DNA from: Vicinamibacterales bacterium | GTDB lineage: Bacteria; Acidobacteriota; Vicinamibacteria; Vicinamibacterales; SCN-69-37 | Direction of reading: 5' to 3' | Assembly (NCBI GenBank): GCA_035512575.1 | Contig: DATKDT010000152.1 | Location: 965-64,964 of the forward strand | DNA: 64,000 nt | In this document: positions 1 through 64,000 of the stretch, piece after piece | How positions within the stretch are numbered: the first letter of the stretch is position 1 | Layout of the letters: each line of letters starts with the position of its first letter | The notes under the pieces: model-generated | The model's database searches: none | Seen by the model: only the letters and a program-made list of their open reading frames with translations | What the model was told of the DNA's origin: nothing | Program-made: the position numbers and the translations under genes

Positions 1-224
1 TCGGCCACCAGCATGTCGCAGCCGGCGGTGGTGGACAGATCCGCCTGCACGGCCAGGCCGCGGCGGCCCGCGGCACGCGCGAGCGACGCGGCCTCGTCGG
101 CTTCCGCGCGCGACCGATGCCAGGCGAGCGCCACGTCGGCGCCGTGACGCGCGAGCGCCTCCGCCAGCGCGCCGCCCATGCGCTTTCCACCGGTGATCAG
201 TACGGCTTTTCCGCTTAGTGTCAC
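1..224 (-). CDS. Short-chain dehydrogenase/reductase (SDR), N-terminal part only; C-terminal part lies outside the window
   Basis: Reverse-strand translation from GTG at 224 gives VTLSGKAVLITGGKRMGGALAEALARHGADVALAWHRS..., with the SDR Rossmann TGGxxxxG motif. Absent from the ORF track because it runs off the window edge. Confidence 0.6.
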   Translation of the reverse strand, partial: MTLSGKAVLITGGKRMGGALAEALARHGADVALAWHRSRAEADEAASLARAAGRRGLAVQADLSTTAGCDMLVA

Positions 225-234
225 GCTGGGTTAA

Positions 235-316
235 CCAGTCCAGTTCCAGTTCCAGTTCGCAGTTCTGTCGCGGTCACGGATCGTTGACGGAACTGAGAAC
301 CAGAACTGTAACTGTT
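235..316. repeat. Imperfect hairpin built from CCAGTT/GTTC hexamer tandem repeats (arms 235-267 and 290-316)
   Basis: Left arm is CCAGTCCAGTTCCAGTTCCAGTTCGCAGTTCTG. Right arm GAACTGAGAACCAGAACTGTAACTG is its imperfect reverse complement. The right arm overlaps the doxX-like stop codon. Confidence 0.8.
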
Positions 317-782
317 ACATGCTGCGAATGCGCTGGCGGCCGGCGAGCGCCGATTCGGCGCTGCGATCCAGCAGGCCGTCGATCGAGAGCTCACCCGCGC
401 CGCTGAGCGCCAGACAGACGCAGGATCCAATCAGGACGAAATGGAACTCGTAGCCGTGGCCGACGCCGGGCGTGAGCGCCCAGTTGATGAAGAAGCCGTG
501 CGCGATGTGGGCGACCCAGCCGGCCGCGGCCGTGCCGGCCGCAAGCGCGATGGCCGCCCCGCGCGTCCACGCGCCGAGAAAGACCATCAGCCCGCCGGCA
601 AGCTGCACCACACCCGAAACCACGGCGAGCGGATAGGCAGCGGGAAGGCCGAAATGCTCGTAGCGCGCCGCGGTGAACGCCAGGCCGGCGCCGCCGAAGA
701 CGCCGAACAGCGTCTGCGCCCCGTGCGCGATGAACACCAGGCCGACGGCCACGCGCAGCACGGTGAGACCCCAGCCAGCCAT
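315..782 (-). CDS. DoxX family membrane protein
   Basis: 155-aa ORF with four hydrophobic segments. N-terminus WGLTVLRVAVGLVFIAHGAQTLFG is typical of the DoxX family. ATG at 782, TAA at 315-317. Confidence 0.85.
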   Translation of the reverse strand: MAGWGLTVLRVAVGLVFIAHGAQTLFGVFGGAGLAFTAARYEHFGLPAAYPLAVVSGVVQLAGGLMVFLGAWTRGAAIALAAGTAAAGWVAHIAHGFFINWALTPGVGHGYEFHFVLIGSCVCLALSGAGELSIDGLLDRSAESALAGRQRIRSM

Positions 783-815
783 GGGGCCATTGTGCAGTAG
801 GATGGCCTTCCGTTC

Positions 816-842
816 CAGTTCCAGTTCCAGTTCTCAGTTCTG
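816..842. repeat. CCAGTT/GTTC tandem repeat, direct copy of 241-267
   Basis: CAGTTCCAGTTCCAGTTCTCAGTTCTG matches 241-267 at 26 of 27 positions. It lies in the divergent region between the doxX-like gene and the aminotransferase gene. Confidence 0.85.
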
Positions 843-858
843 CACACAGAGGCGCGCC

Positions 859-2136
859 ATGGACAGACGACGGTTTCTACGGCAGGCGGGCACGGCCGGT
901 GTGGTTGCGGCGGCGGCCTTCAGGGCTGACGGCCTCGCGCGGGTGCTCGCCGCCGGGCGCGACACGGCCGGGGCGGATCCCTCGGCCCTGGCGGCTGACG
1001 AGACATTCTGGCGCGAGATCCAGTCGGCCTTCACGCTCGACCGCACCATCATCAACCTGAACAACGGCGGCGTCTGCCCCAGCCCGCGCGTCGTGCACGA
1101 GGCGCTGAAGCGCTATCTGGACATCTCCAACCAGGCGCCCGTGTACCACATGTGGCAGGTGCTCGAGCCGAACATCGAGTCGGTGCGGCGCGCGCTCGCG
1201 GCGGAAGCCGGCTGCGGCGTCGAGGAGCTCGCGGTCACCCGCAACGCCAGCGAGGCGCTGCAGATCGCGCAGCTCGGCATCGACCTCGCGCCCGGCGACG
1301 AGGTGCTGTCCACCAACCAGGACTACGGCCGCATGCTCGACACCTGGGAGCAGCGCGTGCGCCGCGACCGCATCGTCCTCAACAAGATCGCGTTTCCGGT
1401 GCCGCCGCCGAGCCAGGCCGACCTCGTATCGCGGATCGAAAAGGGGATCACGCCGCGCACGAAGGTGCTGCACGTCTGCCACATCACGAACCTCACGGGC
1501 CACATTTTCCCGGTGCGGCAGATCTGCGACATCGCCCGCGCGCGCGGCATCGTGACGATCATCGACGGCGCGCACGCGTTCGGGCACTTTCCGTTCGCGC
1601 TCCGCGATCTCAACTGCGATTACTACGGCACGAGCCTGCACAAGTGGCTGCTGGCGCCCATCGGCACGGGGTTCCTGCACGTGCGGGCGGACCGGATTGC
1701 GAAGACGTGGGCCCTGCAGCCGACGGCGGCGTCGCGCGACGCCAACATCCGCAAGTTCGAGGAAATCGGGACGCACCCGGCCGCCAACCACAACGCCATT
1801 GCCGAGGCGCTGGTGTTCCATCAGGGCATCGGCATCGAGCGGCGCTACGCGCGGATGCTGTACCTGCGCAACCGCTGGATCGATCAGGTGAAGAGCGAGC
1901 CGCGCATCCGCATCCACACGAGCCTGCGGGAAGGCGAGTCGGGCGCGATCGGCACGGTGCAGATCACGGGCATGAAGACGCCCGAGGTCACCGCGAAGCT
2001 GTGGGAGCGCTGGCGCATCATTGCGACGCCGATCGTGCACGCGGAGTACGAGGGCGCGCGCGTGACGCCGAACGTCTACACCACGCTCGAGGAGATCGAC
2101 ACGTTCGCGGGCGCGCTGAAGACGCTCGCAACGTGA
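859..2136 (+). CDS. Class V aminotransferase / cysteine desulfurase-isopenicillin N epimerase-like PLP enzyme with twin-arginine (Tat) signal
   Basis: In-frame ATG at 859 within ORF 673..2136 gives MDRRRFLRQAGTAGVVAAAAF (Tat motif RRxFL). PLP-lysine context YGTSLHKWLLAP. The upstream 62 codons run through the repeat and look non-coding. Confidence 0.85.
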   Translation: MDRRRFLRQAGTAGVVAAAAFRADGLARVLAAGRDTAGADPSALAADETFWREIQSAFTLDRTIINLNNGGVCPSPRVVHEALKRYLDISNQAPVYHMWQVLEPNIESVRRALAAEAGCGVEELAVTRNASEALQIAQLGIDLAPGDEVLSTNQDYGRMLDTWEQRVRRDRIVLNKIAFPVPPPSQADLVSRIEKGITPRTKVLHVCHITNLTGHIFPVRQICDIARARGIVTIIDGAHAFGHFPFALRDLNCDYYGTSLHKWLLAPIGTGFLHVRADRIAKTWALQPTAASRDANIRKFEEIGTHPAANHNAIAEALVFHQGIGIERRYARMLYLRNRWIDQVKSEPRIRIHTSLREGESGAIGTVQITGMKTPEVTAKLWERWRIIATPIVHAEYEGARVTPNVYTTLEEIDTFAGALKTLAT

Positions 2137-2146
2137 GATGCGAAAC

Positions 2147-2423
2147 GTAAATGGTAAATGGTATATAGCATCGGCTATTGGCTATCGCTGCCGCTTCAGT
2201 GCGGCCGATAGCTCGATCGACACCTCCTCCCGGAATCTCGACGAGCCGAAGGCGAAGAAGAAGGCTTCTCCAATGAAAGCTAGCCGGCCGTGACGGGACG
2301 CGACAAACTCATGTGGGCGACAGGCGTGGCGATAGTCCTGTCGTTTGCTTTCTTCGCGTGGGTGGCGTTCCGCTAATCGTTTCGATCTTCCATAGACAAT
2401 GCTATTTACGATTTACCATTTAC
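2147..2423. repeat. About 280-bp intergenic element bounded by about 34-bp imperfect terminal inverted repeats (GTAAATG heptamer based)
   Basis: Left end is GTAAATGGTAAATGGTATATAGCATCGGCTATTGG (2147-2181). The reverse complement of 2390-2423 is GTAAATGGTAAATCGTAAATAGCATTGTCTATGG. The element fills the gap between two convergent stop codons. Confidence 0.75.
2311..2376 (+). CDS. Candidate 21-aa hydrophobic micro-protein (MWATGVAIVLSFAFFAWVAFR) inside the TIR-bounded element
   Basis: ATG..TAA read directly from the sequence. It forms a single predicted TM-like helix. No clear Shine-Dalgarno sequence, so it could be a chance ORF. Confidence 0.2.
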   Translation: MWATGVAIVLSFAFFAWVAFR

Positions 2424-2426
2424 ATT

Positions 2427-3044
2427 TCAGAAGTTAATCACGATCCCACCCGTCCACATCGATCCATCGCGCGACAGCCGCAGGTGGTCCATGAGCGACC
2501 CGGCGCCGGGGATGCCGAAGGCGCCCGCGCCGTGGTCCAGGCCGGGCTCGTCGTCGCCGAACCGGATGAACGTGTAGCGGTAGTCGGCGAACAGCGACGC
2601 CCGCGCTCCCAGCTTCAGGTCGCCGCCGAAGCCGGCGTGATATCCCATGCGGCGCACGGTGGACTGCGAGAGGACGTCGGCGCCCGACAGCGCCTCCATG
2701 CGCTGGGAGTACCAGCCCACGCCTCCAAGCAGATACGGCGCAATGGCCGCGCGCACCGGATAGAGCATCAGCGAGGCCTGGAGCGGATAGTCGCTGATCC
2801 GCACGGTCGCGTCGTCGCTCGTCGTGGATCGCCAGTCCATGGCCAGCTCGATCGCGGTGCGGGGCGACGTTTTCAGGCGGAGGGCACCGCCCGTGTAGCG
2901 GTCGCTGGCGGTGCCGAGCGCGGGATCGGGCCGCACGAAGCTCATGCGCGGGCCGACGCCGAGAACCTGCGCGGACGCGGGCGACGGAAGAAACGCGAGC
3001 GCCGAGAGGACCGCGAGCGCGGCCGCCGGACGGCAGATGTACAT
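2427..3044 (-). CDS. Outer-membrane beta-barrel protein (OmpW/OmpA-barrel-like porin family)
   Basis: Start at ATG 3044, preceded by GGAGG. Signal peptide MYICRPAAALAVLSALAFLPSPASAQ, alternating beta-strand pattern, and C-terminal aromatic residue (..GGIVINF). Confidence 0.75.
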   Translation of the reverse strand: MYICRPAAALAVLSALAFLPSPASAQVLGVGPRMSFVRPDPALGTASDRYTGGALRLKTSPRTAIELAMDWRSTTSDDATVRISDYPLQASLMLYPVRAAIAPYLLGGVGWYSQRMEALSGADVLSQSTVRRMGYHAGFGGDLKLGARASLFADYRYTFIRFGDDEPGLDHGAGAFGIPGAGSLMDHLRLSRDGSMWTGGIVINF

Positions 3045-3067
3045 GAAAAAGCCTCCGACACAGGTAT

Positions 3068-3303
3068 CGGAGGTTCGGGTTGCACACTTTAGCAAGTTCG
3101 GGGGTTCGGAAGTTCGGGGGTTCGCTTGTCCCGGTTCGGCGAGCACGATCGGAAGCAGGAGGCGCTACCCTGCGACGAGCGACGGGCTGCACGCTGCGCT
3201 CCCCAGTACAACGTGCAGCTTTAACCCCCTGCTCCCGATCGAGCCCGCGAACCAGACCCGCGAACCTCCGAACTTCCGAACCCCGAACCTCCGAACTTCG
3301 AAC
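3068..3303. repeat. About 235-bp imperfect palindrome; outer arms are GTTCGGR tandem repeats and the centre holds an 8-bp stem hairpin (3186-3219)
   Basis: Left arm AAGTTCGGGGGTTCGGAAGTTCGGGGGTTCG...CCGGTTCGGCGAGCACGATCGGAAGCAGG pairs with right arm CCTGCTCCCGATCGAGCCCGCGAACCAG...CGAACCTCCGAACTTCCGAACCCCGAACCTCCGAACTTCGAAC. It exactly fills the gap between the OmpA-like stop codon and the OMP gene's SD. Confidence 0.8.
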
Positions 3304-3947
3304 TACGTCAGCACCTTGATGACGACGCGGCGGTTCTGCGCGCGGCCGTCGCGCGTCTTGTTGTCCGCGACCGGCTTCTCTTCGCCGAAGCTGATCACAT
3401 TCATCTTGTGCAGCGGCACCTGGTGCCGCTCGTAGAGGTAGCGCTTCACCTGCTCGGCGCGCTTCTCGCCAAGTTGCATGTTGTAGGCGTTGGAGCCGGT
3501 CGCGTCGGTGTGGCCTTCGATCTCGATCCACGCGCCGTTCGGATTGGCTTTCAGCTGATTGACGAGATTGTCGATCTCGGCCTTGGCCTCGTCCGGAATC
3601 TCGACGCGGTTCAACTTGAAGTTGCCCTTGTCTTCGCTGAGCGTGACCGAATAGACGAGCCGCTTCGAGGCGGCGTCGAGCGTTTCGACGCGCGTGTTCG
3701 CAATGTTGGCCGCGTTGCGCGCTGCCTCGGCCGTCATGCCGGCCGCGGCGGCCTTCTGATCGACCTCGGTGATGCGGCGCTCGTTGGCGCGCGTCCGCTC
3801 CTGTGTTTCCTCGACCGAACGGCCGAGCGTGTCGACCTTCGTGTTGACCTCGCCGACGCGTGTGTTCACGAACTTCTTCGACGCGCACGCGGTCGAGCCC
3901 GCGAGCACGAACGCCATCACCGGAACTGCCAGAACTATCCTGCGCAT
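3303..3947 (-). CDS. OmpA-family lipoprotein (coiled-coil N-region plus OmpA/MotB peptidoglycan-binding domain)
   Basis: ATG at 3947 with upstream GGAGGAG. Lipobox VLAGSTAC. C-terminal OmpA domain: IEGHTDATGSNAYNMQLGEKRAEQVKRYL...RAQNRRVVIKV. Confidence 0.85.
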   Translation of the reverse strand: MRRIVLAVPVMAFVLAGSTACASKKFVNTRVGEVNTKVDTLGRSVEETQERTRANERRITEVDQKAAAAGMTAEAARNAANIANTRVETLDAASKRLVYSVTLSEDKGNFKLNRVEIPDEAKAEIDNLVNQLKANPNGAWIEIEGHTDATGSNAYNMQLGEKRAEQVKRYLYERHQVPLHKMNVISFGEEKPVADNKTRDGRAQNRRVVIKVLT

Positions 3948-3970
3948 GGTCTCTCCTCCATCTCCCCTGT

Positions 3971-4921
3971 TTAAGAACTGCCGGACCCGCTGCGATAGCC
4001 GGTCCGCGCGCGCACCGAGTAGTCGCGGTCGGTCGCGCGCACCGTCAACGGCCGCCATCCGGGCGGGCCGGGTTCGAAGGCGAGCAGGTACTGGTGCCTG
4101 AGCTCGCCGAGAATCTCGCGCGCCGCCACGCTGGCGTGCGCGGGTGTGCTCGTCACGTGCGTCGAGCCGCCCGTCCAGTAGGCCAGCCGGCCGAGCGCGC
4201 TGTCGGTGCCGGTGACCGCACGCGTCCGCACCGCATCGCCGGTCCCCGCGTGATCGATCGGCGACACCACCGCGAACACATAAATCGGCACGTCGATGGC
4301 GCTCGCAATGGCCGACACCTGCTCCGCCGTCATGCGGCTGCTCGTGTCGATGCCGTCGGTCACGATCACGATGGCCTGGCGGCGCGAGCGATCCGGGCTG
4401 ATGCGCGCGGCAGTGTCGGCCGCCGCGTCGAAAATCGAGGTCTGGCCGAACGCGCGCAGGCTTCGGAACGCCCCATCGATGGCGTCGCGGTCCGACGTGA
4501 ACGGCTGCACTTCGCGCAGCGATCGATCGAAGGCGAAGACCGCGGCCTCGTCGGCCGGCGCGAGGCCGTCCACGAAATGCCGCGTCGCGGCGATCGCGCT
4601 CTCGAGCTTCGACGACACGCTCATGCTGCCGCTGACGTCGAACAGCAGCGCCACGCGGATGGGTGCTTTGGGGTCGAACTGCAGATCCACCAGCGGGCGG
4701 AAATGCCCGCCGTCGATCACTTCGAAGTCGGCCTTGCCGAGCCCCTGCACGAAGCGGCCGCGCCGATCGCGGACCACCGCGCGCACCTGCACCAGGTCGA
4801 CCGACGATTTGAACGTGGGCTGCTGTGCGTTTCCTCTCGCTTCAGCGGCCGGAAGGACCACAAGCGTGAGGAGCGTCAGCATGCCGACCGGAACAGAGGG
4901 GGCTCGTCGCACGCCCACCAT
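3971..4921 (-). CDS. von Willebrand factor A (VWA) domain protein, resembling the acidobacterial VWFA-related family
   Basis: MIDAS-like motif LLFDVSGSMS. Signal/anchor sequence MLTLLTLVVLPAAEA. An alternative start is the ATG at 4882. Confidence 0.8.
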   Translation of the reverse strand: MVGVRRAPSVPVGMLTLLTLVVLPAAEARGNAQQPTFKSSVDLVQVRAVVRDRRGRFVQGLGKADFEVIDGGHFRPLVDLQFDPKAPIRVALLFDVSGSMSVSSKLESAIAATRHFVDGLAPADEAAVFAFDRSLREVQPFTSDRDAIDGAFRSLRAFGQTSIFDAAADTAARISPDRSRRQAIVIVTDGIDTSSRMTAEQVSAIASAIDVPIYVFAVVSPIDHAGTGDAVRTRAVTGTDSALGRLAYWTGGSTHVTSTPAHASVAAREILGELRHQYLLAFEPGPPGWRPLTVRATDRDYSVRARTGYRSGSGSS

Positions 4922-5061
4922 TGAGCACGGCGTGCGCCAAAGACCGTAAATGATTGATGATTAGTCAGTTAGGTGATGCTGGAGGCCCGTAGGACCATGC
5001 CGACGGCGGTGAAAACCGTGTAATTTCTGCTCACCGGGAATTGATTGCGTTCCTTGCTAAC

Positions 5062-6339
5062 ATGGGCCGAATGACCGCCCGCACCTCTTCGGCGTCCGAG
5101 ACCGCCATCCGCATTTCGAGCCGCGTCAGCGGCTTCACCTACGCCATCCGCAACATCGTCGCCGAGGCGCGCAAGGCGGAAGCGGCCGGCACGCGCGTGC
5201 GGTACCTGAACATCGGCGATCCGATTGCCTTCGGCTTCGCGACGCCGCCGCACCTGATCGAGGCGGTCGCGCGCGCGATGCGCGACGGGCACAACGGCTA
5301 CACCGCCTCGAGCGGCATTCCGTCGGCGCGCGAAGCGGTGGCCGAGGACTACACGCGGCGCGGCATGCCCGTCGCGGCCGATCGTGTGGTGCTCACCTCG
5401 GGGACGTCCGAGGGCATCGAGCTCGCCCTGGGCGCGCTGGCCGACGCGGGCGACGAGGTGCTCGTCCCGGTGCCGACCTATCCGCTCTATACGGCGGTGC
5501 TCGCGAAGCTCGGCGCGCGCGCGGTGTTCTATCGTCTCGATCCGTCCAACGGCTGGCAGCCCGATCTCGACGACATCCGCCGGCTGATGTCGCCGGCGAC
5601 GCGCGCGCTGGTGGTCATCGATCCCAACAATCCCACCGGCGCCGTCTATCCCGAGCCGACGCGCCGCGCGCTGCTCGAGATCGCGAGCCGGCACAACGTG
5701 CCGCTGCTGGCCGACGAGGTGTACGGGGAGCTCGGCTACGGCGGGCCGGTGCCGCCGATGGCGAGCCTCGATCCCGATGCGCCGGTCGTGTCCTTTTCGT
5801 CGCTCTCGAAGGCGTATCTCGCGCCGGGCTGGCGCGCCGGGTGGCTCGCCGTGGGCCGCAGTCCGCGGCTGAACGATCTGCTCGCCGCCATCCGCAAGCT
5901 CGCCGACGGACGCCTCTGCAGTCCCGGCCCGATGCAGCACGCGGTGCACGCGGCGCTGACGTCGGATCGCTCGCACCAGAAGACGTTCATCGAGGCGCTG
6001 AAGGCGCGCGCCGCCGTCTCGGTCGAACGGCTCAACGCGATCGAGGGCATCAGCTGCGTGCCGCCTGAATCGGCGTTCTACGTGATGCCGAAGGTCGCGC
6101 TGCCGCCGGGCGTCACCGACGAGGACTACATCGTCGCGCTGCTGCGCGCGACGGGCGTGCTGTGCGTCTACGGATCGGGCTTCGGCCTGCCGGCCGGCGA
6201 CGGGTTCTTCCGCGTCGTGTTCCTGGCGCCGCCCGAGGAGCTGCACGAGATCTACGATCTGATTGCCGCGTTCACTCCCCGTTTCGTCGCGGAGGCCGCC
6301 TCGCGGCCGGGCGGTCCGCGCGCGGGCGCGACGCGATGA
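5062..6339 (+). CDS. Class I/II PLP-dependent aminotransferase (alanine/aspartate aminotransferase-like)
   Basis: Motifs LNIGDP, NNPTGAVY and SFSSLSKAYLAPGWRAGW (PLP lysine). The start is uncertain: TTG 5041, ATG 5062 or ATG 5071. Confidence 0.85.
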   Translation: MGRMTARTSSASETAIRISSRVSGFTYAIRNIVAEARKAEAAGTRVRYLNIGDPIAFGFATPPHLIEAVARAMRDGHNGYTASSGIPSAREAVAEDYTRRGMPVAADRVVLTSGTSEGIELALGALADAGDEVLVPVPTYPLYTAVLAKLGARAVFYRLDPSNGWQPDLDDIRRLMSPATRALVVIDPNNPTGAVYPEPTRRALLEIASRHNVPLLADEVYGELGYGGPVPPMASLDPDAPVVSFSSLSKAYLAPGWRAGWLAVGRSPRLNDLLAAIRKLADGRLCSPGPMQHAVHAALTSDRSHQKTFIEALKARAAVSVERLNAIEGISCVPPESAFYVMPKVALPPGVTDEDYIVALLRATGVLCVYGSGFGLPAGDGFFRVVFLAPPEELHEIYDLIAAFTPRFVAEAASRPGGPRAGATR

Positions 6340-7388
6340 CCGTCGAGGAGCGCGATCCGCGCCAGCTTATTCTCTGGACGATCGAGATGGCGCTGCTGGG
6401 CGTCGTCCTGCTCTACGCGGCGTACCTGATCCGCCACGTCCTGCTGCTGCTCTACATCAGCGGCATCTTCGCGATCGGGTTCAGCCCGATCGTCCGCTGG
6501 ATCGAGCGCCAGCGTCTGCTGCCGATCGGCACGCGGCTGCCCCGCTGGCTGGCCATTCTGATCCTCTACCTGTTCATCATCAGCGCGATGGTCGGCGTCT
6601 TCGCGATGATCCTCCCGCCGCTCATCGCGCAGGCCCGGGCGTTCTGGGAGCATCTGCCGGATCTGCTGGCCCGCGGCCAGGCGTTCCTGATCGATCGCGG
6701 CTTCCTGCAGCGGCAGCTGTCGATGCAGGAGCTGCTGCAGCGCGCGCCCGGGTCGGACGGCGACACGGTGGGCCGCGTCATCACGGCGGCGTGGGGATTC
6801 TTCGGCGGCATCTTCGGCCTGTTCACGATCCTGATCCTGACCTTCTATCTGCTGGTCGAGGCCGACGCGATCCGGTCGTCGTTCCTGCGCCTCTTCCCGC
6901 GCGGCCGGCGCTCGCAGGTGGCCAACGCCAGCGCGGAGGTCACGCTGAAAGTCAGCGCGTGGCTCAACGGCCAGCTGCTGCTGGCGGCCATCATCGGCGT
7001 CACCGCGGCGATCGGCCTGTGGCTGATCGGCGTGCCGTACTTCTACGTGCTTGCGCTCATCGCCGCCATCGGGGAGATGATTCCCATCGTCGGACCGATT
7101 CTCGCGGCGATTCCGGCCATCGCGGTGGCGTCGAGCGTGTCGGGCCAGCAGGCGCTGTGGGTCGCGCTCTTCTTCATCGCGCAGCAGCAGATCGAAAACC
7201 ACCTGCTCGTGCCGAAGATCATGGAGCGGCAGGTCGGCATCAGCCCCGTGGTCGTCATCGTCGCGCTGCTGATTGGGGGATCCCTGCTGGGCGTGATGGG
7301 GGCGATACTGGCGGTCCCCACCGCGGCGATCTTCCAGGTGATGTATCAGGAGCTCGAGCGCCGCCGTGGCGACCCCGCCCGCGACTGA
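6336..7388 (+). CDS. AI-2E family transporter (PerM-like permease)
   Basis: ATG at 6336 overlaps the upstream TGA (ATGA). Multi-TM protein with conserved C-terminal IPIVGPILAAIP and ENHLLVPKIM segments. Confidence 0.85.
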   Translation: MTVEERDPRQLILWTIEMALLGVVLLYAAYLIRHVLLLLYISGIFAIGFSPIVRWIERQRLLPIGTRLPRWLAILILYLFIISAMVGVFAMILPPLIAQARAFWEHLPDLLARGQAFLIDRGFLQRQLSMQELLQRAPGSDGDTVGRVITAAWGFFGGIFGLFTILILTFYLLVEADAIRSSFLRLFPRGRRSQVANASAEVTLKVSAWLNGQLLLAAIIGVTAAIGLWLIGVPYFYVLALIAAIGEMIPIVGPILAAIPAIAVASSVSGQQALWVALFFIAQQQIENHLLVPKIMERQVGISPVVVIVALLIGGSLLGVMGAILAVPTAAIFQVMYQELERRRGDPARD

Positions 7389-9378
7389 AAATCTGTCGCG
7401 GCCGTCCGTCCGTCCGCCGGTCCCCACGGCCTGGCACGCGGCGGCGCTGTATGCGGCGGCGGCGCTCGCGTGGACGTGGCCGCTCGCCCCCAACATCGCG
7501 ACGGCCATCGCCTGGGATCTCGGCGATCCGATGCTCGTCGCCTGGGTCATGGGCTGGGTCAACGACAGCGTGCTGGCCCTGGCGCGCGGAGACGCCGGAC
7601 GCTTCCTCGCGATGTGGGACGCGCCCATCTTCCATCCAGAACCGGTGGTGCTCGCCTTCTCCGAGCACATGATCCCGCAGGCGCTGTTCGTGCTGCCGCT
7701 GCACGCGGCCACGGGCAACATCATCCTCTGTTACAACGTCGCGCTGCTGGGCACGTTCGTGCTGTCGGGCGTCGGCATGTTCCTGCTGGCGCGGGAGCTC
7801 ACGGGCAGCGCGCCGGCCGGCCTGCTCGCCGGGGCGATCTTCGCGTTCACGCCGTACCGCGTCGATCAGCTCTCGCACCTGCACATTCTCTCGAGCCAGT
7901 GGATGCCGTTCGCGCTGTTCGGCCTGCGCCGGTACTTCACGACCCGCCGGCTGCGTCCGCTCGTGTGGGCCACGCTCGCGCTCGTCGCGCTGAACCTGTC
8001 GAGCGGGTACTACCTGTTCTTCTTCACGCCGTTTCTCGTCGCCTACGTGATCGGCGAGATGCGGGGCCGGCGCCTGCTGGGCGACCGGCGCACCTGGGCG
8101 CACCTCGCCGGCGCGGGCGCCGCCTCCGCCATGCTCACGCTCCCGTTTCTCATTCCCTATCTGGCCGCGCGAAGCGGCGAGGTCGGCCGGCGATCGTACG
8201 GCGCCATCCGTCAGTTCTCCGCCGACGTCTATGCGTACGTCACGGGCCCGGTCTCCATCCCCTGGTACCGCGATCTGCTCGACGCGATGCGCGACGCGCC
8301 GGAAAACGCCGCGTTTCCGGGCGCGGTGGCGGTCCTCATGGCCGTGGCCGCCATGGCGCTGCTGCTCACGCAGGCGCTCCGCCGCTGGCAGGAGACGCCG
8401 GCGCGCGACGGCTGGCGCGGTCCCGCCATCGCGCTGCTACTGCTGGCCGCCGCCGCTTCGATCGTGGCGATTCTGTGGATTGGCGTCACCGGCGGCCGCA
8501 TCATCATCGTCGCGGGCCATGAAGTCAGGCTGAGAAATCTCGGACGCTTCGCGATGTACGGCAGCGTGGCGATCCTGCTTGCGGCTGCGCTGTCGGCGCG
8601 GCTGCGCGCGGCGTTTCGCGGAAGACCCGGTTCACTCGCCGCCGGCGCGCTCGTCGCCGCGTTCGCGGCGCTCCTGCTGTCGCTCGGGCCGCGCATGGAA
8701 TCGATGAACGAGTTCATCGGCTATGGGCCGTACGCGATCCTTCTGAAGGTGATGCCCGGCTTCGACGGTCTGCGCGTGCCGTCGCGCTACGCCATGATCG
8801 TCGTCTTCTGGCTTGCGGTGGCCGGCGCGTATGCGGCGGCGGCCATGATCGGCCGCGCGCGCTGGGCGCTGGCGGCCGTGCTCCTGCTGACGGGTGCCGC
8901 CATGGTGGAATCGCGTCCGTCGCGGTTTGCGCTCGACTCGCCGTTCTATGAACCTGACGTCGCGCCGCTGTCGATGACGCCCCGGCTGCGGGCGGCCGAG
9001 CCCCTGTACGTCGCGCTGCGCGAGCTGCCGCGAGGCGTGCTGCTCGAGCTGCCGTGGGGCACCACGGGCTGGGACATTCAGTACATGCACGCGCAGCGCC
9101 GCCACGGCTGGCCGCTCGTCAATGGCTTCAGCGGCTACTTTCCGCAGACATACATGCGCACCGATTCGATCAGGGACGCGCTCGTCTCGCCCGATCGCGC
9201 GTGGTGGGCGCTCGAGCGTTCCGGCGCCTCGCATGTGATCGTGCACGAATGGGCATTCCCTTCCATCGATCGTGGCAGGCGGGTATCACAATGGCTGCGC
9301 GACGGCGGCGCCGTCGAGGTAACGTCGACGGAGAACGACCGCCTTTTCCGCCTGCCGGGCGGCACTCAGCACCGCTGA
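7366..9378 (+). CDS. Large polytopic membrane protein, putative GT-C-fold glycosyltransferase
   Basis: 670 aa with more than 10 hydrophobic segments, followed by a soluble C-terminal domain. GTG start overlaps the upstream gene by 23 nt. Family assignment rests on architecture only. Confidence 0.55.
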   Translation: MATPPATENLSRPSVRPPVPTAWHAAALYAAAALAWTWPLAPNIATAIAWDLGDPMLVAWVMGWVNDSVLALARGDAGRFLAMWDAPIFHPEPVVLAFSEHMIPQALFVLPLHAATGNIILCYNVALLGTFVLSGVGMFLLARELTGSAPAGLLAGAIFAFTPYRVDQLSHLHILSSQWMPFALFGLRRYFTTRRLRPLVWATLALVALNLSSGYYLFFFTPFLVAYVIGEMRGRRLLGDRRTWAHLAGAGAASAMLTLPFLIPYLAARSGEVGRRSYGAIRQFSADVYAYVTGPVSIPWYRDLLDAMRDAPENAAFPGAVAVLMAVAAMALLLTQALRRWQETPARDGWRGPAIALLLLAAAASIVAILWIGVTGGRIIIVAGHEVRLRNLGRFAMYGSVAILLAAALSARLRAAFRGRPGSLAAGALVAAFAALLLSLGPRMESMNEFIGYGPYAILLKVMPGFDGLRVPSRYAMIVVFWLAVAGAYAAAAMIGRARWALAAVLLLTGAAMVESRPSRFALDSPFYEPDVAPLSMTPRLRAAEPLYVALRELPRGVLLELPWGTTGWDIQYMHAQRRHGWPLVNGFSGYFPQTYMRTDSIRDALVSPDRAWWALERSGASHVIVHEWAFPSIDRGRRVSQWLRDGGAVEVTSTENDRLFRLPGGTQHR

Positions 9379-9385
9379 GCTCATC

Positions 9386-9775
9386 GTGGCACGCGCGTTG
9401 CCCTTCCATATGGCGGGAGGGAACACCGACGTGCGACCGAGAGCGCAGGCATACGCAGCGACCTACGACGAAACGCTCAACCCGCGAATGCTGGGCCACG
9501 AGCTCGTGTTCGCCGCGTTCCTCGTCACGCAGATTCTCGACGGCCTGTTGACCTACGTCGGCGTGTCGCTGTTCGGCATTGCGGCGGAAGGCAATCCGAT
9601 TCTTGCCTATCTGATGTCCTCCTACGGCGAGGCGATCGCCCTTGCCGGCGCGAAGCTCGTGGCCGCGCTGTGCGGCGTCGCGCTCTACCTCCTCGCGGTC
9701 GACCACCTCCTGGCCGTGCTCACCCTGATCTACATCGGCGCCGCCGTCGTGCCCTGGACACTCGTGCTCCTCTGA
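9386..9775 (+). CDS. Small membrane protein (DUF5658-like)
   Basis: 129-aa ORF with three or four TM helices; segment FLVTQILDGLLTYVGV..EGNPILAYLM. GTG start; alternative start at ATG 9410. Confidence 0.5.
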   Translation: MARALPFHMAGGNTDVRPRAQAYAATYDETLNPRMLGHELVFAAFLVTQILDGLLTYVGVSLFGIAAEGNPILAYLMSSYGEAIALAGAKLVAALCGVALYLLAVDHLLAVLTLIYIGAAVVPWTLVLL

Positions 9776-9796
9776 GGGCGCCGATATACTTCGGGG

Positions 9797-10978
9797 ATGC
9801 GTACGGATCCCCTGGCATTTCTGGGCGATGCACTCGCCTCGCTGAAAGAGCAGAACCTCTACCGCCGCCTCCGCATTCTCGACGACGAGCAGCGGGCAAC
9901 CACGCGATTCGACGGCCGCGAGGTCGTCAACCTCTCCTCCAACAACTACCTCGGCCTGACCACGCACCCCCGCCTGCGCGCGCAGTCGATCGCCGCCGTC
10001 GAGACGTACGGCGCCGGCTCCGGCTCCGTGCGGACGATCGCGGGGACGATGGCGATCCACATGGAGCTCGAGCGCCGGCTCGCGGCCTTCAAGAAGACGG
10101 AAGCCGTGGTGGTCTTTCAGAGCGGCTTCGCCGCCAACGCGGGCACCGTCTCGGCCATCCTCGGCCGCGACGATGTGATCGTCTCGGACGAGCTCAATCA
10201 CGCGAGCATCATCGACGGCGCCCGCCTGAGCCGCGCGGCCATCAAGGTCTTTCCTCACAAGGACGTGGACGCGGCGCGGAAGATCCTGCGCGACCTTCCC
10301 CCCGCGCAGAAGAAGCTGGTCATCACCGACGGCGTCTTCAGCATGGACGGCGATCTTGGCCCTGTGGCGGAGCTCGCCTCACTCGCCGAGGAATACGGCG
10401 CGATCATGATGGTCGACGACGCGCATGCGAGCGGCGTGTTCGGGCGCCACGGGCGCGGCACGATCGATCATTTCGACGCGCACGGCCGTGTCGACATCCA
10501 GGTGGGCACCCTGTCGAAGGCGATGGGCGCGCTCGGCGGCTACGTCGCGGGCACCCGCGACCTGATCGAGTTCCTGTACCACCGCGCGCGGCCGTTCCTC
10601 TTCTCGACCTCGCATCCCCCGGCCGTCGCCGCCGCGTGCCTGGCGGCGCTCGACGTGCTGGAGCAGGAGCCGCAGCTGATTGAACAGCTCTGGGACAACA
10701 CTCGTTTCTTCAAAGAGGGGCTGGCGGCGCTGGGGTTCAACACGGGCATCAGCGAGAGCCCGATCACGCCCGTCATCGCGGGCGAGGGCGCGCTGGCCAT
10801 GAAGCTCTCGGATCGGCTCTTCGAGGAAGGCGTCTTCGCGCAGGGCATCGCGTATCCCACCGTGGCGCGCGACAAGGCCCGCGTGCGCACCATCGTGACC
10901 GCCACGCACACGCGCGAGGAGCTGCAGTTCGCGCTGGACACCTTCGCGAAGGTCGGACGGGAGCTCGGGATTATTTGA
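9797..10978 (+). CDS. kbl: Glycine C-acetyltransferase (2-amino-3-ketobutyrate CoA ligase) / alpha-oxoamine synthase family
   Basis: 393 aa with SNNYLGL, DELNHASIIDG, DDAHASG and the PLP-lysine motif GTLSKAMG. Confidence 0.85.
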   Translation: MRTDPLAFLGDALASLKEQNLYRRLRILDDEQRATTRFDGREVVNLSSNNYLGLTTHPRLRAQSIAAVETYGAGSGSVRTIAGTMAIHMELERRLAAFKKTEAVVVFQSGFAANAGTVSAILGRDDVIVSDELNHASIIDGARLSRAAIKVFPHKDVDAARKILRDLPPAQKKLVITDGVFSMDGDLGPVAELASLAEEYGAIMMVDDAHASGVFGRHGRGTIDHFDAHGRVDIQVGTLSKAMGALGGYVAGTRDLIEFLYHRARPFLFSTSHPPAVAAACLAALDVLEQEPQLIEQLWDNTRFFKEGLAALGFNTGISESPITPVIAGEGALAMKLSDRLFEEGVFAQGIAYPTVARDKARVRTIVTATHTREELQFALDTFAKVGRELGII

Positions 10979-10987
10979 GGCCACATC

Positions 10988-11199
10988 AGGTTCCACGGGT
11001 TCCACGGGTTCCGTAGGTTCCAGGGTTCGGTTCCCTGGGTTCACGGGTTCACGGGTTCACGGGTTCACGGGTTCACGGGATTCGAACCCGCGGAACGTTC
11101 GAACGCGCGGAACGTCCGAACCTTCGGAACCGTTCGCGAACTCTCGGAACGAGAGAACCGAACCGATGGAACCCGTGGAACCCATGGAACCAATGGAAC
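10988..11199. repeat. About 210-bp imperfect palindrome made of GGTTCCACG / GGGTTCAC tandem repeats and their inverse
   Basis: Left half carries GGTTCCACG x2-3 then GGGTTCAC x5. Right half carries CGGAAC variants ending in GGAACCCGTGGAACCCATGGAACCAATGGAAC. It fills the whole kbl to SpoIIE-phosphatase intergenic gap. Confidence 0.85.
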
Positions 11200-11208
11200 T
11201 TCCGTAAA

Positions 11209-12378
11209 ATGCGCTCCAGCTTCAACCGGTACACGCGAGAGATCACCCAGGCGGACCTCGAGCGGCTCCTCACGCGGGAGACGCCCGAGGCATACCACTA
11301 CTTCGCGCGCGACATCGACCTGCGGGAGCTGGCGGCGCTGCCGTGGTACCGCCGCTGGCCGCGCTTCGCCAGGCAGTTCTTCATGGCGTTCGCGATGCGG
11401 CTGTCGCCGGCGCGGCGCGCGCTCTACGGCATCGCGGTGGCCGCCGCCGTCATCGGCGCCTTCGAGCTCTTCGAAGGCGGCGGCATCGTGCGGGCGCTGG
11501 TCGGCCCCTTCGAGGTGGGGTTCGTCACGCCCCGCTGGACGGACGGCACCGGGTGGTTGTTCGTGGCGTTCATCCTGCTCAACCTGCTCGTCATGATGGA
11601 GGTGGCCGACCGCCTCTCGCTCAAGAACGAGCTCGAGGTCGCGCGCGACATTCAGCTGGCGATGCTGCCGGGCGGCACCTGGTCGGACGGCACCGCGTCG
11701 GCCGCCGGTGTGACCCGGCCCGCCAACACGGTGGGCGGCGACTTCTACGACATCCTGCCGCTCGCCGACGGCCGCGTGCTGATCGCGCTCGGCGACGTCG
11801 CCGGCAAGGGCAGCCCCGCGGCGCTGCTCATGGCGCTGCTGCTCGCCATGATGCGCACGCTCGTCGACGAGGGGCTCGAGCCGGCGGCGCTGATGCGCCG
11901 GCTCAATGCGCAGGTCCTGCGGCACAGTCCGCGATCCCGCTTCATCACGCTGTTCGCGGCGGCCTTCCGTCCATCGACCGGCGAGCTCGAATGGGTGAAT
12001 GCGGGGCATCTGCCGCCGATGATCCGGCGCGCGAACGGCGATCTCGAGCGCGATCTGTTCCGCGACGGCGGCGGCATGGCCCTGGGCATGTTCGAGGCGG
12101 CCGAATACGACACGCGCATGGCGCGGCTCGAACCCGGCGACGCGCTCGTCGTCTACAGCGACGGGCTCACCGAAGCCGAGAACGCCGCCGGCAACCCCTT
12201 CGAAGACGCGGGCGTCGAAGCCGTCGTCGCCAGACATGGCGTGGCGGATCCGGCGTCGCTCGGCCGCGCGCTGCTGCGGGCGGTCGAGACGTATGCCGGC
12301 GACGCGAAGCTGGCCGACGACCTCACCGTCCTCTCGCTCGTCCGCCATCCCGGCGGATCCACCATTTTCGGCGTCTAA
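11209..12378 (+). CDS. Membrane-anchored PP2C-type SpoIIE/RsbU family phosphatase
   Basis: Central TM segments followed by SpoIIE-domain motifs GGDFYDILPL, GDVAGKGSPAALLMA and DDLTVLSL. Confidence 0.85.
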   Translation: MRSSFNRYTREITQADLERLLTRETPEAYHYFARDIDLRELAALPWYRRWPRFARQFFMAFAMRLSPARRALYGIAVAAAVIGAFELFEGGGIVRALVGPFEVGFVTPRWTDGTGWLFVAFILLNLLVMMEVADRLSLKNELEVARDIQLAMLPGGTWSDGTASAAGVTRPANTVGGDFYDILPLADGRVLIALGDVAGKGSPAALLMALLLAMMRTLVDEGLEPAALMRRLNAQVLRHSPRSRFITLFAAAFRPSTGELEWVNAGHLPPMIRRANGDLERDLFRDGGGMALGMFEAAEYDTRMARLEPGDALVVYSDGLTEAENAAGNPFEDAGVEAVVARHGVADPASLGRALLRAVETYAGDAKLADDLTVLSLVRHPGGSTIFGV

Positions 12379-12384
12379 AGATCC

Positions 12385-15009
12385 GTGCGGGCGCGCCTCC
12401 GCGTCGTCGTGTTGCTGGCCGCGGCTCTGACCGCTGCTCCGCCGCTGCCGGCGCAGACGGGGGACGGGCCCGCGCGGCTCGTCCTCGCCCTCGAAGAGGC
12501 GATGCAGACGGGCGCGATGGAGCGCTTCCGCGCGCTGCTCGCGACGGATGCCCGCACCGGGACGTTCGAGCGGCTGATGCGCGGCCCGCGGACCAGAGCC
12601 GTGGTGCGCGAGCGCGATCGCGCCCCGGCGTCCGCGCCCGGCGAGGTCGACCTGCTCCTCGACACCTTCGTCGAGCGCGGCGCCGAAGGACACATCGCGA
12701 CCTGGCGCGCCACGGCGCGGCCGGGCGCCGAGGCCGGCGCGCCGTGGCAGATCACGGCGCTCGACGAGCTGTCGGCGGTCGACGGCCTCTATCGCCTGGC
12801 GCTCGGCGCCCAGGCCTACGACGCGCGCGGCCTCAGGCTTTCCGCAACCGACTTCACGCTGCAGATGCGCACGGGCCTCGCCTATACGGCCGACGCCGGC
12901 GGCGGCGTCACCGCCGTCGTGCTCCGCGGCAGGGGCGAGATGATCTTCACGCCGCCCGATCCCGCCGAGCGGCGGCAGGTCGAGATCTTCTCGAAGTCGC
13001 CGGCGCTGCGCGTGCCGTTCGAGGAGGCGTTCATCCGCCTGCACCCCGGCGACCTGCAGAACCGCCTCGGCGTCCAGGCCCTGACGCCGCGCCAGGCGAG
13101 CGAGTCCGACGCGCGGCGCGCGCTGCAGGTCTTCGACGCATTCGCCGGGCGCACCTACACGCTCGACCTGCAGGATCTGTCGCGCGATCGCTGGTCGCTC
13201 GTGCCGGCGTTCGGCGATCTCGTCGCCGAAGTGCGCACGAAGAAGTTCGGCAACCTGACGTACGCGCTCTCGTCGGGCGAGGCGGAGAACGTGACGCTGT
13301 TCCACCGCGAGAGCCGGCGCAACATCTCGCTCTACGCCTCGGCGGCGCAGCGCGCCCAGCGGGGCCGCTTCTACAGCGACGACGACCGGGCCGACTACGA
13401 CATCGAGCATCACGACGTCGACGTGCGGGTGACGCCGTCGCGGGAATGGATCGAAGGCGCCGCCTCAGTGCGCGCGCGGGCGCGCCGGCGGCTGTCGAGC
13501 GTGACGCTGCGGCTCGCCGAATCGCTGGTCGTGCGGTCGGTGGCCGCGAAGGGGCACGGCCGCCTGATGCACCTGCGCGTCATCGGCCAGAACAACGTGA
13601 TCGTGACGCTGCCCACGCCGGCGGAGCCGGGCGAGATCATCGAGCTCGACGTGCGCTACGGCGGGCGGGTGCCCAGCCAGACGCTCGACCGGGAAGCCGC
13701 GGCGGTCGCGGCGCCCCAGCAGATGGATCCCATCGTCATCCCGCCCGAGCCGCGCTGGATCTACAGCAACCGCAGCTACTGGTATCCGCAGTCGCCGGTG
13801 GGTGATTTCGCCACGGCGCGAGTCCGCGTCACCGTGCCCGATCCGCTCGACGTGATCGCCACCGGCGTGCAGCTGGGCCCGCCCGAGCCGGTGGCGGATC
13901 CGCCTCCTGCCGCGCCGGCGCGCGCGTTCACGTTCGAGTCGGCGCGCCCGGTGCGCTATCTCTCGGCCGTCATCTCACGCTTCGTCCCGGTCGTGTCGCG
14001 GCCGCTGGATGCCGGCGGCGGCGCGCCCTTGACGCTCAACGTCATCGCGAGCCCGCGGCAGGCCGGCCGCGCGCGGGACGTGGCGGATCAGGCGGAAGCC
14101 ATCTTCACCTTCTACCGCGCGCTGCTCGGCAGCGCGCCCTATCCGCAGCTCACGGTGGCCGTGAGCGAAAGCGAGCTGCCCGGCGGCCACAGCCCCGCGT
14201 ATTTCGTGCTGCTCAACCAGACGCTGCCGTCGGCCGCCATGACCTGGCGCGCCGACCCGGTCAGCTTCGACAACTACCCGGCCTTCTTCATCGCGCACGA
14301 GATCGCCCACCAGTGGTGGGGCCAGGCCGTCGGCTGGAAGAACTATCACGAGCAGTGGATCAGCGAGGGCTTCGCGCAGTACTTCGCGGCGCTCTACGCC
14401 GGAGAGGAGCGCGGCCCGGCGGCGCTCGGCAACCTGCTGCGGCAGATGCGGCGCTGGGCGCTCGAGCGGTCGGGCGACGGGCCGATCCATCTCGGCTACC
14501 GGCTGGGGCACGTCCAGCGCGACAGCCGCGTCTATCGCGCCCTCGTCTACAACAAGTCGGCGGTCGTCCTGCACATGCTGCGGCGGATCGTCGGCGACGA
14601 GCGCTTCTTCGCCGGCATGCGCCGCTTCTACGAGCAGACGAAGTTCGGCAAGGCCGGCACCGAGGACTTCCGGCTGGTGATGGAGGCCGAGACCGGCCGC
14701 AACCTCGAGCAGTTCTTCGACGGGTGGATCTACGGGTTCGGCGTGCCCACCGTCCGCATCACGCACCGCGTCGAAACGCATCCCGGCGGCGAAACCGAGG
14801 TGGTCATTTCGGCGGTCCAGACCGGCGGAGTCTACGACCTGCCGGTGACCCTGACGATCGAGCAGCGCAACGGCGCGAAGCGCGACGTGCTGCTGCTGCT
14901 GACCGAGGCGTCGGCCGAGCTGCGCGTCCCGATTGACGCGGCGGCCGGGCGTGTGCGGCGCGTCCACGTCGACAGCGACGAGTCCGCGCTGGCCCGGTTC
15001 GTCCGCTAG
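12385..15009 (+). CDS. Secreted M1-family zinc aminopeptidase
   Basis: GTG start with signal peptide RVVVLLAAALTAAPPLPAQ. Gluzincin motif HEIAHQWWG...WISEGFAQY. Confidence 0.85.
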   Translation: MRARLRVVVLLAAALTAAPPLPAQTGDGPARLVLALEEAMQTGAMERFRALLATDARTGTFERLMRGPRTRAVVRERDRAPASAPGEVDLLLDTFVERGAEGHIATWRATARPGAEAGAPWQITALDELSAVDGLYRLALGAQAYDARGLRLSATDFTLQMRTGLAYTADAGGGVTAVVLRGRGEMIFTPPDPAERRQVEIFSKSPALRVPFEEAFIRLHPGDLQNRLGVQALTPRQASESDARRALQVFDAFAGRTYTLDLQDLSRDRWSLVPAFGDLVAEVRTKKFGNLTYALSSGEAENVTLFHRESRRNISLYASAAQRAQRGRFYSDDDRADYDIEHHDVDVRVTPSREWIEGAASVRARARRRLSSVTLRLAESLVVRSVAAKGHGRLMHLRVIGQNNVIVTLPTPAEPGEIIELDVRYGGRVPSQTLDREAAAVAAPQQMDPIVIPPEPRWIYSNRSYWYPQSPVGDFATARVRVTVPDPLDVIATGVQLGPPEPVADPPPAAPARAFTFESARPVRYLSAVISRFVPVVSRPLDAGGGAPLTLNVIASPRQAGRARDVADQAEAIFTFYRALLGSAPYPQLTVAVSESELPGGHSPAYFVLLNQTLPSAAMTWRADPVSFDNYPAFFIAHEIAHQWWGQAVGWKNYHEQWISEGFAQYFAALYAGEERGPAALGNLLRQMRRWALERSGDGPIHLGYRLGHVQRDSRVYRALVYNKSAVVLHMLRRIVGDERFFAGMRRFYEQTKFGKAGTEDFRLVMEAETGRNLEQFFDGWIYGFGVPTVRITHRVETHPGGETEVVISAVQTGGVYDLPVTLTIEQRNGAKRDVLLLLTEASAELRVPIDAAAGRVRRVHVDSDESALARFVR

Positions 15010-15029
15010 ATCCGATAGAATTTCCTGTT

Positions 15030-16802
15030 ATGGACAGCGTCACGCTCACCATCGACGGCAAGCAGGTGTCGGTCCCCGCGGGGACCACGGTCCTGCAGGC
15101 CGCGATTCAGGCCGGGATTCAGATTCCCTACTACTGCTATCACCCCGGCCTCGGCATCGACGGCTCCTGCCGCGTGTGCATCGTCAAGATCGAGAAGATG
15201 CCGAAGCTGCAGACGTCGTGCTCGACGCCTTGCGCCGACGGCATGGTGGTGACGACGAATTCCGAGGACGTGGAAGCGGCGCGGGCGAGCGTGTTCGAGT
15301 TCCTGCTGATCAACCATCCGCTCGACTGTCCGGTCTGCGACAAGGGCGGCGAATGCCCGCTCCAGGATTTCTCCTACACGTTCGGGCCCGAGCGCAGCCG
15401 CATGGAGTTTCCGCGGCGCGAGTTCGACGGCAACGGCGTGCGCGCCGACGTCGACTTCGGGCCGACGCTGATGCTGAACCGCAACCGCTGCATCCTCTGC
15501 ACGCGCTGCGTGCGGTTCATGCGCGAGATCGACGGCGACGCGCAGATCAGCATCGTCAACCGCAGCTACGGCAGCGAGATTGCGACGTTCAGGGAGGAAG
15601 GCGTCCATTCGCTTCTCTCGGGCAACCTCATGGACGTCTGCCCGGTCGGCGCGATCACCACGCGCGACTACCGGTTCAAGTCGCGCCCGTGGGACAACCC
15701 GCTGGCCATCGACACGATCTGCACGCAGTGCGAGCGCGGCTGCAACACCACGCTCTGGATCAAGGCGAAGCCGGAATGGGCGAAAGGCGCCCAGGTGGTG
15801 CGCGCGACGCCGCGCTACAACCCCGACGTCAACGAGTTCTGGATGTGCGACATCGGCCGCTTCAATCTCGACTGGATCGAGAGCGAGCAGCGGCTGCGGC
15901 GCCCGCTCGTGAAGCGCGGCGGCGCGCTCGCGCCGGCAAACTGGGACGACGCGTTCCAGGCGCTGACGGCGGCGGTCGAAGGCGCGGGCGGCGCCCGGGC
16001 GGTGCGGTACCTCGCGTCGGCACACGCATCGCTCGAGGAGCTGCACCTGCTTGCGTCGCTGGCCGGCGGCGCCGGCAACGTGGCGGTCGGCTGGCGGTAC
16101 AGCCGCAAGCCGCAGCCCGAGGGCACGAAGTTCGTCGTGCCGCCGGTCGACGCGCCGAATCTGCGCGGCGCGCGCGATCTCGGCTTCAGGGTGCCGGCCG
16201 AGAGCGCGCCGGCGGATCTGTCGGCGCTCCGCGCCGACGTCGAAGGCGGCCGCGTGAAGGCGCTGTACGTCTTCGATCCCGGCCCGGACGGCTCGATCGG
16301 CGACCTCGAATGGATGCTGGCCGCGCGCCGCGCGGGCCGGCTGCCCGTCCTCGTGTACCAGGGCGTGCTGCTGACGCCGCTTGCCGCCGAAGCCGACATC
16401 GTCCTCCCCGGCGCGTGCTCCGCCGAGAAGGACGCGACCTACACGAACTCTCAGGGCCGCGTGCAGGCCACCGCACAGGCGATCACGCCGCCCGGAGACG
16501 CGCAGGAGGACTGGCGCATCTTCACGCGACTCGCCGGGGTGCTGGGCGCGCCGACCGCCTTCGCGAGCGCGCCCGCCATCCGCGAGAGCATCGCGTCGGG
16601 CACGCCCATTCCGGGCTACGAGGCGCTGAAGGCGGTCACGTTTCCCCGCCCCGTGCCGCAGCGCAGCTGGCTGCAGACATCGAACCCGTCGGAACGCTGG
16701 AAGTGGGACTTCATGTTCCAGGACCTGCCGCCCATCAAGTTCGGCGTGGAATTCGGCCCGCTGCCGCGCGCCGACGTCATCCCGCTGCGCGAAATTAAAT
16801 AA
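15030..16802 (+). CDS. NuoG-like Fe-S protein (NADH-quinone oxidoreductase subunit G / molybdopterin-oxidoreductase family), stand-alone
   Basis: N-terminal 2Fe-2S motif CYHPGLGIDGSCRVC, then HPLDCPVCDKGGECPLQD, CILCTRCVRF and CPVGAIT clusters. No other nuo genes in the window. Confidence 0.8.
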   Translation: MDSVTLTIDGKQVSVPAGTTVLQAAIQAGIQIPYYCYHPGLGIDGSCRVCIVKIEKMPKLQTSCSTPCADGMVVTTNSEDVEAARASVFEFLLINHPLDCPVCDKGGECPLQDFSYTFGPERSRMEFPRREFDGNGVRADVDFGPTLMLNRNRCILCTRCVRFMREIDGDAQISIVNRSYGSEIATFREEGVHSLLSGNLMDVCPVGAITTRDYRFKSRPWDNPLAIDTICTQCERGCNTTLWIKAKPEWAKGAQVVRATPRYNPDVNEFWMCDIGRFNLDWIESEQRLRRPLVKRGGALAPANWDDAFQALTAAVEGAGGARAVRYLASAHASLEELHLLASLAGGAGNVAVGWRYSRKPQPEGTKFVVPPVDAPNLRGARDLGFRVPAESAPADLSALRADVEGGRVKALYVFDPGPDGSIGDLEWMLAARRAGRLPVLVYQGVLLTPLAAEADIVLPGACSAEKDATYTNSQGRVQATAQAITPPGDAQEDWRIFTRLAGVLGAPTAFASAPAIRESIASGTPIPGYEALKAVTFPRPVPQRSWLQTSNPSERWKWDFMFQDLPPIKFGVEFGPLPRADVIPLREIK

Positions 16803-17519
16803 GTGCCGGACGTTTCCCTCGTCGCGGCGTTCGGGGCGGGTTTCCTGTCGTTCATCTCGCCCTGCGTCCTGCCGCTCATCCCCGGCTACATCTCGTACGT
16901 GTCGGGCATGTCGCTCGAAGACATGCGCACGGCCGACACGGGGGCGCGCCGCCGGCTGATGATCGCGACGCTGCTGTTCATTCTCGGCTTCTCGATCGTC
17001 TTCATGGCGATGGGCGCGTCGGCGAGCGCCATCGGCGCGCTGCTGCAGCAGCACATGCGCATCGTCCAGAAGATCGCCGGGGTGATCATCATCGTCCTCG
17101 GGCTGCACCTGACCGGCCTGTTCCGGATCCGCTTCCTCGATCGCGACACGCGCGTGCAGACGTCGCGCAAGCCGGCGACGCCGATAGGCGCGATCGTGGT
17201 CGGCATGGCGTTCGGGTTCGGGTGGACGCCCTGCATCGGCCCGATTCTGAGCGGCATCCTCACCATCGCCGGCTCGAAAAGCACCGTCGGCGAGGGCGTG
17301 CTCCTGCTGGCCGTGTACTCGGCCGGCCTGGGCGTTCCGTTCTTCCTGACCTCGCTTGCCATCGACAGGTTCTTCGCGGCCTCGGCGAAAGTGCGCCGCT
17401 ACTACCGCGCCATCGAGCTCGTCTCGGGCTCGCTGCTCATCCTGCTGGGCGTGCTGATGGTGACGGGCCGGTTCACGCTCATCATCCGCTGGCTGACGCC
17501 CTACCTTCCGACTTACTGA
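16803..17519 (+). CDS. ccdA: Cytochrome c biogenesis / thiol-disulfide transporter CcdA (DsbD family)
   Basis: GTG immediately after the upstream TAA. Motifs FISPCVLPLIPGY and GWTPCIGPIL carry the two conserved Cys residues. Confidence 0.85.
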   Translation: MPDVSLVAAFGAGFLSFISPCVLPLIPGYISYVSGMSLEDMRTADTGARRRLMIATLLFILGFSIVFMAMGASASAIGALLQQHMRIVQKIAGVIIIVLGLHLTGLFRIRFLDRDTRVQTSRKPATPIGAIVVGMAFGFGWTPCIGPILSGILTIAGSKSTVGEGVLLLAVYSAGLGVPFFLTSLAIDRFFAASAKVRRYYRAIELVSGSLLILLGVLMVTGRFTLIIRWLTPYLPTY

Positions 17520-17535
17520 GCTGCCGGCGACCCTC

Positions 17536-18264
17536 ATGAAGCTCTCGGTCATCATGCCCGCGTACAACGAGCACGGCACCATCCGTGAAATCGTCGCCCG
17601 CGTGCTCGCGGTCGACCTCTCGCCGCACACGCTCGAGCTCGTCATCGTCGACGATGGGTCGAGGGACGGCACGCGCGACGTGCTGCGCGAGTACGAGCAG
17701 CAGGACGGGGTCCGCGTGATCTACCAGCCGCAGAACGCGGGCAAGGGCGCCGCGGTCGCCCGCGGCATCCGCGAGGCGTCGGGCGATGCGCTGGTCATCC
17801 AGGACGCCGATCTCGAGTACGACCCGAACGACTTCCGGCGGCTGCTGGCGCCCATTGCCTCGGGCGAGGCGGACGTGGTGTACGGCTCGCGCTTCATGCA
17901 GCGGGAAGGCGGGCGCGGCTACCTCCGCCGCTGGCACTGGCTGGGCAACGCCGCCCTCACGATGGTGTCGAACCGCTTCACCGGGCTCGGCCTCACCGAC
18001 ATGGAGACCTGCTACAAGATGTTCCGCCGCGACGTCGCGCGGCGGCTCGATCTGCAGTCGCGCGACTTCGCCATGGAGCCCGAGATTACGTGCAAGGTCG
18101 CCCGGATGGGCGTGCGGCTGCGCGAACTTCCCATTGCCTATCAGGGCCGCACGTACGACGAAGGCAAGAAGATCGGCATCAAGGACGCGGTGAAGGCCGT
18201 CTTGACCACCGTGAAATACAGCCGGTGGAAACCTCAAGACGCAAGACTGAAGACTGAAGACTAA
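17536..18264 (+). CDS. Family 2 glycosyltransferase (polyprenol-phosphate sugar transferase-like)
   Basis: SVIMPAYNE, VDDGSRDGT and QDADLEY (DxD) motifs. The C-terminal residues are encoded by a GAAGACT heptamer repeat. Confidence 0.85.
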   Translation: MKLSVIMPAYNEHGTIREIVARVLAVDLSPHTLELVIVDDGSRDGTRDVLREYEQQDGVRVIYQPQNAGKGAAVARGIREASGDALVIQDADLEYDPNDFRRLLAPIASGEADVVYGSRFMQREGGRGYLRRWHWLGNAALTMVSNRFTGLGLTDMETCYKMFRRDVARRLDLQSRDFAMEPEITCKVARMGVRLRELPIAYQGRTYDEGKKIGIKDAVKAVLTTVKYSRWKPQDARLKTED

Positions 18265-18266
18265 AG
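18232..18266. repeat. AAGACTG-type heptamer tandem repeat at the overlap of two convergent stop codons
   Basis: CCTCAAGACGCAAGACTGAAGACTGAAGACTAAAGG. It contains the GT2 stop (18262-18264) and the lipid-kinase stop (18261-18263). Confidence 0.75.
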
Positions 18267-19136
18267 GCGGAGCCGCAGCGCGCCGGGCCTGACTCCCACC
18301 TCGATCCGGTTCCCGATCTCCATGCACTCGCCGTCGAGATGGATCTCGATGGGGCCGTCCGCTTCCACCACCGCGCGGCGGACCGGCCGGCGGACGATGC
18401 CGTCGATGGCCTTCTCCCTTCCCATGAACAGACGCCGCGCGCGCCAGAGCTGCGGGAAGAACGGGCGCGCGTCGACGATCAAGGCATCGAGCAACCCATC
18501 GTCGAACCGCGCGCCCGGAGCGATCACGGCGTTGTTGCCGTACTGCTGCCCGTTGGCGAAGACGATGAGGAAGGCGCGGAGGTCGAACGGCTGATCGTCG
18601 AGATGTACGCGGTACTCGCGGCCGCCGTAGGTCAGGCCTTCGTGAAGGCCGATCAGCAGGTACGGCAGGCCGCCGCGCTTCGTGAGCCGGTTGAAGCGGC
18701 GGGCGACGCGCGCGTCGAAGCCGATGCCGGCGAGATTGAGGAACGGCCGGCCGTTCACCTCTCCGACGTCGAGCGGCCTGACGCGCCCGGTCAGCGCCGC
18801 GCGAAGCGCCTGGCGCGGATCGCGCGCGATGCCGAGCGTCGTGGCGAAGCCGTCGCCGGAGCCGGCCGGCACGATGCCGAACGCGGCGCCGCCGCCGGCG
18901 ATGGCGCCGGCGACCTCGTTGACGGTGCCGTCGCCGCCCCACGCCACGACCGTGCCGGCGCCGGCCGCGGCAAACGCGCGCGCGAGATCGCGGCCGTGGC
19001 CCGCGCGCTCGGTCACGGCGACGTCGACCTCGACGCCGCAGGCGGCGGCAACCGCGACGGCCATCTCCACTTTTCCGGCCGGCGTGATCCCCGGGGCGCG
19101 GCCCGATTTCGGGTTGATGATGACTGCGGCGCGCAT
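18261..19136 (-). CDS. Diacylglycerol/lipid kinase family protein (YegS/BmrU-like)
   Basis: In-frame ATG at 19136 gives MRAAVIINPKSGR...; catalytic-domain motif AWGGDGTVNEV. The upstream 54 codons of ORF 18261..19298 are Pro/Arg-rich and overlap the divergent gene. Confidence 0.8.
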   Translation of the reverse strand: MRAAVIINPKSGRAPGITPAGKVEMAVAVAAACGVEVDVAVTERAGHGRDLARAFAAAGAGTVVAWGGDGTVNEVAGAIAGGGAAFGIVPAGSGDGFATTLGIARDPRQALRAALTGRVRPLDVGEVNGRPFLNLAGIGFDARVARRFNRLTKRGGLPYLLIGLHEGLTYGGREYRVHLDDQPFDLRAFLIVFANGQQYGNNAVIAPGARFDDGLLDALIVDARPFFPQLWRARRLFMGREKAIDGIVRRPVRRAVVEADGPIEIHLDGECMEIGNRIEVGVRPGALRLRL

Positions 19137-19143
19137 GTCGCGC

Positions 19144-19151
19144 AGTATAGT
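19144..19151. promoter_or_regulatory. Shared AT-rich -10-like island (AGTATAGT) between divergent start codons 23 bp apart
   Basis: TATAGT lies 8 nt upstream of ATG 19160. On the other strand TATACT lies 7 nt upstream of ATG 19136. Confidence 0.35.
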
Positions 19152-19159
19152 AGGCGGGA

Positions 19160-20344
19160 ATGAGACGGCGGGCCGCGCGCGTGATGATCGTGCTGTTGCT
19201 GGTGGCCGGTGCGGCGGCGGCAGCGTATCAGGCCGTGTCGCGCTCACGCGCGCTTGAGACGGCGGCCGCGACGCAGGCGGCGCTGACCGCGGCGGCATCG
19301 CGGGCCGAGGTCGCGCTCGCGGAAGTCGCGGCGTCGCAGCGGGCGTACGTCGCGCCCGGGCAGGGACTCGACTTCTGGGCCGGCAAGGTCGACGAGGCCC
19401 TGGCCTCGGCCGGGGCGGCGCTGGCCGCCCTGCAGACGGCGGCGAGCGTCGAGGGCGCGGCGGCCGTCGAGTCGGCGGTCTCCCGCCTCCATGACTTCGC
19501 GGTGATGGACCGCAGCGTGCGCGACTACGTGCGCGAGAGCCGCAACGCCATGGGCGCGGACCTGATTTTCGCGGACGGCTACGAGATCATGGCGGCCGCC
19601 AGCGCCGATGTCGCGTCCGCGGTTGCGATCGAGCAGGCCGGCATCACGACCGCGGCGGCGCGCGACCGTCAGCTGCACCTGGCCTCGGTCGCTGCGCTCG
19701 GCGCGTGCGTGCTGATTGCCGCGCTCCTGGCGCTCGCCGGGCCGAAGCCGGCCGAGCCGATCGTGGCCACGATTGCGCCTCAGCCGTTCGACGCGGCGCC
19801 GGCCTCACATGCCGCGGCCGCGCCGGACGACGCCATCGGCGCCGCCCTCGACGCAAGCCTGGAGGGACTGGACGCCCCCACGTTTCCCACCACGGTGGAC
19901 CTGCCTTCCGCTGCCGATGTCTGCGTGGATCTCGCGCGCCTGCTCGACGCGCGCGATTTGCAGCCGGTGATGGCGCGCGTCGCGTCGGTGCTGGGCGCCG
20001 ACGGGGTGATTGTGTGGATGGCCGACGCGGAAGGGCGGTCGCTCGCGCCCGCGCTCACGCACGGCTACGCCCCGTCGCTGGTGGCCCGGCTGGGCGCCCT
20101 GTCCATCGACGCCGACAACGCCACGGCCGCCGCGTGCCGCAGCAAGGCCACCCAGGTCGTCGAGGGCGCGCTCGCGGTGCCCCTGCTCACGAGCGGCGGC
20201 TGCACGGGCGTCCTCGCCGTCGAACTGAAGGATGGAAGGGAACGTGCGGGCGACGTCCAGTCGCTGGCGCGCATCGTGGCCGCGCAGCTGGCCGCGACGG
20301 TCTCGGGCCCCGAGGCCGAGGCCCGGAAAGCCGCCGAGGCCTGA
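19160..20344 (+). CDS. Membrane sensor protein: periplasmic helical (CHASE3-like) region, second TM, C-terminal GAF-like domain, no output domain
   Basis: TM1 VMIVLLLVAGAAAAAY and TM2 VAALGACVLIAALLALAG. C-terminal region ..VIVWMADAEGRSLAPALTHGY...GVLAVEL resembles GAF. Confidence 0.6.
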   Translation: MRRRAARVMIVLLLVAGAAAAAYQAVSRSRALETAAATQAALTAAASRAEVALAEVAASQRAYVAPGQGLDFWAGKVDEALASAGAALAALQTAASVEGAAAVESAVSRLHDFAVMDRSVRDYVRESRNAMGADLIFADGYEIMAAASADVASAVAIEQAGITTAAARDRQLHLASVAALGACVLIAALLALAGPKPAEPIVATIAPQPFDAAPASHAAAAPDDAIGAALDASLEGLDAPTFPTTVDLPSAADVCVDLARLLDARDLQPVMARVASVLGADGVIVWMADAEGRSLAPALTHGYAPSLVARLGALSIDADNATAAACRSKATQVVEGALAVPLLTSGGCTGVLAVELKDGRERAGDVQSLARIVAAQLAATVSGPEAEARKAAEA

Positions 20345-20348
20345 TCGC

Positions 20349-21818
20349 TCACGAGGCCTGTTCGTCGTCGGGTGCGAGGGGCAGGGTCAGCCGGAACGTG
20401 GCGCCGAGGCCGGGGCCGTCGCTGTGCGCCGAGACCTGGCCCCCGTGAAGCTCGACGAAGTACCGGACCAGCGACAGGCCGAGACCGAGGCCGCCGTACT
20501 CGCGGCGCGCCCCGCCCTCGAACTGCCGGAAGCGCTCGAACATCTGCGGCAGGAATTCCGCCGGGATGCCGATGCCGGTGTCGCTGACGGTAATCTCGGC
20601 GCCCCCGGGCGTGCGCGCCACGTCCATGCTGATGCTGCCGCCCTCCGGCGTGAACTTGACGGCGTTGCTGAGCAGATTCCAGAGCGCCTGCTGCAGGCGG
20701 TCCGCGTCGGCGATCGCAATCATCGGGCGCTCGTCGTGCGTCAGCGTGAACTGCAGATTCCTGGCATCCATCGATGGGCGCACCACATCGACGGCGGCAC
20801 GCGCGACGTGCAGCAGATCGGTGGGCGCGGGATTGATCCGGATCTTTCCGGTGACGATGCTCGAGACGTCGAGCACGTCGGAGACCAGCTGCGACAGCAG
20901 GTGCGCGTTGCGCTCGACGATTTCGATCACCTGCTGCCGCCGCGCGTCGGCAATGCGGCCGGTGCGCAGCATCTGCGTGTAGCCCAGCACCGCATTCAGC
21001 GGCGTGCGCAGCTCGTGCGAGAGCGTCGCCAGAAACTCATCCTTGATCCGGTTGGCTTCGGCGAGCCTCCGCAGCAGCTCCTTGTGCGCCGAGATGTCGC
21101 GGGCGATCTTGGACGCGCCGATCACGCGCCCCTCGGCATTCCTGATCGGCGACACCGTAAGGGAAATGTCGATGTGACTGCCGTCCTTCCGGACGCGCAC
21201 GGTCTCGAAGTGCGACACGGGCACGCCGCGCCGCACATGGTCGAGGACGTGATCCTCCTCGGACTGACGCTCGGGCGGAATGATGATCCGGATCGATCGG
21301 CCGACGGCCTCGTCGGCGGTGAATCCGAACATCCGCTCCGCCGCGGCGTTCCACGTCTGCACGATGCTGTTCAGGTCCTTGCTGACGATGGCGTCCCCGG
21401 ACGAATCCACGATGGCCGCCAGGCGCATGGCCTCGCGCTCGGCGACGAGCTGCGCGGTGATGTCGCGGGCGATGGCGGACACGCCGGCGATCCGGCCGTC
21501 TGACGATCGAATCGGCGACAGCGCCATCGACACCGGCAGCAGCTGCCCGTTGCGCCGCTTGCGATACGTGTGAAAGTGCCCGACCGGCTCTCCCGCTTTC
21601 ACGCGGGCGGTGAGCCGCGCCGCGGCCTGCCGCTCGCTGTCGGGAATGATGATGTCGATTGGCTGGCCGATCGCCTCGTCGGCGGAGTACCCGAACATCT
21701 CCGTCGCCGCCCGGTTCCAGCTGTCGATGACGCCGTCCGCATCCTCGCTCAGAATCGCGTCGTCGGACGATTCGATGACCGCGGCGAGTCTGAGCGCGGC
21801 GGCGTCCGGCTGGTTCAT
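20349..21818 (-). CDS. Multi-PAS sensor histidine kinase
   Basis: Three repeated PAS segments (..DAI.S.D..G.I..WN.AAE.MFG....EA.G), H-box SHELRTPLNAVLGY, and G-boxes DTGIGIP and GGLGLGL. Confidence 0.85.
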   Translation of the reverse strand: MNQPDAAALRLAAVIESSDDAILSEDADGVIDSWNRAATEMFGYSADEAIGQPIDIIIPDSERQAAARLTARVKAGEPVGHFHTYRKRRNGQLLPVSMALSPIRSSDGRIAGVSAIARDITAQLVAEREAMRLAAIVDSSGDAIVSKDLNSIVQTWNAAAERMFGFTADEAVGRSIRIIIPPERQSEEDHVLDHVRRGVPVSHFETVRVRKDGSHIDISLTVSPIRNAEGRVIGASKIARDISAHKELLRRLAEANRIKDEFLATLSHELRTPLNAVLGYTQMLRTGRIADARRQQVIEIVERNAHLLSQLVSDVLDVSSIVTGKIRINPAPTDLLHVARAAVDVVRPSMDARNLQFTLTHDERPMIAIADADRLQQALWNLLSNAVKFTPEGGSISMDVARTPGGAEITVSDTGIGIPAEFLPQMFERFRQFEGGARREYGGLGLGLSLVRYFVELHGGQVSAHSDGPGLGATFRLTLPLAPDDEQAS

Positions 21819-21911
21819 GCGTGGACTCTATGATTTCCCAGCATGCGCCTCTGCGCCAACCCCGTAGTCGAAGCCCATCCGTCGGCCCGGGCGACGAGGC
21901 GCCGGGCGGGC

Positions 21912-21950
21912 GTCACTGGGTGAGGTCACACGCCGTCCGTGACCGGTGAC
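21912..21950. promoter_or_regulatory. Cluster of GTCAC/GTGAC half-sites including the palindrome GGTCAC-N9-GTGACC
   Basis: GTCACTGGGTGAGGTCACACGCCGTCCGTGACCGGTGAC lies inside a 390-bp intergenic region with no supported ORF. Confidence 0.25.
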
Positions 21951-22209
21951 AACGGCCGTGTCCCCGAGCCGAAGATCGCCGGTTTTCCTCAGCAAACACA
22001 GTCATCGGTCGCGGCACACCGTTTGGAATGTCAGTGTGCGGGCCGCGAAGAATCACCGGGAGGCGTAACCTCAGGCAGGCGCTGGCATCGCCGCTTTCCG
22101 GGAAGTTTTACGATTCTCACCGCGGCCTTTTCTCGTTTCCGGGGTGGGTCGCCCGATCCCCAATCGGCGTTGGATCGCCAATTGCGAGGCGTCGAGGTGG
22201 AGGCAGGTT

Positions 22210-22581
22210 ATGCGCAGTGCACGATTGAAGCTCGTCGCTCTGGTGTTGGCTTTCGGATTCGCGGCGTCGGGCTGTGCCGCGCGCTCGGCGAACATCGCCG
22301 AGGTGAAATTCAACCCAGGCCGGTACGTCGATCGCGACATCGTCATCGAAGGGGTCGTGACCGAGTCGTGGGGCATCCCGCTGGTGCCGTACAAGCTCTA
22401 CAAGGTCGACGACGGCACGGGCGAGATCACGGTGGTGTCCAACGACGACCGCGTGCCGAGCAAGGGCGCGCGCGTGCGGGTGAGAGGCAAGCTGCAGGAC
22501 GTGGCCACGCTGGGCGGCCGGTCGCTGGGCCTGCATCTGCAGCAGAAGGATCTCGACTTCAGGAACGGTCGGGGATATTGA
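22210..22581 (+). CDS. Small lipoprotein with OB-fold-like domain (hypothetical)
   Basis: ATG 22210 preceded by GAGGTGGAGG. Lipobox LAFGFAASGC. Confidence 0.6.
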   Translation: MRSARLKLVALVLAFGFAASGCAARSANIAEVKFNPGRYVDRDIVIEGVVTESWGIPLVPYKLYKVDDGTGEITVVSNDDRVPSKGARVRVRGKLQDVATLGGRSLGLHLQQKDLDFRNGRGY

Positions 22582-24334
22582 ACTTCAGCGCGACGACCGT
22601 CATGTCGTCGTTGGGCGGCGCGCCGGCGCGCCACGCCTCGACCGCGCTCACGATCGCCTGCACGATGTCGCGGGCGTTCTGAGCGCGGCTCTCCTTAACC
22701 ACATCCATCAGCCGCGCCGACGTGAACTCCTCGCCGCGCGAGTTCATCGCCTCGGACACGCCGTCGCTGCAGAAGACGAACACGTCGTGCTGCGCAATCG
22801 GCACGGTGATCTCGTCATAGGTCGAGCCAAAAAACGACCCGAGCGGAACGCCGGGGAGCTCGATCAGCGAGCAGCGATCGCCGCTGCAATGCACCGGGTA
22901 CGGCACGCCTGAATTCGACAGCGTCAACGACCGCCGCTTCACGTCGAACACGGCGTACAGCAGCGTGCAGTAGTACTCCTCGAGCTGGCGCTGATGCAGG
23001 ATCGTGTTCATCGACGACAGCACGCCGGCCGGCGTCGAGCGCTCGGGCACGTAGCGGCGGCGGAACGTGCGGCCGCGCACGAGCTCTCCGGCAAACACGC
23101 TGTACAGGGCGGCGGGCACCCCCTTGCCGGAGACGTCGCCGAGCGCGACGACGAGCGTGTTCGACTCGGGGGACAGGAAGTCGTGAAAATCGCCGCCGAG
23201 CTCGTGCGCCGCGGCGAACGCCGCCGCCACGTCGACGCCCTTCAGCCGCTTGGGCAGCTCGGTCGGCAGCAGCGCGGCCTGCACACGCTGGGCGAACCGC
23301 AGCTCCTTTTCCAGCCGCGCCTCGGTGTCGGACACCTCCGCGTACAGCCGCGCGTTCTCGATGGCGACGGCCGCCTGGCTGGCCAGCAGCGTGAGAATCT
23401 CGACGTCGCGCTTCGAGAACGCGTCCAGCTCCGGACTTTCGAGGTCGAACACGCCGATGCAGCGGTCCTTGAGCAGCAGCGGCACCGCCAGCTCGGATCT
23501 GACGTCCTCGACCACCTTGATGTAGCGCGGATCCTTCGACACGTCGGGGACGACGACAGCCTCGCGGTGGAGCGCGGCGTAGCCGACGAGCCCCTCGCCC
23601 AGCTTTACGTGCGGCAGCGATACTTTCTCGCCGTACTGCACGGCGACACGCATCTCGAGCGACCGCGTGCCCTCGTTGAGCAGCAGGATGCCGAACGTGC
23701 GGTAGTCGACGACCCGCTTGACCAGCTGCGCGACGCGCGGCAGCAGCTCGTCGAGCTCGAGCAGCGCCGCCACTTCCCTGCCGATCTCGGCGAGCGTCTC
23801 GAACGCGTCGGCGTCGCGGCGCGCCTGCTCGAACAGGCGCGCATTCTCGAGCGCCACGGCCACGTGCGCGCCGAACTGCCGCAGGATCTGCACGTCGCGC
23901 TCCCCGTACTGCGCCGCGTTGTGACTGAGCACGTTGAGCGCGCCGACCGCGCGCGACTTGTAGGTCAGCGGCACGGCGAGATCCGACACCATGCCGGGGA
24001 CGACTTCGATGTAGCGCGGATCGTCGGCGGCATTGTCGACGACGACCGGTTGGCGCTCCTTGACGGCGCGGCCGACGATGCCGTCCCCGGCCTTGATCCG
24101 GAACCCGGCCTCCCGATCGGGATAGCCCTCGGCGTACTCGAGCCGCAGCTCGTCGCGGCGCTCGTCGTACAGATAGACGCCGAAGGCGTCGAAGGGAATG
24201 AGCCGGGCGATCAACTCAGGGATCTTGGGCAGCAGCTCCTCGAGCTCCAGCACCGATGTCACGCGGCGTCCCAGGTCGAACAGGGTCAGCAGGACTTCGT
24301 GCTCGGTGGCGGGGTGTGCGGACACGTGCTCCAT
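22559..24334 (-). CDS. Tandem-GAF SpoIIE/PP2C-family phosphatase
   Basis: Two GAF domains (..GIVGRAV..QPVVV.., ..GLVGYAALHREAVVVPDV..) followed by SpoIIE motifs GGDFHDF, GDVSGKGVPAAL and NDDMTVVAL. Confidence 0.85.
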   Translation of the reverse strand: MEHVSAHPATEHEVLLTLFDLGRRVTSVLELEELLPKIPELIARLIPFDAFGVYLYDERRDELRLEYAEGYPDREAGFRIKAGDGIVGRAVKERQPVVVDNAADDPRYIEVVPGMVSDLAVPLTYKSRAVGALNVLSHNAAQYGERDVQILRQFGAHVAVALENARLFEQARRDADAFETLAEIGREVAALLELDELLPRVAQLVKRVVDYRTFGILLLNEGTRSLEMRVAVQYGEKVSLPHVKLGEGLVGYAALHREAVVVPDVSKDPRYIKVVEDVRSELAVPLLLKDRCIGVFDLESPELDAFSKRDVEILTLLASQAAVAIENARLYAEVSDTEARLEKELRFAQRVQAALLPTELPKRLKGVDVAAAFAAAHELGGDFHDFLSPESNTLVVALGDVSGKGVPAALYSVFAGELVRGRTFRRRYVPERSTPAGVLSSMNTILHQRQLEEYYCTLLYAVFDVKRRSLTLSNSGVPYPVHCSGDRCSLIELPGVPLGSFFGSTYDEITVPIAQHDVFVFCSDGVSEAMNSRGEEFTSARLMDVVKESRAQNARDIVQAIVSAVEAWRAGAPPNDDMTVVALKFNIPDRS

Positions 24335-24350
24335 GGGGGCGGGTGCAGCA

Positions 24351-24358
24351 ATTATACT
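24351..24358. promoter_or_regulatory. Shared AT-rich -10-like island (ATTATACT) between divergent start codons 32 bp apart
   Basis: TATACT lies 8 nt upstream of the fabZ ATG at 24367. On the other strand a perfect TATAAT lies upstream of ATG 24334. Confidence 0.35.
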
Positions 24359-24366
24359 GGTTCGTC

Positions 24367-24849
24367 ATGGCATCGACGCGCGACGACCTTGTGCTGCCGC
24401 TCGACTATCAGGCGATCGAGCGCATCCTTCCCCACCGCTATCCGTTTCTGCTGGTCGATCGCATCATCGAATTCGAGCAGGACAAGCGCATCGTCGGCAT
24501 CAAGAACATCTCGCTCAACGAGCGGTACCTGTCGCACCGCGACGGCGAGACGCCGGTGATGCCGCCGACCATCCTCACGGAGGCCGTGGCGCAGGTCGGC
24601 GCGATTCTCATCCTGTCGAAGCCCGAGAACCGCGACAAGCTGATTTACTTCCGCGCGATCGAGCGGGTGCGCTACCGCAAGCCGGTACACCCCGGCGACG
24701 TCGTCGAAATCGAGGCGGTGGTCAGGCGGCTGCGCAACCGGATGGGCGTGCTCGAGGGCAAGGGCCGCGTCGACGGCAAGGTCGTCATCGAGGGCACGAT
24801 GACGTTCGCGCTCGGATCGGCCGACGCCGACTCACCTGAACGCGAGTAG
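24367..24849 (+). CDS. fabZ: 3-hydroxyacyl-ACP dehydratase FabZ
   Basis: ILPHRYPFLLVDRI motif and hot-dog fold. ATG 24367 lies within ORF 24256..24849. Confidence 0.9.
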   Translation: MASTRDDLVLPLDYQAIERILPHRYPFLLVDRIIEFEQDKRIVGIKNISLNERYLSHRDGETPVMPPTILTEAVAQVGAILILSKPENRDKLIYFRAIERVRYRKPVHPGDVVEIEAVVRRLRNRMGVLEGKGRVDGKVVIEGTMTFALGSADADSPERE

Positions 24850-25536
24850 CAGCATCGCGGCTTTCGCCGCGCGCGACGACCATCGCGCCCACGCCGGGTC
24901 GCCGGCGGCATAGCGGATCGTGTCGAGCGCCGCGGGCGTCACGATCAACACCCCAATCCACGGCTCGGGCACGCCGTCGTCACCGGCGCTGACGGCCATG
25001 CCGCGGGTGTCGCGCTCGGGCGGGCCGAACCGGCCGAACGCCGCGGCCGTGTAGACCGCCGACGTCGCCAGGTTGAACGTCAGCCATCCCTTCCTGAAGG
25101 AGGACGGAGACGGCCGCAGCGGCGGGCCGCCGAGCAGCCATTCGCTGGCGGCATGCTGCGCGAGAAAACCGGACGAGGCAATCACGTACTCCCGGCGCCG
25201 CGACACCGGATCGTGCGTAACCACGAAGAACGGGATACGGCCATAGTCGAGCCGCTTGAAGCCGGGGTTCGCGCCCAGCGCGACGCCCGACAGCACGTGC
25301 CCGGCCTCGTGCACGACCAGCCCCGCGGTCCCGCCCGCGAGAAACCGCAGCACTCGCGCCGCCCGGCCGTCGTCGGCCGGCTGCTGCGCGGGCGGAATTG
25401 TCGATCGACGATCCACTTGCCGGTGTGCGGGCGGCTGCCGATCCTGCGCGCGGGCCTGCAGCGGCGACGCGGCAAGCGCGAGACTAAGAAGCGCGGCGCA
25501 CCGGAACGGGATCGACAATGACGGCGTCCTTTCCAA
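24832..25536 (-). CDS. Hypothetical secreted/membrane protein with HExxH motif
   Basis: Signal-like N-terminus and a VVHEAGHVLSG motif. TTG starts at 25536 or 25521. It overlaps both neighbouring genes. Confidence 0.45.
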   Translation of the reverse strand: MERTPSLSIPFRCAALLSLALAASPLQARAQDRQPPAHRQVDRRSTIPPAQQPADDGRAARVLRFLAGGTAGLVVHEAGHVLSGVALGANPGFKRLDYGRIPFFVVTHDPVSRRREYVIASSGFLAQHAASEWLLGGPPLRPSPSSFRKGWLTFNLATSAVYTAAAFGRFGPPERDTRGMAVSAGDDGVPEPWIGVLIVTPAALDTIRYAAGDPAWARWSSRAAKAAMLLLAFR

Positions 25537-26434
25537 CGACCTGGCCGCTCTGTCTCACGCTGACGATGAGAATGCCGAGGGCGATGATGGCGGCCGCCAC
25601 CAGCATACGCGCGCCGAACGGCTCGCCGAGCAGCAGCGTGCCGAGCGCCACGGCAATCACCGGATTCACGTACGTGTAGAGCGACACGGTCGACACCGGA
25701 AGATGCTTCAGCGCGTAGGCGTAGGCGGTGTAGGCCGCAATCGAGCCGGCCACGGTCAGGTACGCGAGCGCCAGGGTCGTCTTGCCGTTGAAGGCGAGGC
25801 GCGGCCACTCGCCCGCGACGGTGGCGAACAGCAGCATCCACGCGCCGCCGAACACCATCTGCAACGCGGCGGACGCGAGCACATCGGTGGAGTGGGTGAA
25901 GCGCTTCGCGTACGTGGAGCCGATCGCCCAGCCGACGCACGCCAGTTGCAGCGCCAGCACGCCGGCGCCGAAACGCGACCCGGCATCCGCCGACGCGAGC
26001 AGATCGGGCCACACCAGCACGAGAATGCCGCCGAAGCCGACGATGAGGCCGACGATCTGGCGGAGCCTGAGCCGCTCGCCGCCCGGCCAGAGGCTCTCGA
26101 TGCCGGTCATCCAGAAGGGCGAGGTGGCAATCAGCACGGCGGCAAGACCGCTCGGCACGAACTGCTCGCCATACGTCACGCCGCCGTTGCCCAGGCCGAG
26201 CATGAAGAAGCCGATGAAGGCGAGTGACGGCCACGAAGAGCGCGGCGGCAGCGGCGTGCCGCGCATCCACAGCGCGAGCGCCAGCACGACGCCGGCGGTG
26301 GTGTAGCGGATGCCGCCCATGGCCATGGGCGGAATCGTCTCGAGCGCGATTTTGATCGCGAGGTACGTCGTGCCCCAGATCAGGCACACCGCTGCGAAGG
26401 CGATGTAGGCGCGCCGGCGCACCACGGGACTCAT
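25484..26434 (-). CDS. EamA/DMT-family transporter
   Basis: 316 aa with 10 TM segments in two EamA repeats; N-terminus CLIWGTTYLAIK. The start ATG overlaps the Lrp stop (ATGA). Confidence 0.85.
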   Translation of the reverse strand: MSPVVRRRAYIAFAAVCLIWGTTYLAIKIALETIPPMAMGGIRYTTAGVVLALALWMRGTPLPPRSSWPSLAFIGFFMLGLGNGGVTYGEQFVPSGLAAVLIATSPFWMTGIESLWPGGERLRLRQIVGLIVGFGGILVLVWPDLLASADAGSRFGAGVLALQLACVGWAIGSTYAKRFTHSTDVLASAALQMVFGGAWMLLFATVAGEWPRLAFNGKTTLALAYLTVAGSIAAYTAYAYALKHLPVSTVSLYTYVNPVIAVALGTLLLGEPFGARMLVAAAIIALGILIVSVRQSGQVVGKDAVIVDPVPVRRAS

Positions 26435-26919
26435 GACGCCGCCTGTTCGGCAGGCGCGTCGGGCATCGGCAGCTGGTGCGTTTCCTTCAGGGTGCCGAGG
26501 ACGATCGTCGTGCGGGTGGAGCGCACGCCGCTGATGCGGCCGATGCGGCCCTTCAGCAGCTCGCCGAGATGCTCCGCGTCGCGCGCGCGGACCTTCACGA
26601 GAAAACAGTCGTCGCCGGCGACGTGGTGCACTTCGAGCACTTCCGGAACCTGGCCGAGCGACGCGGCGACCGAGTCCTCTTCCTCCGGCGCCTCCTTCGT
26701 GCGCACGGCCACGAACGCGAGCAGGCCGAGGCCGAGCGCTTTCGGGCTCACGAGCGCCGCATAGCCGCGGATGACGCCTCTGGCTTCGAGCTTCCGGATG
26801 CGCTCGAGCACGGCCGACGGCGCCAGCCCCACCTCCCGGGAAATTTCCACCTGGGTGACACGGCCGTTGCGTTGAAGAGCATCGATGATACTGATGTCTA
26901 TGGCGTCTAGTTCAGACAT
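26431..26919 (-). CDS. Lrp/AsnC family transcriptional regulator
   Basis: N-terminal HTH D.ID..II..LQ.NGR....EIS..VGLAPSAV..RI..LE..GVI, plus a C-terminal RAM/AsnC_trans_reg domain. Confidence 0.9.
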   Translation of the reverse strand: MSELDAIDISIIDALQRNGRVTQVEISREVGLAPSAVLERIRKLEARGVIRGYAALVSPKALGLGLLAFVAVRTKEAPEEEDSVAASLGQVPEVLEVHHVAGDDCFLVKVRARDAEHLGELLKGRIGRISGVRSTRTTIVLGTLKETHQLPMPDAPAEQAAS

Positions 26920-26952
26920 ATATTCTTATAAACAGCTTATTATCAGAATATA
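26920..26952. promoter_or_regulatory. AT-rich promoter/operator region of the Lrp-EamA operon with inverted repeat ATATTCT-N18-AGAATAT
   Basis: This is the only strongly AT-rich stretch for kilobases. On the minus strand TATAAG lies 5 nt upstream of the ATG, with no SD. Confidence 0.35.
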
Positions 26953-27003
26953 TTTCCGTCAAGCTGCTTCAGCTCAGGCGTGGCACTGCCGTTGCTAGGA
27001 GGG

Positions 27004-27073
27004 GCGCGAGGAGCGGCGCGGGGCGATGGGGCCCCGCGAGCGACGAGCCTGGCGGGGTGCAGGGGCCCCCGCC
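27004..27073. repeat. 70-bp GC-rich double-hairpin REP-like element, copy A
   Basis: GCGCGAGGAGCGGCGCGGGGCGATGGGGCCCCGCGAGCGACGAGCCTGGCGGGGTGCAGGGGCCCCCGCC. Two hairpins: CGCGGGG..CCCCGCG and GGCGGGG..CCCCGCC. Its reverse complement recurs at 30600-30670. Confidence 0.85.
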
Positions 27074-27093
27074 ACTAGTAACGGGAGGAACGA

Positions 27094-27243
27094 ATGCTCG
27101 AAACCATTGCCATCATTCTGATCGTGCTGTGGCTGCTGGGTCTGGTCAGCGGCAACACGATGGGCAACTTCATCTACGTGCTGCTGGTGATCGCGATCGT
27201 GCTGCTGCTGGTGCGGTTCATGGGCGGCCGCGGCCGGATTTGA
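27094..27243 (+). CDS. lmo0937-family small membrane protein (49 aa)
   Basis: MLETIAIILIVLWLLGLVSGNTMGNFIYVLLVIAIVLLLVRFMGGRGRI, with GGGAGG 6 nt upstream. Too short for the ORF track. Confidence 0.7.
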   Translation: MLETIAIILIVLWLLGLVSGNTMGNFIYVLLVIAIVLLLVRFMGGRGRI

Positions 27244-28222
27244 AGAACACCCGTTTCAGCCGTGAGTGATACGGCGTAAACGGGCCCGCGCCGTCGTCCT
27301 CGGCGATGTGGCGACTGACCTGGTGCAGCCTGGCATCGAGGTCGTCGCACGTCGCGAGGATGAAGGCCTCGATGGTCATCGGCTCGACCGGCGAGCCGAA
27401 TTCGCGCGAGCCGTGATGCGACAGGATCAGGTGCTCGATCTCGGTCAGCAAATCTGGCGGGAAGTCAGGAAGGCCCGCCGCCGCGTCGCGCACCATCATC
27501 ACGCCGAGCGTGATGTGCCCCACCAGGTTCCCTTCCACCGAGTACTGCGTCGCGGTGTCGTACGCCAGCTCCTGCAGCTTGCCGATGTCGTGCAGGATTA
27601 CCCCGGCTACGAGCAGGTCGCGCTTCGCGCCGTAGGCCTCGCCCAGCGCCGTCGTGGTCTCGACGAGCTTCAGCACGTGCTCGAGCAGGCCGCTCCGATA
27701 GGCGTGATGCACCGTTTGCGCGGCCGGCCAGATCCGGAGTTTCTCGCCATGCGTCTCGAGCATGCGCGTGAGGAGGGCCCGCACGTGGCCGTCGCCCACG
27801 CCGCCGACGTGGGCCTCGAGCGCGGCCCACATCTCGTCGGGCGAATGCGGCGAGGCGCGGATGCAGTCCTCCTCGCGGAAGCCGTCGAGCCGATCGCGGT
27901 TCGCGTCGACGCGGCGGATCTTGTCGAGCAGCAGCTCGAGGCGCTGGTTGTAGACGCTCCCCCGCCCCTGCACCTTGACGAACTCGCCGGCCTCGAACTC
28001 GTGCCGCAGCGTGTCGACGTCGTTGAAGACCTTCGCGGCGATTTCGCCCGAGACGTCCTGCAGGACGACGGAGAGAAACTCGCCCCCGTTGCGTCCCGTG
28101 CGCACGTCCTTGCGCACGCAGAGGTAGAACCCGGTTCCGGACGACTGCGCCTGCAGCATCGCCACCTGCGGCAGCCGCCCGCCCCCGCGTCCGCCCTCGC
28201 CGAAGAGTTCCATGTCTCGCAT
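27218..28222 (-). CDS. OB-fold plus HD-domain 3'-5' exoribonuclease YhaM-like protein
   Basis: ATG 28222 overlaps the upstream TAA (TAATG). N-terminal OB fold (FLSVVLQDVSGEIAAKVF) and HD domain (HHAYRSGLLEHV...ILHDIGK...SHHG). Confidence 0.8.
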   Translation of the reverse strand: MRDMELFGEGGRGGGRLPQVAMLQAQSSGTGFYLCVRKDVRTGRNGGEFLSVVLQDVSGEIAAKVFNDVDTLRHEFEAGEFVKVQGRGSVYNQRLELLLDKIRRVDANRDRLDGFREEDCIRASPHSPDEMWAALEAHVGGVGDGHVRALLTRMLETHGEKLRIWPAAQTVHHAYRSGLLEHVLKLVETTTALGEAYGAKRDLLVAGVILHDIGKLQELAYDTATQYSVEGNLVGHITLGVMMVRDAAAGLPDFPPDLLTEIEHLILSHHGSREFGSPVEPMTIEAFILATCDDLDARLHQVSRHIAEDDGAGPFTPYHSRLKRVFFKSGRGRP

Positions 28223-29019
28223 TACGACTTGTCCAGGAATCCGAAAGGTCCCGCGCCGAGCCACTGGCCGCCGTCGACCGTCAGCACGTCGCCAGTGATG
28301 TAGGCGGCGTGCGGCGAAACGAGAAACGCGACGGCGTCCGCAATCTCGCCCGGCTTGCCCCATCGCTTCAACGGCACCGACCGCGTAAGGCGCTCGACCA
28401 TCTCGGGCGTGTTCCACAGCTGCTTTGCCGCGCCGGGTGACTCGATCGGCCCGGGCGCCACGCCGTTGACGCGGATGCCGTGCGGCGCCCATTCCACGGC
28501 CAGCGTCTGCGTCATGGCCATCACCCCCGCCTTCGCCGCGGCCGAATGCACCGTGCCGGCGCTGCCCGTCCAGGCGTACGTCGCCAGAATCGACACGATC
28601 GATCCCCCGCCGCCGCGCGCAATCATGTGCCGCCCCACCGCGCGCGAACAGTAGAAGCTGCCGTTGAGGACGATGTTGATGACGGCGTTCCAGCCGTTGG
28701 GCGACAGATCCTCCGCGCGGCAAATGAAATTGCCGGCGGCGTTGTTGACGAGGATGTCGACGCGGCCGAACCGCTCGACGGCCTCGCCGACCATGCTATC
28801 GACCTGGTCGGGCTGGCGGACGTCCACCTGCACCGCAAGCGCCTCGATGCGGTCCCCCGCCAGCGCCGCGGCGCCTGCATCGAGGTGCTCCGTGCTGCGG
28901 CTGGCAATGACGACGCGGGCGCCGAGCGCGCCGAGACGGCGCGCGATGGCCAGGCCGAGGCCCGTGCCCCCGCCGGTGACGAGCGCGACCTGATCGCGAA
29001 AGAGGGAGTCGGTGAACAT
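28222..29019 (-). CDS. SDR-family oxidoreductase (2,4-dienoyl-CoA reductase-like)
   Basis: ATG 29019 gives MFTDSLFRDQVALVTGGGTGLGLAIA; also NNAAGNF and the active-site context SAAKAG. The upstream 41 codons of the ORF overlap the divergent kinase gene. Confidence 0.85.
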   Translation of the reverse strand: MFTDSLFRDQVALVTGGGTGLGLAIARRLGALGARVVIASRSTEHLDAGAAALAGDRIEALAVQVDVRQPDQVDSMVGEAVERFGRVDILVNNAAGNFICRAEDLSPNGWNAVINIVLNGSFYCSRAVGRHMIARGGGGSIVSILATYAWTGSAGTVHSAAAKAGVMAMTQTLAVEWAPHGIRVNGVAPGPIESPGAAKQLWNTPEMVERLTRSVPLKRWGKPGEIADAVAFLVSPHAAYITGDVLTVDGGQWLGAGPFGFLDKS

Positions 29020-29027
29020 GAACAGTC

Positions 29028-29037
29028 TTATTATCAA
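29028..29037. promoter_or_regulatory. AT-rich island (TTATTATCAA) shared by the divergent SDR and hybrid-kinase genes
   Basis: The -10-like hexamers TATTAT/TATCAA (plus strand) and GATAAT/TAATAA (minus strand) lie 7-10 nt from ATG 29045 and ATG 29019. Confidence 0.3.
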
Positions 29038-29044
29038 TCCGCCG

Positions 29045-30550
29045 ATGCCCGCGTCGCGACTTCTTCGATTGTTCGACCAGGTTCCCCAAGGCATCTTCAC
29101 CGGCGCGGTGGACGCGGCCGGGTGCGCGACCGACTCGGCCAATCCCTACCTCAAACTGATGTTCGGGCTGGCGGCCGACACGCCCGACGCCGAGGCGCAG
29201 CCGTTCGCGCCCGATCGGTTCGTCGACGCGCAGGCGCGCGAGGCCTTCCTCGAGCGCCTCGGCCGCGACGGCACGGTCCGCGACTACCTGCTGCGGATGC
29301 GCCGCGCCGACGGGTCGCCCTTCTGGGTGGAAGTCACCGCGATTGCCGAGCCGGACAGCGCGGGCCTGTCGGTCGAGGCGCTGATCCGCGACGTCAGCGA
29401 GCGCAAGAAGCTCGACGACCAGGCGAAGGACGTCTACCACCAGCTGCTGCAGGCCGAAAAGCTCGCGTCGCTGGGCCAGACCATCTCCGGCGTCGCGCAC
29501 GAGCTGAACAACCCGCTCGCGGCGATTCTCACATGGGCCGAGCGCCTCTCGGGATCGCCGTCGCCCGACACCACCGCCAAGGGCGTCGACGCCATCCTCA
29601 CGCAGGCCGAGCGCGCCGCCCGGATCGTGCGCAACCTGCTCACGTTCGCCCGCAAGCGCCACACGACGCGCGCCATGGTCGATCTCAATCACGTCGTGCG
29701 CGAGACGCTCGCGCTGCGCGCCTACGAGCAGCGCGTCAGCAACGTGATGATCATCGAGGCGCTCGCCGCCGGGCTGCCGCAGGTCTTTGCCGACCCGCAC
29801 CAGGTGCAGCAGGTGCTGCTCAATCTCGTCATCAACGCCGAACAGGCCATGCTCGGCGCCAACGGGCGCGGCACGCTGATCGTGCGCACGTGGCACGAGC
29901 CGGATCGCGACGCTGTGGTGCTCGAGGTGAACGACGATGGGCCCGGCGTGCCCGAAGATGTGCGGCCGAAGATCTTCGACCCGTTCTTCACGACGAAGGA
30001 AGTGGGAAAAGGCACCGGACTCGGGCTGACGGTGGCCTACGCCATCGTGCAGGAGCACGGCGGGCGGCTGCGGGTGGAATCGGAGCGCGGCCGCGGCGCG
30101 TCGTTCATCATCGAGCTGCCGGTGGGCGGGATGGCGGTGCGCACGCCGGCCCAGCCAAGCGCGCCGGCGCCCGCCGAGATTCCCGCCGGCTCCACCGCGC
30201 TCATCGTCGAAGACGAGGCCGCGCTGCGGGCGGCCGTCGGCGACGCGCTGACCGACGCGGGCTTCACGGTGGACCGCGCCGGCGACGGCGAGGAGGCGCT
30301 CGCGAAGGTGCGGGAGCGCGACTACGACCTGATCGTGTGCGATCTGAAGATGCCGCGCCTCGACGGCCCGGCGTTCTTCGCCGTGCTGTCGGACGAGAAG
30401 CCCGCCCTCGCCCGCCGCGTCGTGTTCGTCACAGGCGACGTCGCCGGCACCGAAGCCGAGCGCTTCCTGGACGCGAGCGGCTGCCGCTGGCTCGCGAAGC
30501 CGTTCCGCCTACGCGATCTTCTGCGACTGGCGCGAGAGACCCTGCGCTGA
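29045..30550 (+). CDS. Hybrid PAS sensor histidine kinase with C-terminal receiver domain
   Basis: PAS region, H-box GVAHELNNPLAAI, N/G boxes LNLVINAEQA, DDGPGVP and GTGLGLTV, then REC (ALIVEDE...DLIVCDLKMPRLDG...AKPF). The ORF is open from GTG 29012 and ATG 29018. ATG 29045 is preferred because the earlier starts overlap the divergent SDR start codon. Confidence 0.85.
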   Translation: MPASRLLRLFDQVPQGIFTGAVDAAGCATDSANPYLKLMFGLAADTPDAEAQPFAPDRFVDAQAREAFLERLGRDGTVRDYLLRMRRADGSPFWVEVTAIAEPDSAGLSVEALIRDVSERKKLDDQAKDVYHQLLQAEKLASLGQTISGVAHELNNPLAAILTWAERLSGSPSPDTTAKGVDAILTQAERAARIVRNLLTFARKRHTTRAMVDLNHVVRETLALRAYEQRVSNVMIIEALAAGLPQVFADPHQVQQVLLNLVINAEQAMLGANGRGTLIVRTWHEPDRDAVVLEVNDDGPGVPEDVRPKIFDPFFTTKEVGKGTGLGLTVAYAIVQEHGGRLRVESERGRGASFIIELPVGGMAVRTPAQPSAPAPAEIPAGSTALIVEDEAALRAAVGDALTDAGFTVDRAGDGEEALAKVRERDYDLIVCDLKMPRLDGPAFFAVLSDEKPALARRVVFVTGDVAGTEAERFLDASGCRWLAKPFRLRDLLRLARETLR

Positions 30551-31402
30551 CCCGCCGGCGTCGCGCGCCGGCATCGACGCCCTGGCCATCTTCAATTTCG
30601 GCGGGGGCCCCTGCACCCCGCCTAGCTCGGTCGCTCGCGGGGCCCCGACGCCCCGCTCCGCTCCCTGCGCACTCGCTGTTTCGTGCAGGCCAACATCCGC
30701 GGCCAGCAGGCGCTTGAGGCGGTCGAGCGCGCGCGCGTGCAGCTGCGACACACGCGACTCGTTCACGCCAATCTCGCCGCCAATCTGCTTCATCGTAGCC
30801 TCGGCGAAGTAGTACATCGAGACGATCTTCCGCTCGCGCGGCGGCAGCGCGTTGATGGCGCAGCGCACGCGATCCTTCACTTCCTGCGTTTCGAATGCCT
30901 TCTCAGGCGACGGCGGCTCGCTCGGAACAAGCACGGCCGGCAGCGACGCGCCGTCGATCGACTCGGCCGACGCCATCGGCGACGTCGACTCGATCGTGTG
31001 GATGCGGACGATGGTGCGCTCGAGGCGCGCGACGTCGGTGCCGACGCGCGTGGCGAGATCCTGCATGGACGGCTCGGCGCCGTTCTCGCGCCGCAGCGAC
31101 TCGCGGGCGGCTTCGAGCTCGCGGCGCTGGCGGCGCACGCCGCGCGGCCAGGCGTCCTTGCGCAGCGCGTCGATCATGGCGCCGCGCACGCGGCGCTCGG
31201 CGAAGGTCTCGAACTTGATGCCCCGCGCCTTGTCGAAGCGGCGCGCCGCGTCAATCAGGCCCAGCATGCCGTCCTGCACCAGATCGCCAATGTCGATCGA
31301 GTTTGGCATCGTCGCGGCGACGCGGCGGGCCAGCGATTCCACGAAGGGCAGGCTCTGGGCGATACGGTCACGTTCGGCGGCGGCCAATGGCTGTCGGGAC
31401 AT
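30509..31402 (-). CDS. Group-3 sigma-70 family factor (FliA/WhiG/SigB-like) with an atypical ~55-aa C-terminal extension
   Basis: Region 2 DLVQDGMLGLIDAARRFD..FETFAERRVRGAM and region 4 LPPRERKIVSMYYF...IGVNESRVSQLHARALDRLK. The tail is encoded by REP copy B and overlaps the kinase 3' end by 42 nt. Confidence 0.8.
   Translation of the reverse strand: MSRQPLAAAERDRIAQSLPFVESLARRVAATMPNSIDIGDLVQDGMLGLIDAARRFDKARGIKFETFAERRVRGAMIDALRKDAWPRGVRRQRRELEAARESLRRENGAEPSMQDLATRVGTDVARLERTIVRIHTIESTSPMASAESIDGASLPAVLVPSEPPSPEKAFETQEVKDRVRCAINALPPRERKIVSMYYFAEATMKQIGGEIGVNESRVSQLHARALDRLKRLLAADVGLHETASAQGAERGVGAPRATELGGVQGPPPKLKMARASMPARDAGGSAQGLSRQSQKIA
30600..30670. repeat. 70-bp GC-rich double-hairpin REP-like element, copy B (inverted relative to copy A)
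   Basis: GGCGGGGGCCCCTGCACCCCGCCTAGCTCGGTCGCTCGCGGGGCCCCGACGCCCCGCTCCGCTCCCTGCGC. About 62 of 71 positions match the reverse complement of 27004-27073. Confidence 0.85.
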
Positions 31403-31607
31403 TCGAACTCCTTGGAAAGTTGCGGGGAGCCCTAGCGCAACCGGACAGCCAACTCTCCAATTGAGATTTGACGATGTGCGACTTCAGATCTAAGAGCTTT
31501 AGATTGAGTGATTTACAGGCATCTGATGCCTGTGAAGAGGCGCGCAGTTACGGGCGATTTTGCGTCAATTTGTTGGCAGGGGGTGTCAAAGCGTCGGAAG
31601 TTTGACG

Positions 31608-31853
31608 CTATTTAGCGTTCGATGGGCCTGTTTCGGCGAGCTTTCTGATTTCGGCAGCCGTCGCCATGGCGTCGAGCGCGCTGCTGACGACCTGGGCCGC
31701 GCGCGAGCGGGTGGCGTCGTCGGCCGCGCGGGCCTCGAGCAGCTCGGCATTGGCCAGCACGATGCCGAGCTGGTTGTTGAGCTGGTGAAAGAGCCGGCCG
31801 ATGTCGCGGGTGTCCGCCACCTGGAGCCGTTCCCCTCTGTGATGCGCGATCAC
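31608..31853 (-). CDS. 81-aa stand-alone histidine-kinase DHp/H-box domain protein (no ATPase domain)
   Basis: GTG at 31853 overlaps the TGA of the upstream HTH gene (GTGA). Sequence ..DIGRLFHQLNNQLGIVLANAELLE.. closely mirrors the H-box of the neighbouring kinase (VAHELNNPLAAILTWAERL). A second helix follows. Confidence 0.5.
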   Translation of the reverse strand: MIAHHRGERLQVADTRDIGRLFHQLNNQLGIVLANAELLEARAADDATRSRAAQVVSSALDAMATAAEIRKLAETGPSNAK

Positions 31854-32059
31854 GCCGAAACGCTGTTCTTGCGGCTGCTCCACCCGGCGCGCCGCTCCGG
31901 CTCGCGCCAGAGCGTGTCGACGAAGATCCGGACCGACCCCCCGGCCGTGCGCACGTACTCGACTTTGCCGTTGGCGATCCAGTTGTAGATGGTGCGGCGG
32001 CTGACGCCGACCAGCTCGCACGCCTTCATGATCGAGATGGTTTTGCGTTCGACAATCAT
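31850..32059 (-). CDS. Excisionase/MerR-superfamily helix-turn-helix DNA-binding protein (69 aa)
   Basis: ISIMKACELVGVSRRTIYNWIANGKVEYVRTAGGSVRIFVDTL. AGGA lies 9 nt upstream of ATG 32059. Confidence 0.7.
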   Translation of the reverse strand: MIVERKTISIMKACELVGVSRRTIYNWIANGKVEYVRTAGGSVRIFVDTLWREPERRAGWSSRKNSVSA

Positions 32060-32132
32060 GACAAGTCCTCGCAGGCATCTATCGGCATTTGCGCGCAGGG
32101 CTGCAGGGTGTCAAAATGCCGCCACCTGTCCG

Positions 32133-33551
32133 ATGGCCGATCCCTGGCATCTTCTGCTCGTCGACGATGAGAAAGCCTTTCGCGAGGCGATTGCGGAGCA
32201 GCTGGCCGATCGGGGCTTCGTCGTGACGCAGGCGGCCGACGGCACGAGCGCCCTCGACCGCCTCTCCGAGTTTGCCTACGACATCGTCGTCACCGATCTG
32301 CGGCTGCCCGGCGCCGACGGGCGGAAGGTGCTGCAGGAGGCGCGGGCGCGCTACCCCGACATCATCGCGATCGTCATCACGGGCTACGGCACGGTGAAGG
32401 ACGCGGTCGAGCTGATCAAGCAGGGTGCGAGCGACTTCATCACGAAGCCGTTTCAGTTCGACGGGCTGCTGCACGTGATCGAGGCGGCGCTCGAGCAGCG
32501 TCGCCTGCGCGCCGAGAACGACTACCTGCGATCGCAGCTCGACGACCGGTACCGGATCGACGGCATCGTCGGCAAGAGCGACGCGATGCACGGGCTGTTT
32601 CAGCTGCTCCACACGGTGGCCGACTCGCCCGCGACGGTGCTGATCACGGGCGAGACGGGCACGGGCAAGGAGCTGGCCGCGCGCGCGATCCATCACGCGA
32701 GCTCGCGGCGCGCGCAGCGCTTCGTCGCGCTCAATTGCAGCGCCATCCCTGAAACGCTGCTCGAGGCCGAGCTGTTCGGGCACGTGCGGGGCGCGTTCAC
32801 GGGCGCGGTGGCCAACCGCCAGGGCAAGCTCGAAGCGGCGCATCGGGGCACGCTGTTCCTCGACGAGGTGGGGACGATGAGCGCGGCGCTGCAGGCGAAG
32901 CTGCTGCGCGTGCTGCAGGAGCGCGAGTTCGAGCGCGTGGGCGACTCGCAGACGGTCAAGGTGGACGTGCGCGTCATCGCGGCCACGCATGCCGATCTCC
33001 AGAAGATGGTGACGGAAGGGCAGTTCCGCGAGGATCTGTTCTATCGCCTGAACGTCGTACCGGTGCGGATGCCGCCGCTGCGCGAGCGGCGCGACGACAT
33101 TCCGCTGCTGGTGCAGCACTTCCTGGTGAAGCTCGCGCGCGACGCGGCAGGACGCAAGGACAGGAACGGTTCGGCCGCCGGCCCGTCAACGGCCTCGCAA
33201 GACGCCATGCGCCAGTTGATGACGTATGACTGGCCCGGCAACGTGCGGCAGCTCGAGAATGTGATCGAGCGCCTGTTCACGCTGCTGCCGAAGCGCGCGC
33301 AGATCGAGGTCGCCGATCTGCCCGACGACATCCGCGGGGCGTCGCCGGGCGCGGCATCGGCGGTGCATGAGGACGCCATGCCCGACCACGGCGTCGATCT
33401 GGATGGCTATCTCTCGAACGTGGAGCTGATGCTGATCAGGAAAGCGCTGGATCGCACGAGTGGCAACAAGCGGCGCGCGGCGGACCTGCTGCAGATCAAG
33501 CGGACGACGCTGATCGAAAAACTGAAACGGCTCGAGCGACTGGGAAACTGA
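32133..33551 (+). CDS. Sigma-54-dependent Fis-family response regulator (NtrC class)
   Basis: REC (LLLVDDE...VVTDLRLPG...TKPF), AAA+ (GETGTGKE, GAFTGA, ESELFGH-like ELFGHVRGAFTG, RVIAAT) and a C-terminal Fis HTH (NKRRAADLLQIKRTTL). Confidence 0.9.
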   Translation: MADPWHLLLVDDEKAFREAIAEQLADRGFVVTQAADGTSALDRLSEFAYDIVVTDLRLPGADGRKVLQEARARYPDIIAIVITGYGTVKDAVELIKQGASDFITKPFQFDGLLHVIEAALEQRRLRAENDYLRSQLDDRYRIDGIVGKSDAMHGLFQLLHTVADSPATVLITGETGTGKELAARAIHHASSRRAQRFVALNCSAIPETLLEAELFGHVRGAFTGAVANRQGKLEAAHRGTLFLDEVGTMSAALQAKLLRVLQEREFERVGDSQTVKVDVRVIAATHADLQKMVTEGQFREDLFYRLNVVPVRMPPLRERRDDIPLLVQHFLVKLARDAAGRKDRNGSAAGPSTASQDAMRQLMTYDWPGNVRQLENVIERLFTLLPKRAQIEVADLPDDIRGASPGAASAVHEDAMPDHGVDLDGYLSNVELMLIRKALDRTSGNKRRAADLLQIKRTTLIEKLKRLERLGN

Positions 33552-33557
33552 GGGCGC

Positions 33558-34556
33558 ATGTCACGGGCGGCGTATTGGACGATCGTTGCGGGAGGGCAGC
33601 CGACGGCCTTTCGCGGGCGCGACAGGGAAGATCTGCTGCCGACGCTGAAACAGCTGCAGAGCAAGCAGCCGGATGCCGCGATCGTGTGGTTCGAGCGCGG
33701 CAAGGTGTTTCCGACGCGCGAGGCGGCGCTGGAGGACCGGCGGGGTCCGCGCGAGCGGAGGCCGCGCGACTGGCGGCCCGGCGGCGATCACAAGGATCCG
33801 CGCGCGAAGTACGACGTGCCGCGCGACCAGAAACGGGCGCGCTTCAGGCAGCTGGCGCAGAAGCGGCGCATGCGCGACGAGGAGCCGGGCGATCGCGGCG
33901 GCTTCGATCCCTTTGCCGAACGGCCGCGGAAGCCGTTCGGCGAGCGGCCGCCACGCGAGAATCCGCCACGCGAGAATCGGCCGCCACGCGAGAATCGTCC
34001 GCCGCGCGAGAATCGTCCGCCGTTCGGCGATCGACGGCCCGCGGGCGGGGGAGAGCGCAGTCCGTTCGGCGACCGGCGACCGGCGGGAGGCGACCGGCGT
34101 CCCGCAGGCGGTGGCCGCGGGAGGTGGCAGGACAGGGAAGGCGGCGATCGCCGCCCGGCCGGCGGCGCGCGCAAGCCTGGCGGGTGGGGAAGCGGCCGTC
34201 CGCAAGGCGCGGGGCGCGGGCCTGGAACCGGACGCCCGCCTGGCGGGCCGGGACGGCCGCCCGGAGGCCCGGGAGTGGGGCGCGGACCTGGAATGGGCCG
34301 TCCGCCCGGAGGCCGTCCGCCCGGAGGCCGTCCGCCTGGAGGCCTGGGGCGATCACCTGCCGGTGGACGCGGGCCGGGGTCGAGCCGGCCCGGCGGCCCC
34401 GGACGGCCGGGGGGAGGCGGCAGGCCGCCTGGCGGCAGGGGACCCGGAGGACCCGCAGGACGTGGGCCCGGCGGGCGTGGACCAGGCGGACGCGCGCCGG
34501 GTGGCCGCGGGCCCGGTGGCCGCGGCCCAGGAGGCCGCGGGGGCGGCCGCGGGTGA
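33558..34556 (+). CDS. Arg/Gly/Pro-repeat low-complexity protein with a ~100-aa ordered N-terminal region (hypothetical)
   Basis: N-terminus MSRAAYWTIVAGGQPTAFRGRDREDLLPTLKQLQSKQPDAAIVWFERGKVF has ordinary composition and G/C-rich third positions. It is followed by PRENRP x4, FGDRRPAGG x2, GRPPGG and GPGGR arrays. It starts 7 nt after the regulator's stop, and its TGA overlaps the GTG of the next gene. Confidence 0.6.
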   Translation: MSRAAYWTIVAGGQPTAFRGRDREDLLPTLKQLQSKQPDAAIVWFERGKVFPTREAALEDRRGPRERRPRDWRPGGDHKDPRAKYDVPRDQKRARFRQLAQKRRMRDEEPGDRGGFDPFAERPRKPFGERPPRENPPRENRPPRENRPPRENRPPFGDRRPAGGGERSPFGDRRPAGGDRRPAGGGRGRWQDREGGDRRPAGGARKPGGWGSGRPQGAGRGPGTGRPPGGPGRPPGGPGVGRGPGMGRPPGGRPPGGRPPGGLGRSPAGGRGPGSSRPGGPGRPGGGGRPPGGRGPGGPAGRGPGGRGPGGRAPGGRGPGGRGPGGRGGGRG

Positions 34557-34903
34557 TCGCGCACGTCATCCTGTTTCGTCCCAAAGCCGATCTCGACGAT
34601 GCCGGCCGGGCGCGCCTGTTCGACGCCATGCGCGCGGCGCACCGCGCGATTCCGCGGATCGCGCGGTTCGTCGTCGGGCAGCGCGTGAAGAACGGCCGGC
34701 CCTACGAAGCGCTCGCGCGCGACTTTCCTTTCTTTGCGCTGCTGGAATTCGAGACGCAGGCCGACTTCGACGCGTATGTATCGCACCCCGCGCACGAGGA
34801 GCTCGGGGCGCAGTTCTATCTGGCGAGCGAGGCGGCGGAGGCCTACGACTTCGAGACGGGCGACATGCCCGGCGCGCTCGACGGTCTCAGGCAGGAACGG
34901 TAA
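34553..34903 (+). CDS. Dabb (stress-responsive alpha/beta-barrel) domain protein
   Basis: VIAHVILFRPKADL...FALLEFETQADFDAYVSHPAHEEL. GTG overlaps the upstream TGA (GTGA). It is in frame with ORF 33575..34903, whose upstream part is a low-complexity shadow. Confidence 0.75.
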   Translation: MIAHVILFRPKADLDDAGRARLFDAMRAAHRAIPRIARFVVGQRVKNGRPYEALARDFPFFALLEFETQADFDAYVSHPAHEELGAQFYLASEAAEAYDFETGDMPGALDGLRQER

Positions 34904-35933
34904 CGCCGAAGAAGCGGACGATGATGTCGCGCAGATGGTCGATCGACTCGGCGGAGTTGATGGCGACGCGCAGCTGCGACCCGCCTTCGATCCCCTTCGT
35001 GTACCACGAGTTCAGCGCGCGCAGCTTGTTGATCACCCACTTGCGGCGTCCACGCGGCGTCTGATCGTCCGGCGCGATCGGCGCCTGGCCCGGAGCGCTA
35101 TGGCGGAAGCCGTCGCGCTCGCCGACGCGCTCGGCCAGCAGCAGATCGATGTACTCGAGCAGGAACAGGCCGCGCTCTTCCATCGTGATCTCGCGAGGCG
35201 CGCGTCCCGCCGCAAGCGCGTGCGCCTGCTCGAAGATCCACGGATTGCGCAGCGCGCCGCGGCCCACCAGCACGCCAGAGACGCGGGTGCTGCGCAGGCG
35301 GTCCACCATCTGCGACGCCTCGACGCAGTCGCCGCTGCCGAACACCGGAATGTCGAGCGACCCGGCGATCCGGTCGATGAGATCCCAGTCCGACACGCCC
35401 GAATAGGACTGCGCGGCGGTCCGGCCGTGGACGGCCACACCCGCCGCGCCGGCGTCCTCGGCCATGCGGGCCAGCACGGGCGCGTTGATCTCGGCGTCGT
35501 TCCACCCGGCGCGCATCTTCACGGTCACCGGAATCTTCACGGCGTCGACCATTGCCCTGATCACCGCTGCGGCATGCTCCGGCTCGCGCATCAGGCTGCA
35601 GCCCGCGTTGTGCTTCGCGATCTTCGGGACGGGGCAGCCCATGTTGATGTCGACCGCGTCGGCGCCCATGCCCTCGACGATTCGCGCGGCGTCGGCCATC
35701 TTCGCCGGGTCGCCGCCGAAGATCTGAATCGACACCGGCCGCTCCTCTTCCGTGTACTCGGCGAACTCCAGCGTGCGATCGATCCCGCGCACGAGCCCCT
35801 CGGAGCTGACCATCTCGGTGACGACCAGCCCGCACCCGCCGCGGCGCTTGACGAGCCGCCGGAACGCGGTATCGGTCATGCCCGCCATCGGAGCCATTGC
35901 GAACGGTGACTGAAGCGGAAGGTGCTTGGCCAA
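34887..35933 (-). CDS. dus: tRNA-dihydrouridine synthase (Dus family)
   Basis: APMAGMTDTAFR, DINMGCP and VTVKMR motifs. TTG start at 35933; alternative ATG 12 codons downstream. Confidence 0.85.
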   Translation of the reverse strand: MAKHLPLQSPFAMAPMAGMTDTAFRRLVKRRGGCGLVVTEMVSSEGLVRGIDRTLEFAEYTEEERPVSIQIFGGDPAKMADAARIVEGMGADAVDINMGCPVPKIAKHNAGCSLMREPEHAAAVIRAMVDAVKIPVTVKMRAGWNDAEINAPVLARMAEDAGAAGVAVHGRTAAQSYSGVSDWDLIDRIAGSLDIPVFGSGDCVEASQMVDRLRSTRVSGVLVGRGALRNPWIFEQAHALAAGRAPREITMEERGLFLLEYIDLLLAERVGERDGFRHSAPGQAPIAPDDQTPRGRRKWVINKLRALNSWYTKGIEGGSQLRVAINSAESIDHLRDIIVRFFGVTVPA

Positions 35934-35936
35934 AAG

Positions 35937-35972
35937 ATTCTGTATTCTGCGTTCTGTGTTCTGCGTTCTGTC
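35937..35972. repeat. GTTCTGY heptamer tandem repeat between the NusG-paralog stop and the dus start
   Basis: GATTCTGTATTCTGCGTTCTGTGTTCTGCGTTCTGTC. Confidence 0.8.
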
Positions 35973-36468
35973 AGTACGCCCGGACGTCGGCCGCGTCCAC
36001 TTCGACCGATACGCCCTGGCCGATCAACTCGACCGACAGCACGAGCCGCGCGTGCGATCCCTTTCGCACGAGGCGGCCGACGACGCCCTTGAGCGGGCCG
36101 TGGGTGACTTCAACCATGTCTCCCTCGTGAATGAGCGGACAGGGATCGTAGGCCAGCTCGCTTTCGACCAGCGTCCGGATGCCGGCGATCTCGGAGTCGG
36201 GAATCGGCGCCGGCTCGCCGTCGAACGACACGATGTTGACCACGCCGGTGCACTTGAGCACCGGCAGGCGATCCACCGCCGGGAACTTCGCGAAGCAATA
36301 GCCGGGAAACAGCGGCCACTCGATCTGCTTCTTGCGGTCTTTCCACCGGCTCCACTTGAGGATCGTCGGCAGAAACGTCTCGAGCCCCTTGCGCTCGAGC
36401 TGCTCGCGGACGACCTGCTCGTGGCGCGAGCGCGTCCAGATGGCAAACCAGGGAGCGTCGACGGGCAT
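35971..36468 (-). CDS. NusG-like transcription antitermination paralog (RfaH/UpxY-type: NGN plus KOW)
   Basis: ATG 36468 overlaps the upstream TGA. NGN segment WFAIWTRSRHEQVVREQLERKGLETFLP and KOW segment GDMVEVTHGPLKGVVGRLV. Confidence 0.75.
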   Translation of the reverse strand: MPVDAPWFAIWTRSRHEQVVREQLERKGLETFLPTILKWSRWKDRKKQIEWPLFPGYCFAKFPAVDRLPVLKCTGVVNIVSFDGEPAPIPDSEIAGIRTLVESELAYDPCPLIHEGDMVEVTHGPLKGVVGRLVRKGSHARLVLSVELIGQGVSVEVDAADVRAY

Positions 36469-37550
36469 CAGTTCAGTCCGTTGACCGCTCCGCCACGCGC
36501 GAGAAACTGCTCGTACAGTTTCTTCAGCTCGTCGTTCTTCCATTCGATGATGGCCTGCGCGCGCAGCCGATCCAGCAGCTGCCGCTGCTCGACCAGTTGC
36601 TTCTGCTCGACCACCTTGTCGGCGATGAGATCGCGCACTTCTTCGTACGGCGCCGGCACGGCCGCGCTCGCCGATTCCAGCTTCACCACCTGATAGCCGC
36701 GCGGCGTGCGAATCGGCTCCGACACCTCGCCCGGCTTCAGCGCCTCGAGCACCGTCTGCAGCGCCGGGGCGAGCTCGTTGCGCAGGACGGGACCGACGAG
36801 ACCGCCGTTGGCCCTGGAACCCGACTCGGACAGTTCGGCGACGAGCGTCTCGAACGATTCCCCCTTCGCGGCGCGCTCGCGCACCGACCGCGCCTTCGCC
36901 GCGGCCGCCTCATCGTCGGCCACGCTGAACGACTCGCCGCCGTCGCGCTGCTGCACCGGAACGGCGATGAAGATCTCGCGGAGCGTGACGGTGGGCGGCG
37001 CGACGAACTCGGCCTGGTGTGTGGCGTAGTACTCCTTCGCCTCCTGCTCGGTGAGCGTGATTTTCTGGCCGATTTCCTGGCGCAGCACCTGCGACCGCAG
37101 CACGCTGCGCTCGAACATGCGGCGGAACTGATCGAGCGTCATGCCCTCGCCGCGCAGCGCCGCGAGGAACTGTTCCTGCGTCTCGATCTTGTTCGCTTTC
37201 TTGATCTCCTCGATCGTGCGCTGGAAGTGCTCGTCGGGTACCGTCAGCCGCAGCTCGCGGGCGCGCTGCACGAGCAGCATCTCGTCGATCGCCGTGGCCA
37301 GGATCGCCGGGGTGACCTCGCGCAGCATCTGCTGCAGCTCCGCGTCGTTCTTCAGGCGCTCGGGATCGAGCGCCCGCTCCTGGTCGCGGAGCGCCTGAAT
37401 CTGGCGCGATTCGAGGTCGCTTTTCGTGAGGATCTCGCCGTTCACCTTCACCAGGATCTGCTCGATGATTTCCTGGCCCCGGAGCTCGCCGGCCGGCATG
37501 CCGGCGATGAGAAAGGCGGCCGCCAGGCTTCCCGCAATACGTCGTGTCAT
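36468..37550 (-). CDS. SurA-like periplasmic chaperone / parvulin-type peptidyl-prolyl isomerase
   Basis: Signal peptide, SurA N-terminal-like helical region and a PPIC rotamase segment (..GGLVGPV....L.P.....L..LKPGEVSEPIRTPRGYQVVK). Confidence 0.8.
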   Translation of the reverse strand: MTRRIAGSLAAAFLIAGMPAGELRGQEIIEQILVKVNGEILTKSDLESRQIQALRDQERALDPERLKNDAELQQMLREVTPAILATAIDEMLLVQRARELRLTVPDEHFQRTIEEIKKANKIETQEQFLAALRGEGMTLDQFRRMFERSVLRSQVLRQEIGQKITLTEQEAKEYYATHQAEFVAPPTVTLREIFIAVPVQQRDGGESFSVADDEAAAAKARSVRERAAKGESFETLVAELSESGSRANGGLVGPVLRNELAPALQTVLEALKPGEVSEPIRTPRGYQVVKLESASAAVPAPYEEVRDLIADKVVEQKQLVEQRQLLDRLRAQAIIEWKNDELKKLYEQFLARGGAVNGLN

Positions 37551-37577
37551 GGCTGTAACTTTCTGTGTATCAGTATC

Positions 37578-41162
<3,585 letters not shown>

Positions 41163-41606
41163 TCCGAACTGTCGATCCTAGCGTACGGATACAGCCGGGC
41201 TTCCCGGTCATCCGGATCGTTTCCAGGCGGTCAGCTGGCAGGCCTTCGAGAAGGTCGCCTTCCTTTTTGAGCGCGCGCTGTGAGTCGGCGACCGTGGCGA
41301 TCCACCAGGCGACGGGTATGAGCACCAGTGCGCGGACGACCGCGCTGATGACGATTTCGTAGAGACCCTCCGGCGCGCCCGATGCCGCCACGGTGGCGAC
41401 GTGCGCGAACGGCAGCAGACTGAGCGGCAGCCCCCACCGGACGCCGCCGTACCAGGCGCCGTACATGACGGGCACGACGGACAGGCCCGGAAACTCCACG
41501 CGCGGCCCGACGGCGTAGTCGAGCGTGACGACAAAGGTCGCAATCCCGAGGCTGTAGTAAGGCGGCAGTCGGTCTGGAACGGTGAGCCGCCGCCGCGACG
41601 TCTCCA

Positions 41607-43007
41607 TCAGCTCGACGGCGGTTCGTCACCGGAGGCGGAGGCTGTCTTCGACAACGATACGGCTCCCGAGAAAGCCCACGCGTGGCGCGGCCGATAGATG
41701 CCCGTGTCGTGCAGCCGGCTCTTCACACGGAAAGTGTAAAGCAGCCGGTGGTAGTCGTACTGATAGCCGTCCTTGCTGTGCGCCGCGACGTCGAGTTTGT
41801 ACGTGCCCGGGACGAGATCCAGGCCCCCGATCACGAACCGTACCTCGCCTTCGCCGAAGAACCGGCCGGACTCGTATTCTTCGAGGCTTGTGTTCGTGCC
41901 GTAGCAGCAGACGCCCTCGACATTGAACAGCCCGATGCCGAAGACGTAGTCGTCGACGGGCTCCTTCGCGAGCACGCGCAGATTGATGCTCATCGGATCG
42001 CCCGACTGGAAGACGTGGGCCGCTTTGCCGTCGGGCCCGAACAGCTCGACGCTGGTGATCTCGACCTCGCGCGAGCCCCAGCGGCCCTCGTCGGCCTGGA
42101 ACATGTTTTCGGGGCCCTCACCCGCCGCCGCTTCGAGCTCCGCGGCCTCCTGGCCCGGAACGTCTCCGTCGCCCTGACCGGCGGCCGCCGCGCCGGCGTC
42201 CTCCAGCCCGGCGACGGCCTGTTTCGCGCGCGCGTCACCCGCGGCCAGCTGCGCCTCCTCGCCGGTGGCGACGGCCGACAGGTACGTGCCGACGACCCGC
42301 TTGGGATCGCCCTCGGCGCGCTTCTCACCCGCGTCGAGCCAGATCGCGTCGTCGCAGAACTTCTCGATCAGGTCGAGCGTGTGCGTGACGAGCAGGATCG
42401 TGCGGCCCTTGCGTTTGAATTCGGAGAACTTGTCGAGGCACTTGTGGGTGAAGCCCTCGTCGCCGACCGCCAGCACCTCGTCGACGAGCAGCACGTCGGG
42501 ATCGACGTGAATCGCGACCGCGAACCCCAGGCGCATGTACTCGCCTGACGAATACGTTTTCACCGGCGCGTCGATGATCTTCTGCATCTCGGCAAACTCG
42601 ATGATCTCGTTGAAGCGATCCTGAACCTCGCGCTTCGTGAGGCCGAGCATGATGCCGTTGATGTAGACGTTCTCGCGGCCGGAGATTTCGGGATGGAATC
42701 CGGCGCCGAGCTCGATGAGGGCCGAAATGCGGCCCTCGACGCGGACGGTGCCCGACGTCGGTTTGGTGATGCCGGCCACGAGCTTCAGCGCGGTGCTCTT
42801 GCCGGAACCGTTGCGGCCCATGACGCCGAACGTCGAGCCTTTCGGCACCGTGAACGACAGGTCCTTGACGGCGGCAAAGGTGTCGGCAGGCGCCAGGTCG
42901 CGCAGGATGCTGCGGTTGAGCAGCGCGCTCTTCAGCGTCGCGAACTGGCGGCCGCCATAGCGGCGGTAGATCTTCGTGACGTTCGCGAGCTCGATCGCGG
43001 GGCGCAT
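41607..43007 (-). CDS. Polysaccharide/O-antigen ABC exporter ATP-binding protein (Wzt/TagH-like) with C-terminal extension domain
   Basis: Walker A GRNGSGKST, signature-like YSSGEYMRL, Walker B LLVDEVLAVGD, plus a ~200-aa C-terminal beta-rich domain as in Wzt. Confidence 0.85.
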   Translation of the reverse strand: MRPAIELANVTKIYRRYGGRQFATLKSALLNRSILRDLAPADTFAAVKDLSFTVPKGSTFGVMGRNGSGKSTALKLVAGITKPTSGTVRVEGRISALIELGAGFHPEISGRENVYINGIMLGLTKREVQDRFNEIIEFAEMQKIIDAPVKTYSSGEYMRLGFAVAIHVDPDVLLVDEVLAVGDEGFTHKCLDKFSEFKRKGRTILLVTHTLDLIEKFCDDAIWLDAGEKRAEGDPKRVVGTYLSAVATGEEAQLAAGDARAKQAVAGLEDAGAAAAGQGDGDVPGQEAAELEAAAGEGPENMFQADEGRWGSREVEITSVELFGPDGKAAHVFQSGDPMSINLRVLAKEPVDDYVFGIGLFNVEGVCCYGTNTSLEEYESGRFFGEGEVRFVIGGLDLVPGTYKLDVAAHSKDGYQYDYHRLLYTFRVKSRLHDTGIYRPRHAWAFSGAVSLSKTASASGDEPPSS

Positions 43008-43009
43008 GT

Positions 43010-43804
43010 CTAGACGACCTCCGCGTACGAGTCACGCAGGCGATCGAAGAGCCAGTAGGCGGCGAGGAACAACAGCACCGACGCGACGCCGAGCGCGAGC
43101 AGCCACTTCCAGTGGCCCACGGGACCGTCGAAGAACAGAATCTCCTGATACGTGATGGCCAGGTGCGTGAAGGGATTGAGGTTCAGGTACTTCATGTACC
43201 CCATGTCCGCCATCATGCGCCACGTGTAAATGATGGGCGTCGCGAAGAACCAGAACGTCAGCAGGTTCGAGAGGATGTCTTTGATGTCGCGGAAATGGAC
43301 GGTCAGCGCCGAAAGGATGAGCGCAAGCGCCAGCGTGAACACCAGCTGCACCAACACCACGACCGGGAACCAGAGCAGCTCGAGGGCGTTGATGGGCTTT
43401 TGATACCAGATCAGAAACGCCGCCAGAATCGGCAGGCCCAGGAAGAAGTGCACCATGTTGGCGAGCACACTCACGATGGGCAGCACTTCGGCCGGGAACA
43501 ACACCTTCTTGATCAGGTTCCCGCCGGCGATGAGCGAGCCCGCGGACTCGCTCAGCGAGGCCGAGAACCAGGTCCACGGCAGAATGCCGACGAACATGAA
43601 CAGGGCATACGGCTGCGCGAGAGGATCGTCGTTACGAATCACGATCCTGAACACGAACGAATAAATCAGAAGCAGCAGCAGCGGGTTGATGAACGACCAC
43701 AGGTACCCGAGCACCGATCCGCGGTAGCGAGCCTTCAGCTCGCGCACCACCAGCGTCTGGATGAGGCCGCGGTAGCGGGGCAGCTGCCGGAGGTTGTGGA
43801 GCAT
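43010..43804 (-). CDS. ABC-2 type polysaccharide exporter permease (Wzm/TagG-like)
   Basis: ATG 43804 overlaps the PP2C TGA. N-terminus LIQTLVVRELKARYRGSVLGYLWSFINP is typical of ABC-2 permeases. Six TM segments. Confidence 0.85.
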   Translation of the reverse strand: MLHNLRQLPRYRGLIQTLVVRELKARYRGSVLGYLWSFINPLLLLLIYSFVFRIVIRNDDPLAQPYALFMFVGILPWTWFSASLSESAGSLIAGGNLIKKVLFPAEVLPIVSVLANMVHFFLGLPILAAFLIWYQKPINALELLWFPVVVLVQLVFTLALALILSALTVHFRDIKDILSNLLTFWFFATPIIYTWRMMADMGYMKYLNLNPFTHLAITYQEILFFDGPVGHWKWLLALGVASVLLFLAAYWLFDRLRDSYAEVV

Positions 43805-44592
43805 CAGTCCCCAGGCGCGGCAATCGCAATCAGCACGGCGGTGATGTTGTCGGGGCCGCCCGCGGCGTTGGCGGCCTCGATCAGAGCCTGGCAGGCCTCC
43901 TCGAGACCCTGGCTCGACGCGATCCGGCCCATCTCCTCGGGCGCGACGGCGCCGGAGAGGCCGTCGCTGCAGAGCAGCAGGCGATCGCCCGGCTCGAGCT
44001 TCATCTCGATGACGTCGACCTCCGGATCCGCGCCGCCGGAAATCGCGCGCGTCACGACGTTGCGCCACGGATGCCGGCGCGCGTCGGTATCGCTCATCAC
44101 ACCGGATCGAATCTGCTCGCCCACCCACGAATGATCGTCGGTCAGCTGCTGCAGCGCGCCGTCACGGAACAGGTACACGCGGCTGTCGCCGACGTGGCCG
44201 ATCGCGGCGTTGACGCCGCCCGAGGGCTCTTCGTCCAGAATCACGGCCGACGCGGTGGTCGCCATGCCGCGCAGCTCCTGGTGGGTTTCCATGCGCTGCG
44301 CGACCTGCCGGTTGGCCAGGCGGAACGCGGCCTTCAGGCGGTTGGCGTCAACCGACAGCGCGGGATCGAAGGGAAAGGGCCACGTGCGGTTGGTGTCGCG
44401 CGCGCGGGTGTCGTTCGCGAAGGCCTCGAAGGTCTCAGCCGTGATCTTCGACGCGACCTCGCCCGCGGCGTGGCCGCCCATGCCGTCGGCGACCAGGAAC
44501 AGCCCGAGATCCGGGCGCGCGGCGTACGCGTCCTCGTTCGAGTCCCGTCTCAGTCCAGGATGCGTTGCGACGGCCCACGAAAGCCGTGACAT
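43804..44592 (-). CDS. PP2C-family Ser/Thr protein phosphatase (Stp/PrpC-like)
   Basis: RRDSNEDAY, VADGMGGHAAGEVAS, LLLCSDGL and GGPDNITAV motifs. Confidence 0.85.
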   Translation of the reverse strand: MSRLSWAVATHPGLRRDSNEDAYAARPDLGLFLVADGMGGHAAGEVASKITAETFEAFANDTRARDTNRTWPFPFDPALSVDANRLKAAFRLANRQVAQRMETHQELRGMATTASAVILDEEPSGGVNAAIGHVGDSRVYLFRDGALQQLTDDHSWVGEQIRSGVMSDTDARRHPWRNVVTRAISGGADPEVDVIEMKLEPGDRLLLCSDGLSGAVAPEEMGRIASSQGLEEACQALIEAANAAGGPDNITAVLIAIAAPGD

Positions 44593-44597
44593 GCGGA

Positions 44598-44864
44598 TCA
44601 GACTGTCGGCGCGACGGGCGCGCTCGCCTCGGCGAGGATGGTCACCCGGTCGGGCAGGACTTCGGCGAAGCCGCCCGAGATCTCGAGGTGGGTCTTGTCC
44701 TGTCCCTTGCGGTACCAGAGATCGCCGCTCTTGAGCGTCGCGAGCAGCGGCGTGTGGCCGGGCAGCACGCCGAGATAGCCGTCCTCGGCGGGCACCACGG
44801 CCTCGTCGACCTCCTCGCGCACGAGCACCCGCTCTGGCGTGACGATTTCGAGGCGGAACGGCAT
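44598..44864 (-). CDS. atpC: F1 ATP synthase epsilon subunit, short form (beta-sandwich only, 88 aa)
   Basis: LEIVTPERVL...VPAEDGYLGVLPGHTPLLATL...ISGGFAEVLPDRVTILAE, then a stop. No C-terminal helical hairpin is encoded. Confidence 0.85.
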   Translation of the reverse strand: MPFRLEIVTPERVLVREEVDEAVVPAEDGYLGVLPGHTPLLATLKSGDLWYRKGQDKTHLEISGGFAEVLPDRVTILAEASAPVAPTV

Positions 44865-44867
44865 GCG

Positions 44868-48749
<3,882 letters not shown>

Positions 48750-48752
48750 CGT

Positions 48753-49307
48753 CTACTGACCACTCTCTACCAACTGTTCCTTCATCTTTTCCAGCTGACG
48801 CGCGACGCTGCCGTCGTACACCACCGAGCCCACGCGCGCGACGACGCCGCCGAGGATCGCGGCGTCGACCTTGGACTCGACGAGCACCTGGCGGCCCGTG
48901 GCGCGGCCCAGCGCGTCGGCCACCGCCTTCGTCCGATCGGCGTCGAGCGGCACCGCCGTCGTCACCTCCGCGCGCACGATCTGGCGGTGATCCATCACGC
49001 GCTCGCCGTACGCGCGCGCGATGGCCGCAACGAGGCCGAGCCGATCGCGGTCGGCGAGCAAGCCCAGCGTGCGCGCGACGGGATCGGAGACGGCGCCCGC
49101 CTGTGCGACGAGCGCGTCGATGAGCGCGCGCTTCTTCGCGGCGGGCACCGCGGGATTCGTGATCACGGCGTGCAGGCCGGCGTTGCCCGAGACGAGCGCC
49201 GCGAAGTCGTCGAGCTCGCGTCCAATGCGATCGAGATCGCCGTTCTGCCGCAGCACGACGTCGAAGAGCGCGCGGGCGTAGCGGCGGGCCGCGGTGGCCG
49301 GGGTCAT
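48753..49307 (-). CDS. atpH: F1 ATP synthase delta (OSCP) subunit
   Basis: 184 aa. N-terminus ARRYARALFDV, and its position between atpF and atpA. Confidence 0.85.
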   Translation of the reverse strand: MTPATAARRYARALFDVVLRQNGDLDRIGRELDDFAALVSGNAGLHAVITNPAVPAAKKRALIDALVAQAGAVSDPVARTLGLLADRDRLGLVAAIARAYGERVMDHRQIVRAEVTTAVPLDADRTKAVADALGRATGRQVLVESKVDAAILGGVVARVGSVVYDGSVARQLEKMKEQLVESGQ

Positions 49308-49888
49308 GCGCGCACCTGCGTGAGATAGCGGTCGATGAGCCGCGTCTGATCCGCCGGCGTGATGTCGCGCTCGATGCGCGCCCGGGCGACGGCGGAGGCC
49401 TGCGCGGCGGTTTCTTCCACCAGCGCGCGGCGCGCCAGCCGGTACTGCTGATCGATTTCGCGCCGCGTCTGCGTGAGCAGGCGCTCGCGCTCGGCCGCGG
49501 CGGTCGCCTTGATGCGGGCCTGCTCGGCCTGCACTTCCCCGGCGCCGCGCGTCTTGAGCGCCTCGAGCTCGGCGGGCAGCGCCGCGAGCCGGCTTTCGAT
49601 GCGGGCGAGATCCGCCGACGCCTGCTCACGCGTGGCCTTCGCTTCGACCAGGGCGTGCCGGATCTGCTGGCTGCGGTCGACGAGATAGTTGGCGAGCGGG
49701 CGGCGGAGGAAGTGCACGAGGATGGCGACGAGCACCGCGAAGTTGAACAGCTTCGCGATGGTGGACATGATGCCGCCGCCTTCGGCCTCGGCCGCCAGCG
49801 CCTCCGACGGCGCGATCAGCACCACGATCAGCGCGAGTACAGCGCGGCGCGCAAGCGGCGCGCGACGGATTGCCATCCAGTTCTTCAT
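49304..49888 (-). CDS. atpF: Fo ATP synthase subunit b
   Basis: One TM segment followed by a long Ala/Arg/Glu-rich coiled coil. ATGA overlap with atpH. Confidence 0.8.
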   Translation of the reverse strand: MKNWMAIRRAPLARRAVLALIVVLIAPSEALAAEAEGGGIMSTIAKLFNFAVLVAILVHFLRRPLANYLVDRSQQIRHALVEAKATREQASADLARIESRLAALPAELEALKTRGAGEVQAEQARIKATAAAERERLLTQTRREIDQQYRLARRALVEETAAQASAVARARIERDITPADQTRLIDRYLTQVRA

Positions 49889-49922
49889 GAACCCGTTACC
49901 TGACGTTCGGAAGGAGCGGCGC

Positions 49923-50348
49923 CTACGACGCCTGGCGTCCCAGAATGCGGCCCGCCGCCTCGGCGCCGAGCTTCTCGGCGTCGCCGCGCAGCTGGGCGCG
50001 CGCCTGGTCGACGTCGGCCTGCAGTTTCGCGCTCGCCTCGGCCAGCGCCGACGCCGCGTCGGCGCGCGTCTCGTCGAGCAGCTTCGCGCGCTCGTCGTTG
50101 GCGACCCGCCGCATGTCGTCCATCTGCCGGTAGACCTCGCCGCGCGCTTCGGCGGTCTTCCGTTCGAATTCCTCGGTCGCCGTGCGCGCTTCGGCCGCGG
50201 CGCGCTCGGCCAGCGCGCGCGCCGAATCGATCGCCTGCTGGCGCGCTTCCATCGTGTTCGTCAGCGGCTTGATCAACAGTCGATTGACGACGAAGGTCAG
50301 GACGAGGACGAAGAAGATGACCCAGAGCAGGGAAAGATTCAGTTCCAA
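49923..50348 (-). CDS. Fo ATP synthase subunit b' (second b-type subunit)
   Basis: 141 aa with N-terminal TM LLWVIFFVLVLTFVVNRLL followed by a coiled coil. TTG start. Confidence 0.7.
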   Translation of the reverse strand: MELNLSLLWVIFFVLVLTFVVNRLLIKPLTNTMEARQQAIDSARALAERAAAEARTATEEFERKTAEARGEVYRQMDDMRRVANDERAKLLDETRADAASALAEASAKLQADVDQARAQLRGDAEKLGAEAAGRILGRQAS

Positions 50349-50421
50349 AACCTAAAATTTATATCACACGTGGCGGGCCCTTGTACCCATCTTCACAAGC
50401 ACTTGCGCGGATGAAACCCCC
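50349..50421 (-). promoter_or_regulatory. AT-rich putative promoter region of the atpF'-atpC operon
   Basis: The minus strand reads ..CACGTGTGATATAAATTTTAGGTT before the TTG start. It is one of the few AT-rich stretches in the window. Exact -35/-10 elements were not resolved. Confidence 0.3.
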
Positions 50422-51468
50422 TCACAGAAGCCGGACGTGCACGCCCGGCTCCGCCTCGACGGCACGGCCCACGGCATGCCCGCCGGCGCCTGCGGCGGCC
50501 AGATGGGCCCTAAGTTCTTCAAGATGAGCGGGTTGTACTGAAATCAGCAGCCCGCCGGACGTCTGCGGGTCAAACGCCACGAGCCGGCGCGCGCGGCTGA
50601 CGGTTGAGGCGGTCTGCACGCCTCCTCCGAAGTGGGCGTCGTTACTGCGGCCGCCGCCCGGCAGGTTGTCCTCCGCAAGCGCTTCGACGCCCTCGAGCAT
50701 CGGCAGCGCTGCGGCGTCGAGCACCAGCGTCACGCCGCTCGCCGCCGCCATCTCCGAGCCATGCCCGGCAAGGCCGAAACCGGTGATGTCGGTACACGCC
50801 CGGACGGCGCCGGGCGGCAGCTTCGCGATCGCTTCCGCGGCGCCCCGGTTGAGCGCGGTCATGCTGGCGACCGCCGCGTCGGCCGACGCCTGCGGCGCGC
50901 GATCGAATTTCATGGCCGTCGCAATGATGCCGGTGCCGAGCGCCTTGGTGAGCACCAGCACGTCGCCTGGCCGCGCGCCGCTGTTGGTGAGTACTTGCGT
51001 CGGATCGATCGCGCCGGTGATCGCATAGCCGAACTTGATCTCCACATCGGACACCGTGTGCCCGCCAAGCAGCGCGACGCCCGCTTCGCGCAGCGTGTCG
51101 TGGCCGCCGAGAAAGATCTGGCGGATCACGTCGGCGCCGGGACCGTCCTTCGCCGGCAGCGCCGCAATCGCCAGGGCCGTGAGCGGCCGGCCGCCCATCG
51201 CGTAGACGTCGCTCATCGCGTTGGCGGCGGCAATGCGTCCGTACGTATAGGGATCGTCGACAACCGGCGTGAAGAAATCCACCGTCTGCACCAGCGCCGG
51301 GCCCCCCTCCCACCTGTACACACCCGCATCGTCCGCGGTCCTGAAGTCGACGAGGACACGGTCATCGGTGGTGTGAGGAATGGCGCCCAGCACCTGGGCG
51401 AGCTCGCCCGCGGCGAGTTTGCTCGCTCAACCCGCGCAGGCGGCGTAGCTGGTCAGTCGTCTGGTCAT
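50422..51468 (-). CDS. selD: Selenide, water dikinase SelD, selenocysteine-containing form (in-frame UGA at 51427-51429)
   Basis: Reading from ATG 51468 gives MTRRLTSYAACAG-U-ASKLAAGELAQVLGAIPHTTDD..., in frame with ORF 50422..51393. The UGA sits at the catalytic Cys/Sec position with Lys at +3, as in the E. coli/H. influenzae GAG(C/U)GCK motif. Confidence 0.85.
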
Positions 51469-52316
51469 TCGGTCAACTTTTCGAAAATGCGGTTCAACTC
51501 GTCTTCGCTCGTGAACTCTATCTGGATTCGTCCTCCTTTACCCCGCCGCACGATCTCGACGTCGGTGCCGAGCGCGAAGCGCAGTTTCTCTTCGGCGGCG
51601 CGCGTGTTCGGGTCCTTCTTCCTTTCCGGCTTCGCCGGCGCCGCGGGCTCGCCCTGGCGTTTGACGAACGCCTCGGTCTCGCGCACCGACAGGCCTTTGG
51701 CCACGATGTCTCGCGCGAGCTGGCGCTGCGCGGCGGGCGACTCCAGCCCGAGCAGGGCGCGCGCGTGGCCCATCGAGAGCGATCCGTCCGACACGAGATT
51801 GCGTACTTCGCCGGGCAGCCGCAGCAGGCGCAGCGTGTTGGCGACCGACGATCGATCCTTTCCTACCGCCGCCGCAATCGCGTCCTGGGTCAGGTGCAGC
51901 TCGTCGGCCAGACGCCGATACGCCGAGGCTTCTTCGATTGGATTGAGATCGTCGCGCTGAAGATTCTCGACGAGCGCCACTTCGAGCAGCCGGTCATCGG
52001 GCACGTCGCGGACGATGACGGGCACCTTCAGGAGGCCGGCGCGCTGGGCCGCGCGCCAGCGGCGCTCGCCCGCGATGATCTCGAATCGATCGCCGGCGCG
52101 GCGCGCCAGAATCGGCTGGATGATGCCGTTGCTGCGAATCGACTGCGCGAGATGCTCGAGGCTCGCCTCGTCGAACACGCTGCGCGGCTGCTGTGGATTG
52201 GGCGTGAGCCGATCGAGATCGATCTCGAACGGCTTGTCGCGCGGCGGCGCGTCGCCGGCCGCGTCGGGAATCAGCGCGCTCAGCCCGCGTCCGAGCGCGG
52301 GACGTTTCTCAGCCAT
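51465..52316 (-). CDS. parB: Chromosome partitioning protein ParB/Spo0J
   Basis: ATG 52316 within ORF 51465..52397. RGLSALI, GERRWRAA and the HTH LTQDAIAAAVGKDRSSVANTLRLL. Confidence 0.9.
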   Translation of the reverse strand: MAEKRPALGRGLSALIPDAAGDAPPRDKPFEIDLDRLTPNPQQPRSVFDEASLEHLAQSIRSNGIIQPILARRAGDRFEIIAGERRWRAAQRAGLLKVPVIVRDVPDDRLLEVALVENLQRDDLNPIEEASAYRRLADELHLTQDAIAAAVGKDRSSVANTLRLLRLPGEVRNLVSDGSLSMGHARALLGLESPAAQRQLARDIVAKGLSVRETEAFVKRQGEPAAPAKPERKKDPNTRAAEEKLRFALGTDVEIVRRGKGGRIQIEFTSEDELNRIFEKLTE

Positions 52317-52329
52317 CACGACAACTCCA

Positions 52330-52392
52330 AACTCAGAACACAGAACGTAGAACTCAGAACGCCGAACTCCGAACGCCGAACGCCGAACGTCG
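52330..52392. repeat. CAGAACR / GCCGAAC heptamer tandem repeats at the parA-parB junction
   Basis: AACTCAGAACACAGAACGTAGAACTCAGAACGCCGAACTCCGAACGCCGAACGCCGAACGTCG. It overlaps the last ~12 codons of parA. Confidence 0.85.
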
Positions 52393-53160
52393 AGCAAGGA
52401 ACTCTTTCGCGAGCGCGACGTGGGCTTCGGCGCCGCGGCTCTTCACGTCGTAGAGGATGGCCGGCAGGCCGTGGCTGGGCGCCTCGCCGAGCCGGATGTT
52501 GCGCGGGATCACGGTCTCGTAGACCTTGTCGCCGAAGTACTCGCGGATGTTGGCGCCGACCTGCTGTCCCAGGTTCGTGCGCTCGTCGTACATCGTCAGC
52601 AGCACGCCTTCGATCTCGAGGCGCGGATTGAGCGCGCCGCGCACGCGCTTGATGGTCGAGACGAGCTCGGCGATGCCCTCGAGCGCGAAGTACTCGCAGT
52701 TGAGGGGAATCAGCACGCTGTCGGCGGCGACGAGCGCGTTGAGCGTGAGCAGGCCCAGCGAGGGTGGCGAGTCGATCAGGATGTAGTCGAATGCCGGGCG
52801 CAGGGGCGTGAGCACGCGCTCGAGCCGGCGCTCGCGCTCAGGCAGCGAGACGAGCTCGATTTCGGCGCCCGTGAGGTTGCGGTCGGCGGGCATCACGAAG
52901 AGCCGCTCGATCATCGAGCGCACGATGCGGTCGCCGTGCCGGGTGTCCTCGCCGGTAATGGCCTCGTAGACCGTGCCGCCGGGCCCGGTCTGGTTCTTGA
53001 GGCCGAGGCCGCTCGTCAGGTTGGCCTGGGGGTCCATGTCGACGACGAGCACCTGCTGGTCGGCGAGGGCGAGGGAGGCGGCCAGATTGATGGCGGTGGT
53101 GGTCTTGGCGACGCCACCTTTCTGGTTGGCGACGGCAATGATCCTCGCTGTTTTGGTCAT
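52354..53160 (-). CDS. parA: Chromosome partitioning ATPase ParA/Soj
   Basis: Deviant Walker A IAVANQKGGVAKTTT. The C-terminal tail RRSAFGVRSSAF is encoded by the heptamer repeat. Confidence 0.9.
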   Translation of the reverse strand: MTKTARIIAVANQKGGVAKTTTAINLAASLALADQQVLVVDMDPQANLTSGLGLKNQTGPGGTVYEAITGEDTRHGDRIVRSMIERLFVMPADRNLTGAEIELVSLPERERRLERVLTPLRPAFDYILIDSPPSLGLLTLNALVAADSVLIPLNCEYFALEGIAELVSTIKRVRGALNPRLEIEGVLLTMYDERTNLGQQVGANIREYFGDKVYETVIPRNIRLGEAPSHGLPAILYDVKSRGAEAHVALAKEFLARRSAFGVRSSAF

Positions 53161-53241
53161 ACAACAGAAAACAAGATGACTGATCGGTCCCGCAGCAAAG
53201 TGTAGGCGGGTTGGGCGTGGGGCGTCAAATCAATTGATGGG

Positions 53242-53922
53242 TTAGACGTCCAGTGTTCCACGTGAAACACCCCGTCTGCCAACCGGACGCTTATCGAGAA
53301 TGATGAGCTGGCTTCTAAGACTCTCCACCAGCGGCACGGCTTCGGAAAAGGCAATGGTCGGCGGAGTGTTGATGTCTCCCACGGTTCCGGTCGGCCGGAA
53401 GAGAAAGAACCTGCCCCCGGGCTTCACGAAGGCCTGAATGCTTCCCAGTGTCCGCACGTCGACGCGAACGGCGCGCAGGCTCAGGATGTCGGCAAATTCA
53501 TGCATTCCTGGGTCTGAGAGCAGAGTCTCGAACCGGCTGGTCCAGACCTGCGCTCTCAGGCCGAGCGTACGCACTGCTTCACGAAGAAACGCGGATTTGC
53601 GGACTTTTGCCTCCACCATGGTCACGCTGAGCTGAGGACTCGCGATCGCGAGCGGAATGGCGGGCGACCCGCCGCCGGAACCAATGTCGATGAGAGTAGC
53701 GTCCCTGGGCCGGACGGATCGGGCGGCCAGGAGGGGCTCGATCAGGAGGCGGTCCACAGCCTCGTCGCCGCCCGCCAGGTTGAGCGCCGTGAGGTTGATC
53801 TTGGCGTTCCAGCGCGAGAGCAGATCGTAGTAAATCTCGAGCTTGGCGGCAGCCGCCGGAGCCACGGCGAGACCGGCCTTCTGCGCCCTCCGTCTCAGCC
53901 TGCCCTGGAAGTCACGCACCAA
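53242..53922 (-). CDS. rsmG: 16S rRNA (guanine527-N7)-methyltransferase RsmG (GidB)
   Basis: SAM-binding motif LIDIGSGGGSPAIPLAI, and its position between mnmG and parA. TTG start. Confidence 0.85.
   Translation of the reverse strand: MVRDFQGRLRRRAQKAGLAVAPAAAAKLEIYYDLLSRWNAKINLTALNLAGGDEAVDRLLIEPLLAARSVRPRDATLIDIGSGGGSPAIPLAIASPQLSVTMVEAKVRKSAFLREAVRTLGLRAQVWTSRFETLLSDPGMHEFADILSLRAVRVDVRTLGSIQAFVKPGGRFFLFRPTGTVGDINTPPTIAFSEAVPLVESLRSQLIILDKRPVGRRGVSRGTLDV
53254..53269. other. parS: parS centromere-like site (TGTTCCACGTGAAACA)
   Basis: Exact 16/16 match to the widely conserved ParB-binding palindrome TGTTNCACGTGAAACA. It lies in the last codons of rsmG, upstream of parA. Confidence 0.85.
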
Positions 53923-53935
53923 GGCAGCATAAGTG

Positions 53936-53968
53936 GATTTGTTGATTTGTTGATCTGTTGATTTATCG
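53936..53968. repeat. GATTTGTT octamer tandem repeat at the mnmG-rsmG junction
   Basis: GGATTTGTTGATTTGTTGATCTGTTGATTTATCGG. It contains the mnmG stop codon. Confidence 0.8.
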
Positions 53969-55765
53969 GCCGATTCGCGCCGCTACGATCGCCACTGCGG
54001 CTGGTGTAACACCGGGAACGCGCGACGCCTGCCCGAGGGTTGCGGGCCGCACGGACGACAGCCGCTCGACCACCTCGCGGGAGAGTCCCGCCACCCCGGC
54101 GTACTGGAAATCATCCGGAATTTCGCAGGCCTCGTTGCGGGCCGCGCGCGCGATCTGGATGCGCTGACGGCGCAGATAGCCCTCGTACTTCAGCTCGGTT
54201 TCGAGACTGGCCAGATCAAGCGGAGTCGTTCCCGCCGCCAGCGCCAGCGCCGGAAGCACCGAGGCGAGCGGAACATCCGTCCGGCGCAGGGCCTGGTCGG
54301 CCGGCAGCTTCCTGTCGGCAATGAACACATGCGACCGGGCAATCCTCGTGTGGTTGTCGGCATGCCGCTCCCGGCGCTCCTCGAACGCCGCCCATCTGCG
54401 ATCGTCCACGAGTCCCGCGGCGCGGCCGGCCGGCGTCAGGCGGAAATCAGCGTTGTCCATCCGCAGCAGGAGGCGGTGTTCGGCGCGCGACGTGAACATC
54501 CGGTAGGGCTCGAGGCATCCTCTGGTCGTCAGATCGTCGATCAGGATGCCGATATAGGCCTCGTCACGCCGCAGGGAGATAGCAGTTTCCGCGCGTGCGG
54601 TTCTTGCCGCGTTGATGCCCGCCATCAGCCCCTGCGCCGCGGCTTCTTCGTACCCGGACGTGCCGTTCACCTGGCCCGCCAGAAACAGGCCGGGCACACG
54701 CTTCGACTCGAGCGTGGGCCGGAGCTCCGTCGGCTGGATGAAGTCGTACTCGACGGCGTAGCCCGGGCGCAGCATCACGGCGGACTCCAGGCCCGGAAGC
54801 GCGTGGATGATTTGCAGCTGTGCGTCGCGCGGCAGGCTCATGGAGCAGCCGTTGACGTAAATCTCGTCGACGTCGAGCCCTTCCGGCTCGAGGTAGATCT
54901 GGTGGCGCTCCTTGTCGGGGAAGCGCATGACCTTGTCTTCGAACGACGGGCAGTAGCGCGGCCCGATGCCCGCAATCCGGCCGTTATAGAGCGGAGATCG
55001 AGCGATATTGTCGCGGACGAGGGCGTGCGCTTCGGCTGACGTGTGCAGCACGTGGCAGGCGATCTGCGGCCGCGAGATCCCGGTGGTGAGAAACGAGAAG
55101 GGGACAGGCGGGTCGTCGCCAGGATCCGCCCGGAAGCGGCTGAAATCGATGCTGCGGCGATCCAGGCGCGGCGGCGTGCCGGTCTTGAGCCGGCCCCATG
55201 AAACCCCTGTCGACTTGAGCGATTCGGCAAGCGCGCGCGACGGCGGCTCGCCGGCGCGGCCAGACGGTATCTGCTCGTCGCCGATGTGCACGAGGCCGTT
55301 CAGGAACGTGCCGGCGGTGATGACCAGCGCCGGCGCATGCAGCTCGCGGCCGTCTTCGAGCGCCAGGCCCGAGACGCGTCCGCCGCGCGTGAGAATGGCG
55401 CCGGCCGGGCCGATCACCCACTCGATGCCGGCCGTGGCGTCGAGTGTGTCGCGCACCCACGCGCCGTACCGGCGCTTGTCGGCCTGCGCGCGCGGCGACC
55501 ACACGGCAGGCCCGCGGCTGCGGTTGAGCAGCTTGAACTGGATCCCCGTCGCGTCGATCGCCAGGCCCATCAGGCCTCCCATGGCGTCGATCTCACGGAC
55601 GAGATGCCCCTTCGCGGTGCCGCCGATCGCGGGATTGCACGGCATCAGCGCAACGGTGTCGCGCGACAGCGTGCACAGCGCGACGTGGCAGCCGAGCCGC
55701 GCGGCGGCGTGCGCCGCTTCGACTCCCGCATGGCCGGCGCCGACGATGATGACGTCGAAAATCAA
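53963..55765 (-). CDS. mnmG: tRNA uridine 5-carboxymethylaminomethyl modification enzyme MnmG (GidA)
   Basis: FAD motif [15 protein letters not shown]. 600 aa. TTG start. Confidence 0.95.
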
Positions 55766-55768
55766 GGA

Positions 55769-55882
55769 GACAGAATACAGAACATAAGAACGTAGAACGC
55801 AGAATCCTGACGTACGACGTCAAAGCGCGCTCGGCGCGCCAGACGCATTCTGTGTTCTGTGTTCTATATTCTGTGTTCTAAC
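55769..55882. repeat. About 115-bp hairpin element: CAGAAYA repeats, a GC-rich central mini-hairpin, then inverse TGTGTTC repeats
   Basis: GACAGAATACAGAACATAAGAACGTAGAACGCAGAAT ... GCGCGCTCGGCGCGC ... CATTCTGTGTTCTGTGTTCTATATTCTGTGTTCTAAC. It fills the mnmE-mnmG junction. Confidence 0.8.
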
Positions 55883-55884
55883 AC

Positions 55885-57240
55885 CTACTTCCCAATACAG
55901 AAGCTCTGAAAGATGTGCCGCAGGATGTCGTCCGTGGTGCGCCGGCCGACGATCTCGTCGAGGAAGGCGCGCGCTTCCTGCAGATCGGCAAGCGCGAGCT
56001 CCTCCGGCGCGCCGTGGGCGAGCGCGTCGGCGCCGCGCGACAGCGATTCGTGCGCGCGCTCGAGCAGCGCGAGATGACGCTGGTTGGTGACGGCCGGCGC
56101 ATCGCGGCGTGGATCGGATCCGGCCAGCACGGAGGCCATCGCGTCGCGCAACTGCGACATGCCGGCGTAGCTGCGCGCCGACACGTGCACGACCGGCGCG
56201 CCGTACGTGTCGTGCCCCGGCGCCGTGGGAAGGTCCGCTTTGTTGACGGCAATCACGCGCGGTCGCGCGGCCGTCGACCGCATCAACGCGGCATCATCGT
56301 CGTGCGGCGGAGTCGAGCCGTCGATGACGAGGACGACACAGTCGGCGACGCCCGCCGCGCGCTCGGCGCGCCCGACGCCTTCCGATTCGATCAGATCGCT
56401 CGTCGATCGCTGTCCCGCCGTATCGACGAGCGTCACGGCGAGCCCATTGATGTCCACGAGGTCCGTGACCAGATCGCGCGTGGTGCCCGGCACGCTGGTG
56501 ACGATCGCGCGATCCGCGCCTGCCAGCGCGTTGAAGAGGCTCGACTTTCCCGTATTCGGCCGTCCGGCGAGCACCACCTGCGCGCCTTCGCGAATCACGC
56601 GCCCTTCGCGGCCGCGCGCGATCAACGCAGCGAGTGCATCGGCAATCGCCTTTGCCTCGGCCGCCGCGTCTCCCGGCGTCACGAAGTGATAGCCCTCGTC
56701 TGGAAAATCGACGCTCGCCTCGAGCTTCGCGATCAGATCGAACAGCGGCGCGTCGACCGCGGCAATCGCGCGGGTGAGCGTGCCTTCGAGCTGATCGAAG
56801 GCGGCCCGCGTCTGCAGCGGCGTGACGGCATCGACGAGATCCGCGACCGCCTCCGCCTGCGCGAGGTCGATCCTACCGTGAAGAAAAGCTCGAAGGGTGA
56901 ACTCGCCCGGCTCCGCCAGACGCGCGCCGGCCGCGACGGCCGCTGCGACAAGGCGGTCGAGCAGCACGGGATTTCCGTGTCCGCTCAGTTCGACGACATG
57001 CTGGCCGGTGTAGGAATGCGGCGCGGGAAAACTGGTCGCGACGACTTCATCGATGGGCGATCCGGCATCATCGACGGCCCTCGCGAGCGTCGCGTGCCTG
57101 GCCTCGAGCGACGGGGTGCCTGGCAGGAGTGCCGCCGTGACGCCGGCCGCGTCCGGGCCGCTGATCCGGACGACCCCGATCCCCCCGCGCCCCCGCGGCG
57201 TCGCAATCGCAACGATGGTGTCATCGGTACTGAACACCAT
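55885..57240 (-). CDS. mnmE: tRNA modification GTPase MnmE (TrmE)
   Basis: DTIVAIATP, G1 motif GRPNTGKSSL and the C-terminal CIGK motif. Confidence 0.95.
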   Translation of the reverse strand: MVFSTDDTIVAIATPRGRGGIGVVRISGPDAAGVTAALLPGTPSLEARHATLARAVDDAGSPIDEVVATSFPAPHSYTGQHVVELSGHGNPVLLDRLVAAAVAAGARLAEPGEFTLRAFLHGRIDLAQAEAVADLVDAVTPLQTRAAFDQLEGTLTRAIAAVDAPLFDLIAKLEASVDFPDEGYHFVTPGDAAAEAKAIADALAALIARGREGRVIREGAQVVLAGRPNTGKSSLFNALAGADRAIVTSVPGTTRDLVTDLVDINGLAVTLVDTAGQRSTSDLIESEGVGRAERAAGVADCVVLVIDGSTPPHDDDAALMRSTAARPRVIAVNKADLPTAPGHDTYGAPVVHVSARSYAGMSQLRDAMASVLAGSDPRRDAPAVTNQRHLALLERAHESLSRGADALAHGAPEELALADLQEARAFLDEIVGRRTTDDILRHIFQSFCIGK

Positions 57241-57286
57241 TCTGCATTCTGTGTTCTGTGTTCCTGTGTTCTGTGTTCTGTGTTCT
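57241..57286. repeat. TGTGTTC heptamer tandem repeat (about 6 units) exactly filling the jag-mnmE junction
   Basis: TCTGCATTCTGTGTTCTGTGTTCCTGTGTTCTGTGTTCTGTGTTCT. It lies between the jag TAA (57287-57289) and the mnmE ATG (57240). Confidence 0.85.
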
Positions 57287-57772
57287 TTACTTCTTACTGA
57301 TATAGACCGACTTCATGAACGCGTCGCCCGCGCTCTCCGACGTGAACTCCGGATCTTCGGCCACCGTTATGTGCACGAGGCGGCGATGGTACGGATTGAG
57401 CGGCCCGATCTCCTGCGGCACGCCGGTCGACTTCGCCTTTTCCATCAGGAACTTCGCCATCTGCTTCAGCTCCGCTTCCTTGTCTTTGCGGAACCCCAGC
57501 GCGTCGACGACGTAGTGGCGGACATCGCCCGCCGCCTCTCCTGAACCGGCATGTGAGCCGCGCGAGTCGCGGCGGAACGCGGTGTTGACGATGTGCTGCA
57601 GCGCGTCGAGCGTCTCGCCCTTCTTCCGGATCAGGACGTCGGCGCCGGGGCCTTCCATGTTGAGGCGCACGTTGTCGTCCGACTGTTCCACGGCCACCTC
57701 CACGGTGGCGCCCATTGCCGCGGCCACGTCCTTCAGGAACTGGATCGCGCGCGCGTCCGCTGACTCGCTCAC
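57287..57772 (-). CDS. jag: Jag/KhpB-like RNA-binding protein (KH plus R3H domains, no Jag_N domain)
   Basis: GTG 57772 overlaps the yidC TGA (GTGA). R3H context PLNPYHRRLVHITV. Confidence 0.8.
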   Translation of the reverse strand: MSESADARAIQFLKDVAAAMGATVEVAVEQSDDNVRLNMEGPGADVLIRKKGETLDALQHIVNTAFRRDSRGSHAGSGEAAGDVRHYVVDALGFRKDKEAELKQMAKFLMEKAKSTGVPQEIGPLNPYHRRLVHITVAEDPEFTSESAGDAFMKSVYISKK

Positions 57773-59472
57773 TGCTTGCCTCCCTTGCGCTTCACCCGGC
57801 GCACCGCCGGCGGCTGCGACGGGCCCGCGGGCACGGGCTCGACGAAGCGGTTGGTCACCATCTGCTGGCCGATCGCCCACAGGTTGCTGAACAGCCAGTA
57901 GAGGACCAGGCCGCTCGGCGCCCACAGGAACATCACCATGAAGACCGCCGGCATGAGCAGCATCATCTTCTGCTGCACCGGATCGGCCGTCGTCGGCGTG
58001 ATGTACTGCTGCCAGAACATCGTGCCGCCCATCAGCAGCGGCGTGATGTAGAGCGGATCGTGATCGGAGAGATCGACGATCCAGCCGATCCACGGCGCGC
58101 CGCGCAACTCGATGGCGACCGACAGCATCGAGTAGAACGCAAACAGCACCGGCATCGTCAGCAGCATCGGCAGGCAGCCGCTGGCCGGGTTCACGCCGCG
58201 TTCACGGTAGAGCGCCATCATCTCCGTGTTCATCTTCTGGCGCTCGGGATCGGTCATCTTGTACTTCTCGTACCGCTTCTGCAGCGCCTTGATCTCGGGC
58301 TGCAGCTTCTGCATCTTGCGCATCGAGACGAGGCTCTTGTGGCGCAGCGGCGCCATCGCGGCGTTGATCAGCAGCGTGAGGACGATGATCGACCAGCCCC
58401 AGTTGCCGACGTAGCCGTGCACCCACTTGAGCGCCGTCAGCAGCGGCACGATGAGCCAGGCGAAGATGCCGAAGTCGATGGCGCGCACGAGGCTGCCGTC
58501 GACGGCCTTGAGCAGATCGAAATCCTTCGGGCCGTAGAAGACGTTGACCGGCACGTCGGGCGCCGCGTCTGCGCTCCACGACACGAACGTGCGCATGGCG
58601 TCGGGAGCGCCGCCAGGCACGGGCGACATCAGCGGCGTGAAGGTGACCGCTATGGGCTGGCCCTGCCCGAGCACGGCGACGAGGAAGTAGTGATCCGACA
58701 CGCCGGCCCAGCGGAACGCGCCCTGGTAGCGCGGCTGCGCCGTGATGTCTCCCGCGTCGAGCCGTTCGACATCCGATCCGTCGGAATAGATCGCCGCCGG
58801 CGGGTAGTAGTAGTTCGATCCGCCGGTGTTGTAGCCAGTGCCCAGCGACGGCCCGAACGCAAACTGGAACGGCGGCTTCGCGCCGTCGCGCTCAATCGCG
58901 GCCGACACCTGCATGGCGTATGGATAGCCGCCGGCGTTGAAGAGGAACTGCTTGCGCGCGACCAGGCCCGACGCGTCGCGATACTCGAACTCGAGCGGGG
59001 CCGCATCGGGGCCCGCGACCGTGAGACTCTCGGCGCTGGGCTTGAACAGCGCGGCCGCAAGCCGGCGATCGACCGCGGCGTCGCCGGTGATGATGGAGAA
59101 GGGCCGCGCTTCGGACGCCGGCAGTTCCGCGGGCACGAGATCGAGCGGCTGCCCGTCGGCGCCCAGATACGCCTTCAGCTTCCAGCTGGTGAGCACCGCG
59201 CCGCGGGTGTTGAACACCGCGCGCACCGTTTCGGTGTCGACGACGATGTCGCGCGCTTCGGTGTCCGCCACGAGCGGCTGCGGGGCGTCCGGTCCGGGCG
59301 CGGGCTCGGGCTCGGGCACGGTGGCCGCCGGCGCCGGCGCCGGCGCGCTCTGCGGCATCTGTGCGGGTGCGCCCCGCGGCGGCGGCTCGATCGGCTGCGG
59401 CGCGAAGAACGCCTGATAGCCGAACAGCACGGCGAACGACAGGAGAATTGCGAGAAAGACGCGGCGTTCCAT
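57769..59472 (-). CDS. yidC: Membrane protein insertase YidC
   Basis: 567 aa with N-terminal TM, large periplasmic P1 domain and the conserved 60-kDa IMP core (..GWSIIVLTLLIN..PLR.KS...M..LQPE...). Confidence 0.9.
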   Translation of the reverse strand: MERRVFLAILLSFAVLFGYQAFFAPQPIEPPPRGAPAQMPQSAPAPAPAATVPEPEPAPGPDAPQPLVADTEARDIVVDTETVRAVFNTRGAVLTSWKLKAYLGADGQPLDLVPAELPASEARPFSIITGDAAVDRRLAAALFKPSAESLTVAGPDAAPLEFEYRDASGLVARKQFLFNAGGYPYAMQVSAAIERDGAKPPFQFAFGPSLGTGYNTGGSNYYYPPAAIYSDGSDVERLDAGDITAQPRYQGAFRWAGVSDHYFLVAVLGQGQPIAVTFTPLMSPVPGGAPDAMRTFVSWSADAAPDVPVNVFYGPKDFDLLKAVDGSLVRAIDFGIFAWLIVPLLTALKWVHGYVGNWGWSIIVLTLLINAAMAPLRHKSLVSMRKMQKLQPEIKALQKRYEKYKMTDPERQKMNTEMMALYRERGVNPASGCLPMLLTMPVLFAFYSMLSVAIELRGAPWIGWIVDLSDHDPLYITPLLMGGTMFWQQYITPTTADPVQQKMMLLMPAVFMVMFLWAPSGLVLYWLFSNLWAIGQQMVTNRFVEPVPAGPSQPPAVRRVKRKGGKQ

Positions 59473-59706
59473 TTATATGTTTCTGGGAGGCACGGCATCC
59501 ACGCCCGAGCCTCCATAAGGCCGGCAGCGCGAGAGTCGCTTCACCGCAAGCCACGAGCCCTTCACGGCGCCGTGCTCGTGAATCGCGATCGACGCGTACT
59601 CCGAGCATGACGGGACGTAGCGGCAGCTGCCCGTGTAGAACGGCGAAAGCAGGAGTTTGTAGCCGCGAATCAGCAGGATCAGCGCCTCGCGCGGAAGGTC
59701 ACGCAT
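59473..59706 (-). CDS. yidD: Membrane protein insertion efficiency factor YidD
   Basis: ATG 59706. Motif LIRGYKLLLSPF....CRYVPSCSEYA..AI..HG. Confidence 0.85.
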   Translation of the reverse strand: MRDLPREALILLIRGYKLLLSPFYTGSCRYVPSCSEYASIAIHEHGAVKGSWLAVKRLSRCRPYGGSGVDAVPPRNI

Positions 59707-60052
59707 GGCGCTTGCAGCGGCGAAGTGTGGAGAGAAAATCGGCCTCAACATCGGCAAAGGGCGCGGCACTCAGCTCGCGGCGCGGAATCGCGACGATGTC
59801 GACGGCGGCGCCGTCGCCAAGCGCGCCGCGATGGCGGCGGAACAGCTCGCGCAGCCGGCGCTTCGCGCGATTGCGCGCGACGGCCGATCCGAGCTTGCGC
59901 GAGGCGATGAGACCCAGGCGGGGCGCTGTGCAATCATTCGCGAGTATCAACAGTGTCACGAAGCGGCCGGACACGCGGCGGCCCTGCTGCTGCACGCGCA
60001 CGAAGTCGGCGCGCCTGCGCACGCGATCGTGCGCCTGGAAGGTGTCGGGCAT
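59699..60052 (-). CDS. rnpA: Ribonuclease P protein component
   Basis: ATG 60052. RNR-like motif AVARNRAKRRLRE. 8-nt overlap with yidD. Confidence 0.85.
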   Translation of the reverse strand: MPDTFQAHDRVRRRADFVRVQQQGRRVSGRFVTLLILANDCTAPRLGLIASRKLGSAVARNRAKRRLRELFRRHRGALGDGAAVDIVAIPRRELSAAPFADVEADFLSTLRRCKRHA

Positions 60053-60102
60053 GGCCTCGCCATCACGCGCAAACGGCCGCGCCGGCGCGCGGACGGGTCC
60101 GC

Positions 60103-60252
60103 TTATTTGTTCGACGTCGACACCGTCAGGCGCTTGCGCCCCTTGGCGCGCCGGCGCTTGAGCACCAGGCGGCCGTTCTTGGTCTCCATCCGGACCAGAA
60201 AGCCGTGAGTCTTGCGGCGGCGGCGCCGGTTGGGCTGATAAGTACGCTTCAT
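60103..60252 (-). CDS. rpmH: 50S ribosomal protein L34
   Basis: [44 protein letters not shown]... Confidence 0.9.
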
Positions 60253-60460
60253 GAATCGAGAACCTTTTGCGAAAACGGGGGCGCCCTGAGCGAAGCCGAA
60301 GGGCGAAAACGAAACTTTGATCGTAGACGTGCCCCGCCGGACTGTCAATCGGGGGAGAATAACCCTCTTCCTCCGGCGCGCTTCCCGGGCCCGAACCGGG
60401 GCCCGGCAAGCGCTTCGCGGGAGCCACAGGGCAGACCCTGAATGGGTCTCTACCCCGAAG

Positions 60461-60493
60461 ATTTCCACAACTGTGGAAATTATTGTGGAAAAC
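60461..60493. other. Three DnaA-box-like 9-mers upstream of dnaA (ATTTCCACA / TGTGGAAAT palindrome plus TGTGGAAAA)
   Basis: ATTTCCACAACTGTGGAAATTATTGTGGAAAA. Each box matches the TTATCCACA consensus at 7-8 of 9 positions. Confidence 0.6.
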
Positions 60494-60539
60494 GAAGGTT
60501 TCGCCTTTTGAGGCGAAAATTACGCGGTTTCAGGCTCGA

Positions 60540-61883
60540 ATGACCACCCCGACTCTCTGGAACGACATCCTCGGCCGCATCGAGACCAAGGTCAACCGGT
60601 ACAGCTTCTATACCTGGTTCAAGCCCACGGTGTGCGTAGCCGACGACGGCCGGACCCTCACGGTGAAGGTGCCCAACCCCCTTTTCCGGGACTGGCTGAC
60701 CAAGCACTACTCGGCCGTCCTGGACGAGGCCCTGACGGAGGTCGGGCGGCCCGAGGCCGAAATCTCGTTCGTGGCCGACGATTCCGTTCCTCTACTGGCG
60801 GCCAGTCCCATGCTGCCAGAGATGGACCCGTCGGAGGGCCCGGTCGAGGACGAGGCCACGGCCAGTCCGGCCGGGCTCAGTCCCCGCTACTCGTTCGACA
60901 CCTTCATTGTCGGCCCCTCGAACCAGTTCGCGCACGCGGCGTGCCGCGCGGTGGCCGAGGCGCCGTCGCGGTCGTACAACCCCCTGTACATCTACGGCGG
61001 CGTGGGTCTGGGCAAGACGCATCTGATGCACGCGATCGGGCATTACATGCTGATGCACGTGCCGTCGGCGAAGCTCACCTACATCTCGTCCGAGCGCTTC
61101 ATGAACGAGATGATCAACGCCGTGCGGTACGACCGCATCCTGGATTTCCGCGATCGCTATCGCAGCGTCGACATCCTGCTGGTCGACGACGTGCAGTTCA
61201 TGGCCGGGAAGGAAGGCACGCAGACCGAGTTCTTCCACACCTTCAACGCGCTGTACGACGCGCAGAAGCAGATCGTCATCAGCAGCGACTGCTCGCCGCG
61301 CGAGATTCCAGCGCTCGAAGAGCGGCTGCGATCGCGGTTCGAGTGGGGGCTGATTGCCGACATCCAGCCGCCCGATCTCGAGACGAAAATCGCCATTCTC
61401 AAGCGGAAAGCCGAGAGCGAGGGCGTGGCGCTGCCCGACAACGTCGCCATCTACATCGCGAGCAAGATCAAGTCGAACATCCGCGAGCTCGAGGGGTCGC
61501 TGATCCGCCTGCTGGCCTACGCGTCGCTGACCGGCAAGGACATCTCGCTGCCGCTCACGCAGGACGTGCTGCGCAACATCCTGGTGCAGGACGAGAAGGC
61601 GGTGTCGATCGAAGGCATCCAGAAGTTCGTGGCCGACTACTACCAGCTGAAGGTCGCGGACCTCAAGTCGCGCAACAACGCCAAGTCGATCTCGATGCCG
61701 CGCCAGATCGGCATGTATCTGTGCAAGGGGCTGACGAACGCGTCGCTGCCGGAAATCGGCAAGAGCTTCGGCGGGAAGCATCACTCCACGGTCATTCATT
61801 CGATCAAGAAAATCGAAGAACTGCGAAAGACCGACGGCGATTTCAACACGCTTATCAACAATTTCCTCGAGTCGTTTCGCTGA
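60540..61883 (+). CDS. dnaA: Chromosomal replication initiator protein DnaA
   Basis: ATG 60540 within ORF 60483..61883. Walker A GGVGLGKTHL and C-terminal DNA-binding signature GGKHHSTVIHS. Confidence 0.95.
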   Translation: MTTPTLWNDILGRIETKVNRYSFYTWFKPTVCVADDGRTLTVKVPNPLFRDWLTKHYSAVLDEALTEVGRPEAEISFVADDSVPLLAASPMLPEMDPSEGPVEDEATASPAGLSPRYSFDTFIVGPSNQFAHAACRAVAEAPSRSYNPLYIYGGVGLGKTHLMHAIGHYMLMHVPSAKLTYISSERFMNEMINAVRYDRILDFRDRYRSVDILLVDDVQFMAGKEGTQTEFFHTFNALYDAQKQIVISSDCSPREIPALEERLRSRFEWGLIADIQPPDLETKIAILKRKAESEGVALPDNVAIYIASKIKSNIRELEGSLIRLLAYASLTGKDISLPLTQDVLRNILVQDEKAVSIEGIQKFVADYYQLKVADLKSRNNAKSISMPRQIGMYLCKGLTNASLPEIGKSFGGKHHSTVIHSIKKIEELRKTDGDFNTLINNFLESFR

Positions 61884-62162
61884 GCCGGTGCGCGATTTCC
61901 GCAGCCGTCCACAGGGGGGTGCTGTGGGTAATCCGACAGGTACGGCCGGGCTGGAGATCCACACAACCTCCCCGCGCGGTACCCGCCGATTACACGGCAC
62001 TCGCGTCCACAGGGTAAGTTGTTGATATAGAACCACTAACGGCGACATTTTCAGGTTTCAACAAGACCTTCTTCTTGTTATAATTTCTCGTTCTTTCTTT
62101 CCTGATCGATCCAGAGGGATCAGGGAACGCCACCACGGCTCCACAACGAGGTCAGCACGCCC
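61884..62162. other. oriC: Candidate oriC core: DnaA-box-like sites followed by an AT-rich unwinding-type stretch (about 62015-62105)
   Basis: Box-like sites are CCGTCCACA (61905-61913), TGTGGGTAA (61923-61931), AGATCCACA (61955-61963) and GCGTCCACA (62003-62011). They are followed by TAAGTTGTTGATATAG...TTCTTCTTGTTATAATTTCTCGTTCTTTCTTTCC. Gene orientation also flips here. Confidence 0.6.
62056..62084 (+). promoter_or_regulatory. Sigma-70-like promoter candidate for dnaN (TTTCAA-N17-TATAAT)
   Basis: Perfect TATAAT at 62079-62084, with TTTCAA 17 nt upstream. Confidence 0.35.
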
Positions 62163-63302
62163 ATGGAACTAGTCGTCCGCAAGAGCGATCTGCTTCGCGA
62201 GCTCCAGCTCTTCCAGGGCATCGTCGAGCGCAAGAACACGATCCCCATCCTCGCGAATGTGTTGCTCGAAGCCGACGGCAAGGAAGTGAGGATGCTGGCG
62301 ACCGACCTCGAGGTGGGCCTGCGGAGCCGCTGCGAGGCGGTGGTGGGTAAATCGGGTTCGCTGACGCTGCCGGCGAAGAAGCTGTTCGAGATCGTGAAGG
62401 CGCTGCCCGAGAGCGACATCCGCATCGAGCAGGACAAGAGCGGCGTCAAGGTGGCCGCCGAGCGGTTCGACTCGCGGATGCAGACACTGCCACGCGAGGA
62501 TTTTCCGACGCTGCCAGAGGCGGCCGGCGCGTGGAGCGCGACGCTGCCGCGCGAGGCGCTTCGGACGATGATCCCGAAGACGCAGTTCGCCATCACGGGC
62601 GAAGACACGCGCTACTTCCTGAACGGCGCGCTGTTCGTGCTCGCCGCCGATGCCATGAGCCTGGTGGCGACCGACGGCCACCGGCTGGCGCTGGTGCAGG
62701 TGCCGCGCGAGGGCGGCAAGAAGGCCAAGGGCGCCGCGGCCACGGGCTCTTCAGGAAGTGAGGACGTTCGCGTGATTCTGCCGCGCAAGACGCTCAACGA
62801 GCTGCAGCGCCTGCTCGGTGAAGGCGAAGACGATGTGCGGTTCGAGAAGGGCGAGAACCACCTGTTCTTCGAGGTCGGCGGGCGCGTGCTGATTTCACGC
62901 GTGATCGACGGCCAGTTCCCCGCGTTCGAGCGCGTCATCCCCAAGAACACCGACAAGAAGATCGACTTCGACCGCGACCGGCTCACGAGCGCCGTCCGCC
63001 GCGTCGAGCTGATGTCGAACGAGCGCTCGCGCGCCGTGAAGTTCCAGATTGACAGCGGCAAGGTCGAGATCACCTCGAGCAGCCCAGAGCTCGGCGAGGC
63101 GCACGAAGTGATCATGGTCGAGTATGACGGCGCGCCGATGCAGATCTGCTTCAACGCGCGCTACGTGCTCGAGTTTCTGAGCGCCGTCGAAACCGATGTC
63201 GTGTCGCTCGCGTTCAAGGACGAGATGAGCCAGGCGGTGATGACGCCCGTGGGCGCTGAAGGCTACGAATACACCTACGTCATCATGCCGATGAGGATCT
63301 GA
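62163..63302 (+). CDS. dnaN: DNA polymerase III beta sliding clamp
   Basis: 379 aa with three-domain clamp architecture. N-terminus LLRELQLFQGIVERKNTIPILANVLLEA and C-terminus YVIMPMRI. Confidence 0.95.
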   Translation: MELVVRKSDLLRELQLFQGIVERKNTIPILANVLLEADGKEVRMLATDLEVGLRSRCEAVVGKSGSLTLPAKKLFEIVKALPESDIRIEQDKSGVKVAAERFDSRMQTLPREDFPTLPEAAGAWSATLPREALRTMIPKTQFAITGEDTRYFLNGALFVLAADAMSLVATDGHRLALVQVPREGGKKAKGAAATGSSGSEDVRVILPRKTLNELQRLLGEGEDDVRFEKGENHLFFEVGGRVLISRVIDGQFPAFERVIPKNTDKKIDFDRDRLTSAVRRVELMSNERSRAVKFQIDSGKVEITSSSPELGEAHEVIMVEYDGAPMQICFNARYVLEFLSAVETDVVSLAFKDEMSQAVMTPVGAEGYEYTYVIMPMRI

Positions 63303-63310
63303 CCCGCTGA

Positions 63311-64000
63311 ATGAGTGACCCACATGTGCACGCGGCCGGGCAGGGGAGTGACGACCAGCCCGCTGTCCCCGAAATGAATGAGGCCCGCGCCGGCAACGGC
63401 AATGGATCGGGCGATTACGGCGCGGACAAAATCAAGGTCCTCGAGGGCCTCGAGGCCGTCCGGAAGCGTCCCGCCATGTACATCGGGTCGACCGGGCCGC
63501 TCGGCCTGCATCACCTCGTGTACGAAGTCGTCGACAACTCCGTCGACGAGGCGCTCGCCGGCTACTGCAACCAGATCGAGGTCTCGATCCACATCGACGG
63601 CTCGATCACGGTCGTCGACAACGGCCGCGGCATCCCGACCGATCTGCACGAGAGCGGCCGGTCGGCGGCGGAAGTCGTGTTGACGGTGCTCCATGCCGGC
63701 GGCAAGTTCGAGAACGACAGCTACAAGGTCTCGGGCGGCCTGCACGGCGTGGGCGTGTCGGTGGTCAATGCGCTGTCGGAATGGCTCGAGCTCGAGATCT
63801 GGCGCAACGGCCAGGTGTTCAACCAGCGCTACGAGCGCGGCAAGCCGCTTGGCGATCTCGAGACCACCGGCACCACGAAGAAGCGCGGCACCAAGGTCAC
63901 GTTCAAGCCCGACTCCGAGATCTTCGAGACCACCGACTACAGCTTCGAGACGCTGTCGCAGCGGCTGCGCGAGCTCGCGTTCCTCAACGGCGGCGTCACG
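63311..64000 (+). CDS. gyrB: DNA gyrase subunit B, N-terminal part (continues beyond the window)
   Basis: Reading from ATG 63311 gives ...[50 protein letters not shown]...[15 protein letters not shown]. The frame is open to position 64000, so it is absent from the ORF track. Alternative start at ATG 63374. Confidence 0.9.

Follow-up and report, generated by a model that had tools for sequence, protein, structure and literature searches.

Short tandem repeats, most with a GTTC/GAAC core, at gene junctions of a Vicinamibacterales acidobacterium

In a soil acidobacterium (Vicinamibacterales, Acidobacteriota), genes such as atpG and atpD, parA and parB, and jag and mnmE are separated by short tandem repeats that fill or nearly fill the space between them. 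What are these repeats, and are they signals acting on the neighboring genes or sequences that are simply tolerated there? We analyzed a stretch of 64,000 nucleotides of this genome (referred to here as the window), in which such a repeat family had been predicted from the DNA alone, and compared it with related genomes.

Repeat arrays in the window

All arrays of the original prediction were found by Tandem Repeats Finder (TRF) and direct reading of the sequence, with coordinates shifted by a few bases, and three more array junctions were added (Table 1). The inverse partner of 235-267, the GTAAATG/ATTTAC pair, the array between mnmG and rsmG, and the AAGACTG array in the 3' end of a gene had all been missed. 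Counting arrays with a period of 5 to 10 and at least three copies in noncoding gaps gave 12 for the window, one of which (34067-34099) turned out to be coding, versus 0.24 ± 0.59 (maximum, 3) in dinucleotide shuffles. The intergenic short repeats are real and far beyond chance.

The proposed common core is also supported: GTTC or GAAC is present in 10 of the 12 units versus 5% expected (P = 6e-12; approximately 8e-10 when corrected for 136 possible cores) and stays constant while the unit length varies among 6, 7, 8, and 9 nt. One heptamer recurs at four or five junctions, with TTCTGTG-type arrays at 35938-35971, 46331-46362, 55848-55879, and 57247-57286. The units lie head to tail without spacers, so that CRISPR had rightly been set aside, and repeat comparison within the window agrees that they are not one conserved REP or MITE sequence. 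The window units are incapable of G-quadruplex formation.

The gene identities of atpG/atpD, parA/parB, rsmG, mnmG, mnmE, jag, and dusB were confirmed. Arrays directly adjoin stop or start codons, as had been claimed, at atpG-atpD, jag-mnmE, and dusB, whereas the array at 808-842 lies approximately 26 nt from the nearest start; most arrays are intergenic, but the one at parA-parB extends into the 3' end of parA. For dusB, the DusB profile match starts at profile position 15 if the later start is taken. The CCAGTT-type array at 808-842 is closely similar to that at 235-267, irregular tail CNCAGTTCTG included, and comparison of the two suggests a duplicated copy.

On the mRNA, the atpD, mnmE, and dusB arrays do read as C/A-rich (ACAGAAC)n leaders immediately 5' of the start codon and are predicted to be unstructured (minimum free energy [MFE], 0 to −1.6 kcal/mol). 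Paired inverse arrays, also in keeping with the original prediction, give long hairpins in the window folds (−41 to −149 kcal/mol; z, −5 to −10.7).

The arrays had been put forward as an undescribed class of element. That claim fails, since they match described repeats: they are long simple sequence repeats with units of 6 to 9 nt, mostly heptamers, and the class is already known. Long simple sequence repeats in which heptamers predominate were reported by Mrazek (2007), as relayed in PMC4679880 and PMC4692102. The same period, preference for intergenic DNA, and position near stop and start codons as in the window are found in the cyanobacterial STRR, the GGGAATC repeats of Xanthomonas and Nostoc (PMC4692102), and the TAACTGA repeats of Beggiatoaceae (Beggiatoa) (PMC4679880). 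The Xanthomonas repeats also form inverted pairs and have the same arm asymmetry as that described below, G-rich near the stop and C-rich near the start (PMC4692102). The present case is set in an acidobacterium of the order Vicinamibacterales, and the GTTC/GAAC core is found in most of its arrays.

Table 1. Repeat arrays of the window, with their junctions and predicted folds
Position	Strand	Repeat	Setting	Fold	Basis
235..267	.	(CCAGTT)~5	Start-proximal (3') hairpin arm; gap between short-chain dehydrogenase fragment (3-179, -) and DoxX (315-782, -)	225-314: −40.7 kcal/mol, z −5.0	TRF (as 235-265), sequence
290..314	.	Inverse arm (GGAACTGAGAACCAGAACTGTAACTG)	Pairs with 235-267; flush with DoxX stop codon at 315		
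808..842	.	(TTCCAG)~5.5 (as CCAGTT, 808-840)	Divergent gap, DoxX (-)/class V aminotransferase (+)		TRF, sequence
2142..2187	.	Left arm of 46-nt inverted repeat, beginning (GTAAATG)2.4; no GTTC core	Starts 5 nt past aminotransferase stop codon; 80% complementary to 2383-2428 (repeat-pair search)	2137-2430: z −4.6	TRF
2383..2428	.	Right arm, (ATTTAC-type)3.7 at its end	Flush with stop codon of outer-membrane beta-barrel gene (2427-3044, -)		TRF
3094..3124	.	(GTTCGGRR)~3.6, GTTCGGGG	Base of 210-nt palindromic hairpin; gap between OmpA-family gene (3303-3920, -) and beta-barrel gene (2427-3044, -)	3080-3310: −149 kcal/mol, z −10.7	TRF, sequence
3256..3304	.	Inverse array (CCGAACYY)~6	2-nt overlap with OmpA-family stop codon		
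10989..11079	+	(GGTTCCACG/GGGTTCAC)~11, also GGTTCACG/GGTTCCACG	Begins 10 nt past aminotransferase stop codon (gene 9797-10978)	10979-11208: −125 kcal/mol, z −7	TRF, sequence
11081..11199	+	Inverse arrays (TTCGAACCCGCGGAACG, GAACCCATG and similar)	Stop 9 nt short of SpoIIE-type phosphatase gene start (11209)		TRF, sequence
18243..18266	.	(AAGACTG)3.4; no GTTC core	3' end of glycosyltransferase gene, encoding its tail ...ARLKTED*; overlaps convergent gene's stop codon		TRF, translation
35938..35971	-	(TTCTGYR)4.9 on + strand; (CAGAAYR)n on mRNA	Overlaps stop codon of UpxY/RfaH-type antiterminator gene; end 4 nt from probable dusB TTG start (35933)	MFE −1.6 kcal/mol	TRF, sequence
46331..46362	-	(TTCTGTG/TCCTGTG)4.6; mRNA AACACAGAACACAGGACACAGGACACAGAAGC then ATG, with two AGGA variants	Whole 32-nt atpG-atpD gap; stop codon overlapped, 2 nt from start codon	MFE 0	TRF, sequence
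52323..52402	-	~10 heptamers; + strand CAGAACN then GCCGAAC; mRNA GUUCGGC...GUUCUGA	parA-parB junction; array encodes parA tail ...RRSAFGVRSSAF*		TRF, sequence
53936..53964	-	(GATTTGTT)3.6; mRNA (AACAAATC)n; no GTTC core	Between mnmG and rsmG		TRF
55769..55812	-	(CAGAAYR)~6	mnmE-mnmG hairpin arm, start-proximal on mRNA; adjoins mnmG TTG start	55766-55884: −50.9 kcal/mol, z −6.1; two small GC-rich hairpins in loop between arms	
55848..55879	-	(TTCTGTG)4.6	Other mnmE-mnmG hairpin arm; 5 nt from mnmE stop codon		TRF
57241..57286	-	(TTCTGTG)~6; mRNA (AGAACAC)n	Whole 46-nt jag-mnmE gap; flush (0 nt) with jag stop, 6 nt before mnmE ATG	MFE 0	TRF, sequence

Architecture and placement among relatives

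The window and 80 relatives gave a survey set of 1.48 Mb, 12% of which is noncoding. That 12% holds 139 of the 191 arrays; gap arrays number 131 in this set versus 1.15 in shuffles. Periods of 7 (84 arrays), 8 (33), and 9 (18) prevail among the 139 intergenic arrays, and 129 of these lie in co-directional gaps. Arrays lie a median of 23 nt from the stop and 43 nt from the start, and many lie within 0 to 6 nt of a stop or 1 to 16 nt of a start, distances to start codons being approximate since gene calls were home-made (codon log-odds). Of 81 independent sources, 45 contain arrays of an equivalent kind; contigs of 1 to 7 Mb and chromosome-level records are among these 45.

The commonest form is a hairpin rather than an open leader. 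Gaps with two arrays (n = 25) have a median z of −7.6, and 48% of the 64 single-array gaps likewise fold (z < −3). The usual full form runs from the stop codon through an array, a short loop, and an inverse array to the start codon, and is a long hairpin that fills the space separating two co-directional genes. Arrays that occur singly, among them the leaders of atpD, mnmE, and dusB and the array at parA-parB, look like half-elements. G exceeds C in the stop-proximal arm in 29 cases versus 13, and C exceeds G in the start-proximal arm in 31 versus 15. Array hairpins are more stable on the sense strand in 18 cases and on the antisense strand in 22 (P = 0.35), whereas structured gaps without arrays favor the sense strand 36:18 (P = 0.009); this lack of bias points to a symmetry at the DNA level. 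No terminator or promoter consensus was found within the arrays, and an Rfam search of the elements gave no matches. Genes that follow an array gap less often have a Shine-Dalgarno-like 5-mer (6% versus 14%, P = 0.035), and one heptamer array is read in both mRNA orientations in other high-GC contigs. At jag-mnmE, an array hairpin with differing units is found in at least 11 of 51 genomes, and other genomes of the order use cores unrelated to GTTC at the same junctions.

Turnover at orthologous junctions

In the closest relative, L001 (approximately 82% nucleotide identity), three of the five window arrays at shared junctions are missing. For the recurrent heptamer, L001 covers four of the orthologous sites, and three of these lack it. 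A spacing of a few nucleotides had been held to be normal at atpG-atpD and jag-mnmE, and L001 indeed has 9 nt at the former (TAG AGGAACGTA ATG, a plain AGGA spacer) and overlapping genes (GTGA) at the latter; its mnmE-mnmG gap of approximately 40 nt has no array. Unit numbers vary between orthologous junctions, as anticipated: parA-parB has approximately 10 units in the window and 4 to 5 in L001, and mnmG-rsmG has 3.6 units in the window versus (ACCAAATC)4.9 in L001, a concerted unit change. Further, an array of 3 to 4 units in L028 corresponds to 11 units in L068, and a single junction is 24 nt long in L020, 36 nt in L080, and 83 nt in L064. These differing counts suggest local, slippage-type change.

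Larger changes also occur. Genomes that are 94 to 97% identical can differ by the absence of a whole arm (33 nt and 39 nt). Where L022 has gaps of 93, 99, 134, and 97 nt, those of L066 span 0 to 3 nt, and one hairpin has been swapped for an unrelated one while its flanks are still 93 to 97% identical. Hairpins that are retained are 81 to 92% identical, with 86 to 95% identity at flanking third codon positions.

Unit sequences are largely genome specific. Recurrent 5-mers are common to 24.5% of gap pairs within a genome versus 5.8% between genomes (reached in 0 of 2,000 permutations), which, with the core shared by 10 of the 12 window units, indicates that arrays in one genome are not independent. 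The same core recurring in one genome requires either a copying process or sequence-specific selection. The recurrence of the core, and in four places of the same heptamer, at junctions where L001 lacks it speaks against pure slippage.

Origin and possible roles

Arms and hairpins disappear or are exchanged for others, those elements that are retained accumulate changes roughly as fast as synonymous sites, and L001 lacks three of the five arrays. On these grounds, and with moderate confidence, we regard the arrays as most likely near-neutral, fast-turnover DNA-level repeats tolerated between coupled genes and not as conserved regulatory signals; support for a function is weak. The complete element is a DNA palindrome, with an array at or just past the stop codon, a loop, and an inverse array ending a few bases before the start. 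Arrays may lengthen and shorten through replication slippage, single events of template switching at palindromes or of deletion may create or remove the second arm, and units may spread among the gaps of one genome via some copying process. The arrays are probably transcribed within operons and would survive where they are nearly harmless, in the spacers of translationally coupled genes. Both forms would keep the downstream start codon within reach of ribosomes finishing the upstream gene: a flush hairpin would hold the stop and start codons side by side at its base, and a C/A-rich open array would itself be unstructured. As a side effect, some copies may adjust coupling or the stability of the mRNA.

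Several observations fit this near-neutral reading less well. Retention of the GTTC core across unit lengths of 6 to 9 nt resembles constraint on the core. At jag-mnmE, the AGCTNTC family (L014, L039, and L052) and the TGGTGGT family (L011, L041, and L055) each persist across deep divergence. Two retained arrays exceed the similarity at third codon positions (75% versus 50% at mnmG-rsmG and 68 to 70% versus 57 to 65% at jag-mnmE), although these values are inflated by the ease with which repeats can be aligned. The scarcity of Shine-Dalgarno-like motifs and the very regular flush geometry would fit selected translational coupling.

Such selection is possible but unlikely as a general account. 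The open C/A-rich arrays would serve as Shine-Dalgarno-independent standby or enhancer leaders, and the stop-to-start hairpins as devices either for coupling, concealing the downstream start until the terminating upstream ribosome melts the base, or for processing and stability, setting the expression ratios of adjoining cistrons. This role was also proposed by MacGregor for the TAACTGA repeats (PMC4679880). The unstructured atpD, mnmE, and dusB leaders lie 2 to 6 nt from their starts, the AGGA variants in the atpD array are suitably spaced from the ATG, hairpins are flush with both codons, the start-adjacent arm is C-rich about twice as often as it is G-rich, and the jag-mnmE hairpin recurs with differing units. 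However, L001 manages with a plain spacer at atpD and a jag/mnmE overlap; nearly identical genomes differ by the loss or exchange of an arm or an entire hairpin, retained elements change at roughly the synonymous rate, array hairpins, unlike other structured gaps, show no sense-strand bias, and one heptamer is read in both orientations. The units differ between genomes, so there is no shared sequence signal. Together with the predominance of hairpins, these points disfavor the original suggestion of a translation-enhancing leader as a conserved function, although some of the leaders may individually act in this way.

We also consider it doubtful that the arrays are REPIN- or MITE-like nonautonomous elements, that is, hairpins with tandem-repeat arms copied by a genome-encoded enzyme, e.g., a RAYT-type Y1 transposase, the genome-specific core being the enzyme's recognition sequence. 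Genome-specific unit families, one heptamer at four or five junctions mostly empty in L001, and the 93- to 134-nt hairpins of L022 opposite nearly closed gaps in L066 would all follow, as would the symmetric Watson-Crick pairing, a similar loop, AAGAG(N)GCTCTT, in two L064 hairpins, and the tail common to both CCAGTT arrays. REPINs reportedly occur as doublets together with singlets born of arm loss, as the paired and single arrays might here. Yet comparison of filled and empty sites reveals neither target-site duplications nor conserved termini, the loops of the window copies are unrelated, copies of a single element would not be expected to vary from 6 to 9 nt in the length of the unit that carries the core, and intermediate sizes and in-place expansion from 3 to 4 to 11 units indicate local growth.

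Binding of a GTTC-recognizing protein, for example, LexA or an RNA-binding protein reading the 4-nt core every 6 to 9 nt, is very improbable. The LexA box of Acidobacterium and Alphaproteobacteria is GTTC-N7-GTTC, which occurs twice in the window versus 1.8 expected, neither time from array unit spacing, and array core spacings run from N2 to N5. One of the two matches falls in an irregular stretch of inverse array (11127-11141). The core in 10 of 12 arrays despite unequal unit lengths would suit a binding site, as would the Xanthomonas heptamer, which likewise keeps positions 1 to 4 and 6 (PMC4692102); however, unrelated cores occupy the same junctions in other genomes of the order, and the arrays lie within operons rather than at promoters.

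Misassembly of low-complexity sequence, which has no point in its favor, can safely be dismissed: the arrays contain imperfect repeats and occupy precisely the space between start and stop codons that are intact, one of them is translated as the tail of a gene, equivalent arrays recur in independent sources, and orthologous arrays are seen again in related assemblies.

Tandem arrays at gene junctions

The intergenic gaps of the window carry tandem arrays of short units, and these were confirmed to be highly non-random. Genes were called with a codon log-odds model, and the key ones were checked by NCBIfam and Pfam. The ~4.6 kb of non-coding DNA, spread over 29 gaps no shorter than 25 nt, contained 12 arrays (period 5 to 10, at least three copies) versus 0.24 ± 0.59 in dinucleotide-preserving shuffles; one of the 12 (34067-34099) was afterwards seen to be a low-complexity coding region. 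Tandem Repeats Finder and direct sequence reading recovered all arrays listed in the original prediction, with coordinates within a few bases, and the flanking genes that it had named (atpG/atpD, parA/parB, rsmG, mnmG, mnmE, jag, and dusB) agreed with the NCBIfam and Pfam check. Other neighbors of arrays encode a UpxY/RfaH-type antiterminator, DoxX, an OmpA-family protein, an outer-membrane beta-barrel protein, two aminotransferases, and a SpoIIE-type phosphatase.

GTTC or GAAC is present in 10 of the 12 units, compared with 5% of random units of the same composition (p = 6e-12, or ~8e-10 once corrected for the choice among 136 strand-symmetric tetramers), and reaches 19 per kb in gaps versus 5.5 per kb in gaps with the arrays masked and 8.3 per kb in coding DNA. 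The heptamer TTCTGTG recurs at 35938, 46331, 55848, and 57247, with inverse copies at 52330 and 55769. Because three features added here lack the GTTC core (GTAAATG/ATTTAC, GATTTGTT, and AAGACTG; see the table), it is dominant but not universal. The 195-nt center of the GTAAATG/ATTTAC inverted repeat contains a 21-codon ORF (2311-2376, plus strand) for a hydrophobic peptide, MWATGVAIVLSFAFFAWVAFR, ending at a stop codon. The protein encoded by the ORF at 33558-34556 is rich in Arg, Gly, and Pro and of very low complexity, containing PRENR and GRPPGG repeats, and the DNA repeats there have periods of 15, 18, 21, and 45 nt; as the CGGCGAC "array" at 34067 is part of this coding sequence, it falls outside the array finding.

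Array features of the window, with fold energies (MFE; z relative to shuffled sequences) and the state of orthologous junctions in L001, the closest relative
Feature	Location	Form in window	Fold	State in L001
Paired arrays	225-314		MFE -41 kcal/mol, z -5.0	
Inverse partner of first array	290-314	Absent from the original prediction		
Paired arrays	3080-3310	Whole gap one long palindrome, arrays at its base	MFE -149 kcal/mol, z -10.7	
Paired arrays	10979-11208		MFE -125 kcal/mol, z -7	
Paired arrays	55766-55884		MFE -51 kcal/mol, z -6.1	
GTAAATG/ATTTAC inverted pair	Frames convergent gap 2137-2426	No GTTC core; absent from the original prediction		
(GATTTGTT)3.6	mnmG-rsmG gap	No GTTC core; absent from the original prediction		
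(AAGACTG)3.4	Within the end of a glycosyltransferase gene	No GTTC core; absent from the original prediction		
Junction	atpG-atpD	32-nt array		TAG AGGAACGTA ATG, plain Shine-Dalgarno spacer
Junction	jag-mnmE	46-nt array		Gene overlap (GTGA)
Junction	mnmE-mnmG	119-nt hairpin		~40 nt, without array
Junction	mnmG-rsmG	(AACAAATC)3.6		(ACCAAATC)4.9, concerted unit change
Junction	parA-parB	~10 heptamers, into parA		4-5 GTTYRRM heptamers

The arrays are a trait of the lineage. The window mnmE protein has its top match, at 82% amino-acid identity, in a Vicinamibacterales metagenome-assembled genome, and 79 further mnmE loci at 53 to 61% identity are labeled mostly Vicinamibacterales or Acidobacteriota. 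With repeats and genes identified in these 80 loci just as in the window, the combined set (80 loci plus the window; 1.48 Mb, 87.8% coding) gave 191 arrays, 139 of them (73%) in the 12% of the DNA that is non-coding; survey gaps held 131 arrays versus 1.15 in shuffles. The commonest period among the 139 is 7 (84 arrays), followed by 8 (33) and 9 (18). Co-directional gaps house 129 of the 139. At least one intergenic array is present in 45 of the 81 sources, and density is uneven, with 9 per 21 kb in the loci L064 and L027, 12 per 64 kb in the window, and none in many sources. A metagenome scan with GTTCTGNGTTCTGNGTTCTG returned at least 120 contigs of 27 to 72% G+C, none of those listed being syntenic with the window; among the matches listed, 27 of the 31 placeable (GTTCTGN)n arrays on high-GC contigs were intergenic.

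Hairpin anatomy and turnover at orthologous junctions

In its full form, the element fills a gap of ~65 to 120 nt and runs from the stop codon through 0 to 6 nt, an array of three to six units, a short loop, the inverse array, and 1 to 16 nt to the start codon. Many arrays lie at these same distances, 0 to 6 nt from a stop codon or 1 to 16 nt from a start codon, and the first unit often itself provides the stop codon (~60 examples). Two arrays were detected in 25 gaps, for which the median fold z was -7.6 versus shuffles; 48% of the 64 gaps with a single detected array also fold with z < -3, because a degenerate partner array is present. Inverse pairs in the window fold as long hairpins of -41 to -149 kcal/mol, as had been predicted, and the unpaired arrays preceding atpD, mnmE, and dusB have an MFE of 0 to -1.6 kcal/mol. 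Asymmetry between the arms is modest (stop-proximal arm G-rich 29:13, start-proximal arm C-rich 31:15). As a palindrome reads identically on either strand, a G-rich arm coming first is a property of the element and uninformative on the direction of transcription.

No U-run follows the array hairpins, those of relatives stopping at the start codon without a T-run, and no promoter or terminator consensus was found in the arrays. Intrinsic terminators were rejected as an identity, since arrays and consensus terminators nowhere coincide. The one site close by, at 3052-3073 on the minus strand, is a classical terminator-like hairpin, CCTCCGATACCTGTGTCGGAGG, followed by CTTTTTC; it has the 210-nt array palindrome on one side and the beta-barrel gene ATG on the other, and it is a structure separate from the array hairpin.

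L001 is syntenic with 46141-64000 of the window at 80 to 87% nucleotide identity. The heptamer TTCTGTG is missing from L001 at atpG-atpD, jag-mnmE, and mnmE-mnmG, three of the four TTCTGTG sites covered, and only parA-parB among these four has a GTTC-core array in L001. Because the parA-parB array of the window reaches into parA, its heptamers (52354-52400, minus strand) encode the C-terminal tail of ParA (...RRSAFGVRSSAF / ...EFLARRSAFGVRSSAF, then a stop codon); ParA of L001 ends in ...EFLARRRSAEF. By providing stop codons, and in the case of parA a new C-terminal tail, the arrays reshape gene ends, and they will mislead start-codon prediction in these genomes.

Variation in unit number at orthologous junctions, which the original prediction had proposed as a check, was seen between the window and L001 and in five further genome groups, as was variation in unit sequence. 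Among genomes that are 93 to 97% identical, L054 lacks a whole arm that L073 has (33 nt), and L041 lacks one that L055 has (39 nt); single arrays therefore arise as half-hairpins. With flanks 93 to 97% identical, the jag-mnmE hairpin of L039 is swapped in L030, L054, and L073 for an unrelated hairpin of similar length. Hairpins of 93, 99, 134, and 97 nt in L022 stand opposite gaps of 2, 3, 0, and 3 nt in L066; at this greater distance most elements are gone. The elements can enter gaps of 0 to 3 nt inside essential operons. Growth in place took one array from three or four units in L028 to 11 in L068, and the gap at one junction is 24 nt long in L020, 36 nt in L080, and 83 nt in L064; L020 and L064 have the same unit there, to which that of L080 (CGGGAGT) is related.

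Retained hairpins are 81 to 92% identical and the third codon positions of flanking genes 86 to 95%; retained hairpins evolve neutrally or slightly faster, mostly by substitution. Overall, the arrays turn over roughly as fast as neutral sequence, and they are often gained, lost, or expanded. Tallied in 51 genomes, the jag-mnmE gap is at most 10 nt in 5, 11 to 40 nt in 13, 41 to 130 nt in 27, and more than 130 nt in 6, and at least 11 of the 27 gaps of 41 to 130 nt are array hairpins, belonging to at least six unit families. With different units at one junction in many related genomes, the lineage lends itself naturally to comparative work on whether repeats of this kind are regulatory, neutral, or selfish. 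A large gap ~2.4 kb upstream of mnmE carries a (AGATCANN)n octamer array in five genomes (L020 at ~7710, L027 at ~7650, L028 at ~7594, L064 at ~7628, and L068 at ~7631), its unit being kept across genomes, unlike that of most arrays.

Relation to described repeats

The arrays belong to a known kind of repeat, in a phylum that is new for it; the original prediction was right in its structural remarks but not in taking the class as one not described before. In Xanthomonas, ~185 GGGAATC arrays per genome are ~90% intergenic and mostly between co-directional ORFs; 70 to 75 form convergent inverted pairs capable of stem-loops, with the G-rich strand overlapping the stop codon or following it by at most 50 nt and the complementary strand at most 50 nt ahead of the start codon (Rehm et al. 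2015, PMC4692102). The Xanthomonas and Nostoc repeats vary extensively between species, and no functional class stands out among the adjacent genes (PMC4692102). Like GGGAATC and the GGGGA(C/T)T of Nostoc, the arrays described here are tandem heptamers with a conserved core of 4 to 5 nt and other positions variable; they are intergenic, co-directional, and rarely in divergent gaps, form inverted pairs with the G-rich strand by the stop and the C-rich strand by the start, vary in repeat number and sequence at the same junction among relatives, and have no tie to gene functions. They differ in that units in the window are mostly without G-tracts and 6 to 9 nt long around one core, that a single genome has several unit families and genomes within one order differ in their cores, that the hosts are Acidobacteriota, and that density is ~0.19 arrays per kb in the window versus roughly 0.04 per kb in Xanthomonas.

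In marine Beggiatoaceae, the gaps with TAACTGA arrays lack ribosome-binding sites; the arrays precede start codons by no more than a few nucleotides, and a translational role has been proposed (MacGregor 2015, PMC4679880). These heptamer arrays (two to six copies) also sit just upstream of starts, essential genes included, but TAACTGA is one fixed heptamer across distant taxa, nearly always direct with one inverted set only, and its hosts are AT-rich. Knowledge of intergenic repeats dominated by heptamers goes back to the cyanobacterial STRR (Mazel et al. 1990). As summarized in PMC4679880 and PMC4692102, long simple sequence repeats (LSSR) have units of 5 to 11 nt, with heptamers commonest, in large high-G+C genomes of non-pathogens, polymerase slippage being the proposed origin (Mrazek et al. 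2007). The arrays share the prevalence of heptamers and the intergenic location with LSSR and STRR, which are general statistical categories whose definition includes neither the stop-hairpin-start architecture nor genome-specific cores.

Every feature of LSSR/STRR/Xanthomonas-type repeats that was compared (an excess of tandem 5- to 11-nt units, heptamer predominance, non-coding bias near stop and start codons, inverted pairs, and between-genome variability) was found in the arrays, except the G-tract of the quadruplex subfamily (a G run of at least three per unit, four units), which TTCTGTG, CCAGTT, GATTTGTT, and GAAC-type units lack. A G3 run is present in the GTTCGGGG-type array at 3094-3124 and in the GGGTTCAC units at 10989-11079; most units of relatives are without it. 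Because the units are genome-variable and, being mostly G3-less, for the most part unable to form G-quadruplexes, the quadruplex explanation proposed for Xanthomonas and Nostoc cannot be general. Common across phyla are the ~7-nt period, inverted pairing, flush placement at stop and start codons, and the asymmetry of G-rich arm first. The Vicinamibacterales data provide a third phylum-level example of heptamer-dominated intergenic repeats, and their variable, non-quadruplex units help narrow the explanations and make the question of the repeats' role more tractable. A literature search returned no account of such repeats in Vicinamibacterales or Acidobacteria, and Vicinamibacter combined with repeats gave nothing relevant.

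Mycobacterial interspersed repetitive units (MIRU) are tandem repeats in the intercistronic gaps of operons whose ends overlap the flanking stop and start codons, translational coupling being kept; their units are 46 to 100 bp and contain small ORFs, unlike the 6- to 9-nt units here, which have no start codons of their own. The original prediction was right that the arrays are neither CRISPR nor one REP or MITE family: the 6- to 9-nt units stand head to tail without spacers (versus CRISPR repeats of ~23 to 50 nt with unique spacers of similar length), and recurrence is limited to the short units, with no full-length consensus in common and with different loops and flanks. A MITE was likewise rejected on the unrelated internal loops in the window and the lack of target-site duplication on comparing filled with empty sites. 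Arrays of LexA (SOS) boxes of the type with GTTC direct repeats spaced 7 nt were also rejected: GTTC-N7-GTTC has 2 matches in the window versus 1.8 expected, neither arising from array unit spacing, one of them at 11127-11141 in an irregular stretch of an inverse array. Rfam at the gathering threshold gave no family anywhere in the window.

Origin and maintenance of the arrays

The arrays are real, mostly palindromic, and flush with stop and start codons, and their units are genome-specific. Dominant units include CGGGATC in L064, GCTAC in L057, AGCTG in L027, and GTTC in the window, and recurrent 5-mers are shared by 24.5% of same-genome array-gap pairs versus 5.8% between genomes (0 of 2,000 label permutations reached 24.5%). 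Recurrence of one unit is not expected from independent slippage, and therefore a copying process or sequence-specific selection must exist.

We lean toward regarding the arrays as near-neutral, DNA-level repeats tolerated between coupled genes. Slippage at the DNA level would set unit number, template switching or deletion would make or remove arms, and an additional route would spread a unit among gaps. Tolerance between translationally coupled genes could come from the flush hairpin holding stop and start adjacent, a C/A-rich array remaining open and without structure; with either form, terminating ribosomes would still reach the next start. The near-neutral reading is weakest in leaving the shared core unexplained. 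Per-position conservation within the heptamer arrays, as an underpowered test of constraint on the core, was not significant, the observed value being reached in 2,233 of 5,000 simulations.

A selected role in translation or coupling is unlikely, although it stands first among the alternatives. If the hairpins were selected as RNA, the transcribed strand should outfold its complement, because G-U pairs turn into A-C mismatches there. Such a sense-strand bias exists in array-less structured gaps (36:18, p = 0.009) and is absent from the array hairpins (18:22, p = 0.35), which by this folding comparison look like DNA palindromes. Shine-Dalgarno-like 5-mers are rarer in genes after array gaps (6% versus 14%, p = 0.035), a soft figure given the approximate start calls. 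The C/A-rich orientation of the leaders, suggested as translation enhancers in the original prediction, is not a general rule, since among the matches listed on metagenome contigs, arrays in co-directional gaps read GTTCTG on the mRNA in 8 of 17 cases and CAGAAC in 9 of 17.

Next in rank, and also improbable in our estimation, is a REPIN-like mobile element served by a trans-acting enzyme. REP sequences are imperfect palindromes of 20 to 40 nt with a conserved consensus and many near-identical copies, and REPINs depend on the RAYT transposase (Y1), encoded in the same genome by a gene that the repeats usually flank. As with REP/BIME/REPIN, the arrays are extragenic, hairpin-forming, and genome-specific in sequence, lie near stop codons between co-directional or convergent genes, and occur as inverted doublets beside singlets that look like decay products; they differ in consisting of 6- to 9-nt units without conserved termini. 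Copying is hinted at by the irregular tail that two CCAGTT arrays have in common, by the similar loop of two L064 hairpins, and by whole-hairpin presence or absence between relatives, whereas the unrelated loops in the window, the variation of unit length from 6 to 9 nt around one core, and the lack of conserved ends and of target-site duplication speak against a classical mobile element. Two near-identical direct copies of the TTCCAG array (235-267 and 808-842) flank the DoxX gene (315-782) and share the irregular tail TCCAGTTCCAGTTCCAGTTC[G/T]CAGTTCTG, which suggests array duplication or insertion of the gene into an array.

A bolder proposal, which we rate lower again and consider doubtful, is that these are distinct self-propagating palindromes with arms of 6- to 9-nt units, inserted precisely between coupled genes, whose genome-specific core of 4 to 5 nt (GTTC here) is recognized by a co-evolving trans-acting enzyme or RNA-binding protein. 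If so, the flush stop-hairpin-start geometry would let the elements enter essential operons such as atp and jag-mnmE-mnmG without breaking coupling. That the arrays are series of protein-binding sites is very improbable. An artefact is scarcely credible, as arrays occur in short-read bins, in contigs of 1 to 7 Mb, and in chromosome-level records and are therefore not products of assembly.

Several other features were observed in the window and the surveyed loci. In L072, a run of ~23 C adjoins a (GAAGGGG)n array within a hairpin gap (1184-1361). Three DnaA-box-like octamers (TTTCCACA, TGTGGAAA, and TGTGGAAA) lie within 30 nt (60462-60491) just upstream of dnaA (60540-61883) in what is likely the replication origin region, in which no tandem arrays were found. 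A ~70-nt inverted repeat, G+C-rich and with no relation to the GTTC arrays (27004-27073 and 30600-30670; 88 to 93% complementary, with GGGGCCCC motifs), encloses a 3.5-kb segment with four called genes (27094-30550) and may represent another repeat family or the two ends of a mobile segment. Downstream of array hairpins in L020 (15867-16099), L064 (15918-16158), and L080 (13741-13986), a conserved stretch of ~170 nt was called non-coding by the gene caller, which halts at TGA; the stretch reads ...ATG GTC AGC TGC GCG GGT TGA GCG AGC AAA..., resembling a gene 5' end that carries a TGA in frame, and may be a selenocysteine-containing selD.

What the first reader, a model, noticed from the sequence alone, without database searches (positions are those of the whole stretch)
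29045..33551. Locus-level hypothesis: four-step phosphorelay wired to two alternative sigma systems
Within 4.5 kb lie all the parts of an H1-D1-H2-D2 relay.
- A hybrid PAS kinase (HisKA plus REC).
- A group-3 sigma factor.
- The HTH and bare-DHp pair.
- A sigma54-dependent NtrC-class response regulator, divergent from the HTH gene.

The bare DHp protein supplies H2. The relay output would feed a sigma54 activator, with a second, FliA-like sigma factor encoded in between. No flagellar or chemotaxis genes are present to explain that sigma factor. I know of no described system with this composition.
Basis: inference. Interest (0 to 1): 0.55.

Follow-up and report, generated by a model that had tools for sequence, protein, structure and literature searches.

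The report
Sigma-54 to sigma-28 cascade cassette
A gene cassette conserved across a major group of soil bacteria (Vicinamibacteria) appears to link a sensor kinase, through a sigma-54 activator, to a flagellar-type sigma factor that has no flagellar genes nearby and that in turn switches on two tiny regulators, one of them a stripped-down kinase core of unknown role.

Summary
They are a soluble PAS hybrid histidine kinase, a FliA/WhiG-family sigma factor, a 69-aa excisionase-type HTH protein, a 70-aa His-bearing DHp-like helical hairpin, and an NtrC-type sigma-54 activator.

The five genes keep their order and orientation in 67 of 67 Vicinamibacteria genomes with enough flanking sequence. They stay together in a lineage where the order is rearranged.

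The wiring differs from the one proposed. Conserved non-coding motifs put the two sigma systems in series:
- A canonical sigma-54 promoter lies upstream of the sigma gene in 79 of 80 loci. Tandem GYCAA-N4-TTGRC palindromes sit about 155 bp upstream of it.
- A sigma-28-type promoter (CTAMAG-N15-17-CCGATA) precedes the HTH and DHp-like operon. It also precedes an outer-membrane beta-barrel gene elsewhere in the window.

So the sigma factor has identifiable non-flagellar targets, and the DHp-like protein lies at the bottom of the cascade.

It is unresolved whether the DHp-like protein is the H2 of a four-step relay, a feedback phosphatase or phosphate drain, or a kinase inhibitor. I found no description of this cassette. 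I class it as a new variant of known kinds.

The parts
29012..30550 (+). Soluble hybrid histidine kinase (PAS, HisKA, HATPase_c, REC), 512 aa. Convergent with the sigma gene; the two tails overlap by 42 bp.
   Evidence: Pfam domains. Conserved at this position in 73 of 73 loci. Receiver phospho-Asp conserved in 82 of 82 best hits, 5 of which are hits to the NtrC receiver on short contigs.
30509..31402 (-). FliA/WhiG-family (group 3, sigma-28-type) sigma factor, 297 aa.
   Evidence: TIGR02479 195 bits against a cut-off of 189.6. Best solved relatives are the 6pfv/6pfj sigma chain (recalled as WhiG, not checked) and FliA. Present in 76 of 76 loci.
31437..31451 (-). Sigma-54 (-24/-12) promoter TGGCTGTCCGGTTGC. 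The element ends 34 bp before the sigma start codon at 31402.
   Evidence: TGGY-N7-TTGC is present at this place in 79 of 80 loci. The strict form TGGYAY-N5-TTGC is present in 74 of 80, against a background of 0.044 per kb. It is kept in the rearranged lineage L082.
31564..31577 (.). 14-bp palindrome GCCAACAAATTGAC (GYCAA-N4-TTGRC), the putative enhancer (UAS) for the NtrC-type activator. It lies about 120 bp upstream of the -12 element (from window coordinates).
   Evidence: It is the only exact match in the 64-kb window. It occurs in this intergenic region in 61 of 80 loci, at 3.2 per kb against 0.11 per kb background. It is often tandem, 29-33 bp apart, centred 131-196 bp (median 155) from the -12 element. 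A copy also sits just upstream of ntrC in two different gene arrangements.
31608..31820 (-). DHp-like small protein, 70 aa (81 aa if translated from the GTG at 31853 that overlaps the HTH stop codon). A two-helix hairpin with the motif LFH(R/Q)LNNQLGIILANAELLE.
31850..32059 (-). Excisionase/MerR-like HTH_17 DNA-binding protein, 69 aa. Tightly coupled to the DHp-like gene.
   Evidence: Present in 78 of 78 loci, at 67-97% identity.
32080..32106 (-). Sigma-28 (FliA)-type promoter CTGCAG-N15-CCGATAG. The CCGATA element starts 26 nt before the HTH start codon.
   Evidence: The strict motif CTA[ACT]AG-N15-17-CCGATA occurs 52 times in 2.2 Mb of loci (both strands), and 51 of these are upstream of the HTH gene.
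32133..33551 (+). NtrC-type sigma-54 enhancer-binding response regulator (REC, AAA+ with GAFTGA, Fis-type HTH). Divergent from the HTH gene, with a 73-bp intergenic region.
   Evidence: Present in 73 of 73 loci.
33558..34556 (+). Protein X, starting 6 nt after the ntrC stop codon. It has a conserved N-terminal region of about 95 aa and, in this genome, a P/R/G-rich repetitive tail of about 220 aa. Function unknown; possibly part of the module.
34553..34903 (+). Dabb (stress-responsive alpha/beta barrel) protein. The start is approximate. Follows X in 53 of 84 loci.
3065..3092 (-). Second sigma-28-type promoter, CTAAAG-N16-CCGATA, 20 nt upstream of an outer-membrane beta-barrel gene.
   Evidence: (0.03 matches expected by chance). 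The promoter is kept upstream of all 3 homologues found in metagenomes.
2427..3044 (-). Outer-membrane beta-barrel protein, 205 aa, with a signal peptide and a C-terminal Phe. A putative member of the sigma-28-type regulon.
   Evidence: The OMP_b-brl match is marginal, E 2e-6 and 28.5 bits against a cut-off of 28.7.

Best explanation
This is a self-contained transcriptional cascade cassette of the class Vicinamibacteria.

Proposed mechanism:
1. A cytoplasmic PAS hybrid histidine kinase controls the phosphorylation state of the adjacent NtrC-type activator.
2. The activator binds tandem GYCAA-N4-TTGRC palindromes about 155 bp upstream of a sigma-54 promoter and switches on the gene for a FliA/WhiG-family sigma factor.
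3. That sigma factor transcribes, from CTAMAG-N15-17-CCGATA promoters, the adjacent HTH and DHp-like operon. It also transcribes at least one outer-membrane beta-barrel gene elsewhere.
4. The DHp-like protein is a HisKA core reduced to its helical hairpin. It keeps the His and the Asn at H+4, the position needed for phosphatase activity in HisKA kinases. It has lost the acidic H+1 residue needed for autokinase activity, and it has no ATP-binding domain.
5. Because it is made only after the cascade has fired, I favour a feedback role on the receiver domains. It would dephosphorylate the activator or drain phosphate back from it, possibly through the kinase's own receiver. I consider an obligatory forward H2 role less likely.

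What is shown here: gene content, co-conservation, and the presence, position and specificity of the promoter and enhancer motifs.

What is inferred:
- which protein uses which motif;
- the pairing of kinase and regulator;
- the direction of any phosphoryl flow through the small protein;
- the input signal and the physiological output, probably related to the cell envelope.
For: Synteny:
- All five genes are in the same arrangement in 67 of 67 loci.
- They stay together, in a different order, in L082-L084. There the kinase and ntrC form one operon.

Sigma-54 promoter and enhancer:
- The promoter lies upstream of the sigma gene in 79 of 80 loci, against a background of 0.044 per kb.
- It is kept in L082 as TGGCACCCCCGTTGC.
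- The palindromes are about 30-fold enriched, tandem at 29-33 bp, and 131-196 bp from the -12 element.
- One exact copy occurs in the 64-kb window, at the expected place.
- A copy travels with ntrC in both gene arrangements.
- An AT-rich patch lies between the enhancer and the promoter.

Sigma-28-type promoter:
- 51 of 52 strict matches in 2.2 Mb of loci are upstream of the HTH gene.
- A second site in the window precedes an outer-membrane protein gene. It is conserved in 3 of 3 homologues.
- In L082 the promoter is absent, but the HTH and DHp-like genes directly follow the sigma gene under the sigma-54 promoter. Either way they are expressed with or after the sigma factor.

Sigma family.

DHp homology and residues:
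- Homology.
- His in 276 of 277 members, Asn at H+4 in 277 of 277, an acidic residue at H+1 in 1 of 277.
- In HisKA kinases the acidic H+1 residue is needed for kinase activity and the Thr/Asn at H+4 for phosphatase activity (PMC3510030).
Against: - No transcription or phosphotransfer data exist. All promoter assignments are motif-based.
- The window's own -35 element (CTGCAG, N15) and its single enhancer copy are weaker than the class consensus.
- rpoN was not seen in the window.
- The palindrome could instead be bound by the HTH_17 protein.
- DHp homology is below Pfam's threshold, and the Foldseek E-values are not significant.
- An almost invariant His fits a phosphotransferase at least as well as a phosphatase.
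- Positive feedback on a relay component has precedents (from my own knowledge, spo0F and spo0A in Bacillus).
- A covariation analysis could not assign a partner.
Confidence: 0.5

Rival explanations
1. The kinase autophosphorylates (H1) and passes phosphate to its own receiver (D1). The DHp-like dimer then acts as a minimal Spo0B-like histidine phosphotransferase (H2) and hands it to the NtrC-type receiver (D2). Because H2 is made only downstream of D2, the circuit would be a positive-feedback switch.
For: - The hybrid kinase has a conserved receiver Asp and no HPt domain in the cassette.
- The kinase is also hybrid in the rearranged lineage.
- The small protein keeps its His in 276 of 277 members.
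- It aligns to the H-box of the kinase and folds as a DHp-like hairpin.
- All parts are strictly co-conserved.
Against: - The protein is not an HPt domain, and it lacks the second domain of Spo0B and ChpT.
- An acidic H+1 residue is absent from this family (1 of 277). From memory, not tested here, Spo0B and ChpT keep it.
- Its synthesis depends on the output it would be needed to produce, so basal expression would be required.
- In L082 the kinase and ntrC form an operon, like an ordinary cognate pair.
- There is no biochemical evidence.
Confidence: 0.28
2. The DHp-like protein inhibits the kinase by forming mixed four-helix bundles with the kinase's DHp, as RetS does with GacS. This would shut off signalling after induction without any phosphoryl chemistry of its own.
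For: - The best structural match is the RetS-GacS DHp co-complex, 7n0e.
- The only profile match is to helix 1 of the neighbouring kinase's DHp.
- Its expression at the bottom of the cascade fits negative feedback.
Against: - Near-invariance of the His and invariance of Asn at H+4 are not required for simple dimer poisoning.
- The residues at the positions I recall (from memory, not checked here) as setting partner specificity on helix 1 differ from those of the kinase: G/A/N against A/T/W, read from the sequences.
- The Foldseek E-values are not significant.
Confidence: 0.12
3. The small helical hairpin is an anti-sigma factor for the FliA/WhiG-type sigma, analogous to FlgM or RsiG. Like flgM, it would be transcribed from a promoter dependent on the sigma factor it holds in check.
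For: - It is encoded next to the sigma gene and behind a sigma-28-type promoter.
- The closest solved relative of the sigma factor is the sigma chain of entries 6pfv/6pfj. From memory, not checked here, these are Streptomyces WhiG bound to its helical anti-sigma factor RsiG.
Against: - There is no similarity to FlgM or RsiG. Neither a Pfam FlgM hit nor any FlgM or RsiG chain appeared in the profile searches of solved structures at E up to 10.
- The only detectable homology is to HisKA, with the catalytic His kept.
Confidence: 0.08
4. The genes are neighbours only through inherited synteny near the replication origin and do not form one system.
For: - Flanking housekeeping genes (dus, a nusG paralogue, surA, mfd) are also often syntenic.
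- All loci come from a single class.
Against: - The five genes stay together after a rearrangement that changes their order and strands.
- The non-coding motifs connect them to one another.
Confidence: 0.02

Closest known systems
Flagellar sigma-54 to sigma-28 hierarchy of Vibrio cholerae (RpoN with FlrA and FlrBC, then FliA)
   Same: An enhancer-binding protein and sigma-54 transcribe the gene for a FliA-family sigma factor, which then transcribes a last tier of genes. RpoN directly regulates flhFG-fliA (PMC3439928).
   Different: No flagellar or chemotaxis genes were found in the scanned ORFs of the window. The targets identified are a small HTH protein, a DHp-like protein and an outer-membrane protein. 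The kinase is a soluble hybrid PAS kinase. No FlgM was detected.
Chlamydia CtcB/CtcC with sigma-54, plus non-flagellar sigma-28
   Same: A non-flagellate uses an NtrC-type two-component system with sigma-54 together with a sigma-28 for non-motility genes, including membrane proteins. The sigma-28 target hctB rises when the CtcC ATPase domain is induced, although hctB has no sigma-54 promoter (PMC7482065).
   Different: In Chlamydia the components are dispersed, CtcC lacks a DNA-binding domain, and no sigma-54 promoter on the sigma-28 gene is reported in the passages I read. Here the link is encoded in a single cassette with an enhancer.
Spo0B and ChpT, DHp-derived histidine phosphotransferases of four-step phosphorelays
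   Same: A kinase-derived helical hairpin with a conserved His and no ATP-dependent autokinase activity, encoded alongside a kinase and a response regulator.
   Different: Spo0B and ChpT keep a C-terminal pseudo-ATPase domain (from my own knowledge). This protein is only the hairpin, about 65 aa. It has R/Q rather than an acidic residue after the His. Phosphotransfer is untested.
RetS-GacS DHp heterodimerisation
   Same: A DHp surface used to modulate another kinase. It is the best Foldseek match (7n0e).
   Different: RetS is a full-length hybrid kinase. The structural match is not statistically significant.
Streptomyces WhiG with RsiG and BldC
   Same: A FliA-family sigma used for a non-flagellar programme. 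The closest solved sigma is the chain of 6pfv/6pfj, which I recall, not checked here, as WhiG. A roughly 68-aa excisionase-like regulator (BldC) exists in that organism.
   Different: The HTH protein fails the BldC family model, 23 bits against a cut-off of 77. There is no similarity to RsiG. Streptomyces has no sigma-54.

Membership tests
FliA/WhiG (sigma-28) sigma factors | Scores above the curated family cut-off (TIGR02479), with sigma-70 regions 2 and 4 | tested here: met
   195 bits against a cut-off of 189.6. Regions 2 and 4 present. The 6pfv/6pfj sigma chain and FliA are the best solved relatives.
FliA/WhiG (sigma-28) sigma factors | Cognate promoters with TAAA-like -35 and GCCGATAA-like -10 elements | tested here: met
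   CTAMAG-N15-17-CCGATA lies next to the sigma gene. 51 of 52 strict matches in 2.2 Mb of loci are at that place. A second conserved site precedes an outer-membrane protein gene. Use by this particular sigma is inferred.
FliA/WhiG (sigma-28) sigma factors | Controls flagellar or chemotaxis genes (for FliA proper) | not testable with these tools
   None in the scanned ORFs of the 64-kb window. The rest of the genome is not available.
NtrC-type bacterial enhancer-binding response regulators | REC, AAA+ sigma-54 interaction domain with GAFTGA, and a Fis-type HTH | tested here: met
   GAFTGA read in the translation.
NtrC-type bacterial enhancer-binding response regulators | A -24/-12 target promoter with an upstream enhancer | tested here: met
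   Promoter in 79 of 80 loci. Palindromes 131-196 bp upstream. Binding itself was not tested.
HisKA / DHp domain | Passes the Pfam HisKA gathering threshold | tested here: not met
   The window protein has no hit. 11 of 40 relatives hit below threshold, best E 0.0026.
HisKA / DHp domain | Profile-level homology, with the phospho-accepting His aligned | tested here: met
   hhalign probability 94.7%, E 6e-8, covering helix 1 only.
HisKA / DHp domain | H-box residues: His, acidic H+1, Thr/Asn at H+4 | tested here: inconclusive
   His in 276 of 277 and Asn at H+4 in 277 of 277, but an acidic H+1 in only 1 of 277.
HisKA / DHp domain | Antiparallel two-helix hairpin | tested here: met
   AlphaFold2 model: helices 3-31 and 35-64, pLDDT 87.
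HPt (PF01627) phosphotransfer domain | Match to the Hpt profile (four-helix-bundle monomer) | tested here: not met
   No Hpt hit at E up to 10. The model has only two helices.
Spo0B/ChpT-type phosphotransferases | DHp hairpin plus a C-terminal pseudo-ATPase domain | tested here: not met
   The conserved core is only a hairpin of about 65 residues in proteins of 55-182 aa. No second domain appears in the members aligned in A1 and A2.
Four-step His-Asp-His-Asp phosphorelay | H1, D1 and D2 present with catalytic residues | tested here: met
Four-step His-Asp-His-Asp phosphorelay | H2 accepts phosphate from D1 and donates it to D2 | not testable with these tools
   Needs phosphotransfer profiling. 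The covariation analysis was uninformative.
FlgM / RsiG anti-sigma factors | Sequence similarity to either family | tested here: not met
   No Pfam hit, and no FlgM or RsiG chain in the profile searches of solved structures at E up to 10.
Excisionase/MerR-like HTH_17 | Passes the PF12728 and TIGR01764 cut-offs | tested here: met
   35.1 bits against 27; 41.6 against 28.8.
BldC family | Passes the NF033787 cut-off | tested here: not met
   23 bits against 77.

The most novel reading that the evidence does not exclude
The roughly 65-aa hairpin is a third structural class of histidine phosphotransferase: a bare DHp dimer, without the HPt fold and without the pseudo-ATPase domain of Spo0B and ChpT. 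It would carry phosphate from the receiver of the hybrid kinase to the sigma-54 activator. Because its own synthesis depends on the sigma-54 to sigma-28 cascade it feeds, the cassette would be a self-locking (bistable) developmental or envelope switch in one of the most abundant groups of soil bacteria.
Probability: 0.28. Interest if true: 0.75.

Novelty: new variant of a known kind. Interest (0 to 1): 0.58.

Why it matters
Vicinamibacteria (Acidobacteria subdivision 6) are, from my own knowledge, among the most abundant soil bacteria, and their regulation is almost unstudied.

This cassette yields a complete circuit hypothesis that can be tested directly:
- a sensor kinase;
- an enhancer-binding protein with a predicted binding site;
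- a sigma-54 promoter;
- a non-flagellar FliA-type sigma factor with a predicted promoter consensus and at least two targets;
- two lineage-specific small proteins.

It would show that the sigma-54 to sigma-28 hierarchy known from flagellar systems can be reused for a non-motility programme, probably related to the cell envelope. It also defines a new family of His-bearing DHp-only proteins, with 324 cluster representatives (clustered at 50% identity) and no Pfam model. Their biochemistry, whether phosphotransferase, phosphatase or kinase inhibitor, would extend the known repertoire of two-component accessory proteins.

Tried and rejected
- **Pfam, NCBIfam and PDB searches with the small protein.** Searches with the sequence and with its profile gave nothing significant. 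Only hhalign against the neighbouring kinase and sub-threshold HisKA hits in relatives support DHp homology.
- **Foldseek of the hairpin.** DHp domains rank first, but E is 0.4-3, which is not decisive for a 60-residue hairpin.
- **Covariation.** I compared the small protein with the kinase receiver, the NtrC receiver and the kinase DHp over 73 unique loci. The maximum APC-corrected mutual information was 0.27-0.36 with no interface pattern, so this was uninformative.
- **Sigma-54 reading of the region upstream of the HTH gene.** TGGCGGCATTTTGAC has the wrong spacing and lacks the GC at -12. I rejected it in favour of a sigma-28-type promoter plus a palindrome half-site.
- **IHF site.** The strict IHF consensus between enhancer and promoter occurs in only 2 of 80 loci. 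Only an AT-rich patch is supported.
- **Other scans.** No sigma-70 promoter or terminator matches in 28900-33700. No credible Rfam match in 26000-37000. No tRNA genes.
- **Literature.** Searches for DHp-only proteins and for this cassette in Acidobacteria found nothing relevant. The motility of cultured Vicinamibacteria could not be established from the papers held.
- **Protein X.** It has no Pfam family and no structural match.
- **Complex prediction.** I did not attempt a model of the small protein with a receiver domain. The structure tool takes single chains and reports no interface metrics.

Full report
**Source and context.** The window has about 68% G+C. The exact DHp-like protein is on record from a Vicinamibacterales metagenome-assembled genome, so the source is Acidobacteriota, class Vicinamibacteria. 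The window lies near the replication origin: dnaA is at 60483-61883, with yidC, mnmE, mnmG, parB and the ATP synthase operon nearby. None of the window ORFs I scanned is a flagellar or chemotaxis gene.

The region contains the following genes.
- 29012-30550 (+): a soluble hybrid kinase with PAS_9, HisKA, HATPase_c and REC domains.
- 30509-31402 (-): a sigma factor that passes the FliA/WhiG family cut-off, 195 bits against 189.6. Its closest solved relatives are the sigma chain of 6pfv/6pfj (recalled, not checked, as Streptomyces WhiG) and FliA, at E about 1e-36. RpoS and SigA reach about 1e-16.
- 31850-32059 (-): a 69-aa excisionase-type HTH_17 protein.
- 31608-31820 (-): a 70-aa ORF, MADTRDIGRLFHQLNNQLGIVLANAELLEARA.... 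It could also start at the GTG at 31853, which overlaps the HTH stop codon as GTGA.
- 32133-33551 (+): an NtrC-type regulator with REC, an AAA+ domain carrying GAFTGA, and a Fis-type HTH. It is divergent from the HTH gene across 73 bp.

**Is the small protein a DHp?** On its own it matches no Pfam or NCBIfam model and no solved structure by sequence. Four results support the call.
- A profile of the family aligns to the DHp of the neighbouring kinase's orthologues with probability 94.7% and E 6e-8. His12 falls on the phospho-accepting His.
- HisKA is the most frequent sub-threshold Pfam hit among more distant members, 11 of 40, best E 0.0026.
- AlphaFold2 predicts a two-helix hairpin, residues 3-31 and 35-64, pLDDT 87.
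- DHp domains (RetS/GacS, ZraS, CpxA, ERS1) head the Foldseek list, although with non-significant E-values.

The family is discrete.
- It has 3306 cluster representatives (clustered at 90% identity) at E up to 0.01.
- It has only 324 representatives at E up to 0.001 among the 1.84 billion in the 50%-identity library. All of these are 55-182 aa, and none is a full kinase.

Across 277 members the His is present in 276, the Asn at H+4 in all 277, and an acidic residue at H+1 in only 1; that position is R or Q in 261. In HisKA kinases the acidic H+1 residue is needed for kinase activity and the Thr/Asn at H+4 for phosphatase activity (PMC3510030). 'Bare DHp' is therefore a fair description. It is a divergent DHp, and it is neither an HPt domain nor a Spo0B/ChpT-type two-domain protein.

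**Co-conservation.** A scan of one genome per species found at least 359 genomes that encode a relative, and I examined the best 80.
- In every locus with enough flanking sequence (67 of 67) the arrangement is ntrC(-), then HTH(+), DHp(+), sigma(+), then kinase(-).
- In a diverged Vicinamibacteria lineage (L082-L084, proteins 58-69% identical) the order is sigma, HTH, DHp on one strand. The kinase and ntrC lie on the other strand as an operon.
- All five genes thus survive a rearrangement together.

**What the non-coding DNA shows: the sigma gene.**
- Upstream of the sigma gene, 79 of 80 loci carry TGGY-N7-TTGC. 74 of 80 carry the strict form TGGYAY-N5-TTGC.
- The strict form occurs only 98 times on both strands of the 1.1 Mb of loci examined (0.044 per kb of strand). 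75 of those sites lie at this place upstream of the sigma gene.
- The window's copy is TGGCTGTCCGGTTGC at 31437-31451.
- Centred 131-196 bp (median 155) upstream of the -12 element lie 14-bp palindromes GYCAA-N4-TTGRC. They occur in 61 of 80 loci, at 3.2 per kb against 0.11 per kb background. They are often in tandem, 29-33 bp apart.
- The window has exactly one exact copy in its 64 kb, at 31564-31577, about 120 bp upstream of the -12 element.
- An AT-rich patch lies 50-80 bp upstream of the -24 element.
- This is the classic layout of an enhancer-dependent sigma-54 promoter.
- The rearranged lineage keeps both the promoter (TGGCACCCCCGTTGC) and the palindrome upstream of the sigma gene.
- A further palindrome sits immediately upstream of ntrC in both arrangements. 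That argues the NtrC-type protein is the binder and is autoregulated.

**What the non-coding DNA shows: the HTH operon.**
- The window and all 78 loci with usable upstream sequence carry a sigma-28-type promoter upstream of the HTH gene, CTA(C/A/T)AG-N16-CCGATA(A/G/C). The window has CTGCAG-N15-CCGATAG at 32080-32106.
- Of 52 strict matches in 2.2 Mb of loci (both strands), 51 are at this place.
- In the window the N16 form occurs once more (0.03 expected by chance), 20 nt upstream of a 205-aa outer-membrane beta-barrel gene at 2427-3044.
- All three homologues of that gene found in metagenomes keep the promoter, including one only 49% identical.
- In L082 the CCGATA promoter is missing, but there the HTH and DHp-like genes directly follow the sigma gene behind the sigma-54 promoter.

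**Resulting model.**
1. The kinase sets the phosphorylation state of the NtrC-type activator.
2. The activator and sigma-54 transcribe the FliA-like sigma gene.
3. That sigma factor transcribes the HTH and DHp-like operon, an outer-membrane protein gene, and presumably more.

The two sigma systems are wired in series, as in the flagellar hierarchy of Vibrio cholerae, where RpoN directly controls fliA (PMC3439928). Here the cascade is detached from motility. The nearest non-flagellar parallel is Chlamydia, which has CtcB/CtcC with sigma-54 and a sigma-28 that controls late genes (PMC7482065).

**Role of the DHp-like protein.** This stays open. Three points count against an obligatory forward role:
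- the protein is produced only after the output has fired;
- the acidic H+1 residue is lost while the phosphatase-linked Asn is invariant;
- in L082 the kinase and ntrC look like an ordinary cognate operon.

I therefore rank the options as follows:
- a feedback role, as a receiver phosphatase or reverse-transfer drain: about 0.5, a figure that covers this whole explanation, cascade included;
- forward relay: about 0.28;
- DHp-DHp kinase inhibition, as in RetS/GacS: about 0.12;
- an anti-sigma role: about 0.08. There is no similarity to FlgM or RsiG.

The transcriptional cascade itself I hold at about 0.8. None of these options can be separated without biochemistry, and the covariation analysis was uninformative.

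**Extent of the module.**
- ntrC is followed after 6 nt by protein X (33558-34556). X has a conserved N-terminal region of about 95 aa with the invariant motifs PTAFR...LLPTLKQLQ and DWRPGGxHKDPR.
- X is found in 62 of 84 loci. It has no Pfam family and no structural match.
- A Dabb-domain protein follows in 53 of 84 loci.
- Both may belong to the module.

**Novelty.** Literature searches found no description of the cassette or of DHp-only proteins of this kind. Each element belongs to a known kind. New here are the combination, the non-flagellar sigma-54 to sigma-28 series connection encoded in one cassette, and the small His-bearing DHp-only family. My verdict is a new variant of a known kind, of moderate to good interest.

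Noticed in passing
window 2427-3092 (-): An outer-membrane beta-barrel gene (205 aa, signal peptide, C-terminal Phe) is preceded by a perfect sigma-28-type promoter, CTAAAG-N16-CCGATA. The promoter is conserved upstream of 3 of 3 metagenomic homologues (L085-L087). An OmpA/Pal-like lipoprotein gene (3303-4058) lies next to it.
   Followed up: yes
window 26981-26995 (+) and 27094-27243 (+): A canonical sigma-54 promoter, TGGCACTGCCGTTGC, lies about 100 nt upstream of a 49-aa DUF5670 membrane protein gene (MLETIAIILIVLWLLGLVSG...). Promoter and gene are conserved 4-7 kb from the cassette in 22 other loci. No GYCAA-N4-TTGRC palindrome lies upstream, so a different activator may control it.
   Followed up: partly
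window 33558-34903 (+): Protein X has a conserved N-terminal region and invariant PTAFR/LLPTLKQLQ and DWRPGGxHKDPR motifs. In this genome it also has a roughly 220-aa P/R/G-rich repeat tail (PRENRPP..., GRGPGG...). A Dabb-domain ORF follows. Both are conserved downstream of ntrC. X has no family or fold match.
   Followed up: partly
P0125 (147 aa) and P0138 (182 aa), from ENA contigs of about 445 kb: These look like single-chain fusions of the HTH and DHp-like proteins. They could be real fusions. They could also be frameshift artefacts of long-read assemblies. I did not resolve this.
   Followed up: no
L082-L084 (JGI and Logan metagenomes): A rearranged version of the cassette has sigma, HTH and DHp on one strand and the kinase and ntrC as an operon on the other. 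Here the DHp-like protein has an N-terminal extension of about 75 aa containing a conserved (D/E)LSRWLGPLSPAF motif.
   Followed up: partly
window 31403-31607, and loci: Between the enhancer and the sigma-54 promoter many loci show TTCAC-N6-TTCAC-like direct repeats and an AT-rich patch 50-80 bp upstream of the -24 element. The strict IHF consensus is present in only 2 of 80 loci. The repeats were seen by eye and not quantified.
   Followed up: partly
window 20349-21818 (-) and 22559-24334 (-); also 43804-44592 (-): Further signalling genes lie nearby: a PAS-PAS histidine kinase without a receiver, a GAF-GAF-SpoIIE (PP2C) phosphatase, and a second PP2C phosphatase.
   Followed up: no
window 9387-9401 (+): A third exact TGGCAC-N5-TTGC match lies at the very start of ORF 9386-9775. 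About 3 matches of the looser pattern are expected by chance in the window, so its significance is unknown.
   Followed up: no
L009, L058, L066, L068, L078: Contigs carrying the complete Vicinamibacteria-type cassette are labelled Bifidobacteriaceae, Bifidobacterium, Betaproteobacteria or Acidimicrobiia in their records. These are probably binning or labelling errors.
   Followed up: no
window 35971-41162 (-), and L082 1-4434: A NusG paralogue, SurA and Mfd lie beside the cassette in both the common and the rearranged arrangement. The window as a whole is close to dnaA and the replication origin (60483-61883).
   Followed up: no

Follow-up and report, generated by a model that had tools for sequence, protein, structure and literature searches.

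What kind of protein is encoded between a sigma-54 activator gene and a gene of the Dabb family when, beyond its N-terminal region, its sequence dissolves into Arg/Gly/Pro repeats? The question arose from a first-pass annotation of the window, i.e., the whole stretch of 64,000 nucleotides of Vicinamibacterales DNA analyzed here, which described the product as an RGG-like, intrinsically disordered protein. Few soil bacteria match the Vicinamibacterales in abundance, and few have been studied as little; the gene, hereafter referred to as gene X, occurs in essentially every sampled genome of the order, always inside one regulatory island, while remaining unnamed in databases. Literature searches on the family, its motif and disordered proteins of Vicinamibacteria returned nothing. 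We conclude that X is a cytoplasmic, translated, two-part protein specific to Vicinamibacterales, in which a conserved N-terminal module carries a hypervariable repeat tail (Table 1).

Table 1. Features of the gene X locus, with positions in the window.
Feature	Coordinates	Strand	Evidence
Hybrid histidine kinase gene (HisKA-HATPase-REC)	29012..30550	+	NCBIfam kinase matches; synteny in every locus that extends this far
FliA/WhiG-family sigma factor gene	30509..31402	-	TIGR02479, 195 bits vs cutoff 189.6; synteny
Excisionase/MerR-type HTH protein gene, 69 aa, divergent from activator gene	31850..32059	-	TIGR01764 (1.2e-10), PF12728, synteny
NtrC-type sigma-54 activator gene, upstream of X (REC, AAA+ with GAFTGA, Fis-type HTH)	32133..33551	+	Pfam, NCBIfam, translation
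Gene X, 332 aa (conserved N-terminal module, hypervariable Arg/Gly/Pro repeat tail)	33558..34556	+	ORF, homologs, synteny, AlphaFold2 model
Compact bb-a-bb-a domain, X residues 1-62 (predicted)	33558..33743	+	AlphaFold2 pLDDT, invariant columns in alignment A1
WRPGGDHKDPR, family-defining invariant linear motif WRPGGxHxDPR, X residues 72-82	33771..33803	+	Alignment, 55 sequences
Predicted basic helix RDQKRARFRQLAQKRRMRDE, X residues 89-108	33822..33881	+	Both AlphaFold2 models, conservation
Repeat tail, predicted disordered, X residues 111-332	33888..34553	+	AlphaFold2, composition vs window background, motif counts
Tandem array coding for PREN(R)P units (18-nt period, x4.3)	33948..34021	+	Tandem Repeats Finder, 89% matches, score 113
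Tandem array coding for GRPPG units (15-nt period, x3.3)	34296..34344	+	Tandem Repeats Finder, 97% matches
Tandem arrays coding for GRGPG units, running to the stop codon (15-nt/45-nt periods)	34458..34553	+	Tandem Repeats Finder rows 34458-34541 and 34464-34553
GTGA, overlap of Dabb start (GTG) and X stop (TGA)	34553..34556	+	Sequence
Dabb (stress-responsive alpha/beta-barrel) gene, 116 aa, downstream of X	34553..34903	+	Pfam PF07876

Coding Status and Reading Frame

The repeats complicate the choice of the frame that opens on the ATG of gene X. Between positions 33858 and 34553, five of the six frames are free of stop codons and the sixth contains a single one, so that the first-pass statement that all six are open nearly holds. 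The G/C-rich third codon positions that had been invoked in support of the frame behave as claimed over the N-terminal 100 codons (GC3 of 0.86, with 0.81-0.91 in the neighboring genes) but not in the tail, where GC3 falls to 0.76 and then to 0.67; GC3 therefore backs the frame in the N-terminal part only. A tail that is untranslated as written, whether as a stop-free GC-rich artifact, through choice of the wrong frame or because of an assembly frameshift, would fit these open frames, the tail GC3, which favors another frame, and the obvious frameshifted read-through seen in a few long-read metagenome-assembled genomes (L062, L064, and L072). We nevertheless regard its likelihood as vanishingly small: from the conserved ATG, no stop codon occurs before 34556; indels relative to loci L001 and L003 preserve the frame to the homologous C-terminus; and in 48 of 62 independent genomes the frame of X yields a G/R/P/K-rich tail that, irrespective of its length, terminates on the Dabb start. 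The 332-aa ORF proposed at the outset is also borne out by homologs of its N-terminal domain, which differs from that of its closest relative (L003) by 25 synonymous vs. 8 non-synonymous codons. On the strength of these comparisons, X is a real gene coding in the frame first proposed, and its N-terminal region is under purifying selection.

The product contains 87 Gly, 66 Arg, and 58 Pro, amounting to 63.6% of its 332 residues, has a computed net charge of +43 and a pI of 11.95, and shows no apparent signal peptide at its N-terminus. This composition is more than chance, since no 40-aa stretch with at least 60% G+R+P exists in any of the 47 other plausible genes of the window, whose maximum is 0.55. 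A motif scan found no RGRP in X, and an AT-hook reading was dropped for this reason. No G-quadruplex motif with loops of at most 7 nt was found in the gene.

A Conserved Regulatory Island

The likely start of the activator gene is the ATG at 32133, in an ORF open from 31989. Its product has the attributes of a bacterial enhancer-binding protein, with Pfam matches to Sigma54_activat (PF00158, 3.6e-73), Response_reg (PF00072, 8.7e-27), and HTH_8 (PF02954, 1.5e-11) and a GAFTGA motif read in the translation, while its NCBIfam matches to AtoC/NtrC lie below the equivalog cutoffs. The activator stop codon, ending at 33551, is separated by a 6-nt spacer from the ATG of X at 33558, and an NtrC-type activator gene directly precedes X in 80 of 80 related loci, with a gap of at most 20 nt in most of them, which substantiates the operonic arrangement initially proposed. 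Microsatellites also form this spacer in some relatives. On the other side, the 116-aa product matches PF07876 over profile positions 1-95 of 96 (E = 2.7e-13, 50.8 bits vs. a gathering cutoff of 25), and a Dabb gene lies downstream of X in most related loci. The GTGA junction noted in the first-pass annotation belongs to a recurrent pattern, as a 4-nt stop/start overlap occurs in 48 of the 62 loci that contain Dabb (ATGA in 32, GTGA in 15, TTGA in 1), and is consistent with translational coupling of X and Dabb as far as sequence can tell. Together with the hybrid kinase, the FliA/WhiG sigma factor and the HTH protein, the activator, X, and Dabb genes make up a conserved regulatory island.

The idea that the activator-X-Dabb unit is itself a sigma-54 target was rejected because the required -24 GG/-12 GC promoter was not found. 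In the window, no match of at least 13/16 to TGGCAC-N5-TTGCW lies upstream of the activator gene or of X, and 59 related loci yielded only two weak, chance-level matches; good matches do exist at other places in the window (9387 and 26981). The promoter scan found no sigma-70-type promoter, and the terminator scan returned a single terminator-like feature, a weak hairpin spanning the X/Dabb junction that falls short of what shuffled sequences give.

The N-Terminal Module Defines a Family

Sequence comparisons indicate that the first ~105 aa of X define an unnamed protein family conserved across Vicinamibacterales. The homolog search with the N-terminal region, for which the first-pass annotation had called, returned 224 matches and opened onto hundreds of relatives. 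The family comprises 786 clusters at 50% identity and has been found in 477 or more species-level genomes, virtually all of them from Vicinamibacterales and including Luteitalea metagenome-assembled genomes (L021, L044, and L058), at least 477 related genomic loci having been recovered with the WRPGGxHxDPR pattern. The exact X protein and a neighboring protein had no match in the contig index, and a metagenome scan for X returned nothing above 63% identity.

Three elements characterize the module, all of which are present in the window protein. The bb-a-bb-a domain is predicted with a pLDDT of 96-98 in the full-length AlphaFold2 model and of 90-94 in a 110-aa model, and its core holds the invariant residues I9, F18, L26, T29, Q32, L33, and W44 of alignment A1. 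In the linear motif, W72, R73, P74, G75, G76, H78, D80, and P81 are invariant in the 55 aligned sequences, and conservation reaches at least 90% at R82. Finally, the basic helix spans residues 89-107 or 89-108 in the two models, with R89 invariant and D90, K92, R93, and F96 nearly so. The window protein carries every invariant column of alignment A1 and is 83-90% identical to the nearest members.

Neither full-length X nor its N-domain matched Pfam, NCBIfam, PHROGs, or PADLOC, and comparing all 55 alignment members with Pfam at E ≤ 10 produced scattered noise, e.g., TPR, and no consistent match. PDB sequences searched with the family profile gave nothing meaningful, Foldseek searches of PDB with both models reached a best E of ~0.8-0.9, and those of viral structures a best E of 0.018, exclusively to uncharacterized phage proteins. 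In these searches the N-domain had no detectable sequence or structural relative pointing to nucleic-acid binding. A role as a phage or anti-phage defense protein was rejected, with zero families matched in PHROGs and PADLOC, and a FlgM-like anti-sigma factor reading was dropped for lack of a Pfam match. Two apparent fusions of the N-terminal domain (P0149 and P0207) turned out to be read-through from the activator gene and not a new architecture.

The Repeat Tail of the Window Protein

From residue 111 onward, the AlphaFold2 model has a pLDDT of 38-57 and no secondary structure, in agreement with the intrinsic disorder claimed in the first-pass annotation, taken as a prediction. Residues 111-332 consist of 36% Gly, 22% Pro, and 20% Arg, with 4.5% Ala and 0.9% Lys, Leu, Ile, and Val being almost absent and Tyr entirely so. 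The tail is built of tandem DNA arrays of 15 and 18 nt and therefore has a protein period of 5-6 aa, not 3; the period had been correctly called, and a collagen-like (Gly-X-Y)n reading does not apply. The 15-nt array of 3.3 copies is nearly perfect and thus reflects a recent expansion, while a third array (15 nt, 5.6 copies) retains 76% matches. Some of the repeat counts initially reported needed revision: PREN(R)P occurs four times, three of them exact PRENRP, and FGDRRPAGG twice, as claimed, around a core DRRPAGG present four times, but GRPPGG occurs six times rather than 4-5, and GPGGR, reported 6-7 times, is found in four exact copies (five for RGPGG), the higher figure requiring the inclusion of variants like RAPGG. 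The C-terminus reads ...GRGPGGRGPGGRGGGRG, as first stated. Codons that are rare in the background are frequent in the tail (GGA, 0.29 vs. 0.07; CGT, 0.20 vs. 0.04; CCT, 0.15 vs. 0.04).

Could X be a bacterial equivalent of the RGG/GAR proteins of eukaryotes, with a tail that binds RNA and drives liquid-liquid phase separation into condensates? The definitions of tri-/di-RGG and tri-/di-RG motifs, with spacers of 0-4 residues, reportedly go back to Thandapani et al. in 2013. Scanned with such patterns, the "RGG-like" label fares well only at the very end of the protein: two tri-RG and four di-RG matches, forming RG-(4)-RG runs, all fall within residues 302-332, whereas the whole of X contains only two RGG triplets (residues 113 and 327) and no di-RGG or tri-RGG box. 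Besides these runs, the Arg/Gly-rich composition and predicted disorder of the tail, the (GGGRGP)n arrays of relatives and the Phe and Trp residues that could serve as "stickers" speak for such a counterpart. We consider it improbable given the missing boxes, the lack of Tyr, a Pro content atypical of GAR domains, the failure of a phmmer search with both tail halves to find any PDB protein with a similar segment, and the many ortholog tails that are not Arg/Gly repeats (KPFGERK, PRDDRPR), which means that RGG character is not family-wide.

A protective role is quite improbable, although extreme hydrophilicity (GRAVY of -1.54 and 26% Gly for the full protein), the coupling to a Dabb-family gene, the soil origin of Vicinamibacterales according to record titles and sample types, and the formal fit of RGPGG to the GPGGX pentapeptide would all suit a hydrophilin/LEA-like "molecular shield" or an elastomeric GPGGX-type protein made together with Dabb against desiccation or other soil stress. 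Plant members of the family are what gave Dabb its "stress" label, searches returned no LEA or hydrophilin family, and there is no sign of high expression in a gene whose tail is rich in rare codons. Moreover, a bulk protectant would need neither a conserved folded domain nor an invariant motif.

Turnover of the Tail across Species

Compared between species, to which all measurements of repeat variation refer, tail length and repeat unit turn over completely, as far as can be read from the sequences. Tails range from 2 to 398 aa, with a median of ~160 aa and 100-400 aa in most lineages, and orthologs ~90% identical in their N-domain differ by up to 130 aa. Units switch by lineage between GRGPG, DRPGGDRP, KPFGERK, GDRGWKP, and others, including PRDDRPR and DRPFRPK. 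Since 10 of 66 credible orthologs have a tail shorter than 40 aa, the tail is dispensable in some lineages. Net charge per residue is positive in all 63 tails of at least 40 aa, and aliphatic residues make up a median of 1%. The median charge of +0.14 per residue is what base composition alone would give (+0.13), however, and charge is therefore no evidence of selection. Other residues depart from that expectation across species, with Ala at 0.36x, Leu at 0x, Val at 0.1x, Pro at 1.6x, Gly at 1.4x, and Lys at 3.2x.

These observations bear on a rather unlikely alternative, namely that the tail is a tolerated by-product of replication slippage, which in GC-rich DNA would lengthen and shorten the 3' part of the gene, and that all function resides in the N-terminal module, acting for instance as modulator or output of the sigma-54 activator. 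Selection would then do no more than keep the frame open, allowing ribosomes to arrive at the Dabb start coupled to it, and maintain a soluble peptide that does not aggregate. Tails that shrink almost to nothing, units that are unrelated from lineage to lineage, near-perfect (97%) and hence recently expanded DNA repeats, a charge matching expectation, non-optimal codon usage, and microsatellites in the upstream spacers are all in line with a by-product, and the conserved Dabb overlap would in itself be a reason for an open frame. Yet most lineages have kept 100-400 aa of tail despite the usual deletion bias of bacteria, and the depletion of Ala, Leu, and Val and the enrichment of Pro, Gly, Asp, and Lys are consistent across species that use different units. 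In lower-GC relatives, Lys takes the place of Arg (R/(R+K) down to 0.39) and thereby preserves the basic character, and Phe or Trp recurs at regular positions in many units (DRPFRPK, KPFGERK, GDRGWKP).

Proposed Function and Its Significance

The reading that we favor, at somewhat less than an even chance, is that X joins a conserved core to a length-tunable, polyanion-binding disordered tail within the coupled activator-X-Dabb unit. The core (residues 1-110, with the bb-a-bb-a domain, WRPGGxHxDPR and the arginine-rich helix) would make specific contact with a partner, which might be a nucleic acid or one of the two proteins encoded next to X, the sigma-54 activator or Dabb. The tail (residues 111-332), polycationic, Gly/Pro-rich and probably generated by replication slippage of 15-18-nt units, would act as a non-specific binder or tether of tunable length for polyanions, of which RNA, DNA, or polyphosphate are by analogy the most likely ligands; known models for such a role are the KPAA-repeat tails in AlgP and PhaF, along with the repeated pentamers in Hc2 from Chlamydia. 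Because X lies between the other two genes of the unit and appears coupled to both, its dosage is expected to track that of the activator.

A bolder proposal, which we hold to be fairly improbable, would make X the founder of a class of Arg/Gly/Pro-based bacterial chromatin or ribonucleoprotein organizers, the WRPGGxHxDPR module docking on the sigma-54 activator or on RNA polymerase and the tail, of species-dependent length, condensing DNA, RNA, or polyphosphate into a compartment formed under stress or in dormancy. If this were true, X would fulfill, in an abundant soil phylum, the role played elsewhere by chlamydial Hc2 or by the RGG scaffolds of eukaryotic condensates, and slippage would set the length of its tail.

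Within the family, one invariant folded module is combined with tails of 2 to ~400 aa and of many repeat chemistries, which amounts to a natural series. This series could be exploited to test what a disordered basic tail contributes, a matter for which few bacterial cases (such as AlgP and PhaF) have been studied, and the family also shows how a coding repeat prone to slippage can be maintained in a position flanked by two translationally coupled genes. Should the core bind the sigma-54 activator, X would represent a new type of accessory factor for such regulators.

Comparison with Known Systems

Eukaryotic RGG/RG (GAR) domains such as those of FUS, nucleolin, fibrillarin, and LAF-1 resemble the tail of X in being Arg/Gly-rich, of low complexity and disordered or predicted to be so, and share with it closely spaced RG dipeptides, which X confines to its last ~30 residues. 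They differ from it in the RGG, Pro, and Tyr content discussed above, and in that RG-richness is not common to the X family. GPGGX pentapeptide repeats occur in elastomeric proteins, e.g., spider flagelliform silk. The RGPGG/GPGGR units of X formally fit this pattern, with Arg in the X position; unlike these elastomers, the window protein is cytoplasmic and polycationic and has only 4-5 units, and other members of its family use different ones.

Bacterial histone-H1-like repeat proteins come closer. They share with X a basic, disordered or predicted-disordered, tandem-repeat C-terminal tail of variable repeat number attached to a separate N-domain, although X lacks their Lys/Ala/Pro-rich KPAA or Lys-rich pentamer repeats, and searches of Pfam and NCBIfam with the full protein and its N-domain, and of Pfam with 55 family members, revealed no homology to AlgP, PhaF, Hc2, or their Pfam families. 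AlgP (AlgR3) of Pseudomonas aeruginosa is, like X, cytoplasmic and consists of a structured N-terminal portion that continues into a long repeat tail, basic and of low complexity; in a starvation context this tail, the KPAA C-terminal domain, mediates association with polyanions, namely DNA and the polyphosphate of granules (PMC9239181). Its tail is Lys/Pro/Ala-rich, whereas that of X is Arg/Gly/Pro-rich and poor in Ala and Lys, and the genomic contexts differ. PhaF of Pseudomonas has an RNA/DNA-binding C-terminal domain of disordered KPAA repeats that activates translation and has mRNA among its ligands, which shows that in bacteria a disordered basic repeat can be a genuine RNA-binding and translation-activating module on a separate N-domain (PMC12818456). 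The PhaF N-domain is a helical phasin unrelated to the predicted bb-a-bb-a domain of X, and the repeat chemistry differs as well. Hc2 (HctB) of Chlamydia is, like X, a basic protein of pentamer repeats whose length is set by repeat number, varying from 165 to 237 aa (PMC2848022); it is Lys/Ala-rich, has no counterpart of the X N-domain, and varies between strains, while the variation of X was measured between species. In Chlamydia, hctB is reported to be among the late genes under the alternative sigma factors sigma28 and sigma54, and X adjoins a FliA/WhiG-type sigma factor gene and a sigma-54 activator gene, a regulatory parallel by analogy only. By architecture, AlgP, PhaF, and Hc2 are the closest analogs of X.

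A conserved module with a slippage-made tail

X, the Arg/Gly/Pro-repeat protein encoded between an NtrC-type sigma-54 activator and Dabb, a stress-responsive alpha/beta-barrel protein, represents an order-wide, unnamed family that combines a conserved folded module, an invariant linear motif (WRPGGxHxDPR, residues 72-82) and a basic, predicted-disordered repeat tail generated by slippage. A search with the first 130 residues returned 224 proteins at E<=1e-3, and a profile built from 55 of these matched 786 clusters (50% identity), of which 257 reached E<=1e-30; none is named as anything more than 'hypothetical protein'. In species-representative genomes, the pattern WRPGGxHxDP picked out at least 477 loci with a gene for a relative; nearly all carry the label Vicinamibacterales, Vicinamibacteraceae, Luteitalea or unclassified Acidobacteriota. 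The few with other taxon labels share the same synteny and similar identity, and are therefore taken to be binning or labelling errors.

In an alignment of 55 family members, invariant positions comprise I9, F18, L26, T29, Q32, L33 and W44 in the core, the block W72-R73-P74-G75-G76-x-H78-x-D80-P81 and, beyond it, R89, while D90, K92, R93 and F96 are nearly invariant. AlphaFold2 predicts a core of strands 5-11 and 14-20, helix 23-36, strands 41-46 and 49-51 and helix 54-61/62, followed by a basic helix (residues 89-107/108); the full-length model gives the core a pLDDT of 96-98 and residues 61-110 one of 74-92. From residue 111 onward pLDDT is 38-57 with almost no secondary structure, which supports, as a prediction, the disorder proposed by the first-pass annotation. 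The core matched nothing in Pfam, NCBIfam, PHROGs or PADLOC, the family profile matched no PDB sequence, and Foldseek found no relative of the models in the PDB (best E about 0.8-0.9) or among viral models (best E 0.018). The domain and motif are described in no database.

Gly (87), Arg (66) and Pro (58) account for 63.6% of X, whose pI is 11.95 and net charge +43. The repeats and C-terminus first reported were recovered, with slightly corrected counts: PREN(R)P four times, FGDRRPAGG twice (core DRRPAGG four times), GRPPGG six times, and exact RGPGG and GPGGR five and four times. Since these repeats are, in the DNA, tandem units of 18 nt (4.3 copies, 89% matches) and 15 nt (3.3 copies, 97%; 5.6 copies, 76%), the period is 5-6 residues and, as proposed, not collagen-like. 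This stretch is atypical of the genome: no 40-aa segment of the 47 other plausible window genes attains 60% G+R+P. The tail also uses genome-rare codons (GGA 0.29 vs 0.07, CGT 0.20 vs 0.04, CCT 0.15 vs 0.04).

Coordinates of features (window positions; for loci designated L, positions in those related loci)
Feature	Position	Strand	Remark
X ORF, 332 aa	33558..34556	+	ATG start
Putative Dabb ribosome-binding region	34527..34556	+	in X 3' end
dusB (nifR3)	34887..35933	-	
Unannotated ORF, ~81 aa	31608..31853	-	
Excisionase-type HTH gene	31850..32059	-	
Inverted repeat TGTCAAAGCGTCGGAAGTTTGACG	~31583..31606		intergenic, upstream of sigma-factor gene
Half-site TGTCAAAA	~32109..32116		just upstream of activator start (32133)
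Strong sigma-54 -24/-12 consensus match TGGCACGCGCGTTGCC	9387..9402	+	
DUF5658 ORF	9386..9775		
Strong sigma-54 -24/-12 consensus match TGGCACTGCCGTTGCT	26981..26996	+	
AsnC/Lrp-type gene	26431..26919	-	
YhaM-like gene	27218..28723	-	
Microsatellite spacer, L029	5870-5910		
Microsatellite spacer, L044	5715-5760		
Microsatellite spacer, L041	5860-5930		
Microsatellite spacer, L034	1540-1580		
Microsatellite spacer, L038	5900-5960		

Coding status and reading frame

X is a genuine gene, translated in the tabulated frame. Relative to its closest relative, L003 (N-terminal domain 91% identical), the first 100 codons show 25 synonymous and 8 non-synonymous differences and no indels, reflecting purifying selection in this frame. 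Across the repeat (33858..34553), five of the six frames lack a stop and the sixth has one, so that the earlier description of six open frames was nearly right. Its appeal to G/C-rich third positions fails for the tail, where GC3 drops to 0.76 and then 0.67 (0.86 in the first 100 codons, 0.81-0.91 in neighbouring genes) and, taken alone, favours a different frame. The frame is fixed instead because reading from the conserved start meets its first stop at 34556, and because, in 48 of the 62 related loci having Dabb, the X stop read in this frame shares 4 nt with the Dabb start (ATGA 32, GTGA 15, TTGA 1), with tails of 16 as well as 390 aa. Given these findings, a non-coding or wrong-frame artefact is exceedingly improbable.

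The X ORF of three long-read metagenome-assembled genomes (L062, L064, L072) ceases to be repetitive partway along and continues through the Dabb gene, extending 200-680 nt into it or beyond. These are most likely homopolymer frameshift assembly errors in the GC-rich repeat, and automated annotations of the family therefore call for caution.

Operon and regulatory island

The activator (REC, AAA+ with GAFTGA, Fis-type HTH) stops 6 nt before X, whose TGA overlaps the Dabb GTG as GTGA (34553-34556). The activator-X gap is <=20 nt in most loci; thus activator, X and Dabb form one coupled unit in which X is expressed as the middle gene, and these junctions and the synteny uphold the operonic arrangement originally proposed. 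All 80 fetched loci share the order hybrid histidine kinase (+), FliA/WhiG-family sigma factor (-), excisionase-type HTH (-), NtrC-type activator (+), X (+) and usually Dabb (+), with DusB, a UpxY/RfaH-like NusG paralogue, SurA and Mfd convergent beyond it. No sigma-54 promoter for the unit was found in the window or relatives, nor was a sigma-70 consensus promoter or convincing terminator.

Shine-Dalgarno-like strings for Dabb (for example GGAGG, AAGGAG, GGGG) lie within the last X codons in 41 of 75 loci; clade-specific C-termini, ...KKPEE, ...RRPKE and ...GGGGRxR among them, are therefore partly set by the downstream ribosome-binding site. Speculatively, the Gly-codon repeats may have originated from this G-rich region.

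The convergent dusB overlaps the end of the unit by 17 nt. A dusB/NtrC-type neighbourhood, in an orientation unlike that of the proteobacterial operons nifR3-ntrB-ntrC and dusB-fis, is kept across the 80 loci. The excisionase-type HTH gene ends in a GTGA overlap with the GTG start of the unannotated ORF. This ORF, without a Pfam match, holds a histidine-kinase H-box-like segment, FHQLNNQLGIVLANAELLE, and is present in 72 of the 80 loci by tblastn; it may be a free-standing DHp or phosphotransfer-like protein of the same island. The inverted repeat and half-site may be regulator-binding sites. The sigma-54 match at 9387 sits at the annotated start of the DUF5658 ORF, before a + strand gene run. 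That at 26981 falls between the AsnC/Lrp-type and YhaM-like genes and precedes no obvious gene on the + strand; each may be an activator target or a product of chance.

Tail variation and possible roles

Counted from 20 residues past the motif in 66 credible complete orthologues, tails span 2-398 aa (median near 160; <40 aa in 10). Between species whose N-terminal domains are ~90% identical, tails differ by up to 130 aa, and the window tail aligns to L003 and L001 with many in-frame indels. The repeat unit varies by lineage: GRGPG/GGGRGP in the window's clade, and DRPGGDRP(F/T)(R/G)PRQ, GDRPFRPK, KPFGERK, GDRGWKPSRPAG, PRDDRPR, GPGSRGPG, GPSSRPP and others elsewhere. Activator-X spacers of 100-460 nt in relatives are largely 7-10-nt microsatellites (for example GGGTATC x5, GGGGACC x4, GGCTCAGG-type); the whole junction, beyond the coding tail, is therefore slippage-prone.

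Aliphatic residues make up a median 1% of tails and G+P 39%; all 63 of 63 tails have a positive net charge per residue, Lys replacing Arg in lower-GC genomes. Measured against base-composition expectation, tails contain much less Ala (0.36x), Leu (0x) and Val (0.1x), clear evidence of selection against hydrophobic and order-promoting residues, and more Pro (1.6x), Gly (1.4x), Asp (2.1x) and Lys (3.2x). For charge, selection is not shown: the tails' own base composition predicts +0.13, against an observed median of +0.14.

We tentatively favour a model in which the core would contact a specific partner, the activator or Dabb being first candidates because of their strict linkage to X, and the tail, tunable in length, would bind or tether polyanions non-specifically. 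Its main rival, which we consider rather less probable, treats the tail as a by-product of slippage that is tolerated, its frame staying open only for ribosomes bound for the coupled Dabb start and its hydrophilic character serving only to avoid harm; orthologues with short tails, the rare codons and the charge control are all consistent with this explanation. As for the RGG-like, condensate-forming protein initially proposed, the repeats and predicted disorder stand, but X has no RGG box and its RG-rich character is specific to the window's clade, not the family, which makes a literal reading improbable; the observation is confirmed and its interpretation partly supported. A hydrophilin-like protectant appears slightly less probable still. 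X itself, with a tail predicted to be disordered and a putative function, is well defined, conserved and amenable to experiment.

Relation to known repeat-tail proteins

Bacterial H1-like repeat proteins provide models for the X tail, the likeness being one of architecture only. The KPAA domain of AlgP links polyphosphate granules with DNA (PMC9239181), the disordered KPAA region of PhaF binds mRNA and activates translation (PMC12818456), and Hc2 varies in size via basic pentamers (PMC2848022). X departs from the composition and homology that define these proteins and so is not a member of their group. It belongs more broadly with bacterial proteins bearing basic, disordered or predicted-disordered repeat tails, among which its domain and motif are new.
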